Source of the DNA: Eledone cirrhosa
Lineage: Eukaryota
Assembly: GCA_964016885.1 (NCBI GenBank)
Contig: OZ024762.1
Span: 16,244,001 to 16,308,000 of the forward strand
Direction of reading: 5' to 3'
DNA length: 64,000 bases
This document shows, piece after piece, positions 1-64,000 of this stretch. Below the pieces are notes generated by a model. It saw nothing but the letters and a program-made list of their open reading frames with translations, was not told where the DNA came from and did no database searches. Numbering within the stretch: position 1 is the first letter of the stretch; each line of letters begins with the position of its first letter. Both the position numbers and the translations under genes were made by a program.

Positions 1-3000
1 ATATACATACATATGTATGTATATACATACATATGTATGTATATATACATACATATGTATGTATATACATATGTATGTATATATACATATCTATGTATAT
101 ACATATGTATGTATATATATATATACATACGTATGTATACATATACGTATTTATATATACATACGTATGTATATATATATACATATGTATGTATACATAC
201 GTATGTATGTATACATACATATGTATGTATATATACATACGTACGTATGTATATATACATACATATGTATATACACATACATGTATGTATACATACATAC
301 ATACGTATACATATGTATGTATATATACATATGTATGTATATACATATGTATACATACGTATGTATATATATACGTATGTATATATACATACGTATATGT
401 ATACATATACATACATATGTATGTATATATATACATATGTATGTATATATACATACATACATATGTATATATACATACATATGTATATATACATACGTAT
501 GTATGTATATATACATACGTACGTATGTATATATACATACATGTATATATACATACATCTGTATGTATATATACATATGTATGTATACATACATATGTAT
601 GTATATATACGTATGTATGTATATACATACATATGTATGTATATATATACATATGTATATATACATACGTATGTATGTATATATACATATCTGTGTATAT
701 ATACATATGTATGTATATATACATACATACATATGTATGTATACATACGTATATATATATATATATATATACATACGTATGTATACATATACGTATATAT
801 ATACATACGTATGTATATATATACATACATACGTATATATACATATATATGTATATATACATATGTATGTATACATAAGTATGTATACATACGTATGTAT
901 GTATACATACATATGTATGTATATATACATATGTATATATACATACATATGTATATATATACATATGTATATATATACATATGTATATATATACATATGT
1001 ATGTATATATACATATGTATGTATATATACATACGTATGTATATATACATACGTATGTATATATACATACGTATATGTATACATACCTATGTATACATAC
1101 ATATGTATATACATAGATATGTATATATACATATGTATGTATATACATATGTATGTGTATATACATACATATGTATATGTATGTATGTATACATACGTAT
1201 GTATATATACATACGTATGTATACGTACATAAGTATGTATACATACATATGTATGTATACATACATATGTATGTATACATACATATGTATGTATACATAC
1301 GTATGTATACATATGTATATATATATACATACAGATGTATGTATATATACATATGTATGTATATATTCATACGTATGTATACATACATACATATGTATAT
1401 ATATATACATACGTATGTATATATACATACGTATGTATATATACGTATGTATGTTTATGCATACATACATATGTATGTATATATACATATGTATGTATAT
1501 ATATACATACATATGTATGTATATATACATATGTATGTATATATACATACATATGTATGTATATGTATATACATACATATGTATATATATACATATGTAT
1601 ATATACATATCTGTATATACATACATATGTATGTATATATATATATATATATACATACGTATGTATACATATGCATACGTATGTATATATGCATACGTAT
1701 GTATATATACATACGTATGTATATATACATACATATGTATATATACATACATATGTATACATACATATGTATATGTATGTATACATACATATGTATGTAT
1801 ATATACATACATCTGTATGTATATATATACATACATCTGTATGTATATATACATATGTATGTATACATACTTATGTACGTATACATACATATGTATGTAT
1901 GTATACATATGTATGTATATATACATACGTATGTATATATACATACATATGTATGTATACATACATATGTATGTATACATACATATGTATGTATACATAC
2001 ATATGTATATATATATACATATCTATGTATATATATACATACTTATGTATACATACATATGTATGTATGTTTATGCATACATACATATGTATGTATACAT
2101 ACATATGTATGTATACATACATATGTATATATACATACGTATGTATGTTTATGCATACATACATATGTATATATATACATACATATGTATATATATACAT
2201 ATGTATGTATATATACATACATATGTATACATACATACATATGTATATATATATACATACGTATGTATGTATACATACATATGTATGTATATATACATAC
2301 ATATGTATATATACATACATATGTATATACATAGATATGTATATATACATATATATATACATAAACATATATACATATGTATATATATACATACATATGT
2401 ATATATACATACTTATGTACGTATATGTATACCTACATATGTATGTTTATACATACATATGTATGTATATATATACATACATATGTATGTATATATACGT
2501 ATGTATGTATATATACATATGTATGTATACATACGTATGTATGTATACATATGTATATATACATACATATGTATGTATATATACATACGTATATATATAT
2601 GTACCTATGTATATATATACATACATATGTATGTATACATATATGTGTGTATATATACATACATATGTATGTATATATACATACGTATGTATATATACAT
2701 ATGTATATATTCATATGTATGTATGTATACATACGTATGTATGTTTATGCATACATACATATGTATATATATACATACGTATGTATGTATATATATACAT
2801 ATGTATGTATGTATATACACATATGTATGTATATATATACATACGTATGTATATATATATATATACGTATTTATATATATACATATGTATGTATATATAC
2901 ATACATATGTATATATACATATGTATGTACGTATATATACATATGTATGTATATATACATACATATGTATGTGTATATACATACATATGTATGTATATAT

Positions 3001-6000
3001 ACATATGTATGTATGCATAAACATACATACGTATGTATATATACATACGTATGTATATATACATACGTACGTATGTATACATACGTACGTATGTATACAT
3101 ACGTACGTATGAATATATACATACATATGTATATATACATACATCTGTATGTATATATATATACACATATGTATGTATACATACATATGTATGTATGTTT
3201 ATGCATACATACATATGTATGTATATATACATACATATGTATGTATATATATACATACATATGTATATACATACATATGTATATATATACATATGTATGT
3301 ATATATACATATCTATGTATATACATATCTATGTATATACATACGTATGTATATATACATATATATGTATATATACATATGTATACATATATATGTATAT
3401 ATACATATGTATACATACATATGTATGTATACATACGTACATATACATATGTATGTATACATACATATGTATGTATACATACATATGTATGTATATATAC
3501 ATACATATGTATGTATATACATACATATGTATGTATATATACGTATGTATATATATACATACGTATGTATATACATACATATGTATGTATATATACATAC
3601 ATATGTATGTATATACATATGTATGTATATATACATATCTATGTATATACATATGTATGTATACATACGTATGTATATATATATATACATACGTATGTAT
3701 ACATATACGTTTTTATATATACATACGTATGTATATATATATACATACGTATATATACATATATATGTATACATACATATGTATGTATATATACATACGT
3801 ACGTATGTATATATACATACATATGTATATACACATACATGTATGTATACATACATATGTATACATACATACGTATGTATATATACATATGTATGTATAT
3901 ACATATGTATACATACGTATATGTATACATACGTATGTATATATATATATACATACATATGTATGTATGTATATATATACATATGTATGTATATATACAT
4001 ACATATGTATATATACATACGTATGTATGTATATATACATACGTACGTATGTATATATACATAAATGTATATATACATACATCTGTATGTATATATACAT
4101 ATGTATGTATACATACATATGTATGTATATATACGTATGTATGTATACATACATCTGTATGTATATATACATATGTATGTATACATACATATGTATGTAT
4201 ATATACGTATGTATGTATATACATACATATGTATGTATATATATACATATGTATATATACATACATATGTATGTATATATACATATCTATGTGTATATAT
4301 ACATATGTATGTATATATACATACATATGTATGTATGTATGTATATATACATATCCATGTATATACATATGTATGTATATATACATACGTATGTATACAT
4401 ATACGTATGTATACATACGTATGTATATATATACATACATACGTATATATACATATATATGTATATATACATATGTATGTATACATACGTATGTATGTAT
4501 ACATACATATGTATGTATATATACATACGTACGTATGTATATATACATACATATGTATATACACATACATGTATGTATACATACATATGTATGTATACAT
4601 ACATACGTACGTATGTATACATACATACGTATCTATACATACATATGTATGTATACATACATATGTATATATATATACATACAGATGTATATATATATAC
4701 ATATGTATGTATGTTTATGCATACATACATATGTATGTATATATACATACATATGTATGTATATATATACATACATATGTATATATACATATGTATGTAT
4801 ATATACATACATATGTATGTATATGTATATACATACATATGTATATATATACATATGTATATATACATATCTGTTTATACATACATATGTATGTATACGT
4901 ATGTATATATATATATATATATACATACGTATGTATACATATACGTATGTATATATATGCATACGTATGTATATATGCATATATACATACGTATGTATAT
5001 ATACATACATATGTATGTATACATACATATGTATATGTATGTATACATACATATGTATATATACATACATCTGTATGTATATATATACATACATCTGTAT
5101 GTATATGTACATATGTATGTATATATATACATAGATATGTATATATATATACATATGTATGTATACATACATATTTATGTATATATACATACATATGTAT
5201 ATATATATACATATCTATGTATATATATACATACTTATGTATACATACATATGTATGTATGTTTATGCATACATACATATGTATGTATACATACATATGT
5301 ATGTATACATACATATGTATGTATATATACATACGTATGTATGTTTATGCATACATACATATGTATATGTATATATATACATACATATGTATGTATATAT
5401 ACATATCTATGTATATACATACATACATATGTATATATACATATATATGTATATATACATACATATGTATGTATACATATGTATATATATATACATACGT
5501 ATGTATGTATACATACATATGTATGTATATATACATACATATGTATATACATAGATATGTATATATACATATATATATACATAAACATATATACATATGT
5601 ATATATATACATATGTATATATATACATACATATGTATATATACATACTTATGTACGTATATGTATACATACATATGTATGTTTATACATACATATGTAT
5701 GTATATATATACATACATATGTATGTATATATACGTATGTATGTATATATACATATGTATGTATACATACGTATGTATGTATACATATGTATATATACAT
5801 ACATATGTATGTATATATACATACGTATATATATATGTACCTATGTATATATATACATACATATGTATGTATACATATATGTGTGTATATATACATACAT
5901 ATGTATGTATATATACATACGTATGTATATATACATATGTATATATTCATACGTATGTATGTATACATACGTATGTATGTTTATGCATACATACATATGT

Positions 6001-6142
6001 ATATATATACATACGTATGTATGTATATATATACATATGTATGTATGTATATACACATATGTATGTATATATATACATACGTATGTATATATATATATAC
6101 ATACGTATGTATATATACATATGTATGTATACATACATATGT
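1..6142. repeat. Complex alternating purine-pyrimidine microsatellite (TA/TG/CA; ATAC/GTAT/ACGT motifs), runs off the window start
   Basis: Continuous tract seen directly; it generates all the YIHM/CIYT pseudo-ORFs. Confidence 0.98.
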
Positions 6143-7800
6143 AGTCTAGAGATATAAGGGTATTAATGTATGTAGGTTTATATCTTTATACCTGTGTAGT
6201 GTAACTTCTAAATCTACCATGAAGATATGCTTTATATACACGAAAGTGTTTATATGGTGAGTATGCCTGTCTAGAGGAGAACAGGGTAACTGTGTACATA
6301 TGGTTCTACATACTGTACTCTATTGAACACAACTTCTATATATAATGGGGGTATATTATAGACATGAAGTAAGCTATGTGTGTATGTAAAGAACATTAGG
6401 TTTCTTTGTATTTATACAGTTAGCTCTCTTGCTTCTTAGGAAGCCTGTATACGTTCTACAGTGAGATGCTTATACACAACCAGAAGAACAATAGTAGTAG
6501 TTTCCTAAGAGACGTATGTGTAGTATCTAGCGAGGATGTATTGATATGTATGTACAGATCACAACCTCTTATCTTATATATGTATGATGTTCACTCCCAG
6601 GTTTCTACATACACGTGTATAGTATAAGGAGACACACACACAATGTAGGTTTAGATATATTCTATAGAATACAGTTACTTATATACAGAAGTGTCTACAT
6701 AGATGTTATTTACCTGTATATGGAGATGGCTTGTTTATCTAGGTAATAACATTTCTCCTGTATAGAGGGGATTTATTTATATAATATGAAACTAGTTAAT
6801 AGTGACGAAAGGTTTTTGTCTTCCTACAGTGGAAGAGGTGTATATAGTTATATGTCTAGTGTGTGTGTGTGTACATACAGGGAATAAATAATAAAGCAAC
6901 AAAGAAAAAGACTGGTTTATTCTTTTATTTCACAATTTATTTACCTTTCTTCTTGAAATAGGGATGTAGTTGTCTCCAGGTCTGGTGCTTCTTTCTTAGG
7001 AATAAAAAATAGGTTAGTTGTGTATATATAAAGGTTTAGTTTTGTATCTAGTGAAGAACGTTTATATATGGATGATGTAGCTATCATGATGCTAGAAGTA
7101 GTAGTAAGGAGTTTTACGGCAGAGGAATGGAGCTACCATGCTTCGTTAGATATAAAATATAGCTGTATGGTTTAGCTTCTATATACAAATGTTTAGTTTC
7201 GTGTCTATTATTCCAGTATAAACAAGATTGTATATTGCGCCTCATGAGTATCTGTTGAGATAAAAGGGAGACCGTTTATATATGAATATAGCTTCATGTG
7301 TACGTATGTCCCTAAGATTCTTCCTCTACATGGTGAATGTTTAGAATAAATATGCCTGAAGTGTTTATGTATTTACGTGAAAAAATGTCTTCTTGTATAT
7401 AGAATATCTGTCAGTGTGTATTCAGATATAAACGATGGTATAAGGTTTATATACAGAAGATAATAAAACGTGTATAGAGAGGAAGCTTGGTTATATTTCC
7501 TTACAAGTATGTATCGAGAGAGGATTTAGTTGTCTCATAACAAAGTAAAGTAACATGTTGGAAGAGGTAGCTGTGTGTGTATACAGATCATGTTTAGTTT
7601 TGTTTCATAATAAAGGAGGGTAACATGTATGTTTAGTTAGAAGAGGTAGCTGCGTATATATTTAGTTATGATTCTCAAAATATATACGTTTAAATAGGAA
7701 GAGTGTTTGTGTATATAAATGTAGCTATATGTGAGTGTTTAGAATAAATTTAAAAGACATTACAAGTTATGTGTATTTTTGTGTCTCAATAATATCTGTG
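6143..7800. repeat. Highly degenerate AT-rich tandem-repeat-derived sequence
   Basis: Recurring motifs tgtttagttt, gaagaggtgtatat, atgtagct, tctagag; similar sequence at ~8880-9470 and inverted at ~10800-11035. Confidence 0.5.
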
Positions 7801-8028
7801 AGTGTGTATATACGGCAAATAAGACTTTACATACCTCTTTACACGAACGTATAATCCAAATATCAGTAATAGTCCCAGAGTAAATAGAATGATGTTACAG
7901 CTTCAATACACTGAAAAGAAATGTCAACAAAGGAAGAAGAGTTCCACAAACCGGAAGTAGTTCAATCTCAACAAAGGGCAAATAATTCAAATCAAGGGAG
8001 ATAACTCTCGTCAATTTTTTTTTTTGGC

Positions 8029-8190
8029 AAAAACTCATGCGAGGGGGAGAGCAGGCCAGCATAAAGCCAGCCTGCAACGGTCCCGGCCGACCCCCGCAAC
8101 GATTCGAACTTCAGACACGATCGAGTGGTCAGCCATACCGAAGTACGACAGCGAAGCCAGAAACGCTACGTGCAGCGCCACGCACAAGCC
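8029..8190 (-). ncRNA. Candidate Pol III tRNA-like small RNA gene, copy 1
   Basis: TATAAGTA ~27 nt upstream, A-box-like TGGCGCTGCACGTAG, B-box-like GTTCGAATC, GTAC-TTCG-GTAT hairpin, complementary ends GCTTGTGCG/CGCATGAGT, then TTTTT. Confidence 0.45.
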
Positions 8191-8254
8191 GCAATTCTAC
8201 AGAGTCAAATAGTCATACTTATAGCTAAAGTTTTCTTTCTTTTTTTAAAAAAAA

Positions 8255-8320
8255 AAGAAACGGAAAGAAAGCGAGATAACACGACATATTCCGAGTGTTA
8301 TCTCGCTTTCTTTCCGTTTC
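8255..8320. mobile_element. Internally deleted MITE-like hairpin (~27-bp perfect stem)
   Basis: agaaacggaaagaaagcgagataacac ... gtgttatctcgctttctttccgtttct; related to the ends of 9984-10168. Confidence 0.6.
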
Positions 8321-9787
8321 TCTCTATATAAATATAACAGGACATCTAGCCATTAAGGAACTGCTAGTATTTTGTACATATATAACGGAATATGTAGAAA
8401 CGGGTTGACTTATATAGGGAGTCAATAGTTTGACCATTTTCGCCCACTTCTCAGACATAAGATAGGGAGGAGGGTCACCTTATATTCGAGTATTTTGTAC
8501 ATCTATTCTTGTTAGACTAGACCGGCATCATCATGGGTAGAGCCGACCAGGTGCTACTGCGTTGAACGAGAGTAAGGCTGTGGGCTGATGCGTCACTGTG
8601 GTGGTCCCATCTGATGATTTAGATGGTCCTCAGGGCTCTGCTGTTAATCGTCTTTGTGAGGGGCCACGTTTCTGCTCCATAGAGGAGAAGACTGATGCAT
8701 CTTTTCAGAACAATTAATATGTAGGTGACATAGCCTTAGACAGCTCTGTATTTGTAATGGTTAGTATCGATTTGGGTAATCTTAAGACCATGATTCCAAT
8801 CATCAATATATGTATTGATTAAACCTAAATATAGTATATAAAGAAGTGGATCTTAAAATATGCAATGATAGTGTCGAGAGAAGGCTTAGTTAGTTACTTC
8901 TAACAATGTACCACTATGAATAAGACAGAAGGTTTTGTTTGTTAGAGAGAAGGCGGTGTATGTAGATAGAATGTTTAGTTTTCCTGAGTATGAAGGGGTT
9001 TTAGTTATTATTCTTAGTAAAAAGACGGTTATATTATACATATACGTCTCTAACATTCCTCCTGTATATAAAGGGTAGTAAAATATATTCTTGTGTCTCA
9101 GGAATAACTACGTGTTTATCGATGAATTTAAGGGACAACTAAAACATTGCATACCTCTTTAGAAGAATGAAGGTGTATATATAAATGTAGCTTTATATGT
9201 GTGTATATATCTAGATAGGAAACGTTTCTTCCAGTGTATGGATTAGAGAGGTGAATGCATACACTAAAGAAAGTTAATATATATATCTAAGACTGTATTT
9301 TCGAGTGTTCAGCAATAAATTAAAATATACATGGCAAATAAAGCGTTCGTATAGGTAAATTAGAGGGTATTTTACCTCAGCTAAAGAACATTTATATATA
9401 TAAATCTAGTTTTGTGTGTGTATTTAGGTTTAAATAAAACAATATGTACGTCTCTAAAATCTTTCTGTATATAGAATAATTGTTTCTACTTTTGACACAA
9501 GGCCAGCAATTATCCAGTGTATTACTGGTACTTTATTTTATCGACCCCATAAGGATGAAAGGCATATAGAATAATGTATGTCTGTGAGTGTATATACGGC
9601 AAATAAAACATTACATACCCCTCACCATTAGTATAATATCCAGACTGATTCTATCAAATTACACGAGTAAATGCAAACGATGTTAACAGTTCAATTCAAT
9701 AAAGAAAAATGACAACAAACGAGAAGAGTTCCAATCAGGGGCAAGTAATTCAAACGAAGGGGGATAACTCTCAGCGAATTTTTTAGT

Positions 9788-9918
9788 AAAAAATTCAATG
9801 CATAAAGCCGGGCTGGCCCCGCAGCGATTCGATCTTCAGACACATAGAATGGCCATGCCATACCGAAGTACAACAGCGAAGCCCGAAACGTTACGTGCAG
9901 CAGCGCCACGCAAGAGCA
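9788..9918 (-). ncRNA. Candidate Pol III tRNA-like small RNA gene, diverged copy 2
   Basis: Same TATAAGTATGACTA upstream motif, TGGCGCTG, GTACTTCGGTAT, TCTGAAGATCGAATC and T-run; part of the diverged direct duplication ~7790-8380 / ~9580-10215. Confidence 0.4.
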
Positions 9919-9983
9919 CAATTCTACTGAGTAAATTAGTCATACTTATAGGTAGAATTTTATTTATTTAAATAAAATATATA

Positions 9984-10168
9984 TAGAAACGGAATGAAGG
10001 CGAGATAACTGAGGGCGTGGAGAAATATCTCTTTCTGAATATATTTCGTATGGTGAGAGTTGAGATCTCTACCGAATGATTATCAATATTATACTTCGTC
10101 TCCGAAATATTTTCAGAAAGAAATTACTTTTTCACGACCGTGTTACCTCACTTCCATCCCGTTTCTAT
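9984..10168. mobile_element. MITE-like element with imperfect terminal and internal inverted repeats
   Basis: tagaaacggaatgaaggcgagataac / gttacctcacttccatcccgtttcta, TA-flanked; internal tttctgaatatatttcg / cgaaatattttcagaaa. Confidence 0.6.
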
Positions 10169-11037
10169 ATGTAACAAGTTTAAACTACTAGTATTTAATA
10201 CATATATATATACAGAACAATAAGTATATTTACTTCAAGATAGTAATGTTTATGTTAATACAGAAAATAAAAAATGCAAACCATCGATCTTAGTAATTAG
10301 TATCAATCACTAATTATCTATTTTGGTAATAAGCATCTTAAGACCATGATTTCCTTCATCGATATGTGATTAGACCAAAATTTAGTATAATATATAAAGA
10401 CTGTTCTCAGCTTATGACCAATTTGCTTGGTGTTAAGTGTCTGAGAGTACAAGACTCTCCCTGGATAGTACGCTGGTCTACCACAGGACTAACTCCTCAG
10501 CTGTGAGTACTGGAGCAATGTGATGAATGCAGAACTTCCAAACTGTGAGAGTTACATGTATGCATGGACCTGCAACTCCTAAGGGAGTCATACAGGCCAC
10601 ACATTGTCATACAGTATTTCTAGGGCACTTTTTAAAACCTGGCAGACCCATCTCCTCTCCAGGTCAGAATACAGCAGATTTCTTCCAGAGAAACAGAAGA
10701 ATCAACCTCAATACTAGACTGGTATTTTGTTTTATCAACCTCAAATGGGTGAAAGGCAAAGTTGACCTCAGCAGGATTTGAATTCAGAGAACTGAAGGCA
10801 TTCTGTTACATTCATATATACATACTTACTTTGTCTAATAAACAAAACATCTTCTCTCTACACACACACAACATATAAAGCTACATTTATATATACCTCT
10901 TCTAAGAAATTAAACCTACTCTAGACTTACACGTAGATACAGTTATATATAAATACTTACCTTGTCAAATAAACACAACTAAATCTTCTCTAGACAGTCA
11001 CACAAAGCTACATTTATATAAACATTCTTCTCTACAA

Positions 11038-11100
11038 ACGAGAATCAGCTGAAAAGCTCATAGGCTGACTTTGAAGGAGTGATGCTAGAACTGCAAGATA
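11038..11100 (+). mobile_element. Degenerate mariner left-end fragment
   Basis: gctgaaaagctcataggctgactttgaaggagtgatgctaga matches the mariner end at 15110. Confidence 0.6.
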
Positions 11101-11592
11101 TTGTGGTTAGGTTCATTATCATAGGACTTGGTGGAGCAACCAACAATCACTGCCAACTCATGTACAACTTTATGATGTTCGTGATTCATCGGTGAAAAGG
11201 AATGACTCTGATAGTTCTGTTTCATGTGAGGAAGACTAAAAGGAAACCTTCAGAGTGTGCATTGAACAATATGAGATATTTCTAGAATGTAACTAATGCT
11301 AACTTGAATCATCCTTGGACATCATCATACATGGTATATATATAGTGTGTTTAGTACAGTGTAGTTGTAGCTAACTAGGTATTTGGTTTTATGAAATGAA
11401 AGGGACAAAAAAAAAAAACTATATATATACACTGATACTTCAATATGTTATAAGCAATCCAATACCACTGTTGGATACATAGAGTGCTTCATCCTGCTTA
11501 CACCAAAGTTTATGGATTAAGGTGGTGCAAACACAACACTTAAATAAAGGAAACAATATATGGCCATAGTACAGAAAATTCTTATAATATAC

Positions 11593-11633
<41 letters not shown>

Positions 11634-11635
11634 CA

Positions 11636-12225
11636 TCTCAGGCTGGATTCTGTTGAGGGTCTTTGCCACAAGTGACATCAATGAGATTACTCTGTAGTTG
11701 TTCATGTTAGAGAGATCTCCCTTCTTTGGTACTGAGATGATGTTAGTGATCAAGGGCAACCTTCTCCAGTGCCTGGTTACAGAACTCCAGGATGATATCA
11801 TCAAAATCACACCTCTTCATCACTTTTGATGCCTCTCCATCTTCTCCATGGGTCTTGATCTTCTTGGTTCTCTGAAGCCCCTCGCTGGCGAAGGTCTTGT
11901 CTCAATAGCCAGTTCCTCAAACAGCTGTCTGATCTCTCTGGTATTCTGGGCTGTCGAAGGTGGCTCTCCTAGTAGGGTCTTAAAATGGTCCAGCCTCTTC
12001 TTACCCCCAGATCTAACTCAAACTCCCTCTCTTTCTTCCTTTAATCTCGTTGATCATCATCCAGCTCTCTTTACACTTACACCTGTCCACCGCTCTCTCT
12101 ACACTCTGGCAACATATATGTTGATGCCCTAAGGACAAACACTGGTCTCTGGGAGAGATGGAACGATGATGGAGAACAGAGACCACTGGAGAGAACTCGT
12201 CCATGGATCTCGGGAATTTTACCTG
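11636..12225. mobile_element. RTE-type LINE remnant (family 2): RT fragment on minus (11636-12110) abutting a 3' end on plus (12112-12225)
   Basis: IISVPKKGDLSNMNNYRVISLMSLVAK on minus; the plus part matches the 3' end of 29955-30430. Confidence 0.75.
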
Positions 12226-12659
12226 CTCTCTTTCTCTCTCTCTCTATATATATATATATACACTGACCTCCTACAAGGTTACATCTCAAAGGAGGTTTAC
12301 ACCAGTTCTTTTATCCCGAAACTTTTTCAGGAACTGTGGACAAGGAGTTTCTTATGGTTGTAGGTTTTTTGAAAGGGGAAAAATAACAGAAGGCAACACA
12401 TAAGGTGATTGTCGTGTGAAGGTGGAAGATTGGTAGAGCAATGGACTCCCTGGACACTGGTAAGGCTAACTTAGAACAGGATGGAAAGGTATCCATGGTG
12501 AGTGAAAAACCTAACCATTGTTTCAGCTACAGCAGCAGAGGAATTAAGTTATGGTGGGTTTGAAGAAAACAGAGTGGGATGTCTTCAATGTAGTGACTAT
12601 ATAGACCAGAGGCTTTCAACATAACTGATGAGTGTTTCAGTGGAGACCAGCAACCTCTG

Positions 12660-12955
12660 AGGAGCAGGGACTATAGTAGTAGAGATAGAATATGCAGAGG
12701 GAACGGCATATTTAGGGGCTGGGGAGAAGCAGAGACCACTGTAGTAGAGGTAGACTAGGTAGAGAGGGAACAGCATATTTAGGGGCTGGGGAGTGCTAGT
12801 GAGGAGCAGGAACCAGTGTAGTAGAGGTAGACTAGGAAGAGACGGAATAGCATATTTAGGGGTTGGGGAGGAGCAGAGACCATTGTAGTAGAGGTAGAGA
12901 GGGAACAGCATATTTAAGGGCTGTGGAGGAGCAGAGACCATTGTAGTAGAGGTAT
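12660..12955. repeat. ~55-70 bp minisatellite, about 4 imperfect copies
   Basis: Repeated cagcatatttaggggctgggga...cagagaccattgtagtagaggta. Confidence 0.8.
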
Positions 12956-13609
12956 AATGTGCAGAAGGAGGAGAGACAATAAGTGTGGACCAGAGCCTGT
13001 TGAATTGTTGATAAAGCTGGAGTGTCATCCCTTAATGTAGCAACCTTGTCAACATGAATGTCCTTGGGGGATAAACCCCCTTTCTACAGGTACTTGATAA
13101 TACCACGATGCCAAATTTTGTCCATTTTCAAGAGGCCATTACTAATTACATTTGAAGTCCTCTTTCAACAGTCAGATGTCAGTTTACTTGGAAAGAAACA
13201 ATGCAGTTATTAATAAGAAGGCTTGAAATTAATTCATGCAAGATTTCCCAGCTCTAGCATCAGTCCTTCATAGTCAGCCAACCTTCGTACTTCTGCTGGG
13301 TCAAGCCCGACGGGGGCTGACGTCTTAAACAAGCCCCAACAAATAAGAAAGATTTAGAAGAGAATATACTACTTACTAGATATTCACACAAAAGTGACAT
13401 TAGAATTATTGCTGGAAATAGCAGCCAAATATTTATCGCTCGCCACGTTTTAAAATAATGAAGGACACATTAGAAGATGTAGTTTTAGATAGTCATATAT
13501 ACACATATTGGTCAACGCTGGAATCTCATTGATTCTATATACATAAGTCGATTCTCAGAGGACCTATTCAGGTTATGGGAACTGTTTGTCGCCCGTGCAA
13601 AAATTTGGC

Positions 13610-13668
<59 letters not shown>

Positions 13669-14370
13669 ATATACACTTATATATGTCTGTATGCATTTTG
13701 TTGAGGTTTAAATGGTGAAAATTTCATAAGGTAGCTATTGTTTACTTTCATTGACAAGTCAGACCTGAGCGATCAAGACATATATTTACATATACGTAAT
13801 CAAAATAAAGACATTGTTACACAGATAAAATATAAAAGATTGTATTTACATGTGTCACAGCTAATTCACCTCCGTAATTCTTAGGAAACATGGCTGCTAT
13901 TTCTAGCAAGTGGAGCGTAGACGTAGAGACATGTTGCTGTTGTTTACTTTTATTCACAGGTCTTGAACGAGCAAGACAAGATGACCCGACATGTGTGTAA
14001 TCGATGGTATACCTGCCGTGACCATCCTGTGTTTATATGATTATCAAGGTACCCACATCTACATCGTTGAATGCACCTTTCATTGTTTTAAAAGGGGTTG
14101 TAGAAGACAGAACATCTGAGGTTGAGAGGCCGGAGATCGTCAGTGAGTGGCTTTAAATTAATTAGCCATGATTCTATGAAATAAAGAAGCGAAATCACTT
14201 TGAAGAAAAATAGGAGAACAATAGTAATTATTATGAGGCCGGTGTAGCGATTACATATTGCCCTTTGTTTACTTTAACCACTCCCGACAGCACGGTAATT
14301 AGATATTCAGATTACAGGGAGGTGTGGGATGGAATTAATTATTTTATTTATTTACCTATATCAAACAACA
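12720..14370. repeat. Arm A of a ~1.5-kb inverted duplication (partner ~23070-24547)
   Basis: For example accttcgtac 13281-13290 is the reverse complement of gtacgaaggt 24085-24094; near-identical throughout by eye. Confidence 0.92.
12997..13290 (-). mobile_element. Mariner 5' fragment with pseudogenised transposase N-terminus
   Basis: Reverse complement of 24086-24379. Confidence 0.8.
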
Positions 14371-14373
14371 ATC

Positions 14374-15243
14374 ATCACTCCTTCATAGGCTGACCAAGAT
14401 ACTCTCATGGAATGACCAAATGAGATTTATTTTTCAACATGCAAGATTTCACACCCTAGCTCACTCCTTCATAGTGACCCTATGAACTTTTAAGCCTACC
14501 TTCGTATATGTAAACAATGTATTTATTTAATATACAAATAATTACTATTGCCACAGTTAAAAAATGTACAAAAAATACTTTAAATTCAGTTTTTAATTCA
14601 TGCAACAATTCTGTTAAAGAAATTCGAAATAATTTTTGCACCCATTTTTGCGATTAAGTAAAGACGGAGTTATCGTTCTTGAGATTTCGGCTCGGTGAAA
14701 TTTAAGGAACTGATGTCGCTAAATCGCCAAATCATTTACCTGCCCCGTTGCCTCATGGGAGTGTAATGGCTGCCTTTTATTTTTTAAACGATGGCAGATT
14801 CTTTAGTTTCTTTCGCAGCATCTTGTTCCTTGTTTCATATAAGTAAATAATTAAAACATTTCGACGAGAAAGATATTAAAAAGACTGCCATGGATTTTGA
14901 AAGATAAAAGGCAGCCATTACCCTCCCATGATGCAACGGGGCAGGTAAATGATTTGGCGATTTAGCGACATCAGTTCCTCAAATTTCACCGAGCCGAAAT
15001 CTCAAGAACGATAACTCCGTCTTTACTTAATCGCAAAAATGGGTGCAAAAATTATTTCGAATTTCTTAGTAATTATTTGTATATTAAATATTTACATTGT
15101 TTGCATGTACGAAGGTAGGCTTAAAAGTTCATAGGCTCACTATGAAGGAGTGATGCTAGGGCTATGCAATCTTGCATGTTGAAAAATAAACCTCATTTGG
15201 TCATTCCATGAGAGTATCTTGGTCAGCCTATGAAGGAGTGATG
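14374..15243. repeat. Imperfect fold-back inverted repeat, axis ~14840
   Basis: 14617-14780 pairs with 14904-15067; 14374-14547 pairs with 15068-15243. Confidence 0.9.
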
Positions 15244-17715
15244 CTAGAGCTGTGCAATCTTGCATGTTGAAAAATAAACCTCATTTGGTCATTCCATGAG
15301 AGTATCTTGGTCAGCCTATGAAGGAGTGATGCTAGAGCTGTGAAATCTTGCATGTTGAAAAATAAACTTCATTTGGTCATTCCATGAGAGTATCTTGGTC
15401 AGCCTATGAAGGAGTGATGCTAGAGCTGTGAAATCTTGCATGTTGAAAAATAAACCTCATTTGGTCATTCCATGAGAGTATCTTGGTCAGCCTATGAAGG
15501 AGTGATGTTAGAGCTGTGAAATCTTGCATGTTGAAAAATAAACCGCATTTGGTCATTCCATGAGAGTATCTTGGTCAGCCTATGAAGGAGTGATGCTAGA
15601 GCTGTACAATCTTGCATGTTGAAAAATAAACCTCATTTGGTCATTCCATGAGAGTATCTTGGTCAGCCTATGAAGGAGTGATGCTAGAGCTGTGCAATCT
15701 TTGCATGTTGAAAAATAAACCTCATTTGATCATTCCATGAGAGTATCTTGGTCAGCCTATGAAGGAGTGATGCTAGAGCTGTGAAATCTTGCATGTTGAA
15801 AAATAAACCTCATTTGGTCAATCCATGAGAGTATCTTGGTCAGCCTATGAAGGAGTGATGCTAGGGCTGTTAAATCTTGCATGTTGAAAAATAAACCTCA
15901 TTTGGTCATTCCATGAGAGTATCTTGGTCAGCCTATGAAGGAGTGATGCTAGAGCTGTGCAATCTTTGCATTTTGAAAAATAAACCTCATTTGGTCATTC
16001 CATGAGAGTATCTTGGTCAGCCTATGAAGGAGTGATGCTAGAGCTATGCAATCTTGCATGTTGAAAAAAAACCTCATTTGGTCATTCCATGAGAGTATCT
16101 TGGTCAGCCTATGAATGAGTGATGCTAGAGCTGTGAAATCTTGCATGTTGAAAAATAAACCTCATATGGTCATTCCATGAGAGTATCTTGGTCAGCCTAT
16201 GAAGGAGTGATGTTAGAGCTGTGAAATCTTGCATGTTGAAAAATAAACCGCATTTGGTCATTCCATGAGAGTATCTTGGTCAGCCTATGAAGGAGTGATG
16301 CTAGAGCTGTACAATCTTGCATGTTGAAAAATAAACCTCATTTGGTCATTCCATGAGAGTATCTTGGTCAGCCTATGAAGGAGTGATGCTAGAGCTGTGC
16401 AATCTTTGCATGTTGAAAAATAAACCTCATTTGATCATTCCATGAGAGTATCTTGGTCAGCCTATGAAGGAGTGATGCTAGAGCTGTGAAATCTTGCATG
16501 TTGAAAAATAAACTTCATTTGGTCATTCCATGAGAGTATCTTGGTCAGCCTATGAAGGAGTGATGCTAGAGCTGTGAAATCTTGCATGTTGAAAAATAAA
16601 CCTCATTTGGTCATTCCATGAGAGTATCTTGGTCAGCCTATGAAGGAGTGATGTTAGAGCTGTGAAATCTTGCATGTTGAAAAATAAACCGCATTTGGTC
16701 ATTCCATGAGAGTATCTTGGTCAGCCTATGAAGGAGTGATGCTAGAGCTGTACAATCTTGCATGTTGAAAAATAAACCTCATTTGGTCATTCCATGAGAG
16801 TATCTTGGTCAGCCTATGAAGGAGTGATGCTAGAGCTGTGCAATCTTTGCATGTTGAAAAATAAACCTCATTTGATCATTCCATGAGAGTATCTTGGTCA
16901 GCCTATGAAGGAGTGATGCTAGAGCTGTGAAATCTTGCATGTTGAAAAATAAACCTCATTTGGTCAATCCATGAGAGTATCTTGGTCAGCCTATGAAGGA
17001 GTGATGCTAGGGCTGTTAAATCTTGCATGTTGAAAAATAAACCTCATTTGGTCATTCCATGAGAGTATCTTGGTCAGCCTATGAAGGAGTGATGCTAGAG
17101 CTGTGCAATCTTTGCATTTTGAAAAATAAACCTCATTTGGTCATTCCATGAGAGTATCTTGGTCAGCCTATGAAGGAGTGATGCTAGAGCTGTGAAATCT
17201 TGCATGTTGAAAAATAAACCTCATTTGGTCAATCCATGAGAGTATCTTGGTCAGCCTATGAAGGAGTGATGCTAGGGCTGTTAAATCTTGCATGTTGAAA
17301 AATAAACCTCATTTGGTCATTCCATGAGAGTATCTTGGTCAGCCTATGAAGGAGTGATGCTAGAGCTGTGCAATCTTTGCATTTTGAAAAATAAACCTCA
17401 TTTGGTCATTCCATGAGAGTATCTTGGTCAGCCTATGAAGGAGTGATGCTAGAGCTATGCAATCTTGCATGTTGAAAAATAAACCTCATTTGGTCATTCC
17501 ATGAGAGTATCTTGGTCAGCCTATGAATGAGTGATGCTAGAGCTGTGAAATCTTGCATGTTGAAAAATAAACCTCATTTGATCATTCCATGAGAGTATCT
17601 TGGTCAGCTCATGAAGGAGTGATGCTAGTGTTGTGCAATCTTGCATGTTGAAAAATATACATCACTTGGTCATTCCATGAGAGTATCTTGGTCAGCCTAT
17701 GAAGGAGTGATGCTA
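15108..17715 (+). repeat. 88-bp tandem satellite (~29 copies) derived from an internally deleted mariner, preceded by TA plus a TIR
   Basis: Unit ctatgaaggagtgatgctagagctgtgaaatcttgcatgttgaaaaataaacctcatttggtcattccatgagagtatcttggtcagc; preceded by TA-CGAAGGTAGGCTTAAAAGTTCATAGGCT. Confidence 0.93.
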
Positions 17716-17767
17716 TATATATATAGTTATATATACATGTATATATATATATACATGTATATATATA

Positions 17768-18260
17768 TTCTTAGGAAACGTTGGCTGCTATTTCTAGCAA
17801 GTGGAGCGTAGACGTAGAGACATGTTGCTGTTGTTTACTTTTATTCACAGGTCTTGAACGAGCAAGACAAGATGACCCGACATGTGTGTAATCGATGGGA
17901 TTCCTGCCGTGACCAGCCTGTGTTTATATGATTATCAAGGTACCCACATCTACATCGTTGAATGCACCTTTCATTGTTTTGAAAGGGGTTGTAGAAGACA
18001 GAACATCTGAGGGTGAGAGGCCGGAGATCGTCAGTGAGTGGCTTTAAATTAATTAGCCATGATTCTATGAAATAAAGAAGCGAAATCACTTTGAAGAAAA
18101 ATAGGAGAACAATAGTAATTATTATGAGGCCGGTGTAGCGATTACATATTGCCCTTTGTTTACATTAACCCCTCCCGACACCACGGTAATTAGATATTCA
18201 GATTACAGGAGGTGTGGGATGGAATTAATTCTTATATTTATTTACTCTATATCAAACACC
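17768..18260 (+). repeat. Direct copy of 13878-14368 (also inverted at ~22800-23525)
   Basis: Near-identical sequence ttcttaggaaac...atatcaaaca. Confidence 0.9.
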
Positions 18261-18361
18261 AAACACGGTGGCAAGGAGTAAATTAAAAAAACTAGCCTTT
18301 CTTTTAAAATAAAATATCATGCCTAACATCTCCCATGATGCAACAGTATATATATATATAC

Positions 18362-18392
<31 letters not shown>

Positions 18393-18543
18393 GATATATA
18401 TATATAGATATATATATATATATATATAGATATATATATAGATATATATATATATATAGATATATATATACACATATACTCTTTTACTCTTTTACCTGTT
18501 TCAGCGATCCGGCTGAGGCCATGCTGGGGCACCGCCCTTGTTG

Positions 18544-18743
18544 NNNNNNNNNNNNNNNNNNNNNNNNNNNNNNNNNNNNNNNNNNNNNNNNNNNNNNNNN
18601 NNNNNNNNNNNNNNNNNNNNNNNNNNNNNNNNNNNNNNNNNNNNNNNNNNNNNNNNNNNNNNNNNNNNNNNNNNNNNNNNNNNNNNNNNNNNNNNNNNNN
18701 NNNNNNNNNNNNNNNNNNNNNNNNNNNNNNNNNNNNNNNNNNN
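18544..18743. other. Assembly gap (200 N)
   Basis: Run of N. Confidence 1.
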
Positions 18744-19340
18744 ACTCGTTTTCGAGTACGGCCACTACTTTATATCCATGTAGGAGAACCCCTACCGATG
18801 CGCTGAACGAGTGTGACTTTTTAGTCCAGCCAGTGACTTGAAAACTCTGGTACAAACACTACACTTGTGACAATTATTGACATATAGTGCTGGGCCCATG
18901 GTACCATGTGACGACAAGTGCAGAGAGATCTCCAGATATAAAACAATACCTGTGCCGTGAAGCTTTTATAGTGAGCAAAGGCACTGCACAAAGCCAGTCC
19001 CACTCTCTTAACCAAGATGGTATTTACCAAAAAGAAGAACAAGTCAACATCATTGGATACCTTCAGGGTTGCAGGTGTTATATCAGAGTTTTCCTTCTCC
19101 TAGAATTCTGCCTTGACAAAGGCTAAGGGGTCATCTCTCCCGGTGATTTTGGATGGCCATTGACTCTTAAGAGCTCCTTGGTCCTTTGACAGGTTTTGTT
19201 TTTAGTCCTGCAGGATGTCCAAAGTCACCCTCCTCACCAAGAAACCTTGGCGGGGTTGCCAGTTTAGTCGTCAACGACCCGACCATGAGACAGGTTGTAC
19301 TGGGATACATGTTACCAGTAGCACCAACTGGTGACCTGAC
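18744..19340 (-). mobile_element. Dispersed ~550-bp repeat, probably a non-LTR (RTE) 5'UTR-derived element; copy 1
   Basis: Inverted near-identical copy at 58721-59275; contains CTAGGAGAAGGAAAACTCTG, a motif I recall from RTE 5'UTRs (unverified). Confidence 0.6.
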
Positions 19341-19843
19341 ATAAATATATACATACATATATGTATGTATATGACATACATATATACATACATATATATA
19401 TGTATATGACATACATATATACATACATATATACATACATACATATATATATATATATACATACATATATATATATATATACACATATATATATATATAT
19501 ACACATATATATATACATACATATATGTATGTATATGATATACATATATACATACATATATACATACATATATATATACATATATATATACATACATACA
19601 TATATACATACATATATACATACATATATACATACATATATATGTACATATATATATACATATATATATACACATATATATACACATATATATATACACA
19701 TATATACACATATATATACACACATATATACACATATATATACACAGATATACATATACATATATATGCATATATATGTATATACATATATATATACATA
19801 TATATAAACATATATATATACACATATATATAAACATATATAT

Positions 19844-19874
<31 letters not shown>

Positions 19875-19947
19875 CATATATATATATGTATATGTATATA
19901 TATACAGATATATATATACAGATATATATATATACACATATATATAC

Positions 19948-19980
<33 letters not shown>

Positions 19981-20021
19981 CATATATATATACATATATA
20001 TATACATATATATACATATAT

Positions 20022-20142
20022 GTGAAGGCGTGTGGCTGCGTGGTTAGAGAATTGGATTCGCGATCGTAAGGTTGTGAGTTCGATTCCTGGACCAGGCGAT
20101 GCGTTATGTCCTTGAGCAAGACACTTTATTTCACGTTGCTCC
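20022..20142 (+). mobile_element. tRNA-derived SINE (head plus CORE-like domain)
   Basis: A box TGGCTGCGTGG, B box GTTCGATTCC, then gtccttgagcaagacacttta. Confidence 0.85.
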
Positions 20143-20588
20143 TTCTACCTGGAGTTGCGACCGATAGATAGTATTAGCAATTGGAAAGACCAACGGAAAC
20201 ATTGTTCCCTCGGTCCGATTTGACGAAAGTCGATCGTTCCTATATACATATATGTACATAAATATATATATATTTATACATATATATATATATATATTTA
20301 TACATATATATATATATATATATAAGCGTGGAACATGGACGTTAAACGATGATGATGATGATATATACATATATATATATACACATATATATATATACAT
20401 ATATATATACACATATATATATATATACATACATATATATATACATATATATATACACATATATATATATATACACATATATATATATACATATATTTAT
20501 ACACATATATATAAACATATATATATACACATATATATACACGTATATATATACACATATATATACACATATATATATACATATATAT

Positions 20589-20619
<31 letters not shown>

Positions 20620-20756
20620 TATATATATGTATATGTATATATATACAGATATATATATACATATATATATATACAGATATATATATATACATATATACAC
20701 ATATATATATACATATATATATATACATATACATATATATATACATATATGTACAT

Positions 20757-21095
20757 GAATCATCATTTCATTTTACGTCCGCTTTTTCCCTGCTTGCAAG
20801 GGTGGGACGGGAACTGATTCTGGCTTGATTTCTACAGCTGGATGCCCTTCCTAACACCAACCTCATTTACAGTGAGTGCTGGGTGGTTTTATGCCGTGGC
20901 ACCTCCACGACCACTTTGCAGTGGAATGATAGGGACCCCAATCCCTATCATCTCATTTCTACAGCTGAGTAAACTGGAGCAATGTGAAATAAAGTGTCTT
21001 GCTCAAGGAAACAACACATCACCCGGTCTGAGAATTGAACTCACAACCTTTCGATTGCAAGGCCAATGCTCTAACCACTAAGCCATGTGCCTCCA
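20757..21095 (-). mobile_element. Full-length tRNA-derived SINE with RTE-derived 3' tail
   Basis: Head ggaggcacatggcttagtggttaga; tail cccgtcccacccttgcaagcagggaaaaagcggacgtaaaatg; copy at 46626-46935. Confidence 0.88.
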
Positions 21096-21379
21096 TATGA
21101 ATATATATATATTTATACATATATATATATATACATATATATACATATATACATATATATATATTAGAAAGTGAGGTTTTTTTTACAAAATGAAAAATAA
21201 CCGAGGTGTCCTACACGAGTGAAAGTATAAAGAAAAAGAGATGAAATCGAAAATGCAACTGGAATCTTATTTTTTTAAAAAATATATATATTTATTTGGT
21301 TCCTTTACCGGTTTCGCAGTTCTTCTGCTTTTCAAAAGTAGAGTTGAGATGGAGGGTCTGGTTTTTCTCACATCTGAGA

Positions 21380-21494
<115 letters not shown>

Positions 21495-21495
21495 G

Positions 21496-21526
<31 letters not shown>

Positions 21527-21569
21527 GATATATATACATAGATATACATACATAGATATACATACATAG

Positions 21570-21600
<31 letters not shown>

Positions 21601-22192
21601 GATATACATACATAGATATATATATACATAGATATACATACATATATATATATACATATATACATATATATATATACATATATGTACATATATACATATA
21701 TATCTATATATACATATATATATACATATACATATATACCATTTCCTCTCCCAATTAACATAATTAACTATATAAAAAATCGAATAGACCAGGCTATAAG
21801 AATAAGGCTTCTATGAAGAAATCTCCAACTAATAACCAAAACCATATATACACATGTATAAATATACATGTATATATATATAGATGTATATATATACATG
21901 TATATATATATACATGTATATATATATATATACATGTCTATATATATATGTATATATATATATACATGTATATATATATATATACATGTATATATATACA
22001 TGTATATATATATATACATGTATATATATACATGTATATATATATACATGTATATATATATATATATACATGTCTATATATATATGTATATATATATACA
22101 TGTATATATATATATACATGTATATATATATATACATGTATATATATACATGTATATATATATACATGTATATATATATATATATACATGTC

Positions 22193-22226
<34 letters not shown>

Positions 22227-22522
22227 TGTATATATATATATACATGTATATATATACATGTATATATATATACATGTATATATATATATATATACATGTC
22301 TATATATATATGTATATATATACATGTATATATATATATATACATGTATATGAATGTATATACAGTGTATTTTGCAATACACTGTATGCTTAATTAAAAG
22401 CATTTTGAAGACCTTATGCTATTATTTTAGAGTAGTGATAGTCTCACTTACTTTAATTTTCAGCAAACAGGGGAGATAAAGCCGACAGAGCCCTGTTTCG
22501 CATTTGTTGATGCTTATGAAGG

Positions 22523-22794
22523 CTGACTACTCCTGTTTGCCGAAAATCATGGATGTTTGATTCTTATAGAATTTTAGTAAATACTCAGGAACTGATTATA
22601 CAGAGCGGTTGCCGGTCAAGCAGAAATTGAAAATTAGAATTGGTGCTCATATATATATAGCTATTTCAGAGCACCAATTCTAATTTTCAGTTTCTGCTTG
22701 ACCGGCAACTGCTCTGTATAATCAGTTCCTGAGTATTTACTAGAATTCTATAAGAATCAAACATCCATGATTTTCGGCAATCAGAAGTAGTCAG
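22523..22794. repeat. Fold-back inverted repeat (126-bp arms 22523-22648 / 22669-22794)
   Basis: Arms reverse-complementary with few mismatches; TA-rich spacer. Confidence 0.92.
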
Positions 22795-23069
22795 TAGTTA
22801 GTAGTTTTTTAATTTACTCCTCGCCACCGTGTTTGTTGTTTGATATAAGTAAATAAATAAAAGAATTAATTCCATCCCACACCTACCTGTAATCTGAATA
22901 TCAAATTACCGTGGTGTCGGGAGGGGTTAATGTAAACAAAGGCTAATATGTAATCGCTACACAGGTCTCATAATTATTACTAGCCTCTTTATTTCATAGA
23001 ATCGTGGCTAATTAATTTAAAGCCACTCACAGACAATCTCCGGCCTCTCACCCTCAGATGTTCTGTAGT

Positions 23070-24547
23070 AAATAAATAAAAGAATTACTTCCATCCCACA
23101 CCTCCCTGTAATCTGAATATCTAATTACCATGGTGTCGGGAGTGGTTAATGTAAACAAAGGGCAATATGTAATCGCTACACCGGCCTCATAATAATTACT
23201 ATTGTTCTCCTATTTTTCTTCAAAGTGATTTCGCTTCTTTATTTCATAGAATCATGGCTAATTAATTTAAAGCCACTCACCCTCAGATGTTCTGTCTTCT
23301 ACAACCCCTTTTAAAACAATGAAAGGTGCATTCAACGATGTAGATGTGGGTACCTTGATAATCATATAAACACAGGATGGTCACGGCAGGTATACCATCG
23401 ATTACACACATGTCGGGTCATCTTGTCTTGCTCGTTCAAGACCTGTGAATAAAAGTAAACAACAGCAACATGTCTCTACGTCTACGCTCCACTTGCTAGA
23501 AATAGCAGCCATGTTTCCTAAGAATTACGGAGGTGAATTAGCTGTGACACATGTAAATACAATCTTTTATATTTTATCTGTGTAACAATGTCTTTATTTT
23601 GATTACGTATATGTAAATATATGTCTTGATCGCTCAGGTCTGACTTGTCAATGAAAGTAAACAATAGCTACCTTATGAAATTTTCACCATTTAAACCTCA
23701 ACAAAATGCATACAGACATATATAAGTGTATATATATATACTCAAAATTATATATATATATACACGCCAAATTTTTGCACGGGGGACAAACAGTTCCCAT
23801 AACCTGAATAGGTCCTCTGAGAATCGACTTACGTATATAGAATCAATGAGATTCCAGCGTTGACCAATATGTGTATATATGACTATCTAAAACTACATCT
23901 TCTAATGTGTCCTTCATTATTTTAAAACGTGGCGAGCGATAAATATTTGGCTGCTATTTCCAGCAATAATTCTAATGTCACTTTTGTGTGAATATCTAGT
24001 AAGTAGTATATTCTCTTCTAAATCTTTCTTATTTGTTGGGGCTTGTTTAAGACGTCAGCCCCCGTCGGGCTTGACCCAGCAGAAGTACGAAGGTTGGCTG
24101 ACTATGAAGGACTGATGCTAGAGCTGGGAAATCTTGCATGAATTAATTTCAAGCCTTCTTATTAATAATTGCATTGTTTCTTTCCAAGTAAACGGACATC
24201 TGACTGTTGAAAGAGGACTTCAAATGTAATTAGTAATGGCCTCTTGAAAATGGACAAAATTTGGCATCGTGGTATTATCAAGTACCTGTAGAAAAGGGGT
24301 TTATCCCCCAAGGACATTCATGTTGACAAGGTTGCTACATTAAGGGATGACACTCCAGCTTTATCAACAATTCAACAGGCTCTGGTCGACAATTATTGTC
24401 TCTCCTCCTTCTGCACATTATACCTCTACTACAATGGTCTCTGCTCCACACTGGCACTCCCCAGCCCCTAAATATGCTGTACCCTCTCTGCCTAGTTTAC
24501 CTCTACTACAATGGTCTCTGCTCCTCCCCAGCTCCTAAATATGCTGT
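23070..24547. repeat. Arm B of the ~1.5-kb inverted duplication
   Basis: Reverse complement of ~12720-14370. Confidence 0.92.
24086..24379 (+). pseudogene. Mariner 5' end with degenerate transposase N-terminus
   Basis: From ATG 24250: MDKIWHRGIIKYL*KRGLSPKDIHVDKVATLRDDTPALSTIQQ, resembling the mariner N-terminal HTH; TA-CGAAGGTTGGCTGA end. Confidence 0.82.
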
Positions 24548-25520
24548 CTAGCCTTTAATCTAAGGCGTTCCCACAACATGTCTATGCTGTGAGATACATT
24601 CTTCACTACTGAAACACCTGTTATTTATTATCACTCACCTTTCTCGTTTCTTGCTGCGTGTGTTGTCATCTATCTGGCTTATGTGTCTACATGATTGGGA
24701 GGTGAAAGTGAACAGGAGGTTGGCTGGTTTCCTGAAGATGATTAGGTTGAAAGCATCATAAAATTATAGAAGCCTTGACACCCTCCTAATCTATATATAT
24801 ATATACACACATCATCATTTAACGTCTATTTTCCACACTAGCATGGGTTAGCCGGGTTGTCCCTTTTGAGGCAAGTTGGGTCAGATTTCCGTGTCTTGCT
24901 CATACAGAACTGATTGTGGCTTTGTTTCTACAATTAGATGCCCTTCCTAACACCAACCACATTTACAGTGAGTACTGGGTGTTTTTTGTCATGACCACTT
25001 TACAGTGTGAGGGGCAGAGTGTTAGGGCATGGAAAGGGGGCAGGTGATGTATGCTTCAGCCTGTGCATAATGCCAGAGATTTTGGTCATGTGACATTGCC
25101 TTTGAGAGGTCCATATCTCTATATCATTGTTTTTATGTCCGTTTCTCCAGCTTTGGATGGGTCGTCTTCAGTACAGCATTTCTCCACTCATTGTGTTCCT
25201 TTGTCATCTCCTCTGTGAGTCTCAGCAATTTGAAATCAGTTCGCACAACCTCTTCCTTGGTCTATCTCTACTGCAGCTTCCCTCTCCTGGCACTTCTTCA
25301 CTCAGCAATGTTTGTCAATGAAAGATGTCAACATACGTAGGTGCAAAGGTCTCTGATGCAGCAAAAATAAAATTTATATAAATAAAAGATTTAGAGTCTC
25401 AAAAACAGAAGAAAACATTACATTTATTTTCTTGACAAAAACAATAATACCCCCAGTAGTATGTTTTACCTACTGATTGCTAACGTGTGTTGGACATCCA
25501 TCAATTGTGACGATGAGTGT

Positions 25521-26240
25521 CTCAGTTGTTTAGACAATCGGACAGCCCGCTCATGAAATTAATGTGAAAGTGGCTGAGCATTCCACAGACACGTGTACCC
25601 TTAATGTAGTTCTCAGGAAGATTCAGTGTGAAACAGTCTATGACAAGGTTGGTCTTTTGTTGGTAATACAACTCATATTTACCAGTTGAGTGGACTGGAG
25701 CAACATGAAATAAAGTACCTTGCTCAAGGACACCACCAAGAAATGAACCCAAGACTTTACATTCATAAGCTGAACACCCGAGCCACTAAGCCATGAACCT
25801 TCACATCCAATAATTGGTTCTACTTTAGGCACAAGGCCAGCAATTACCCAGTGAATTACTGGTACTTTATTTTATCGACCCCGTAAGGATGAAAGGCAAA
25901 GTAAACCTCGGCGAGATTTGAACTCAGACCGTAAAGGGACGTAACTATGCTGGAAAGCATGGCGTCCGACTCTCTACCGATACTGCCAATCCACCATCAA
26001 ATAATGCTAAAGGGTTAATAATGGTTTCTGATTTAGGCACAAGGCCAGCAATTTTGGGGCGGAGGGGAAAGTCGATTAAATCGACCCCAGTGTATTACTG
26101 GTACTTTATTTTATCGACCCCCGTAAGGATGAAAGGCAAAGTTAACCTAGGAGGGACTCGAACTCAGAACGTAAAGGGCCGTAACTCTATGCTGCAAAGC
26201 ATGGCGTCTGACCCTCTACCGATACTGCCAATCCACTGCC
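25521..26240 (-). mobile_element. Three adjacent SINEs downstream of the COG6 stop (25521-25805, 25815-26000, 26020-26240)
   Basis: tRNA-like heads; conserved gcctttcatccttacggggtcgataaaataaagtaccag core in two, CORE-like domain in one. Confidence 0.85.
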
Positions 26241-26314
26241 CTAATAATAACAATAGTAATAATAATAATGATGAAGATATCAACAATAATGGTAGTGTCT
26301 CTAAAATGTGGCTA

Positions 26315-26462
26315 TCAAGAGAGAAGTTTTAAAACTTGGTCTGGTGTTCTGGGAACAATACTTTGCCACTCAGCATAACCATGGTTCTTATCACAAATGA
26401 ATTTGTAGATCTGTTGATACGCTTCACATATTAATTCCACAGAGATTTTCTTCACTTTTTCC
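26315..26462 (-). CDS. COG6: COG6 exon 19 (EKVKKISVELICEAY...VLKLLS*)
   Basis: cag acceptor, TGA stop, homology to the COG6 C-terminus. Confidence 0.95.
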
Positions 26463-26589
26463 CTGAAACAAAACAATAAAGACTTCTTTAATAGCCACAA
26501 ATAGTTCACACTAAGAATGGCACAAGACATTGTGTGTGTGTGTGTGTGTGTGTGTTGGTTTTGTGAGTTTTGAGTGTAAACAGGTTTAA

Positions 26590-27698
26590 CCTTTTAGCAT
26601 TTAAACCTGCCATAACTGGCTGCTCATACTAATATTAAGGTATTGTTCTCAGAATAAATAATATCAAAATCTTATATATTCGTTATTATGTGAGATAATT
26701 ATTTGAGGTAAAGCTGTTGCTGTGAAAATACAATAGTATATATAGAGTAATGTAAATGTTATGTGAGATATTATGTGAGGTAAAGCCTTTACCATAAAAA
26801 TACAATAGCATATATATAGAGTAATGTAAATGTTATGTGAGGTAAAGACTTTACTGTGAAAATACAATAGTATATATAGAGTAATGTAAATGTTATGTAA
26901 GATATTATGTGAGGTAAAGCCTTTACTGTGAAAATACAATAGTATATAGAGAGTAGTGTAAATGTTATGTGAGGTAAAGCCTTTACTGTGAAAATACAAT
27001 AGTATATATAGAGTAATGTAAATGTTGTGAGATATTATGTGAGGTAAAGCCTTTACTGTGAAAATACAATAGTATATAGAGAGTAGTGTAAATGTTATGT
27101 GAGGTAAAGCCTTTACTGTGAAAATACAATAGTATATATAGAGTAATGTAAATGTTAAGTGAGATATTATGTGAGGTAAAGCCTTTACTGTTAAAATACA
27201 ATAGTATATAGAGAGTAGTGTAAATGTTATGTGAGGTAAAGCCTTTACTGTGAAAATACAATAGTATATATAGAGTAATGTAAATGTTATGAGATATTAT
27301 GTGAGGTAAAGCCTTTACTGTGAAAATACAATAGTATATAGAGAGTAGTGTAAATGTTATGTGAGGTAAAGCCTTTACTGTGAAAATACAATAGTATATA
27401 TAGAGTAATGTAAATGTTATGTGAGATATTATGTGAGGTAAAGCCTTTACTGTGAAAATACAATAGTATATATAGAGTAATGTAAATGTTATGTGAGATA
27501 TTATGTGAGGTAAAGCCTTTACTGTTAAAATACAATAGTATATAGAGAGTAGTGTAAATGTTATGTGAGGTAAAGCCTTTACTGTGAAAATACAATAGTA
27601 TATATAGAGTAATGTAAATGTTGTGAGATATTATGTGAGGTAAAGCCTTTACTGTTAAAATACAATAGTATATATAGAGTAATGTAGATGCTAAAGGG
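26590..27698 (-). mobile_element. piggyBac-like MITE carrying an internal 60/72-bp tandem array
   Basis: TTAA-CCTTTTAGCATTT ... ATGCTAAAGGG-TTAA; array ~26700-27690; another end starts head-to-head at 27703. Confidence 0.8.
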
Positions 27699-28129
27699 TT
27701 AACCCTTTAGCATTTTCATTACTCTATAATATTTACATTAGGTGGTGAATTGGCAGTCATTAAAAACGTCAGATAGAATACTTTATGGCATTCGTTCCAG
27801 CTCTCTGAGTTCAAATCCCACCGAGGTCAATACTGGGGTCGATTCTTCCTCTATATCTCTTTCTCACTTCCTCTCTATCACTCTTTCTATCTTTCTCTGG
27901 AAGGAAACTGTTGTATTCAGGCCTGGAGAAGAGATGGGCAGCTCCACCAGGTTTTAAAAAAATGCCCAAGAGACACTGTATGTCAATATGGCTTCCTACA
28001 ATCCCACCAAGAGTTACGGGACCATACATAGCCCCCTCAAGAGGGATGAGACATCTGACGGGGTTACAATAGAATTGTAAACAATAAGTATTCTTCAATA
28101 AGGAGTAATAATAATAATAATAATAATAA

Positions 28130-28350
28130 TAAGGTTTTCTACTTTGGGCACAAGGCCAGCAATATTTAGGGGGAGGGAAAGTCGATCAAAATGATCCCAG
28201 TACATTACTGGTACTTTATTTTATCAACCCCTGTAAGGATGAAAGGCAAAGCTAACCTCAGCGGGATTTGAACTCAGAATGTAAAGAGCCGGAACAAATA
28301 CCACAAAGCATGTTGTCTGATGCTCTACTGATTCTACTGCCAATCCACAA
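28130..28350 (-). mobile_element. tRNA-derived SINE
   Basis: Same core as the 26020-26240 copy; (AAT)n tail. Confidence 0.85.
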
Positions 28351-28363
28351 CCGTTAATAACAA

Positions 28364-29054
28364 TCTAAACTATAATAAAGTAAGGAGTGCGGGACTGCGT
28401 ACGGTTTATAATTTTTTATCCCATTAGTAAAATAAGTTGGATTACTTTGAATAAATAATTGTTTCTACGTTAGGCACAAGGCCAGCAATTACCCAGTACA
28501 TTACTGGTACTTTATTTTATCGACCCCGTAAGGATGAAAGGCAAAGTTAACCTCAGCGGGATTTGAACTCAGATCATAAAGGGACGTAACTCTTTGCTTC
28601 AAAGCATGGTGTCCGACTCTCTACCGATACTGCCAATCAACCGCCCGAATTACTTTGAATAAATAATGAATGAATATTACATAATTTATCTACTAAATTT
28701 CGTGGCTGTTCATTAAATATATTTTATTGTTTATTTTAAGATTCACTTCTTTAAAATTTTCAAATGTCAACACTTCCGGTTAGCGACCATTTAAATAAAC
28801 ATTCATATATTTCCATCACTAATTTTCTCCTAATGCAGTTTATATATAATATCGTCTTTTTTTAATGTACCATGGATTACTTTACTGATTACATAAGACA
28901 GTGTAACAACGTCTTTGTTCAATTTCTGTGTATATTGTCAATTACGATTTTATTTGATGTATCATATCTACATGCATATATACTTGCATATAATATCAAT
29001 ATACATGCTACACATGCTAGCAGAAAACCACCCGAAGGGTGCCTTTTCTGCTAG
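28364..29054 (+). mobile_element. Non-autonomous Helitron-like element with a nested SINE
   Basis: A|TCTAAACTATAATAAAG start; CACCCGAAGGGTG hairpin 9 nt before CTAG|T. Confidence 0.6.
28460..28648 (-). mobile_element. SINE with 19-bp target-site duplication
   Basis: attactttgaataaataat at 28441-28459 and 28649-28667. Confidence 0.9.
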
Positions 29055-29194
29055 TTCTCTCTAATATAGACACAAGTTGACTACATGAACCTCAGTAATT
29101 TACTGGTATTTTAGTTTATAGACATCCATAAGGATGAAAGGCAAATTAACCTCAGTGGAAATTTAAAAATCAGAATATTAAAGATTTGAAAGTA

Positions 29195-29690
29195 AATACT
29201 GTTTTATATTTTTCAAGAATGTCTTACCAATGTGGTTTGTTAGTTCAAATGATTATAGTATCTTTACTAGAGAACAGATTGTTGCAAAAAATTGCATTGT
29301 TAGAGTAAAGACTTTGATATTTAATGTGATAGTTATAGTGCTGTTTTGTATTTTTAAAAAGTGTCTTGCTAATGTGGTTTGTAAATTCAAATGCTTATAG
29401 TATTTTTATTAGTTGACAGATTGTTGCGAAAATTTGCAATATTAGCGTAAAGACTTTAATATTCAATGTCCTGCAATCACAGTGTTGTTTTGTACTTTTC
29501 AAGAATGTCTTGCTAATGTGGCTTTATGTGGTTTGTAAATGCAAATGTTTATAGTATCTTTACTGGAGGACAGATTGTTGTGAAAATTTGCTGTGTCAGT
29601 GTTAAGACTTTAACTTTAAATGTTATGTAGTCATAGTGTTGTTTTGTATTTTTCGAATAGTGTCTTGCTAATGTGGTTTCATGTGGTACA
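29195..29690. repeat. Diverged ~145-bp tandem repeat, about 3.4 copies
   Basis: ttttcaagaatgtcttgctaatgtgg-like motif at ~29211, 29352, 29497, 29650. Confidence 0.85.
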
Positions 29691-29751
29691 GGACGTTAAG
29701 AGTTAAAATGTAATAAAAAGTAACAATATAAACCAGAAATGGAAAAATTAC

Positions 29752-29831
29752 CTGACGGTGGCGCTGAGTAAAAGACTGCTCTGGGGTAGAATGAGGGAAT
29801 CAGGGGAGGCCAAATAATTGTCAAATTTACT
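29752..29831 (-). CDS. COG6: COG6 exon 18 (SKFDNYLASPDSLILPQSSLLLSATV)
   Basis: cag/gtaatt boundaries, homology. Confidence 0.95.
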
Positions 29832-29954
29832 CTGGAAAGAGAGAAAGAGAGTGTGTATGAGTAAAAAAAGAGGTGGGGAAGAGAGTATATGAGGATAGAG
29901 AAGGGGAAAGATAGTGTGTGAAGAGAGAGTGTATATATATATATATATATATAC

Positions 29955-30430
29955 AGCGTGAGATCAGTGTGGAAGTCAGGCCTTTGTAAAGACCTGAAGA
30001 TCCGCCTCTTCATTGCTGTAGTGGAGTCTGTGCTGCTGTACGGGTCTCAGACTTGGACACTGACCAAGAAACTCACTCAGATGGTGGATGGGTGCTACAC
30101 GAGGATGGCTCTGAACATTAATCAGTATACACTGAGGATGAAAAACCCAGAGCTGTACGGGAGCCTCCCAAGAGTCAGCTTGAGAGTAGCACAGAGGAGA
30201 TTGAGGTTAGCTGGACATGCTCACCGACATCCAGAGTTGACATTGCACTCAGTGCTCCTGTGGGAGCCCCTGCATGGACACCTGGAAGAGGAAGACCGAG
30301 GTTAACATATGTTGATGCCCTAAGGACAGACACTGGTCTCTTGAAGACGCAGGACATGGCAGCGATAATGAGGGACAGAGACCGCTGGAGAGAACTTGTC
30401 CATGGATCTCGGGAATTTTATCCGCCCTAG
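29955..30430 (+). mobile_element. RTE-type LINE 3' remnant (family 2)
   Basis: LKIRLFIAVVESVLLYGSQTWTLTK...RRLRLAGHAHRH, frameshifted RGRPRLTYVD. Confidence 0.88.
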
Positions 30431-30588
30431 ACATATATATATATAGAGAGAGAGAAAGGTTTAAAGAGTGTGTCTGAGTATATATATACATATATATATA
30501 TATAGAGAGAGAGAGGTTTAAAGAGTGTGTCTGAGTACATATATATATATATATATATAGAGAGAGAGGTTTAAAGAGTGTGTCTGAG

Positions 30589-30619
<31 letters not shown>

Positions 30620-30642
30620 GTTTAAAGAGTGTGTCTGAGTAC

Positions 30643-30688
<46 letters not shown>

Positions 30689-30708
30689 GTTTAAAGAGTG
30701 TGTCTGAG

Positions 30709-30739
<31 letters not shown>

Positions 30740-30845
30740 GTTTAAAGAGTATATGAGTATATATATATAAAGAGTGTCTGAGTGTGTTATATATATATAT
30801 AGTATATGAGGAGAGAGAGAGGGGAAAAAGAGGTGAACTAGTTAC

Positions 30846-30899
30846 CATAGCAGATTTCAAGGCTGTCGATTCCATTCCTTCTAAAGCTGAGACTTCTCC
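30846..30899 (-). CDS. COG6: COG6 exon 17 (GEVSALEGMESTALKSAM)
   Basis: cag/gtaact boundaries, homology. Confidence 0.93.
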
Positions 30900-31548
30900 C
30901 TGAAAAAATACAAACAAAAAGATGTAAAGAAATGTACCTTTATATCATCATCATCATCATCGTTTAACATCCATCTTCAACGCGGGTTGGACGTATATAC
31001 TCAAATATAAGCTGACCCCACCCCACAATATAACCCCACCCCACAATATAACCCACCCCACAATATAACCCCACCCCACAATATAAGCCCACCCCACAAT
31101 ATAAGCCACCCCACCCCACAATATAAGCCGACCCCTCTATTTTATGTAGAATTTGAAGTTGGTGAAAATCCTCAAAATATTGACCCTGTCCCCTTCTACC
31201 ATTGATGTTTTGGTCACATATTCCTCGGTTTATATTCAAGTGTATATGGTAATTATTAGGCTCAACAATAGCTTCTATTCCCTTCTCCTCCATCACGTTA
31301 AGCTATTAATTTCCTCCACATTGATTTCCATCTCATATCTTACTTTCATCCTTCCTCAACACATGACCCAACCGTCTCATTCTATTTCTCTTCACAACAT
31401 TCAACATTCATCACTGACTCTATTCCTATCATTCAGTTACTTCCATCCTTCCTTAACACATCACCGAAGGGGCTCTTTACCTTTATATATATATATATAT
31501 TTATATGTATATATATATATATACACACACAAATATATATATACACAC

Positions 31549-31587
<39 letters not shown>

Positions 31588-31823
31588 AATATATATATAT
31601 ATATACACACAAATATATATATATATACACACACAAATATATATATACACACACAAATATATATATATATATACACACAAATATATATATTTTTATACAC
31701 ACAAATATATATATTTTTATACACACAAATATATATATATATACACACACAAATATATATCTACACACTCACAAATATATATATATATATACACACACAA
31801 TATATATATATATACACACACAA

Positions 31824-31854
<31 letters not shown>

Positions 31855-31855
31855 A

Positions 31856-31886
<31 letters not shown>

Positions 31887-32290
31887 AATACATATATATA
31901 TTCACACACACACAAATATATATATATTCATACACCCCCGTCCCACTACCCCACCCCATCCACACCACCCCTTTCAATGTAAAGTTATGTTGGTGCCACA
32001 ACATCCAGGCCGAAACAAATGAGGTCGTGTAGGTGTCACGACAGAAAAACACACAGTCCACGCTGTAATGTGGCCGTGTAGGCAACACGGTAAAAACCTC
32101 CCAGTCCCACACTGTAAATGAGGTTGGTTGTTAGGAAGGGCATCCAGCTGTAGAAATCAAGCCAGAATCAGTTCCCGTCCCACCCTTGCAAGCAGGGAAA
32201 AGTGGACGTAAAATGAAATGATGATGATGATATATATATAGAGAGAGAGAGAAGGAAAGAAAGGTAATTTAGAAAGATGATAACACCTAC

Positions 32291-32398
32291 CTGGCTTGGC
32301 TCATAGCTTTGTATGGTGCTGTAAACCTGAGAAAGTTCAACTCGGTTCAGGATGAAAGCCGCCTGTTCACTGACCAGTGTATCGACTTGGGCATCAAT
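32291..32398 (-). CDS. COG6: COG6 exon 16 (IDAQVDTLVSEQAAFIL...YEPSQ)
   Basis: cag/gtaggt boundaries, homology. Confidence 0.95.
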
Positions 32399-32654
32399 CT
32401 GAAATATTTGAAACAAAGTAAAATAAAATAGATTGGTTTAAAATGTAGTTTGGCATTGTCCCTTTTCATTATAGACAGGTTGAAATACATTCAGTACACA
32501 CCACTGTCCCCTACCTTCATGACTTGTGGGAGCAGAGTCCTCAGACTTACCTTTCTCAGGATCTTATCAGAAGTAACTGTCCCCAACTGATCTGACTGGA
32601 TCCCCAACTGAGCTCATGGATGTTATCCAACCCTTTTTAACCTCTGGGTCTCCT

Positions 32655-34534
32655 GCCTGTTGGCTTTACCTGTAAAATCGTTTCTACGACACACACACTC
32701 CTGTTCATTGACTTTACCTGCAAAAATTGTTTCTACAAAATACAGACACACTCCTTCCTGTTGGCTTTACATGTAAAATCATTCCAACAACACATACACA
32801 CACCTGCTTATTGGCTTTACCTGTAAAATCATTCCAACAACACACACACACACCTGCTTATTGGCTTTACCTGTAAAATCATTCCAACAACACACACACA
32901 CACCTGCTTATTGGCTTTACCTGTAAAATCATTCCAACAACACATACACACACCTGCTTATTGGCTTTACCTGTAAAATCTGTCCTATTACACACACAGT
33001 TCTTCTTTTTGCCCACCTATACCTGAGAATATATTCCTTACTTTACCTGTAAAATCCTTCCTATGACACACACACAGTTCTTCTTTGCCCACCTATACCT
33101 GAGAATATATTCCTTACTTTACCTGTAAAATCCTTCCTATGACACACACACAGTTCTTCTTTGCCCACCTATACCTGAGAATATATTCCTTACTTTACCT
33201 GTAAAATCCTTCCTATGACACACACACACAGTTCTTCTTTGCCCACCTATACCTGAGAATATATTCCTTACTTTACCTGTAAAATCCTTCCTATGACACA
33301 CACACACAGTTCTTCTTTGCCCACCTATACCTGAGAATATATTCCTTACTTTACCTGTAAAATCCTTCCTATGACACACACACACAGTTCTTCTTTGCCC
33401 ACCTATACCTGAGAATATATTCCTTATTTTACCTGTAAAATTGTTCCTATGACACACACAGTTCTTCTTCTTTGCCCACCTATACCTGAGAATATATTCC
33501 TTACTTTACCTGTAAAATCCTTCCTATGACACACACACACAGTTCTTCTTTGCCCACCTATACCTGAGAATATATTCCTTACTTTACCTGTAAAATCCTT
33601 CCTATGACACACACACACAGTTCTTCTTTGCCCACCTATACCTGAGAATATATTCCTTACTTTACCTGTAAAATCCTTCCTATGACACACACACACAGTT
33701 CTTCTTTGCCCACCTATACCTGAGAATATATTCCTTATTTTACCTGTAAAATTGTTCCTATGACACACACAGTTCTTCTTCTTTGCCCACCTATACCTGA
33801 GAATATATTCCTTACTTTACCTGTAAAATCCTTCCTATGACACACACACACAGTTCTTCTTTGCCCACCTATACCTGAGAATATATTCCTTACTTTACCT
33901 GTAAAATCCTTCCTATGACACACACACACAGTTCTTCTTTGCCCACCTATACCTGAGAATATATTCCTTATTTTACCTGTAAAATTGTTCCTATGACACA
34001 CACAGTTCTTCTTCTTTGCCCACCTATACCTGAGAATATATTCCTTACTTTACCTGTAAAATCCTTCCTATGACACACACACACAGTTCTTCTTTGCCCA
34101 CCTATACCTGAGAATATATTCCTTATTTTACCTGTAAAATTGTTCCTATGACACACACAGTTCTTCTTCTTTGCCCACCTATACCTGAGAATATATTCCT
34201 TACTTTACCTGTAAAATCCTTCCTATGACACACACACAGTTCTTCTTTGCCCACCTATACCTGAGAATATATTCCTTACTTTACCTGTAAAATCCTTCCT
34301 ATGACACACACACACAGTTCTTCTTTGCCCACCTATACCTGAGAATATATTCCTTATTTTACCTGTAAAATTGTTCCTATGACACACACAGTTCTTCTTC
34401 TTTGCCCACCTATACCTGAGAATATATTCTTTACTTTACCTGTAAAATCCTTCCTACAACACACATAGTTTTTCTTCTTTGCCCACCTACACCTGAGAAT
34501 ACATTCCTTCTTTTACCTGTAAAATCAGTCCGAT

Positions 34535-34571
<37 letters not shown>

Positions 34572-34600
34572 CTTTGCCCACCTATACCTGAAAATATCCT
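32655..34600. repeat. ~78-bp tandem satellite (~20 copies, 32985-34600) plus a related ~50-bp array (32655-32985)
   Basis: Unit ttcttctttgcccacctatacctgagaatatattccttactttacctgtaaaatccttcctatgacacacacacacag. Confidence 0.95.
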
Positions 34601-34607
34601 CCCTTAC

Positions 34608-34775
34608 CTGAGCCTGCAACATCTCCAATCTACTGTCAGTGAAATGGTAGACAGCGAGAGCGTTCTGGATGAGGTATATACAGTTGGTCATATAAGCTGC
34701 CATATCAACAGTATTTAATCTACTGGCAGACACCGAACACATCTGTAGAACTGGGTCAACTACGCAGGACAGAAC
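34608..34775 (-). CDS. COG6: COG6 exon 15 ([18 protein letters not shown]...RLEMLQAQ)
   Basis: cag/gtaagg boundaries, homology. Confidence 0.96.
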
Positions 34776-35188
34776 CTGAGAAAGCAAACACAAACAACAT
34801 ATATGTATATATCATCATCAGCATCATCATCGTATATATACACTCACACACACACACGCACACACACATATATATATATGCACGCACTCACTCACACATA
34901 TATATATATATGCACACTCACACATACATATATGCACTCACAGACGCATACATATATATATATATATGCACTCACACACACATACATATATATATGCACT
35001 CACACACGCATATAGATATATGCATTCACACACATATATATATATGCACTCACTCACATGCATATATATATATGCACTCACAGACACACACACATATATA
35101 TATACTCACACATACACATACATATATATATGCACTCACACATACATATATATATATATGCACTCACGCACACATATATATATGCACT

Positions 35189-35224
<36 letters not shown>

Positions 35225-35588
35225 TGCACTCACACATACATATATATATATATGCACTCACACACACATATATATATGCACTCACACACACATACATATA
35301 TATATATGTATATATATATGCACACACTCACACACACACATATATATATATGCACACACTCACACATACACATACATATATATATAAAAGCAGACGTAAA
35401 ATGAAATGATGATGAATGATGATATATATGCACTCACAGACACACACTCACACATATATATATATTCCAACTGTGGAATATATACAATATATCATGTTTC
35501 GTGTACGATATACAGCTCTTTCTCTCTCTATCATCATATAAACATATATATCTTTACATTTGGTTATACATGTATATATGTATAACCA

Positions 35589-36262
35589 AGAAAAGGAACT
35601 GGCATAAATTCTATAAAATCCACACAATGCAGATCCTGGGTACACAAGAGATGTAGTGGCATAGCAAGCAAACTAACAGGTAGGGAGAAATACGTATGCA
35701 GTAGATGTACAGTGAAATTAGACAGTAGAAGTCGCATTGATAGACACATTTTTCAAATGCAGACGGGTGCTATAGAAGTGGTGGATAGCTTCTGGTACCT
35801 AGGAGATCAGATTAGCATGGGAGGGGGGTGTTCCGAGGCCATAGTATCTAGAATAAGGACGGGTTGGAAGAAGTTTAGGGAGCTGCTTCCTCTGCTGACG
35901 AAGAAGGGTTTCTCTCTGCGTACGAAAGGCCGGTTATATGATGCCCGTGTGAGGAGCGCGATGCTGCATGGTAGTGAGACATGGGCAGCAACTGCAGAGG
36001 ATATGCAACGGCTGGAGAGAAATGAAGCAAGCATGCTCCGTTGCATGATCAATGTCAATGTGCGTGAACGACCCAGAATGTAATGTGCGAGAGAGGAGAC
36101 TGCGGTGGTATGGAGGACGACCGATGGGTGAAGAAGTGCCAGGAAATGCCAGTTGAAGGAAGACGTGGTAGAGGTAGACCACGAAAAACATGGGCAGAGA
36201 TGGTGAGAACAGACCTCAGATCACTGAAGTTCACGGTGGAGATGACGTCCCACCCTTGCAAG
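35589..36262 (+). mobile_element. RTE LINE 3' fragment (family 1), tail-to-tail with the next copy
   Basis: VDSFWYLGD...SAMLHGSETW...GRRGRGRPRKTW with deletions. Confidence 0.9.
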
Positions 36263-38372
36263 AGTAGGACGGGTCTTATTCAGCACAGCATCTCTCCACT
36301 CGTCACGCTCCTTCGTCATCTCCACCGTGAGTTTCAACGATCTGAGGTCTGTTCTCACCACTTCCGCCCATGTTTTTCGTGGTCTACCTCTACCACGTCT
36401 TCCTTCAACTGGCATTTCATGGCACTTCTTCACCCATCGGTCATCCTCCATGCGCACCACATGTCCATACCACCTCAGTCTCCTCTCCCGTACACTACAT
36501 TCTATCCTTCTCAGACACAGTTTCCCTCTCAACACATTCATGCTGGGTCGTTCACGCATATTTACACTGCACATCCAACGGAGCATGCTTGCCTCATTTC
36601 TCTCCAGCCGTTGCATATCCTCTGCAGTTGCTGCCCATGTTTCACTACCATGCAGCATCGCGCTCCTCACACAGGCATCATACAACCGGCCTTTCGTACG
36701 CAGGGAGAAACCCTTCTTCGTCAGCAGAGGAAGCAGTTGCCTAAACTTCTTCCAACCCGTCCTTATTCTAGATACTATGGCTTCGGAACACCCTCCTCCC
36801 ATGCTAATCTGATCCACCACTTCTATAGCGCCCTCCTGCATTTGAAAAATGTGTCTATCAATGCAACTTCTACTGTCTAATTTTACTGTACATCTACTGC
36901 ATACATATTTCTCCCTACCTGTTAGTTTGCCTGCTATCCCGCTACATCTCTTGTGTACCCATGATCTGCATTGTGTGCATTTTATAGAATTTATGCCAAT
37001 TCCTTTTCTGCATATCGAACATGGCCATTTCCCTGACGGAATCAGAGTTTTGTCCTCTTTTCTACTCATAAACACTTTTGTCTTAGCTAGGTTCACTCTC
37101 AGCCCTCTTGTTTCCAACTGCTGTTTCCATAGCCAGAATTTATTCTCTAGCTCCTCTACTGATTCTGCTATAAGAACCAGATCGTCAGCATAGAGAAGTT
37201 CCCATGGACAGCCAGTCTTAAACTCCTCTGTTATAGCTTGGAGGACTATAATGAACAAGAGTGGGCTGAGGACCGAACCTTGATGTACTCCTACTTGTAT
37301 TTGGAATTCCTCACTAAACTCCATTCCTACCCTGACTTTACTGAGAGTACCTCTGTACAAAGTTTGCACTGTCCTCACAAGCCATTCCTCAACACCTAGC
37401 TTCCTTAGGGATCACCAGATGACAGATCGGGGTACCCTATCAAAGGCCTTCTCTAGGTCAACAAAAGCTAAGTATAGTGGCTTATTTTTCTCTAAGAACC
37501 TCTCTTGCAATTGTCTCACCAAGAAGAGGGCATCTGTTGTACTCTTCCCAGGCACAAAACCAAACTGCATCTCATCTAGTTTGACCCTTTCTCTAATTAG
37601 TTGTGCTAATATCATTTCTGCCACTTTCATAACCTGATCTATCAGTTTTATACCCCTATAATTGCTCCTCTCCAGAGCATCCCCTTTACCTTTGTAGCAA
37701 TTTATGAGAATACTGCTGCACCAGTCTTTGGGTATGACACCACCATATATAGCCTGATTGAAGATGCGTGCAACCAGTTTAGTGCCTACGTCCCCTGATG
37801 CCTTCAGCATCTCAGCAACTATTCCCGATGGTCCAGCAGCCTTACCATTTTTCATTTCCTTAATCGCCTTTTGGACCCTATATTCGTCAATCTCAATAGC
37901 TGGTCCCTCTATCGGATCTAGTAAGGGTAATTTCTCTCTCACCCAATCGTTCTCCACATTCATCAGCCTCTCATAATGACATTTCCAGGCCTCCTTTTTC
38001 TGATCATTGATGACACTAAGTACACCGGTATCATCCCGGACACATTTATCTCCAACAACATCCTGATTTGCATTGACACACTGCCTTGCAATGTGGAACA
38101 CCGCACGCCTCTGATCTTCCCGTCGCAGAACATTGGCAAACCTCCTACTCTCCGCCTCCCTGCGTGCTAAGTACACCTGACGTCTAGCTTCTCTCTTAGC
38201 GGCTGTATATTCTTCCCTACTCCCACCCTTTTTCCAAGCCTACCATGCTAGTCTTTTGTCTCTAATGGCCTTATCTACTGTGCTGTTCCACCACCAGGTC
38301 ACTCTCTGTCTAGTTGGAGCTCTGCTCCAGCCACAAGTTTCATCAGTAGCCTGCAGCAAGTTGTCACGTAAG
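36255..38372 (-). mobile_element. 5'-truncated RTE-clade LINE; RT domain with in-frame stops at ~38240 and ~37412
   Basis: TWWWN, KAAGPSGI, NYRGIKL, QFGFVPGKST, FVDLEKAFDRV, GVHQGSVLSPLLF, LLYADD, Cys-rich CSIC..CTQC..WVHKRC insert, GRRGRGRPRKTW. Confidence 0.95.
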
Positions 38373-38460
38373 AAATTATATATATATAGAAAATATATAT
38401 ATATATATATAAAATTAATTATATATATATATATATATATATTTATTAAAATAATGACAA

Positions 38461-38587
38461 TGTTCCACATTGCAAGGCAGTGTGTCAATGCAAATCAGGA
38501 TGTTGTTGGAGATAAATGTGTCCGGGATGATACCGGTGTACTTAGTGTCATCAATGATCAGAAAAAGAAGGCCTGGAAATGTCATTA
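38461..38587 (+). repeat. Inverted duplicate of LINE segment 37974-38100
   Basis: Near-identical reverse complement. Confidence 0.9.
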
Positions 38588-38722
38588 AGCAGCGATTCTT
38601 TGCTTAAACTTTAATCTGTTATTTTAATAAATATTTGCTCTACGGTTCTTATATATTTGATATATATTTTCCTTATCGAGCCCTCTTTGGATTTTAGTCT
38701 TCAATTTTATTATTATTACTAT
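38587..38722 (+). mobile_element. 3' end of a (TA)n-associated repeat (family B, probable Penelope-like tail)
   Basis: Other copies at 47322-47553, 57140-57232 and 60195-60352, all abutting TA-rich tracts. Confidence 0.65.
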
Positions 38723-38866
38723 ATATATATATATATATATATGTAGGAGGTGAGTTTTATTGTAGTACAATAAAGCAATGCAGATATCGGATAAGAAGCA
38801 CTCTACAGTTTGTGGGACTGGAGTATGCATAATATAAGATCAAAAGATGGTTAAAGGAGTTCAATA

Positions 38867-38937
38867 TATTTTATTATGCGCATTTCAAAAACAAACATCA
38901 TCAAACAATAATATTTGTGTTTTCATCAGATAAAACA
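38867..38937 (-). ncRNA. Type I hammerhead ribozyme (left arm of the giant palindrome)
   Basis: Reverse complement of 42184-42254. Confidence 0.85.
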
Positions 38938-40163
38938 GGAGAACATGATATGAAGGCTAAAAAAACACTTGTTGATAGTGCAGTTTTAAATCAACATATG
39001 AAAAGTGGTTTTAGATTGATGTGTGATATTGGGAAAAATATTTTATTTAGAGAGGGGGGGAGAGAAAAGGATGAAAAGGGAAGGAGATGAGAGGGAGAGA
39101 TGGGTGATAGAGAGAAAGAGATAGTTTTTATAACAGAGAGGAGATATATTTTATATAGAGGGGTTGAAAGCCGTTGGAAGATACTGTATAAATTAAAAAT
39201 TTTTGAAAATTAACGAAGGGAGGATATGTGCGAGGAAAAAATATATTATATTTAGGGAGGGGTGGGGGTGGAAAGGATGAAAAAAAGGGGAGGAGATGAG
39301 AGTGAAGGTGGAAAGGGAGAGATGGGTGATAGAGAGAAAGAGATAGTTTTTATAACTGAGAAAAAGATATAATGTTTTAATATAGAGAGGTTGGGAACCG
39401 TTGGAAGATAATGTATAAATTAAAGGAATTTGAAAATTAACGAAGGGAAATTATGTATGGAGATAGAGAGAAAAAAATAACGAAGGGAGATTATGTATGG
39501 AGATAGAGAGAAAAGAATAATAATTGTGGGTGAATATTCAAAAGGAGAAATGTAGGAATCTTAAAATTAGCAAAGAGAAAATGTTTATGTATAGGATTTG
39601 AGAAAAAATGTGAAGTTAAAGTTTTTATATTGAATTCATATGTATTAATAATGAGTTCGTTGATGGGGAGAAAAAAATAATAATAAAATTAAGGATGAAA
39701 TTGAGATTAAAAAGATTTATGATAGAGAGAAAAAATAATAATGATTGCGGATGAATACTCAAAATGTCAAAAACAAATGTTATTGTTTTACGAAGAGATG
39801 TAATGAGGGTGATGAGTAAACGGGTATTATAGAGTGTATAATGCCCTTTAAAGTAAGGTAGATGGGTATATTTTAAAGAATATATGAGTATATATTAAAA
39901 AAAATATATAATAATAAATTAAGGATGAAATTGAGATTAAAAAGATTTATGATAGAGGGAAAAAAAATAATGATTGCGGATGAATATTCAAAATGTCAAA
40001 AACAAATGTTATTGTTTTACGAGAAGATAGGATGAGGTAAATGAATAAACGAGTACTATAGAGTGTATAATGCCCTTTAAAGTAAGGTAGATGGGTATAT
40101 TTTAAAGAGGTGTATGTATATGTGCCTTTGAGAAAAGATTCTAAATTGATAAAGAATTGAATA

Positions 40164-40559
40164 TTAACTGTATACTTTGTGAAAAGTTCTATGGAATTTA
40201 TGGAGGCAGATGGAAAACAAATCCGAGCGTCTATTTATTATGGATTCTAGGTTAGAGATAATGGTAAATTTTTCATTTAGGCAGAGATTACAGATTTTAG
40301 ATAGAGAACTGTTCAAGTACGAGGATGCAGAAGAAATCTTTTTCCAAAAGATGTTATATTTAATGTTTTTGTCTTTTAAGGACCATATGAGTTCTGAGAG
40401 AGCAGTGTTAGTTCTTTTAAGTTTGTATTTGAAAGATGAATGATGATTATAGAGACGAGCTTTAAAAGAGGTGGAAGTGGAGCCAAAATAGGTGAAGGAG
40501 TTGGTGCTAGTTATAATTTTACATTCATAAATTAAGTTTTTATCGAGGCAATGGTTGTT
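40164..40559 (-). pseudogene. GIY-YIG endonuclease C-terminal fragment (mirror copy)
   Basis: Reverse complement of 40562-40957. Confidence 0.85.
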
Positions 40560-40561
40560 TC

Positions 40562-40957
40562 AACAACCATTGCCTCGATAAAAACTTAATTTATGAATGT
40601 AAAATTATAACTAGCACCAACTCCTTCACCTATTTTGGCTCCACTTCCACCTCTTTTAAAGCTCGTCTCTATAATCATCATTCATCTTTCAAATACAAAC
40701 TTAAAAGAACTAACACTGCTCTCTCAGAACTCATATGGTCCTTAAAAGACAAAAACATTAAATATAACATCTTTTGGAAAAAGATTTCTTCTGCATCCTC
40801 GTACTTGAACAGTTCTCTATCTAAAATCTGTAATCTCTGCCTAAATGAAAAATTTACCATTATCTCTAACCTAGAATCCATAATAAATAGACGCTCGGAT
40901 TTGTTTTCCATCTGCCTCCATAAATTCCATAGAACTTTTCACAAAGTATACAGTTAA
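40562..40957 (+). pseudogene. Penelope-like GIY-YIG endonuclease C-terminal fragment, 131 aa open frame with no start codon
   Basis: NNHCLDKNLIYECKIITSTNSFTYFGSTSTSFKARLYNHHSSF...TALSELIWSLK...CNLCLNEK...NRRSDLFSICLH...* (LIY..YFG, R..H, E, N pattern). Confidence 0.85.
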
Positions 40958-42183
40958 TATTCAATTCTTTATCAATTTAGAATCTTTTCTCAAAGGCACA
41001 TATACATACACCTCTTTAAAATATACCCATCTACCTTACTTTAAAGGGCATTATACACTCTATAGTACTCGTTTATTCATTTACCTCATCCTATCTTCTC
41101 GTAAAACAATAACATTTGTTTTTGACATTTTGAATATTCATCCGCAATCATTATTTTTTTTCCCTCTATCATAAATCTTTTTAATCTCAATTTCATCCTT
41201 AATTTATTATTATATATTTTTTTTAATATATACTCATATATTCTTTAAAATATACCCATCTACCTTACTTTAAAGGGCATTATACACTCTATAATACCCG
41301 TTTACTCATCACCCTCATTACATCTCTTCGTAAAACAATAACATTTGTTTTTGACATTTTGAGTATTCATCCGCAATCATTATTATTTTTTCTCTCTATC
41401 ATAAATCTTTTTAATCTCAATTTCATCCTTAATTTTATTATTATTTTTTTCTCCCCATCAACGAACTCATTATTAATACATATGAATTCAATATAAAAAC
41501 TTTAACTTCACATTTTTTCTCAAATCCTATACATAAACATTTTCTCTTTGCTAATTTTAAGATTCCTACATTTCTCCTTTTGAATATTCACCCACAATTA
41601 TTATTCTTTTCTCTCTATCTCCATACATAATCTCCCTTCGTTATTTTTTTCTCTCTATCTCCATACATAATTTCCCTTCGTTAATTTTCAAATTCCTTTA
41701 ATTTATACATTATCTTCCAACGGTTCCCAACCTCTCTATATTAAAACATTATATCTTTTTCTCAGTTATAAAAACTATCTCTTTCTCTCTATCACCCATC
41801 TCTCCCTTTCCACCTTCACTCTCATCTCCTCCCCTTTTTTTCATCCTTTCCACCCCCACCCCTCCCTAAATATAATATATTTTTTCCTCGCACATATCCT
41901 CCCTTCGTTAATTTTCAAAAATTTTTAATTTATACAGTATCTTCCAACGGCTTTCAACCCCTCTATATAAAATATATCTCCTCTCTGTTATAAAAACTAT
42001 CTCTTTCTCTCTATCACCCATCTCTCCCTCTCATCTCCTTCCCTTTTCATCCTTTTCTCTCCCCCCCTCTCTAAATAAAATATTTTTCCCAATATCACAC
42101 ATCAATCTAAAACCACTTTTCATATGTTGATTTAAAACTGCACTATCAACAAGTGTTTTTTTAGCCTTCATATCATGTTCTCC

Positions 42184-42254
42184 TGTTTTATCTGATGAAA
42201 ACACAAATATTATTGTTTGATGATGTTTGTTTTTGAAATGCGCATAATAAAATA
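42184..42254 (+). ncRNA. Type I hammerhead ribozyme (right arm of the giant palindrome)
   Basis: TGTTTTAT-CTGATGA(42192)-long stem II-GAAA-TGCGCA-TA^ATAAAATA; predicted cleavage after 42246. Confidence 0.85.
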
Positions 42255-42284
42255 TATTGAACTCCTTTAACCATCTTTTGATCT

Positions 42285-42317
<33 letters not shown>

Positions 42318-42367
42318 GCATTGGAAGTGTGGAATGTATAAAAAGAAGAAAAGTCGAATGAAGGTAC

Positions 42368-42499
42368 TTGTTTGAAGTCCTGTTTCTTGTTATCCAGTGG
42401 AACTACTGAGGCATCTTGACAAGCGAGGACATCTCGAAGTAATTGGAGGGATTCTTTTAAGGAGGACGTAGGGCCAAGATCTGGTGGTGGTAGTTCTAC
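42368..42499 (-). CDS. COG6: COG6 exon 14 ([44 protein letters not shown])
   Basis: cag/gtacct boundaries, homology. Confidence 0.96.
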
Positions 42500-42519
42500 C
42501 TGAAATATATAGATGGTTA

Positions 42520-43510
42520 GATTAGTGGTGGTGGTGGTGGTGGTGGTGTTGTGTAGGTGGTGGTGGTGGTAGTGTTGTGTAGGTGGTGGTGGTGGTGTGG
42601 GGTGGTGGTGGTGGTGGTGGTGTTGTGTTGGTAGTGGTGGTGTTGAGGTGGTAGTTGTGGTGGTGTGGTGGTAGTGGTCTTGAGGTGGTAGTGGTGGTGG
42701 TGTGGTAGTGGTGGTAGTGTTGTGTTGGTATTGGTGGTGGTGTAGTGGTAGTGTGGTGGTGGTGGTGGTATGGTGGTAGTGTGGTGGTGGTATGGTGGTA
42801 GTGTGGTGGTGATAGTGGTGGTGTTGAGGTGGTAGTTCTACCTGAAATATTTACATAGATGGTTAGAGTAGTGGTGGTAGTAGTATAGTGGAGGTGGTAG
42901 TTCTACCTAAAATATATAGATGGTTAGATTAGTGATGGTGGTGTTGCGGTTGTGGTGGTAGTGGTGTTATTGAGGTGGTAGTTATGTGGTAGTGTTGTAG
43001 TGGTGTTGGTAGTGGTGCTGGCTCTACCTGAAACATTATACAGGTGGTTATAGTAGTTGGTAGTGGTTGCTGTGGTGGTGTTATAGTGATGGTGGTGGTG
43101 GTGGTGGTAGTGGTGTTATAGTGATGGTGGTGGTGGTGGTGTTATGGTGGTGGTGGTGGTGTTATAGTGATGGTGGTGGTAGTGGTGTTATGGTGATGGT
43201 GGTGGTGGTGGTGGTGGTGGTGTTATAGTGATGGTGGTGTTATGGTGGTGGTGGTGATGGTGGTAGTGTTATAGTGGTGATGGTGGTGGTGGTGGTGGTG
43301 TTATAGTGATGGTGGTGTTATAGTGGTGATGGTGGTGGTGGTGTTATAGTGATGGTGGTGGTGGTGTTATAGTGGTGGTGGTGTTATAGTGATGATGGTG
43401 GTGTTAGTGGTGATGGTGGTATAGTGGTGGTGATGGTGGTAGTGTTATAGTGGTGATGGTGGTAGTGTTATTGTATTGGAGGATGATGTTGTGGTGGCAG
43501 TAGTATGGTT
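42520..43510. repeat. (GGT)n-rich degenerate tract containing duplicated splice acceptors
   Basis: Seen directly. Confidence 0.92.
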
Positions 43511-43604
43511 ATGTCAGCATGTGATGATATTAAATAACAACTGAGTGTGACAACAACAACAACAACAACAACAACAACTCCCTCCTTCCTCGACAGTAAG
43601 TTAC

Positions 43605-43719
43605 CTTGTCCAGAAGTTTACTGGCGTGACAGTTTAAACTGTTAAAGAAGATCTGGTGACTAAGAACTGCCATTTCTTCGACAGTTATAGTCAATGAAGC
43701 TGAATCTCCAAGAATATGC
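43605..43719 (-). CDS. COG6: COG6 exon 13 (HILGDSASLTITVEEM...SKLLDK)
   Basis: cag/gtaact boundaries, homology. Confidence 0.96.
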
Positions 43720-43756
43720 CTGAAAAAGAAGAAAAATATCACACAAGAAAACATTA

Positions 43757-44400
43757 TTAGTGGATTGGCAGTATCGGTGGAGGGTCGGACGCCATGCTTT
43801 GACGCATAGAGTTACGGCCCTTGCCATTCTGAGTTCAAATCCAACCAAGGTTAACTTTGCCTTTCATCCTTACGGGGTTGATAAAATAAAGTACCAGTAA
43901 TGTACTGGGTAATTTCTGGCCTTGTGCCAATAGTAGAAACAATTATTATTTACCATAACCCATGCTAGCGTGGAAGATGGACGTTAAACGATGATGATGA
44001 TGATGATGGTGGTGGTGGATTGGCAGTATCAGTAGAGGGTCGGACGCCATGCTTTCCAGCAAAGAGTTACGGCCCTTGCCATTCTGAGTTCAAATCCCGC
44101 CGAGGTTAACTTTGCCTTTCATCCTTACGGGGGTCGATAAAATAAAGTACCAGTAATACACTGGGATAATAGCTGGCCTTGTGCCAAAAGTAGAAACAAT
44201 TATTTACCATAACCCATGCTAGCGTGGAAGATGGATGTTAAACGATGATGATGATGATGATGGTGGTGGATTGGCAGTATCGGTAGAGTTACGGCCCTCT
44301 ATGGTCTGAGTTCAAATCCCGGGGTCGATAAAATAAAGTACCAGTAATGCACTGGGGCAATTGCTGGCCTTATGCCAAAAGTAGAAACAATTATTATTTA
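43757..44400 (+). mobile_element. Tandem triplication of a SINE plus LINE-tail unit (~250 bp)
   Basis: gtggattggcagtatc...gtagaaacaattat...catgctagcgtggaagatgga(c/t)gttaaacgatgatg repeated. Confidence 0.85.
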
Positions 44401-44691
44401 CCATATATGGTCATGTGTAAGATGACCAATAAATGACAAAACAATAAATTGATAATAATGGAGTGTTGGCTAAAATGTTCTGTTTCTCCTCCTCCTCCTC
44501 CCACTTATTCTTGAGAGGGTTGTGAGGGGGTAGAGCCCTCAAACACTCCTTCTAACGAGTCCTGTCAGAAGCAACCATTTCCAATTGATCCAGCTGGATC
44601 TTCAAGCGAGACCAACCAAGCTTATGGATGTTAATCAACCATCTTGCTCGGAGTGTACACCTGGGTCTCCAGCCAAGGATCCTATCCTTAA

Positions 44692-45916
44692 CCCTTTAGC
44701 ATTTACATTACCCTATATATACTATTGTATTTTCACTGTAAAGGCTTTACTTCACATAACATTTACATTACCCTATATATACTATTGTATTTTCACAGTA
44801 AAGGCTTTACCTCACATAACATTTACATTACCCTATATATACTATTGTATTTTCACTGTAAAGGCTTTACTTCACATAATATCTCACATAACATTTACAT
44901 TACTCTCTATATACTATTGTATTTTCACAATAAAGGCTTTACCTCACATAATATCTCACATAACATTTACATTACCCTATATATACTATTGTATTTTCAC
45001 TGTAAAGGCTTTACTTCACATAATATCTCACATAACATTTACATTACTCTCTATATACTATTGTATTTTCACAATAAAGGCTTTACCTCACATAATATCT
45101 CACATAACATTTACATTACTCTATATATACTATTGTATTTTCACAGTAAAGGCTTTACCTCACATAATATCTCACATAACATTTACATTACTCTCTATAT
45201 ACTATTGTATTTTCACAATAAAGGCTTTACCTCACATACTATCTCACATAACATTTACATTACTCTATATATACTATTGTATTTTCACAGTAAAGGCTTT
45301 ACCTCACATAATATCTCACATAACATTTACATTACTCTATATATACTATTGTATTTTCACAGTAAAGGCTTTACCTCACATAACATTTACATTACTCTAT
45401 ATATACTATTGTATTTTCACAGTAAAGGCTTTACCTCACATAACATTTACATTACTCTATATATACTATTGTATTTTCATGGTAAAGGCTTTACCTCACA
45501 TAACATTTACATTACTCTATATATACTATTGTATTTTCATGGTAAAGGCTTTACCTCGCATAATATCTCATAACATTTACATTACTCTATATATACTATT
45601 GTATTTTCACAGTAAAGGCTTTACCTCACATAACATTTACATTACTCTATATATACTATTGTATTTTCATGGTAAAGGCTTTACCTCACATAATATCTCA
45701 TAACATTTACATTACTCTATATATACTATTGTATTTTCATGGTAAAGGCTTTACCTCACATAATTATCTCTCATAATATCAAATCTATGAGATTTTGATA
45801 TTCTTTATTTTGAGAACAATACCTTAACATCAGTATGAGTGGCTGGTTACACCTGGTTTTAACAGAAAGAGGTGAGAGAATGCTGGCTGGATACGGCCAG
45901 TTTAAATGCTAAAGGG
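44692..45916 (+). mobile_element. piggyBac-like MITE carrying an internal 60/72-bp tandem array
   Basis: TTAA-CCCTTTAGCATTT ... AAATGCTAAAGGG-TTAA; array ~44700-45775. Confidence 0.85.
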
Positions 45917-46017
45917 TTAAAATGGTCTTCTTTATAGATTTGAGGCCAGATTTGACTGGGCTGGTATGAAAGGGTTAGAAAAATAAATAAATTAAAAATA
46001 CAAAAATCAATACTGAC

Positions 46018-46109
46018 CTTACAGTGTTGTGATAAAACTTCAACAAGTTATTTAGTTTATTTAACACAACAGCATCTTGTTCAGCTGCTAATACTTGGTC
46101 AACACGTAC
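46018..46109 (-). CDS. COG6: COG6 exon 12 (VRVDQVLAAEQDAVVLNKLNNLLKFYHNTV)
   Basis: cag/gtcagt boundaries, homology. Confidence 0.96.
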
Positions 46110-46341
46110 CTGAGGTGAAAGATAACAGGTAGATAATGAAGGAGATTTTATATATATATCAAGAACAATCGACTTTCCAATCTATTGTAAAACTCATTCT
46201 TTGATGTATTCATTGAACCTTGTTTAACTCTTAAATATATATATATATATATATATAAAAGGTAAACAGAAATAACAACACAATCGGTACAGTATATGGA
46301 AGGAATATATTAGTATAACGCTTGAAATAGCAGGAAGAGAG

Positions 46342-46377
46342 TCTTAACGTTTCGGATGGTAGTCCTTCATCAGAAGA
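46342..46377 (-). ncRNA. Minimal type I hammerhead ribozyme (family E) in a (TA)n-flanked insert ~46257-46570
   Basis: TCTT-CTGATGA-A-GGA-CTACCA-TCC-GAAACGTT^AAGA. Confidence 0.75.
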
Positions 46378-46625
46378 AAGAATGAGAAATTAGAAAGATT
46401 GAAGGGACGGGCGGGGCGGAATTGGCGTTTCAGAATGTAATGGAGCTGGCGGAGAAAAGAATTGAGATTGGGTATGGTGAAGGTACTGGGGTGAGAGAGA
46501 AATAGACAGGTGAAAAGAAGGTGGAAGTAAGAAGAGTATAATGGAGGAAAAGTGATAGAGCAGCGGGATACATATATATATATACACAATATATATATAT
46601 ATATATATAGGCACATGGCTTGAAT

Positions 46626-46935
46626 GGAGGCACATGGCTTAGTGGTTAGAGCATTGGCCTTCAGACCGGGTGATGTGTTGTTTCCTTGAGCAAGACACTT
46701 TATTTCACATTGCTCCAGTTTACTCAGCTGTAGAAATGAGATGACAGGGACTGGGGTCCCTATCATTCCATTGTAAAGTGGACGTGGAGGCGCCACGGCA
46801 AAAAAGCACCCAGCACTCACTGTAAATGAGGTTGGTGTTAGGAAGGGCATCCAGCTGTAGAAATCAAGCCAGAATCAGTGACCATCCCACCCTTGCAAGC
46901 AGGGAAAAGCGGACGTAAAATGATGATGATGATGA
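46626..46935 (+). mobile_element. tRNA-derived SINE with RTE-derived tail
   Basis: Copy of 20757-21095 with a deletion in the head. Confidence 0.88.
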
Positions 46936-46953
46936 TATATATATAAATATATT

Positions 46954-47054
46954 TAGGAAAAGAGTCAGGACCCCGACGGCTGAGCTCTGACCGTTTCGAC
47001 AGCTAGGTCTGAAACGGCTGGAGCTCAGCCGTCGGGGTCCAGACTCTTTTCCTA
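46954..47054. repeat. Fold-back palindrome (family D) containing the 3' half of a hammerhead
   Basis: ~44-bp arms; GAAA-CGGCTGGAGCTCAGCCG-TC; related copy at 59446-59549. Confidence 0.8.
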
Positions 47055-47260
47055 TTACCCACTCTACTACCCTAAGTATTGAGTACTCTTGTGTGTTATA
47101 GTCCATCTGTTATCTTACCACACCCTCATTGTTATATATACACATATATATATATATCACGATAAATTAACGGAGCCATAGACTCTCGTTATTCCCTGTC
47201 AATAATGTGCTCAAAGGAAAAGGAATGCTGAGCTCTTTAAAATACAATATTGTATAACAT

Positions 47261-47325
<65 letters not shown>

Positions 47326-47402
47326 ATAAATATGAAGACTAAAATCCAAAGAGGGCTCGATAAGGATAAATATATATCAAATATATAAGAACCGTAGAGC
47401 AA

Positions 47403-47553
47403 ATATTTATTAAAATAACAGATTAAAGTTTATGCAAAGAATCGCTGCTTTCACCCTTAACGGGATCTATTTTATCTGAGTTTCAGAAGATCCCGTGAAG
47501 GGTGAAAGCAGCGATTCTTTGCTTAAACTTTAATCTGTTATTTTAATAAATAT
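47403..47553. repeat. Fold-back palindrome (family B), 66-bp arms
   Basis: 47403-47468 pairs with 47488-47553. Confidence 0.9.
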
Positions 47554-47568
47554 ATATATATATATATA

Positions 47569-47920
47569 TTAACTTCAACAGTACGTCCTCATCAGATAAA
47601 ATAAGATGATGCATGACATACCCTGACTAAGTAGGTGGTTAAGATTCAGTCATGACTACCATGACTGAATCTTAACCATCTACTATGTCAGAGTATGTCA
47701 TGCATCATCTTATTTTATCTGATGAGGACGTACTGTTGAAGTTAACTCAGTACCTCTGAAATATGTATAATAAAATATACTTGATCACAAGAATATCTAT
47801 TTTGTTAATATTTTGAATTAATATTAATAACTCTGGAAAACCATATCTGTTGAGCAATTCCAATCTATTGTAAAACTCATTCTTTGATTTATTCATTGAA
47901 CCTTGTTTAACCTTTAAATA
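47569..47920 (+). mobile_element. Fold-back element (family A): arms 47569-47654 / 47660-47745 plus a tail ending in (TA)n
   Basis: Inverted repeat with loop ACTAC; same family as 54445-54880 and fragment 46175-46235. Confidence 0.85.
47711..47777 (+). ncRNA. Type I hammerhead ribozyme (family A)
   Basis: TATTTTAT-CTGATGA-GGACGTACTG..CAGTACCTCT-GAAA-TATGTA-TA^ATAAAATA. Confidence 0.8.
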
Positions 47921-48002
47921 TATATATATATATATAAAGAGAGAGAGAGAAAGATCTAACATCATAGGAAAAGTAAAGAAATATAAGGGAGAGAATATTT
48001 AC

Positions 48003-48067
48003 CTTAAATGGACGACAGACACCTTCGGTAATATGTCCCAGAATTTTCTGGATTAATTCTGAGTCAG
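48003..48067 (-). CDS. COG6: COG6 exon 11 (DSELIQKILGHITEGVCRPFK)
   Basis: tag/gtaaat boundaries, homology. Confidence 0.96.
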
Positions 48068-48853
48068 CTAAAATGGGAGGAAAAAAAAATCATGTATAAT
48101 TATATAGCCAATATTGGATGTACGTATAGATGTACATATATATTTAGGTGCGTGTACTACTACTACTACTACTACTATCACTATTACTACTACTACTACT
48201 ACTATTATTACTACTACTACTACTTGAGTTCAAATCCCGCCGAGGTTGACTTTGCCTTTCATCCTTACGGGGTCGATAAAAATAAAGTACCAGTAATGCG
48301 CTGGGTAATTGCTGGCCTTGTGCTTAAAGTAGAAACAATTATTACTACTACTACTACTATCACTACTACTACTACTAGTACAACCACTACTACTACTACT
48401 ACTACTACTACCACAACCACTACTACTACCACAACCACTACTACTACTACTATTACTACTACTATGTTGTCATCGTTTAACGTCCATCTTCCACGCTAGC
48501 ATAGGTTTAGACGGGAATTGTCCCGCTTGAGACAAGGTTGGTCGGGTGACCATGTCTCGCTCGTATAGGACTGTCTGGCAGGTTTTCTACGGCTGGATGC
48601 CCTTCCTAACACCAACCACCTTTACAGCGTGGACTGGGAGCCTTTTTACCGTGTTACCTACACGGCCACATTACAGCATGGACTGGGAGGTTTTTACCGT
48701 GTTACCTACACGGCCACATTACAGCGTGGACTGGGAGCCTTTTTACCGTGTTACCTACACGGCTACATTATTATTGTCTGTAATCCAGAAACCTTTGGTA
48801 ATGGAGTAGTTATATTTTGTGTTCACTTTCTAATGTATATATATAAGACTTAC

Positions 48854-48991
48854 ATTTGCAAGATTTAATCAATGTTTGCAGATATTCCTTCTCAGACGCT
48901 GCAGCTTGGTGTAACCATGCCAACATATCTCCAACGTAACGCAGAGGATCATGGGAGTGTAATTCTATAGGGCGGGGGGTGCCACCAGGAC
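48854..48991 (-). CDS. COG6: COG6 exon 10 ([45 protein letters not shown])
   Basis: cag/gtaagt boundaries, strong homology. Confidence 0.97.
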
Positions 48992-49079
48992 CTGAATGGG
49001 GAGAGAAACATAAAAAAAAAAGTCAGTTGAGCACACATTGCATTTTCGCATGGGTTCTACAGATGGGTACACTTCCTAA

Positions 49080-49515
49080 TGCCAACAACTTTACAGAGTG
49101 TACTGGGTGTATTTTATCATGACACCAACACTACCACTTTACAGAGTGAACTGGGTGTATTTTATCATGACACCAACACTACCAATTTATAGAGTGTACT
49201 GGGTGTATTTTATCATGACACCAACACTACCACTTTACAGAGTGTACTAGGTGTATTTTATCATGACACCAACACTACCACTTTACAGAGTGTTCTGGGT
49301 GTATTATATCATGACACCAACACACTTTACAGAGTGAACTGGGTGTATTTTATCATGACACCAACACTACCAATTTACAGAGTGTACTGGGTGTATTATA
49401 TCATGACACCAACACTACCACTTTACAGAGTGAACTGGGTGTATTTTATCATGACACCAACACTACCAATTTACAGAGTGGTGTACTGGGTGTATTTCAT
49501 TGTAGCACCAACACA
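49080..49515. repeat. 46-bp minisatellite (~9 copies) derived from a SINE segment
   Basis: Unit ccactttacagagtgtactgggtgtattttatcatgacaccaacacta; compare SINE 24940-25010. Confidence 0.9.
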
Positions 49516-49877
49516 ATTCTATCTGGTGCTGTGATGATTCCGTCAATTCGCCACCTTTGTTTCATAGAACCAGGGGCAGTTTTCATATCAAAAGGATCCA
49601 AAATTGACGGGATGGTCATGGTTTGAATGTCTTTGATAACAATATCGTAGCACCAACACTGCCACTTGACAAAGGTCCTCTGGGGGAGAGACTTCACCAC
49701 TGAAATGTGGGGAAGACAACAAAATAAAACATCATCATTATCACCGTTTTACGTCCATTCTTCCACGCTAGCATGGATTAGACGGGTTGTCCTGTTGTGG
49801 GCAGTGTCCGGTCGGCTGACCTTATCTTGCTCATACGGGAACAATATATAATAAATTTAAAAGAAAAACTAACTAAC

Positions 49878-49954
49878 CTCCTCGGGTCAACGCATCTATC
49901 AGTCCTCGGACAATAGCTGTACGTCGAGCTGTGCCATATTCATCGAGGGAGTAA
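49878..49954 (-). CDS. COG6: COG6 exon 9 ([25 protein letters not shown])
   Basis: cag/gttagt boundaries, homology. Confidence 0.96.
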
Positions 49955-49999
49955 CTGTAAAGTAAACATAGTGTCATATGTAACAACAGGGTTACTGGA

Positions 50000-50585
50000 G
50001 AGAGGGGTGGGGGTTATAGGGTGAGAGAGAATGAGAGTGAGAGAGAGGGTGAGAGAGAGAGTGAAAGAGAGGGTGAGTTAGTGAGTGAGAGTGAGAGAGA
50101 GGAGGGGTGAGAGAGGATGAGTGGGGTGAGAGGGAGAGAAAGAGGGGGTGAGAGTGAGAGAGAGCAAGAGAGGGTGAGAGAGAGAGTGAAAGAGAGGGGC
50201 ATGAGAGAGGGTGAGTGTGAAAGAGAGGGGCATGAGAGAGGGTGAGTGAGAGAGAGGCGGTGAGATAGGGTGAGAGTGAGAGAGAGAGGAGGGGTGAGAG
50301 AGGATGAGTGGGGTGAGGGGGAGAGAAAGAGGGGGTGAGAGTGAGAGAGAACGAGAGAGAGAGTGAAAGAGAGGGGCATGAGAGAGGGTGAGTGAGAGAG
50401 AGGCGGTGAGATAGGGTGAGTTAGAGAGTGAGAGTGAGAGAGAGGAGGGGTGAGAGAGGATGAGTGGGGTGAGGGGGAGAGAAAGAGGGGGTGAGAGGGT
50501 GAGAGAGAAAGAGTATAACAATGTTACATGTAACAATAACTGGAGAGAGGGAAGAGAGAGAGTGAGGGATAGAGAGAGAGAGTAT
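50000..50585. repeat. GA-rich low-complexity tract with internal duplications
   Basis: Seen directly. Confidence 0.9.
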
Positions 50586-50614
50586 AACAATGCTACATGA
50601 CAGTATGTCCTTAC

Positions 50615-50708
50615 TTCAGCAACAATGGTCGGTCCTGGAGAGCTTCCATGGCAGAACAAAGAAGGGGGAAGATATCAGGAGAATCTCCAGTGAGGGAGCG
50701 GCATTCAT
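50615..50708 (-). CDS. COG6: COG6 exon 8 (ECRSLTGDSPDIFPLLCSAMEALQDRPLLL)
   Basis: cag/gtaagg boundaries, homology. Confidence 0.96.
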
Positions 50709-50786
50709 CTGGAAAAGGAACAAGTCACTGAATTATATTGACACACGCACACACACACAGATATCATCATCATCATCATCATCATC

Positions 50787-52112
50787 TGGGCATGCCAACA
50801 AAGTCAGAAAACAGCACAGCTCCCATGACTTTTGGAAACATTTTTTCACGCTCAGAGTTGCTGAAGCATGGAACAAACTACCTGCATCAGTTGTTAGCTG
50901 TCGAGACACTGCATCCTTTAAAACCTCCATGGAACAAACTACCTGCATCAGTTGTTAGCTGTCGTGACACTGCATCCTTTAAAACCTCCATGGAACAAAC
51001 TACCTGCATCAGTTATTAGCTGTCGAGACACTGCATCCTTTAAAACTTCCATGGAACAAACTACCTGCATCAGTTGTTAGCTGTCGAGACACTGCATCCT
51101 TTAAAACCTCCATGGAACAAACTACTTGCATCAGTTGTTAGCTGTCGAGACACTGCATCCTTTAAAACCTCCATGTAACAAACTACCTGCATCAGTTGTT
51201 AGTTGTCGAGACACTGCATCCTTTAAAACCTCCATGTAACAAACTACTTGCATCAGTTGTTAGCTGTCGAGACACTGCATCCTTTAAAACCTCCATGGAA
51301 CAAACTACTTGCATCAGTTGTTAGCTGTCGAGACACTGCATCCTTTAAAACCTCCATGGAACAAACTACTTGCATCAGTTGTTAGCTGTCGAGACACTGC
51401 ATCCTTTAAAACCTCCATGTAACAAACTACCTGCATCAGTTGTTAGTTGTCGAGACACTGCATCCTTTAAAACCTCCATGTAACAAACTACCTGCATCAG
51501 TTGTTAGTTGTCGAGACACTGCATCCTTTAAAACCTCCATGTAACAAACTACTTGCATCAGTTGTTAGCTTTCGAGACACTGCATCCTTTAAAACCTCCA
51601 TGGAACAAACTACCTGCATCAGTTATTAGCTGTCGAGACACTGCATCCTTTAAAACCTCCATGGAACAAACTACTTGCATCAGTTGTTAGCTGTCGAGAC
51701 ACTGCATCCTTTAAAACCTCCATGTAACAAACTACCTGCATCAGTTGTTAGTTGTCGAGACACTGCATCCTTTAAAACCTCCATGTAACAAACTACCTGC
51801 ATCAGTTGTTAGTTGTCGAGACACTGCATCCTTTAAAACCTCCATGTAACAAACTACTTGCATCAGTTGTTAGCTGTCGAGACACTGCATCCTTTAAAAC
51901 CTCCATGTAACAAACTACTTGCATCAGTTGTTAGCTGTCGAGACACTGCATCCTTTAAAACCTCCATGGGACAAACTACCTGCATCAGTTGTTAGCTGTT
52001 GAGATACTACATCCTTTAAAACCTCCATGGAACAAACTACATGCATCAGTTGTTAGCTGTCGAGACACTGCATCCTTTAAAACCTCCATGCTTCCTGAGA
52101 TTCGCCAACACT
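50787..52112 (+). repeat. CR1/L2-type LINE 3' fragment with a 59-bp segment expanded to ~21 tandem copies (50867-52090)
   Basis: KHFFTLRVAEAWNKLPASVVSCRDTASFKTSM; unit bounded by CATG. Confidence 0.88.
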
Positions 52113-52452
52113 TGTGGTTGTGTAGGTGACACAATAAAAAGCACCCAGTCCACAAATAGTTTTATACAACAACACCAACAAGAGCAGCAGCAACAACAGC
52201 ACCACCACCACCACTACAACAGCCCCACAACAACACCACCACCACCATCACCACTACAACACCACCACCACCATCACCACTACAACACCACCACCACCAC
52301 CACCACTACAACACCACCACCACCACAACACCACCATACCACCACTACTACAACACCACCACCACCACCACCACAACAGCACCACCACCACTACCACCAC
52401 TACACCACCACCATTACAACAACAACACCAACAAGAACTACAGTCAACTTAC

Positions 52453-52523
52453 TCTGTGTCCAACGGTAAAGTCTTTCATAAGCTGATTCTTGTTGTAGAG
52501 CCATAGATTCCATTATTTCCAGC
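52453..52523 (-). CDS. COG6: COG6 exon 7 (LEIMESMALQQESAYERLYRWTQ)
   Basis: cag/gtaagt boundaries, homology. Confidence 0.96.
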
Positions 52524-52845
52524 CTGGAGAACAATCAGAATTAATCATGTTATTCTTTATATGAAAACATTTCTATTTGGTTAAACATACAAAAAAAGAA
52601 AGTAGCATTAGTAAGGACTATAAATGCCATAAATGAGAGGAAAGAAAGGGGAAGGGTAAGGACTACTAGTCAAAGGGAGAGGATGACAGACTCTACACTT
52701 AGGTCGGAGTGGTGTTTCGATTGTGCCTTGCGGATTAAATGACAAAGACATTTCCGTGGACAGAAAAAGGTGAGAGAATTCTGGCTGGTTGTGGCCGGTT
52801 TAAATGCTAAAGGATTAAGGTAACATAATCCTGGTTATTTTTATT

Positions 52846-53108
52846 CAGAGAAGACTGCGATGGTATGGACATGTGATGCATATGGAGGATGACCGCTGGG
52901 TAAAGAAGTGCCAAGAAATCCCAGCAGAAGGAAGACACAGTAGAGGTAGACCACGAAAAACATGGGCGGAGGTGGTGAGAGCAGACGTCAGATTGCTGAA
53001 GCTCATGGAGGAGATGACGAAGGACCGTGATAATGGAGAGATGCTGTGCTGAATAGGACCCGTCCCACCCTTGCAAGCAGGGAAAAGCGGACGTAAAATG
53101 ATGATGAT
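52846..53108 (+). mobile_element. RTE LINE (family 1) complete 3' end
   Basis: RRLRWYGHV...RGRPRKTW then cccgtcccacccttgcaagcagggaaaagcggacgtaaaatgatgatg. Confidence 0.88.
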
Positions 53109-53267
53109 ATATATATATATATATCCAGTAAGGTTGCTATCCCTGTTACGAAGGGTACCCAGCCATAGAAAACCAAGCCAAACATGGAGTATATGAGCAT
53201 GATAATGGTGATGATGATGATGATTTATCCTGTAATCTGTTTTAACAAGAAACTGTGCTATATTTAC

Positions 53268-53350
53268 CCTGCTGTCTGTTGGTTGGTACGCAGGAGTACT
53301 TTGCAGTCGGTGTGGATCTGTTTCACCCGTGATAACACTTTGAAGAAATC
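53268..53350 (-). CDS. COG6: COG6 exon 6 ([27 protein letters not shown])
   Basis: cag/gtaaat boundaries, homology. Confidence 0.96.
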
Positions 53351-54008
53351 CTGAAATGGTAATTTGACATAGTTCATACAACAACAACACCAACAACCAT
53401 GACGGAATCTTGTATATACTAGCTTATAAGATGACCTTTTGACCTTAATTAAAACTTTTACTACCAACTTTGGTTTCATGCTACAAAACTGCAGTGTTAT
53501 TTGCAGAATCAGGAGAGCGTCGGACAAGATGCTTTGCAGCATATATATTTACAGTCCTTTACCTTCTGGGTTCAAATCCCGCCAAAGTTAGCTTTGCCTT
53601 TCATCCTTACGGGGACGATAAAATAAAATACCAGTAATGCACTGGGGTTGATTTAATCGACTTTCTCCTTCGCTGCAAAATTGCTAGCCCTGTGCCCATT
53701 GTAGAAACAATCAACATTTACATTACTCTATATATACTTGTGTGTTTTCATGGTAAAGAACCACTGGACAGATTTTACGGGTAAAACCAACTTGCAGGAG
53801 ACCCAGGGGTAGACCCCGAGCAAGATGGTTGGATAACATCCATGAGCTTGGCTGGTCTCGCTTGGGGATCCAACTGGATCAGTTAGAGACGGTTGCTTCT
53901 GAGAGGAACCGCTGGAAGGAGTGTTTGAGGACTCTGCCTCCTACGACCCTCTCAGGAATAGGTGGGCGAAGAAGATCATTGAAGAAAACCAAGAACAAAT
54001 GGTATTAC

Positions 54009-54120
54009 CTTGTGTAAACCTGTGGTTTTGGAACCACGCAGGACTTTACATTCCTCAGGTTTCAGTTGAAATTTATCCAAAAAAGCATCAGCAACTTGGC
54101 CTTTCATTTGTAATTTTTGG
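54009..54120 (-). CDS. COG6: COG6 exon 5 (QKLQMKGQVADAFLDKFQLKPEECKVLRGSKTTGLHK)
   Basis: tag/gtaata boundaries, homology. Confidence 0.96.
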
Positions 54121-54444
54121 CTAAATTAGGGGACAATAAAAAAAATCAAATAATGATTAAAACAGTTATAAACAACATTTTAAAACAAATAATTAAAAAA
54201 CAAAACAAAACTGTCAACTTTTTGAATATAAAACATGTTTACATGAGGAGTCAGTTGTAGAAACCAAGCAAGATTTAGTTCTGTATGAGCAAGGCATGGT
54301 CAACTAATCTGACTTGTCTCACAACGGCACAACTTGTCTAACCCATGATAGCATGGAAAATGCGTGCTTTTTGTCGTGACTCCTACATGACCACTTTACA
54401 GTGGGGGCTGGAGTCTTCACTGGATATTTATATATATATTATAT

Positions 54445-54880
54445 ATATATTTAAAGGTTAAACAAGGTTCTACGAATAAATCAAAGAATAAAGTTTTACA
54501 ATAGATTGGAAGCACTCCACAGTAATGGTTTTCTGGAGTTATTAATATTAATTCAAAATATTAACAAAAATAGACATTCGTGTGGTCAAATATATTTTAT
54601 ACATATTTCAGAGGTACTGAGCTATCTTCAACAGTACGTCCTCATCAGATAAAATAAGATGATGCATGACATACCCTGACTAAGTAGATGGTTAAGATTC
54701 AGTCATGACTGCCATGACTGAATCTTAACCATCTATTTAGTCAGGGTATGTCATGCATCATCTTATTTTATCTGATGAGGACGTACTGTTGAAGATAGCT
54801 CAGTACCTCTGAAATATGTATAATAAAATATACTTGATCACACGAATGTCTATTTTTGTTAATATTTTGAATTAATATAT
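54445..54880. mobile_element. Fold-back element (family A): left arm to 54707, loop ACTGC, right arm 54713-54878, (TA)n on both sides
   Basis: Reverse-complementary arms; same axis as the 47569-47745 copy. Confidence 0.88.
54764..54830 (+). ncRNA. Type I hammerhead ribozyme (family A); the minus-strand mirror at ~54593-54656 lacks 3 nt at the cleavage site
   Basis: CTGATGA 54772-54778, GAAA 54811-54814, TATGTA-TA^ATAAAATA. Confidence 0.8.
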
Positions 54881-55166
54881 TATATATATATATATATATA
54901 GATACATATATATATGTAGATAGATACATATCATCATCATCATAATTTTATGGTCTGTTTTCCTGTTTTCCCTGCTGGCGAGAGCTGTAGAAATTGTCAT
55001 GTTCTGAGACTAGACAAGTCTGAGAACTACACCTAGCTTCTAGATCACATTTTACCATAGTTTCTACAGCTGGATGCCATTACTATTGCCAGCCAATTTA
55101 CAGGGTGAACCGGGTGCATTTTATTGTGGCATCAACACTGGAGAAAGAGAGAGAGAACGTACTAAC

Positions 55167-55225
55167 CTTTCACCTTGCAGTCCTGTAGTTTGGTTCAAAA
55201 GATCTCGAGTTTGTTCTTTTGCAGT
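55167..55225 (-). CDS. COG6: COG6 exon 4 (TAKEQTRDLLNQTTGLQGE)
   Basis: tag/gttagt boundaries, homology. Confidence 0.95.
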
Positions 55226-55319
55226 CTAGAATTAAGATGAAGGAAACATTTAAATATTAAATTAACAAAGAATTTTGAATTTATTACTGACAACATTAAT
55301 TATTACATTATTAAGACAG

Positions 55320-56155
55320 TCCACCCTGTAAAGTGGTTGTGTTGGTGACATGACAAAAAGCACCCAGTACACACTGTAAAGTGGTTGTGTTGGTGACATG
55401 ACAAAAAGCATCCAGTACACACTGTAAAGTGGTTGTGTTCGTGACATGACAAAAAGCATCCAGTACACATTGTAAAGTGGTTGTGTTGGTGACATGACAA
55501 ATAGCACCCGGTACACACTGTAAAGTGGTTGTGTTGGTGACATGACAAAAAGCACCCGGTACACACTGTAAAGTGGTTGTGTTGGTGACATGACAAAAAG
55601 CACCACCCAGTACACATTGTAAAGTGGTTGTGTTGGTGACATGACAAAAAGCACTCAGTACACACTCTAAAGTGGTTGTGTTGGCGACATGACAAAAAGC
55701 ACCCAGTACACACTGTAAAGTGGTGGTGTTGGTGACATGACAAAAAGCACCCAGTACACACTGTAAAATGGTTGTGTTGGTGACATGACAAAAAGCACCC
55801 AGTACACACTGTAAAGTGGTTGTGTTGGTGACATGACAAAAAGCACCCAGTACACACTGTAAAGTGGTGGTGTTGGTGACATGACAAAAAGCACCCAGTA
55901 CACTGTAAAGTGGTGGTGTTGGTGACATGACAAAAAGCACCCAGTACACACTGTAAAGTGGTGGTGTTGGTGACATGACAAAAAGCACCCAGTACACACT
56001 GTAAAGTGGTTGTGTTGGTGACATGACAAAAAGCACCCAGTACACACTGTAAAATGGTTGTGTTGGTGACATGACAAAAAGCACCCAGTACACACTGTAA
56101 AGTGGTTGTGTTGGTGACATGACAAAAAGCACCCAGTACACACTGTAAAGTGGTG
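55320..56155. repeat. 46-bp minisatellite (~18 copies), SINE-derived, inverted relative to 49080-49515
   Basis: Unit gtaaagtggttgtgttggtgacatgacaaaaagcacccagtacacact. Confidence 0.93.
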
Positions 56156-56290
56156 GTGGTAGTAGTGTTATTAATGATGGTGGTAGTGGTGAGTGGTGGT
56201 GGTAGTAGTGTTATTAATGATGGTGGTAGTGGTGAGTGATGATGGCAGTGAAGGTGATGACAATGATGGTGATGGTATATTTCTACCTAC

Positions 56291-56362
56291 CTTTAGTCTG
56301 TTGGTCATGTCCTGGCAACACTCATTCATACCCTTTACCTCGAGGTAGACGCTGTTCAGTTG
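56291..56362 (-). CDS. COG6: COG6 exon 3 (QLNSVYLEVKGMNECCQDMTNRLK)
   Basis: cag/gtaggt boundaries, homology. Confidence 0.96.
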
Positions 56363-57226
56363 CTGTGTAACAAACAATACAGAAATGTTTATATAAGTAC
56401 AGACACGGCTGTATGGTTAACATCTTTGTTTGCCAACAATGTGGATCTGGGTTCAACCCCACTGTGTGTGTATATATAAATATACATATATATATACACA
56501 CACACACACTACCTCCCCTCCTCCCCTTTCTTCCCGTTTGACCTGTCCATAATCCTTTTCTCGCGGGCACTTGGCCAAGCCGGTATGAATTTTTTTTCTC
56601 TCTCTCTCTCTCGTCTGCGACTTCACAGAACTTTATGTTTACTGAATTCGCAGGCCAGACCCCTTCTTCCTCCCGTTAGACCTGTGCGAAATTCCTTCCT
56701 TGCTCACATTTCAACCAGGTTTGATAGTCTTTATTCTCTCGTTCACGATTCCACCGAATTTATATTCATAGAAATCTGGGACTTGTTTCCTTCTTCATCA
56801 CTTTCTGCTGCTTAAACCATTTTGTTCGTTCACCCTAGCGTCCCCCTTATTTACGTGTCCCAACGACTTTTTTTTAGCCGTTGCTCGCACCAACCTGAGG
56901 TATATGGCCTTTAATGCGACGAAATGCCTACGACGGTTGGATGGCCACTGATGAGGACAAACTTTTTCATATATATATATACATGTATGTAAAAGGTAAA
57001 CAGAAATAACAACACAATCGGTATATATACATCATCATCATCAAGGTTTAGCGTCCGTGTTCCACGCTTGCATGGGTTTGGACGGGGGTTTTCCCACTTG
57101 AGGCAAGAGTGGTTGTCTTGCTCGCATATATATATATATTTATTTGCTCTATGGTTCTTATATATTTGATATATATTTATCCTTATCGAGCCCTCTTTGG
57201 ATTTTAGTCTTCAAATTTATTATTAT

Positions 57227-57262
<36 letters not shown>

Positions 57263-57357
57263 GTAGAACACTGGAAGGTAATATCCGTAGTGGTAGAGTA
57301 CTCAGTCCATGGGACGAGTTAGGTAAAAGTGGTTACACAACAGTTAGTTCACCATAC

Positions 57358-57395
57358 CGAGAACAATTGTTTCACCTAGGCGGATCCTCAGCTCG
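57358..57395 (-). ncRNA. Minimal type I hammerhead (family C, left arm)
   Basis: CGAG-CTGAGGA-TCCGCCTAGGT-GAAA-CAATTG-TT^CTCG. Confidence 0.7.
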
Positions 57396-57398
57396 TTA

Positions 57399-57436
57399 CG
57401 AGCTGAGGATCCGCTAAGGTGAAACATTTGTTCTCG
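57399..57436 (+). ncRNA. Minimal type I hammerhead (family C, right arm)
   Basis: CGAG-CTGAGGA-TCCGCTAAGGT-GAAA-CATTTG-TT^CTCG. Confidence 0.7.
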
Positions 57437-58063
57437 GTATGGTGAACTAACTGTTGTGTAACCACTTCTATATATATATATATATATAAGAGAGAGTGAG
57501 AGAAAGGAAATGAGAAAGAGATATAGAGGAAGAATCGACCCCAGTACTAGACTGGTACTTTTTTAATCGACCTCAAATAGATGAAAGGCAAAGTTGACCT
57601 CGGTAACAAAGGGGAAGTTGGCCCTCACAACAGCATAACATTCACCTCAGTGAACAATTAAATTTACTTTCAAATTTTTATTTATTTACAAACTATATAA
57701 ATGCCCAAGTTTTTCATTGCTAAAGGGGACAGAAAATAAAAAGGGGCAAATGAAATAAGGATCAAGCAAGGAAGGGAGAGAGACAAGGACAGTGACAAGA
57801 CCCTAATTTGGGAGGTGCCTCAGCCGCGCCCCGCTGACAAAACGGCAAAAACGTTGCCGCGGAGAATGGCCAGAGACACCCGCGGCAACAACAACCTCCA
57901 CTTCATGGGGTTTCCTCCTCATCATCAAGAGGGGGAGGGGGTCACCGTCTTTCCGACTTTGGGAGGTGGGGAGGCCAGAGGTCTCCACAGAGACCCGGTA
58001 CAAAAAAGAGGAATCGGTCATTGGTCAGGCCCCGGTTATTTAACTATCATTATCTTCATTGAG

Positions 58064-58251
58064 AGGCGGTGGATTGGCAGTATCGGTAGAGGGTTTGACG
58101 CGATACTTTGACGTATAGAGTTACGGCCCTTGCCATTCTGAGTTCAAATCCCGCCTAGGTTAACTTTGCCTTTCATCCATACGAGGTCGATAAAATAAAG
58201 TACCAGTAATAAACTGGTATAATTCCTGGCCTTGTGCCAAACGTAGAAACA
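58064..58251 (+). mobile_element. SINE with 15-bp target-site duplication
   Basis: attatcttcattgag at 58049-58063 and 58252-58266. Confidence 0.9.
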
Positions 58252-58392
58252 ATTATCTTCATTGAGGGGCGGCGGAGCTCGGATTTGTGACCGAAAATAA
58301 CACAGTTGGAGGCCGAGAGCGAGCTGCCACTTGCACGCCGCGTCCCAAAATAAGAATTTGAAAGTTGAAAACAACAAAACAACCGAACTTAC

Positions 58393-58536
58393 TTCTTCAA
58401 CGACATTAAAAGCCTCAACGAATTCTTCGTTTATCGACAAATTCCTTCTTTCGATGTCACTTCGCAGGTTTCGACGAGTCCGGAGGCTATTTTCAACAAA
58501 AAATGTCGACAAAGCTTTCAAAGCTTCCAGCATCTC
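58393..58536 (-). CDS. COG6: COG6 exon 2 ([48 protein letters not shown])
   Basis: cag/gtaagt boundaries, strong homology. Confidence 0.97.
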
Positions 58537-58720
58537 CTGGGAAAAAACGAAGCTTCTCTGTATGTATTTATTATTTTAGAATAAATTTACATTAACCCTT
58601 TCCTTACCAAAACAAACTGAAACCGCCCACGGTTCTACGATATAAAACTGGTTTATATTTATCTAAAAAAAAATGTGTACACACACACATGTATGTATGT
58701 ATGTATGTATATATATATAT

Positions 58721-59288
58721 ACAACCTGTCTCATGGTCGGGTCATTGGCGACTAAACTGGCAACCCCACCAAGGTTTCTTGGTGAGGAGGGTGACTTTGG
58801 ACATCCTGCAGGATTAAAAACAAAACCTGTCAAAGGGCCAAGGAGCTCTTAAGAGTCAATGGCCATCCAAAATCACCGGGAGAGATGACCCCTTAGCCTT
58901 TGTCAAGGCAGAATTCTAGGAGAAGGAAAACTCTGATATAACACCTGCAGCCCCGATGGTATCCAATGATGTTGACTTGTTCTTCTTTTTGGTAAATATC
59001 ATCTTGGTTAAGAGAGTGGGACTGGCTTTGTGCAGTGCCTTTGCTCACTATAAAAGCTTCACGGCACAGGCATTGCTTTATATCTGGAGATCTCTCTGCA
59101 CTTGTTGTCACATGGTACCATGGGCCCAGCACTATGTGTCAATAATTGTCACAAGTGTAGTGTTTGTACCAGAGTTTTCTAGTCACTGGCTGGACTAAAA
59201 AGTCACACTCGTTCAGCGCATCGGTAGGGGTTCTCCTACATGGATATAAAGTAGTGGCCGTACTCGAAAACGAGTTGGCAGCCACCAT
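58721..59288 (+). mobile_element. Dispersed ~550-bp repeat, copy 2
   Basis: Reverse complement of 18744-19298; (TA)n-flanked. Confidence 0.65.
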
Positions 59289-59415
59289 ATATATATATAC
59301 AGTCTTTCGTCACTTTAAAAAATATCTTCACGCACAGGCATTGCACGATAGAATTAATTAATTATTATTAATAATGGTATATCGTGCAATGGCCATACTT
59401 GATAACGAGGGGGCA

Positions 59416-59445
<30 letters not shown>

Positions 59446-59446
<1 letters not shown>

Positions 59447-59549
59447 AAGAGTCAGAATCCCGACGGCTGAGCTCCGGCCGTTTCGACAGCTAGATCCGGA
59501 TCTAGCTGTCGAAACGGCCGGAGCTCAGCCGTCGGGATCCTGACTCTTT
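59446..59549. repeat. Fold-back palindrome (family D), no loop, axis 59497/59498
   Basis: ...gacagctagatcc|ggatctagctgtc-GAAA-CGGCCGGAGCTCAGCCG-TC. Confidence 0.9.
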
Positions 59550-59644
59550 TCCTATTACCCACTCTACTATCCTAAGTACTCTGGTTGGATATGGTCCACC
59601 TGGTATCTTACCCACCTTCTCTGTTGTATGTATGTGTGTGTATG

Positions 59645-59675
<31 letters not shown>

Positions 59676-59786
59676 GGAGAGAGCAGAGAAAATAATCCAG
59701 TGATCCGAAAAGATATCCAGGTGGAAGTTCATGTAAAATCCGGGTATAAATGCTGTTTCAGGATGAAAATCCAACGAATGTTACGC

Positions 59787-59861
<75 letters not shown>

Positions 59862-59862
59862 C

Positions 59863-60020
59863 ACAGTGAAACTCCGTTATAACGAAATTCACGGGGTAAA
59901 AAAAAAAAAGTTCGTTGTAACGAAAACTTCTGTATAACGAGATCGACCGAAACAAATGGAGCATTTGTTTGTTATTACTTCGGGGATTGAAAAAAATTCG
60001 TTATAATGGTATTTTATCGT
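59863..60020 (+). mobile_element. Tigger/pogo-like MITE fragment
   Basis: CAGTGAAACTCCGTTATAACGAA end and repeated ttcgttataa/ttcgttgtaacg subterminal motifs. Confidence 0.65.
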
Positions 60021-60147
60021 ATATATATATAAATGTGTGTGTGTGTGATCCTATAGAAGCCATTTCTATATTGAATTTGTTGTATACACTCTACTAATGT
60101 ATTGAGTACCTTACTTACTGTGGTTACCCCCGATTGAACCCGGATCT

Positions 60148-60195
<48 letters not shown>

Positions 60196-60361
60196 AATAT
60201 TAAAATAACATATTAAAGTTTAAGCAAAGAATCGCTGCTTTCACCCTTAACGGGATCTTCTAAATATTTGCCCTAGGGTTCTTATATATTTGATATATAT
60301 TTATCCTTATCGAGCCCTCTTTGGATTTTAGTCTTCACATTTATTATTACTATATCTATCT

Positions 60362-60628
60362 ATCTAAGGCGGGTAAAATTCCCGAGATCCATGGACGAGT
60401 TCTCTCCAGCGGTCTCTGTCCCTCATTATCGCTGCCATATCCTGCATCTCCAACAGACCAGTGTCTGTCCTTAGGGCATCAACATATGTTAACCTTGGTC
60501 TTCCTCTTCTAGTGTGTCCATGTAGGGGCTCCCAAAGGAGCACTGAGTGCAATGTCAACTCTGGATGTCGGTGAGCATGTCCAGCCAACCTCAGTCTTCT
60601 CTGTGTCACTTTTGAGCTGACTTTTGGG
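60362..60628 (-). mobile_element. RTE-type LINE 3' end (family 2)
   Basis: QRRLRLAGHAHRHPELTLHSVLLWEPLHGHTRRGRPRLTYVDAL. Confidence 0.88.
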
Positions 60629-60739
60629 ATTACTATATATATATAAATATAAGTTTCTTTATATAAATATACTACCAAAATTAGATTAAAGATGCCATGT
60701 CTAGGAATATCATGTCATTCGACTTTTAATTTAATGTTA

Positions 60740-60785
<46 letters not shown>

Positions 60786-61367
60786 TTATATATGTGTGTG
60801 CGTGTGTGTAAATCAGACAGACAGACAATAACAATGATAATCACGGCGATAATTAATGGTTTCTAATTTATAATAATCTTATTATTCAAATCCCGCCGAG
60901 GTTAACTTTGCCTTTCATCCTTACGGGGTCGATAAAATAAAGTACCAGTAATGTAATTACTCGCCTTGTGCCAAAAGTAGAAACAATTATTATTATTATT
61001 AGGCAGAGGGCCAGTAATTTTGGGGAGAGTGTGTATGTGTGGGGGAGAAACCGACCCTACCCTCTCCTCGTTTCCTCCCCCAGTCCAGTACTTCACTGCT
61101 CTGCTGGTACTTTCTTCATCATCATCATTGTCGTCGTTTAACGTCCATCTTAAATATTTTAAATATCCCGGGAAGGATCAAAGACAAAGTCTAATCACTC
61201 CCCCCCCCCCCCCCCGTGCTTCCCACCCGCCGTCGGGATCGATTAGAAGATCAGAGCTGATTGAAAAAATCCGAACAAATACTGTAAAGAAAACATTTTT
61301 TTTTTGTATGTCCGGCGACGCTCAACCGATTCTACACTTGTCAATTATTTATTTACATTTTACCTAC

Positions 61368-61484
61368 CTTGTCATTGTCAATTCTAGTTTCAAGTATTTT
61401 ATTCAGCTTCCGGGTAAGTGGGTTGTTATTAGATTGCTGTCCATGAGAAGAAACAGAGTCGGTTGTGCCATTTCTATCAGCCAT
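61368..61484 (-). CDS. COG6: COG6 exon 1 (MADRNGTTDSVSSHGQQSNNNPLTRKLNKILETRIDNDK)
   Basis: ATG at 61484 in aaATGG context, gtaggt donor, homology. Confidence 0.93.
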
Positions 61485-62937
61485 TTCTATGACACTAAGG
61501 TGACAACGTGGAACTAACTAAAACACAACGGTGATATCACTATACATTACTATTTGATATAACCTAGCTTAATCAATGATTCATATATATATCCCAGCTT
61601 ATATATACTTTTTATTTCTTATCTGGCCTTTTAAGTTATTGGAAATACTCAGCAAAATAAATAAAGATTGATTGGAAAATATTAAAATGTCGTGTATGTA
61701 ATGTAACCCGTTTTGACGGTTGTTTGTTGTTTTGTTAGTTAGGAACCTTTTACGGTTGACACCGCTAGCCACCATAGATTGGCTACCTGTGAGAATGGGG
61801 AGATAATTGAGAAGATAGGAGAGAAAGAGAGAGGGTGGTGGAGGGAAAGAAAGAGAGAGGGTGGTGGAGAGGAAAGGAGAGAGGGTGGTGGAGGAAAAAG
61901 AGAGAGAGGGTAGAGGAAAGAGATAGAGAGGGTAGAGGAAAGAGATAGAGGGTGGAAGGAAAGAGAGGCAGAGAGAGAGAGAGGGTGGAAGGAAGAAAAG
62001 AAAGCGAGGGTAGAAGGGAGAGATGGAGAGATAGAGAGGAAGGTTTGGAGTGAAAAAGAGGAAGAGATAGAGCGAGTAACATACAGAGCATGAGTGGGAA
62101 AGAGAGACAGAAGGTAAGAGATAAAGAGGGTGAGAGAGGGAAAGAGAGACAGAAAGTAAGAGATAAAGAGGATGAGAGACAGAAAGGAGGTAAGAGATAA
62201 AGAGGATGAGAGAGAGAGAGAGAAAGGAGGTAAGAGATAAAGAGGATGAGAGAGAAAGGGGGGTAAGAGATAAAGAGGATGAGAGAGAAAGAGACAGATG
62301 GTAAGAGATAAAGAGGATGTGAGAGAGAGAAAGAGAGACAGATGGTAAGAGATAAAGAGGATGTGAGAGAGAGAAAGAGAGACAGATGGTAAGAGATAAA
62401 GAGGATGTGAGAGAGAGAAAGAGAGACAGATGGTAAGAGATAAAGAGGATGAGAGAGAGAAAGAGAGACAGAGGTTAAGAGATAAAGAGGATGAGAGAGA
62501 GAAAGAGGGTAAGAGATAAAGAAGATGAGAGAGAGATAAAGAGGATGAGAGAGAGAGACAGAAGGTAAGAGATAAAGAGGATGAGAGAGAGAGACAGAAG
62601 GTAAGAGATAAAGAGGATGTGAGAGAGAGAAAGAGAGACAGATGGTAAGAGATAAAGAGGGTTAGAGAGAGAAAGAGCGTAAAAAAGAACAATACAAGAA
62701 TAAAAGAAAGACTAAAGTAGCAGCAGCGACAGTAAACCAATCCCGATAACTCTTACTGGTAAATAGTCAACTTAATAACGTAGAATTAATTCATGCTTTA
62801 AAAAGTCTGGGTCGAGCTCTCCCTTATGTCAAGCGTCAATTGTTTTCACATAAACAAATATTTCTTGTGGATCTGACCCTTAGTTTCCTTTTCTTTTTTT
62901 TCGTTGCCAAATTTATTTCCAACCCACCCCCTAAAAA
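61485..62937. promoter_or_regulatory. Divergent (probable bidirectional) promoter/5'UTR region between COG6 and LRRC57, containing a GA-rich tract 61795-62675
   Basis: Start codons are 1453 bp apart head-to-head; exact transcription start sites are not visible. Confidence 0.6.
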
Positions 62938-63432
62938 ATGGGTAATAACAACATCAAGCTACACATTGAGACAGCTTCTAAAACTGGGGCCTTGCAGTTG
63001 ACACAACACAATCTGAAGGAACTGCCCCCAGAAATCGTGCGACTCGCTTATAACCTACGTTCTCTGGACGTCTCGAACAACAGTCTCCAGAGTTTGTGTC
63101 CACCCAATCTCGGCCAGTTTACAATGTTGAAACATCTGACAGCCAGTCACAACCACCTCCAGCAACTACCTAACGCCGAGCTGGCACAATTGAAAAAACT
63201 CGAATGTCTTTCCGTTGATTACAACCGCCTCACCCGTTTGCCACCCTCGTTGGCCAACCTGACCGCGTTAAGGACAGTTAACGTATCCAATAACAGGATT
63301 ACGGTTTTCCCCGAAGAATTATGTCGTCTTAAAAACCTCGACTCCGTCAATTTCTCTTGCAACCGTATCACACAACTGCCTTCCTGTGTTAGTACTCTTC
63401 AAGTTATTGAGCTTAACTTGAACCAGAACCAG
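62938..63432 (+). CDS. LRRC57: Leucine-rich repeat-containing protein 57, first coding exon (165 codons); gene continues beyond the window
   Basis: MGNNNIKLHIETASKTGALQL...LRSLDVSNN...LQVIELNLNQNQ matches LRRC57 as recalled; CAG|gtaac donor at 63432; the rest of the track ORF is intronic repeat. Confidence 0.92.
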
Positions 63433-63454
63433 GTAACAACATATAGTTACGTGC

Positions 63455-63910
63455 CTCTGTGTGTTTGTATATATGTTTGTGTGTGTGTCTTATTGTGTCT
63501 ATATGTTTGTTTGCGTGTCTCATTGTGTCTATATGTTTCTGTGTGTGTCTCATTGTGTCTATATGTTTGTGTGTGTGCCTCATTGTGTCTATATGTTTGT
63601 GTGTATGTCTCATTGTCTATATGTTTGTGTGTGTGTCTCATTGTGTCTATGTTTGTGTGTGTGTGTCATTGTGTCTATATGTTTGTGTGTGTGTGTCATT
63701 GTGTCTATATGTTTGTGTGTGTGTCTCATTGTGCCTATATGCTTGTGTGTGTCTCATTGTGTCTATATGTTTGTTTGTGTGCTTGTATCTATATGTTTGT
63801 GTGTGCTTGCATCTATATGTTTGTGTGTGTTTGTATCTATATGTTTGTGTGTGCTTGTATCTATATGTTTGTGTGTGTCTATGCGTTGCTCTTGTGATTG
63901 TGTGTGTGTA
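63455..63910. repeat. TG-rich ~28-30 bp minisatellite in the LRRC57 intron
   Basis: gtgtgtgtctcattgtgtctatatgttt repeated. Confidence 0.93.
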
Positions 63911-64000
63911 TGTTGGTTTTGTGATTGCGTGTGAAGAGTTGTTAGGTTTATGTGTATGTATGAACCTTTTATAACCCCGCCCGTTAAAAATACGAAGATA

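Follow-up and report, generated by a model that had tools for sequence, protein, structure and literature searches.

The Hydra clade of Penelope-like elements (PLEs) consists of C-terminal EN+ elements such as Hydra-1_Obim and Penelope-13_HM (Craig et al. 2021, PMC8557442). These resemble the elements described here in having a single ORF with a reverse transcriptase (RT) plus a GIY-YIG endonuclease at the C terminus, RWx and DKT motifs, a CxCx5C linker, no CCHH motif, CxxC and CxH flanking the catalytic residues, (TA)n as target, and type I hammerheads, many with a U-U beside helix II as in our families C and E; Penelope-13_HM also shows a 5'-truncated inverted copy. They differ in several respects: none of our five families matches the Hydra-1_Obim hammerhead in the supplement, family A measures 3.9 kb against generally <3 kb, tails are 63-95 nt rather than 30-40 bp, the cores are U3-A8 (family B) and U4A (family C) instead of the canonical cores listed there, and copy numbers far exceed the comment of "4 copies" for Hydra-1_Obim. 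In EN+ Penelope (Arkhipova et al. 2013, PMC3846280), head-to-head copies, a junction palindrome, a tail on one inverted pLTR and microhomology joins are likewise found; its authors prefer self-priming on an antisense template, whereas the arm lengths reported below favour two primings.

The Poseidon element PAc of Anolis was studied in vitro, where, according to the passages available, both strands are cut and extended and a dimer was modelled (Frangieh et al. 2024, PMC11167929). Like our families, it has a tail bounded by two internal RT starts, with a necessary RNA element lying 3' of them. It belongs to another clade, and the same passages report neither a strand-specific choice of start nor target homology, and do not derive inverted copies from paired starts. 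The parts available of work on metazoan PLE hammerheads (Cervera and de la Pena 2014, PMC4209133) and non-LTR retrozymes (bioRxiv 10.64898/2026.07.22.740005) describe minimal type I motifs whose helix III is palindromic, pairs on opposite strands 100-700 bp apart, the U3-A8 variant and a proposed circular template, all as seen here; the palindromes below are truncated ends of coding elements rather than tandem non-coding units.

PLEs are already known to carry hammerheads, to target (TA)n and to leave an inverted 5'-truncated copy with a tail on one side only, and the architecture is not new. Here we add a fixed pairing of arm ends, one at the end of the tail (T) and one at a constant position 63-95 nt further upstream (S), together with arm extents that favour neither arm (31 versus 31), a haplotype common to both arms, and a conserved hairpin at the start sites. 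The seven palindromes P1-P7 are Hydra-clade PLE 3' ends, and we consider it probable that they were produced when both strands of a (TA)n tract primed on the same RNA.

Seven palindromes in the introns of COG6

All seven palindromes reported in an earlier note, each with an unpaired tail on a single arm and adjacent (TA)n, were recovered in the window (the whole 64,000-nucleotide stretch analysed). All lie in introns of minus-strand COG6, identified by Pfam COG6_N/COG6_C, with exon 1 placed by translation. The arms of P1 (38824-40559/40562-42297) are 1736 nt each, 100% complementary and separated by a 2-nt loop; P2-P7 have self-identities of 86-98%. (TA)n flanks both outer ends of each, short or interrupted at P2 and P7. 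The start given earlier for P5, 54445, takes in the tail, the palindrome itself beginning at 54545. The features are as follows.

34599..61480, minus: COG6, part across the finding; exons about 61370-61480, 58393-58512, 52445-52522, 48864-48983, about 46015-46112, about 42330-42500, 34599-34784
38588..38742, plus: truncated family C copy, family matched by eye, whose (TA)n tract took P1 (nested insertion)
38743..40559, minus: P1 tailed arm, family A; GIY-YIG remnant 40559-40164, long 3' UTR, hammerhead, 86-nt tail 38828-38743, then (TA)n
Core from 38929, predicted cut near 38875, minus: hammerhead of the P1 tailed arm, by structural descriptor
40560..42292, plus: P1 short-ended arm of family A, with GIY-YIG remnant at 40562-40957; stops 86 nt short of the tail end and is followed by (TA)n
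42192-42238, plus: hammerhead core of the P1 short-ended arm, helix III palindromic
46954..47134, plus: P2, family B1; palindrome 46954-47054, tail reaching 47134; hammerhead with U3-A8 core represented by its 3' half, turn within helix II
47321..47553, minus: P3, family C; minus-arm tail 47321-47402, palindrome 47403-47553, plus-arm U4A-core hammerhead 47484-47524
47569..47918, plus: P4, family D; palindrome 47569-47745, plus arm passing through hammerhead 47719-47769 and finishing with the tail at 47918
Within 47569-47745, minus: P4 minus (short) arm, family D; atypical end within the ribozyme, inside helix II, not at the usual family D site
54450..54878, minus: P5, family D; minus-arm tail 54450-54544, palindrome 54545-54878, complete plus-arm hammerhead 54772-54822; the minus-arm hammerhead has a 3-nt deletion
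57140..57258, plus: tail-only family C copy, from sequence, whose (TA)n tract took P6
57259..57470, minus: P6, family E; minus-arm tail 57259-57323, palindrome 57324-57470, minus-arm hammerhead 57391-57361 and a near-complete plus-arm one
59446..59626, plus: P7, family B1; palindrome 59446-59549, tail to about 59626, half hammerhead; COG6 intron 1

An assembly or library artefact from fold-back reads would fit the complete identity of the P1 arms, and the P1 junction was not spanned in four public contig sets, which is uninformative on this point; fixed asymmetric ends, differing flanks, arm mismatches in P2-P7 and family E strand-switch joints of like kind in public contigs make such an origin extremely improbable. 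By fold-back density the COG6 window is not unusual: a random genome sample of 600 kb held 68 fold-back candidates, with clusters like that of the window at L164, L179 and L212. The expected co-occurrence with (TA)n was borne out in the same sample, where (TA)3 stands at an outer end of 48 of the 68, against a background of 13% per position.

Element families and their hammerheads

Sequence comparison identifies P1-P7 as head-to-head, 5'-truncated 3' ends of five PLE families, and protein motifs, compared by eye with published Hydra proteins, assign these to the Hydra clade. Family A occurs as tandem units of 3893-3896 bp with an 821-codon open frame (800 aa from Met) containing RT and GIY-YIG. 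It is young: all 150 matches listed for its endonuclease were 100% identical in protein (at least 150 copies). Its GIY-YIG domain was matched by Pfam at E=0.0026, weaker than the curated cut-off; the full protein gave no RT match in Pfam, and the RT motifs were read off the alignment instead. Family C has open frames of 709-710 codons in two of the three loci fetched. Families D, E and B2 retain RT/EN remnants with broken frames, on the same strand and upstream of the ribozyme, and in their tandem copies the ORF begins directly after the tail. B1, the family of P2 and P7, had no ORF match within 1.5 kb in its seven full-ribozyme loci; it can be tied to RT and GIY-YIG only through the sister subfamily B2, which carries the ORF and is about 80% identical to B1 at the 3' end. 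The earlier proposal of (TA)n-targeted Penelope-like products extending to an RT + GIY-YIG ORF accordingly stands for A, C, D, E and B2 directly, and for B1 by way of B2.

Coding units measure 2.5-3.9 kb. DKT replaces DKG in A, C and D, and at the RWK-type motif, whose K is not retained, A has RWT and C and D have RWR. The CxCx5C linker, the lack of CCHH, and CxxC/CxH by the catalytic E and N are seen in A, C, B2 and D, and the linker only in E. Tandem or partial tandem pLTRs, inverted truncated copies and one-sided tails are present in these families. A protein database search gave 21 relatives at 28-38% identity. The families had been called unrelated, which holds for their DNA but not for their descent, the proteins being 37-54% identical and the tails having a hairpin in common. 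Family E is very deep in sequencing runs, with no piece across P6.

No transposase was met in any family extension, and the ends are unequal with RT as the partner, unlike TIR DNA transposons or MITEs; the tandem units are coding elements, unlike the non-coding tandem hammerhead units of non-LTR retrozymes. (TA)3 occurs at one end or more in 58 of 58 T+S pairs outside family A, and at both ends in 33. A search for empty-site paralogs gave candidates for 4 of 87 insertions and no true empty site; target-site duplications are unreadable because (TA)n hides them.

Ribozyme status was scored with a structural descriptor for hammerheads. Complete type I motifs are present in both arms of P1, the plus arms of P4 and P5 and the minus arm of P6, the plus arm of P6 narrowly failing at helix I. 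The plus arm of P3 has a motif with a U4A core, as do 64 of 75 family C motif reads, and P2 and P7 retain only the 3' half of a motif that is full in seven other loci, with a U3-A8 core. The whole, half and degenerate hammerheads described before are in this sense sorted: complete in P1, P4, P5 and P6, halves in P2 and P7, and a family-wide U4A core in P3. The readings of the family B GAAA as a hairpin loop, or of B as lacking a ribozyme, were dropped once the full U3-A8 motif turned up. The available parts of PMC4209133 and bioRxiv 10.64898/2026.07.22.740005 show no coding family in which a U4A core is fixed, and our literature search did not turn up the core itself; the passages available from PMC3088659 give U4C, U3-A8 and U-U variants.

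Rfam at gathering score gave no match between 36000 and 64000, narrow scans of the P1, P5 and P6 motifs gave no hammerhead family at E<=10, and an E-value scan of the whole window was dominated by microsatellite matches. With the descriptor, 42 canonical motifs were counted in the 600-kb sample against 1, 0, 0, 0 and 0 in five shuffles. Twelve of the 42 lie inside fold-backs, which make up 2.9% of the sample; the predicted enrichment of hammerheads in palindromes is therefore real, about tenfold and beyond chance.

Arm ends, junctions and the origin of the inverted copies

Arm ends were compared at 106 loci, taken as top BLAST hits or hand-picked pairs, with one C pair counted twice via a larger mirror (L212). 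The two arms end at T and S in 85, never both at S, and both at T in one apparent case (L250), where the tail is internal to a tandem arm; seven have one arm ending elsewhere and 13 are unclassifiable. Among the 85 T+S pairs, the S arm reaches further 5' in 31, the T arm in 31, and the two lie within 25 nt in 23; where the S arm is the longer, the difference reaches 2.5 units against 36 nt in the tailed arm (A1). Seven pairs have non-overlapping arms, and in five of these the T arm stops <=8 nt from S.

We propose that the RT-endonuclease would cut the (TA)n tract and that both target strands would prime reverse transcription on one RNA template, with T as the start for one strand and S as the start for the other. 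Each start is probably positioned by protein sitting on the hairpin that belongs to it, and a dimer would permit both. The two cDNAs would stop independently, and their 3' ends would likely be joined to each other where short patches are complementary, in many cases at the ribozyme inverted repeats or 4-6-nt palindromes, which would explain the tiny loops. The hammerhead would fall within the arms for no other reason than its place 20-60 nt upstream of S, and a T arm stopping <=8 nt from S is expected if the second primer blocks it on the same RNA. Arms beyond one unit would require a tandem transcript left uncleaved, or else a circle made by the ribozyme.

In LINE-1 twin priming, a single RNA serves as template for cDNA primed from each of the target strands, and the products join head to head through microhomology, giving an inversion without duplication and with a variable second start. 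Here, in contrast, the position of the second start does not vary and duplication of the arms is usual. Our literature search, with most subscription papers outside its coverage, found no PLE paper on twin priming.

A conserved hairpin stands 2-8 nt behind nine of ten start sites, the second hairpin being absent from family E. One was predicted beforehand for the T site of family D and was found to precede the ORF start at all 12 loci read, with a search pattern that already demanded the hairpin's first four letters. The coral Hydra-2_Amil shows it as well (supplement, PMC8557442). Against the paired-priming model, the available passages of PMC11167929 report no start-site difference between strands and no target homology, whereas our loci show strict pairing of T with S and AT-rich sequence at both ends. 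Junction microhomology of at least 2 nt is seen in 42 of 85 pairs; inserted bases occur at 25 of 85 junctions, and these the model leaves unaccounted for.

One alternative is snap-back or self-priming, in which a single cDNA or an antisense transcript (PMC3846280) folds and is copied back, the tail resulting from endonuclease resolution. The tiny loops (2 nt in P1), the 23 symmetric junctions and the haplotype common to both arms fit this, and in family A near-symmetric junctions are in excess (4 of 27 within 45 nt versus 0.9 by permutation, p=0.009, three of the four being hand-picked or P1 itself), which suggests some true snap-back. A simple form of it is insufficient because either arm may be the longer; in 31 of 85 pairs the tail-less arm has sequence missing from the tailed arm, so that the label "fold-back" used earlier is not supported for them. 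The pairs without any overlap refute snap-back as the only route, and natural inverted repeats, at which cDNA ends could anneal, are where the symmetric junctions of D, E, C and B1 cluster. We regard it as an unlikely general account.

Over 42 informative columns, 15 of 19 comparisons show no difference between opposite arms, while among pairs taken from separate loci the share is 7.6% of 1460; the remaining four comparisons differ at 1-3 informative sites. Two independent RNAs, one per subunit, with arms alike through the same active source locus or later homogenisation, would account for these four, for the independence of arm lengths and for overlapping arms without strand displacement. Family A, however, has at least eight haplotype groups across the genome and no locus combines distant ones, and T arms ending at S suit one shared molecule; we give this version a low probability. 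Arm identity could also reflect gene conversion or two RNAs from one source locus.

In families B2, C, D and E, 68 of 69 pairs have junction coordinates of their own; the single repeat is one locus mirrored twice, and each palindrome therefore looks made at insertion. The short palindromes might instead be non-autonomous hairpin-ribozyme units that propagate themselves, or DNA elements of MITE type, a suggestion that draws on their high copy number and on similar B1 junctions in several loci, which recur at one natural hairpin. Set against it are these locus-specific junctions, the unequal ends with a tail on one side, and families that extend into RT/EN (B1 via B2) with no transposase met; no amplified units were seen, and we consider the suggestion very improbable.

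For paired priming on one RNA, the strict two-start pairing, the arm-length symmetry and the two hairpins make the origin of PLE inverted copies directly testable, and families A and C offer young, intact proteins for such testing.

Fate in the COG6 pre-mRNA and genome-wide extent

It had been suggested that the inserts load the COG6 pre-mRNA with dsRNA and self-cleaving motifs. About 2.2 kbp of arms are predicted, from sequence, as dsRNA in this transcript. The self-cleaving part fares poorly: on the COG6 strand a complete motif is present in P1 and P6 only, the antisense arm of a head-to-head pair is always the first to be transcribed, and in predicted folds of P4, P5 and P6 the helix I pairing is 0 and the P1 arm ends form full duplex, so the fold is predicted to mask the ribozyme. 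Because the hammerhead is predicted to be zipped into dsRNA, P1-P7 are probably passive debris in COG6. A search for a 5'-end pile-up at the predicted cut site in a random sample gave few ends near it (C, -116 and -118; B2, -78 and -81).

More tentatively, and with some doubt on our part, paired priming may be obligate in Hydra PLEs, a dimer reading two conserved hairpins on one, possibly circular, RNA. Nearly every insertion would then be a head-to-head hairpin masking its own ribozyme, some families would thrive with non-canonical cores, and the genome would hold hammerhead motifs of the order of 2x10^5 (extrapolated from 42 motifs and 68 fold-backs per 600 kb) and a similar number of fold-backs, as a main intronic dsRNA source. 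Such inserts could provide much intronic dsRNA. For annotation, they resemble MITEs or miRNA hairpins, and their best Rfam matches were miRNA precursors.

Palindromes in the introns of COG6

COG6 lies on the minus strand of the window, as determined by Pfam COG6_N and COG6_C matches together with translation, and all seven palindromes (P1 to P7, numbered in order) are located inside its introns. The tail on a single side and the adjacent (TA)n, ascribed to them in the earlier note, were recovered throughout: P1 has arms of 1736 nt each, 100% complementary around a 2-nt loop, while P2–P7 were found again by self-BLAST at 86-98% identity, each with a one-sided tail and (TA)n flanks. P1 and P6 were inserted in (TA)n tracts belonging to copies of family C (the family of P3), and clustering in the window is partly due to this nesting.

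Features of COG6 and further fold-backs in the window
near 61370-61480, minus strand: COG6 exon 1 (translation, likewise used for the intervening exons)
58393-58512, minus strand: COG6_N (Pfam)
52445-52522, 48864-48983, 45909-46112, 34599-34784 and 26321-26464, minus strand: COG6_C pieces (Pfam)
60200-60350: a further family C pair, the eighth in head-to-head arrangement, within COG6 intron 1; its tailed arm ends at the S site (a second fixed arm end, upstream of the tail end)
8256-8321, 9978-10173, 14617-15067 and 22523-22794: further fold-backs without a descriptor hammerhead

A leucine-rich-repeat gene exon (62935-63435, plus strand) stands head-to-head with COG6, separated from its exon 1 by ~1.5 kb. 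Positions 1-6143, 15140-17715, 32965-34548, 44700-45776, 50867-52090 and 55317-56158 are taken up by a 6-kb microsatellite of TA/CA type and by tandem arrays with units of 48-88 bp, and an N run is present near 18500-18730. At 35589-38600 there is a LINE remnant encoding RT (RVT_1 and a PHD-like finger) with an inverted 5'-side segment (arm identity 82%); its two hammerhead-like cores, both within coding sequence, were rejected as chance matches.

Family identity and ribozymes

At its centre, P1 codes for a GIY-YIG domain with at least 150 genome matches, all listed ones being protein-identical and many arranged as minus/plus pairs. The full element of this family (A) is a tandem unit of 3.9 kb with an 800-aa frame for RT and endonuclease (EN). 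For the remaining palindrome arms, the best 40 of 645-1857 candidates each from a genome search were scored and then extended. Same-strand extension reached related RT/EN frames for families D (P4, P5), E (P6) and C, intact in C at 709-710 codons. B2 also extends into such a frame; no link was found for its sister B1 (P2, P7) in the loci searched. The Penelope-like origin proposed earlier thus holds directly for A, C, D, E and B2, and for B1 by way of B2.

Proteins of the other families are 37–54% identical to that of A, and these proteins bear the marks (DKT, an RWx motif, a CxCx5C linker and absence of CCHH) that define the Hydra clade in PMC8557442. Its supplement lists (TA)n targets, hammerheads, an Octopus bimaculoides Hydra family and, for Penelope-13_HM, a truncated copy in inverted orientation. 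Since PMC3846280 and PMC8557442 already describe inverted head-to-head copies, junction palindromes and a one-sided tail, and PMC4209133 minimal hammerhead pairs on opposite strands, the present palindromes add members to a described group. In the main text of the Octopus vulgaris repeat paper PMC13282606, the terms "Hydra", "palindrom" and "ribozyme" do not occur.

In the family A protein, RT and the endonuclease linker are separated by an Asn/Thr-rich insert of ~70 aa (~residues 570-660, L023:3339-5738, locus-local coordinates as for other loci below), which is missing in family C and recalls the N-rich inserts of Adineta elements in PMC3846280. Words of family A reach a 41-45% share in two other organisms, and lower shares in more, in a sequencing-run listing.

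By the type I hammerhead descriptor (helix I, core, helix II, GAAA, helix III, UH), each arm of P1 contains a complete motif, as does the plus arm in P4 and in P5 and the minus arm in P6; P3 contains a U4-variant motif. Of the whole, half or degenerate hammerheads claimed for the arms, P2 and P7 keep the 3' half alone, the palindrome turning within helix II. The full family B ribozyme has a long helix II, a GUC site and a U3-A8 core of known type, which was predicted beforehand and then present in 7 of 9 pattern matches. In family C a U4A core occurs in 64/75 motif reads, including tandem copies with open frames. Minimal hammerheads here go unrecognised by Rfam (gathering-score scan and narrow motif scans).

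A non-palindromic repeat at 46225-46560 (minus strand), between (TA)n tracts, carries a minimal hammerhead-like motif on the COG6 sense strand (core 46373-46350, helix I of 4 bp) that escaped the descriptor and has no masking partner arm. Copies are present in several random genome loci, and the repeat is probably another Penelope-like 3' end.

The self-cleaving load suggested for COG6 pre-mRNA was not supported. Complete motifs on the COG6 strand occur in P1 and P6 only. Since each palindrome joins its two arms by their 5' ends, transcription from either side meets the antisense arm before the sense arm. In folding predictions, helix I has a probability of 0 inside palindromes P4, P5 and P6, and the P1 arm ends form a full duplex; as isolated monomer motifs also fold weakly (~0.03), this contrast is modest. 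Altogether, the palindromes are predicted to give ~2.2 kbp of duplex in COG6 RNA.

Insertion anatomy and probable paired priming

Natural reference copies were used to map 106 loci or pairs: 37 of family A (pairs and singles hand-picked from genome matches), the other 69 being pairs of B2, C, D or E from all loci retrieved up to that point. In 85, one arm ended at the element tail end (T) and the other at S, which lies upstream by 86 (A), 63 (B2), 87 (C), 95 (D) and 65 nt (E). Two S ends were found in none of the 106; the one apparent T+T is the internal tail of a tandem arm, seven have one arm ending elsewhere (P4 among them) and 13 were unclassifiable. Adjacent 3'-end pairs, duplicates included, numbered 89 head-to-head versus 6 tail-to-tail. 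All five families have an RCTC...GAGY hairpin starting 2-8 nt behind S, and four have one at that distance behind T. Junctions showed microhomology (42), a blunt or 1-nt join (18) or an insert (25), and either arm can be multimeric.

These ends probably arise when both nicked target strands prime on one RNA, the first strand from T and the second from S, and the two resulting cDNAs are then joined; the template could be either a circle, as proposed in PMC4209133, or a tandem transcript. Such paired priming would account for the one-tail rule, independent arm lengths, T arms ending at S and a common haplotype. Among the 85 pairs, the S arm is the one extending further 5' in 31 and the T arm in another 31, while in 23 the two agree within 25 nt; in 5 of 7 pairs with non-overlapping arms the T arm ends no more than 8 nt from S, and opposite arms share a haplotype in 15/19 comparisons versus 7.6% between loci. 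Snap-back, as another origin of the palindromes, finds some support in an excess of symmetric junctions in family A (4/27, p=0.009, in a biased sample) but is unable to yield the 31 pairs with the longer S arm, leaving it room in a minority. For paired priming, PMC11167929 reports a Penelope-like protein, modelled as a dimer, that cuts and extends both strands, with internal starts at two sites bounding the tail and RNA 3' of the starts required. In the literature searched, we found no publication explaining the inverted structure by paired starts.

At L212:8844-9997 (contig C1, around 327.679 Mb) a B insertion forms the centre of a mirror that spans at least 480 bp on each side (97%) and duplicates flanking repeats including a C pair, and a smaller mirror of E pairs occurs at L228; both suggest flank capture or secondary inversion. 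At L236:7210-7550, a family C copy has its ORF start joined directly to the ribozyme by internal deletion, with no sign of amplification.

Frequency across the genome

A random sample of the 3.0 Gb assembly (60 stretches of 10 kb, 600 kb from 23 contigs) held 42 canonical descriptor hammerheads versus 0-1 in each of five shuffles. The enrichment in palindromes and the co-occurrence with (TA)n anticipated earlier were both borne out: 12 of the 42 lie inside fold-backs, which cover 2.9% of the sample, and 48 of 68 fold-back candidates have (TA)3 at an outer end. A tail hairpin occurs in 19/68 (background 2.4%). Judging by these counts the design occurs genome-wide, with the window as an ordinary cluster; Hydra identity is not established for every fold-back, as the full signature, which combines (TA)n at one end with a tail hairpin beyond the other, is borne by only 17/68. 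A sixth Hydra-like family, near full length, with an RWK motif and 39% identical to A, lies on the minus strands of L228:4005-6307 and L229:4212-6323, and the random sample clearly contains additional families.
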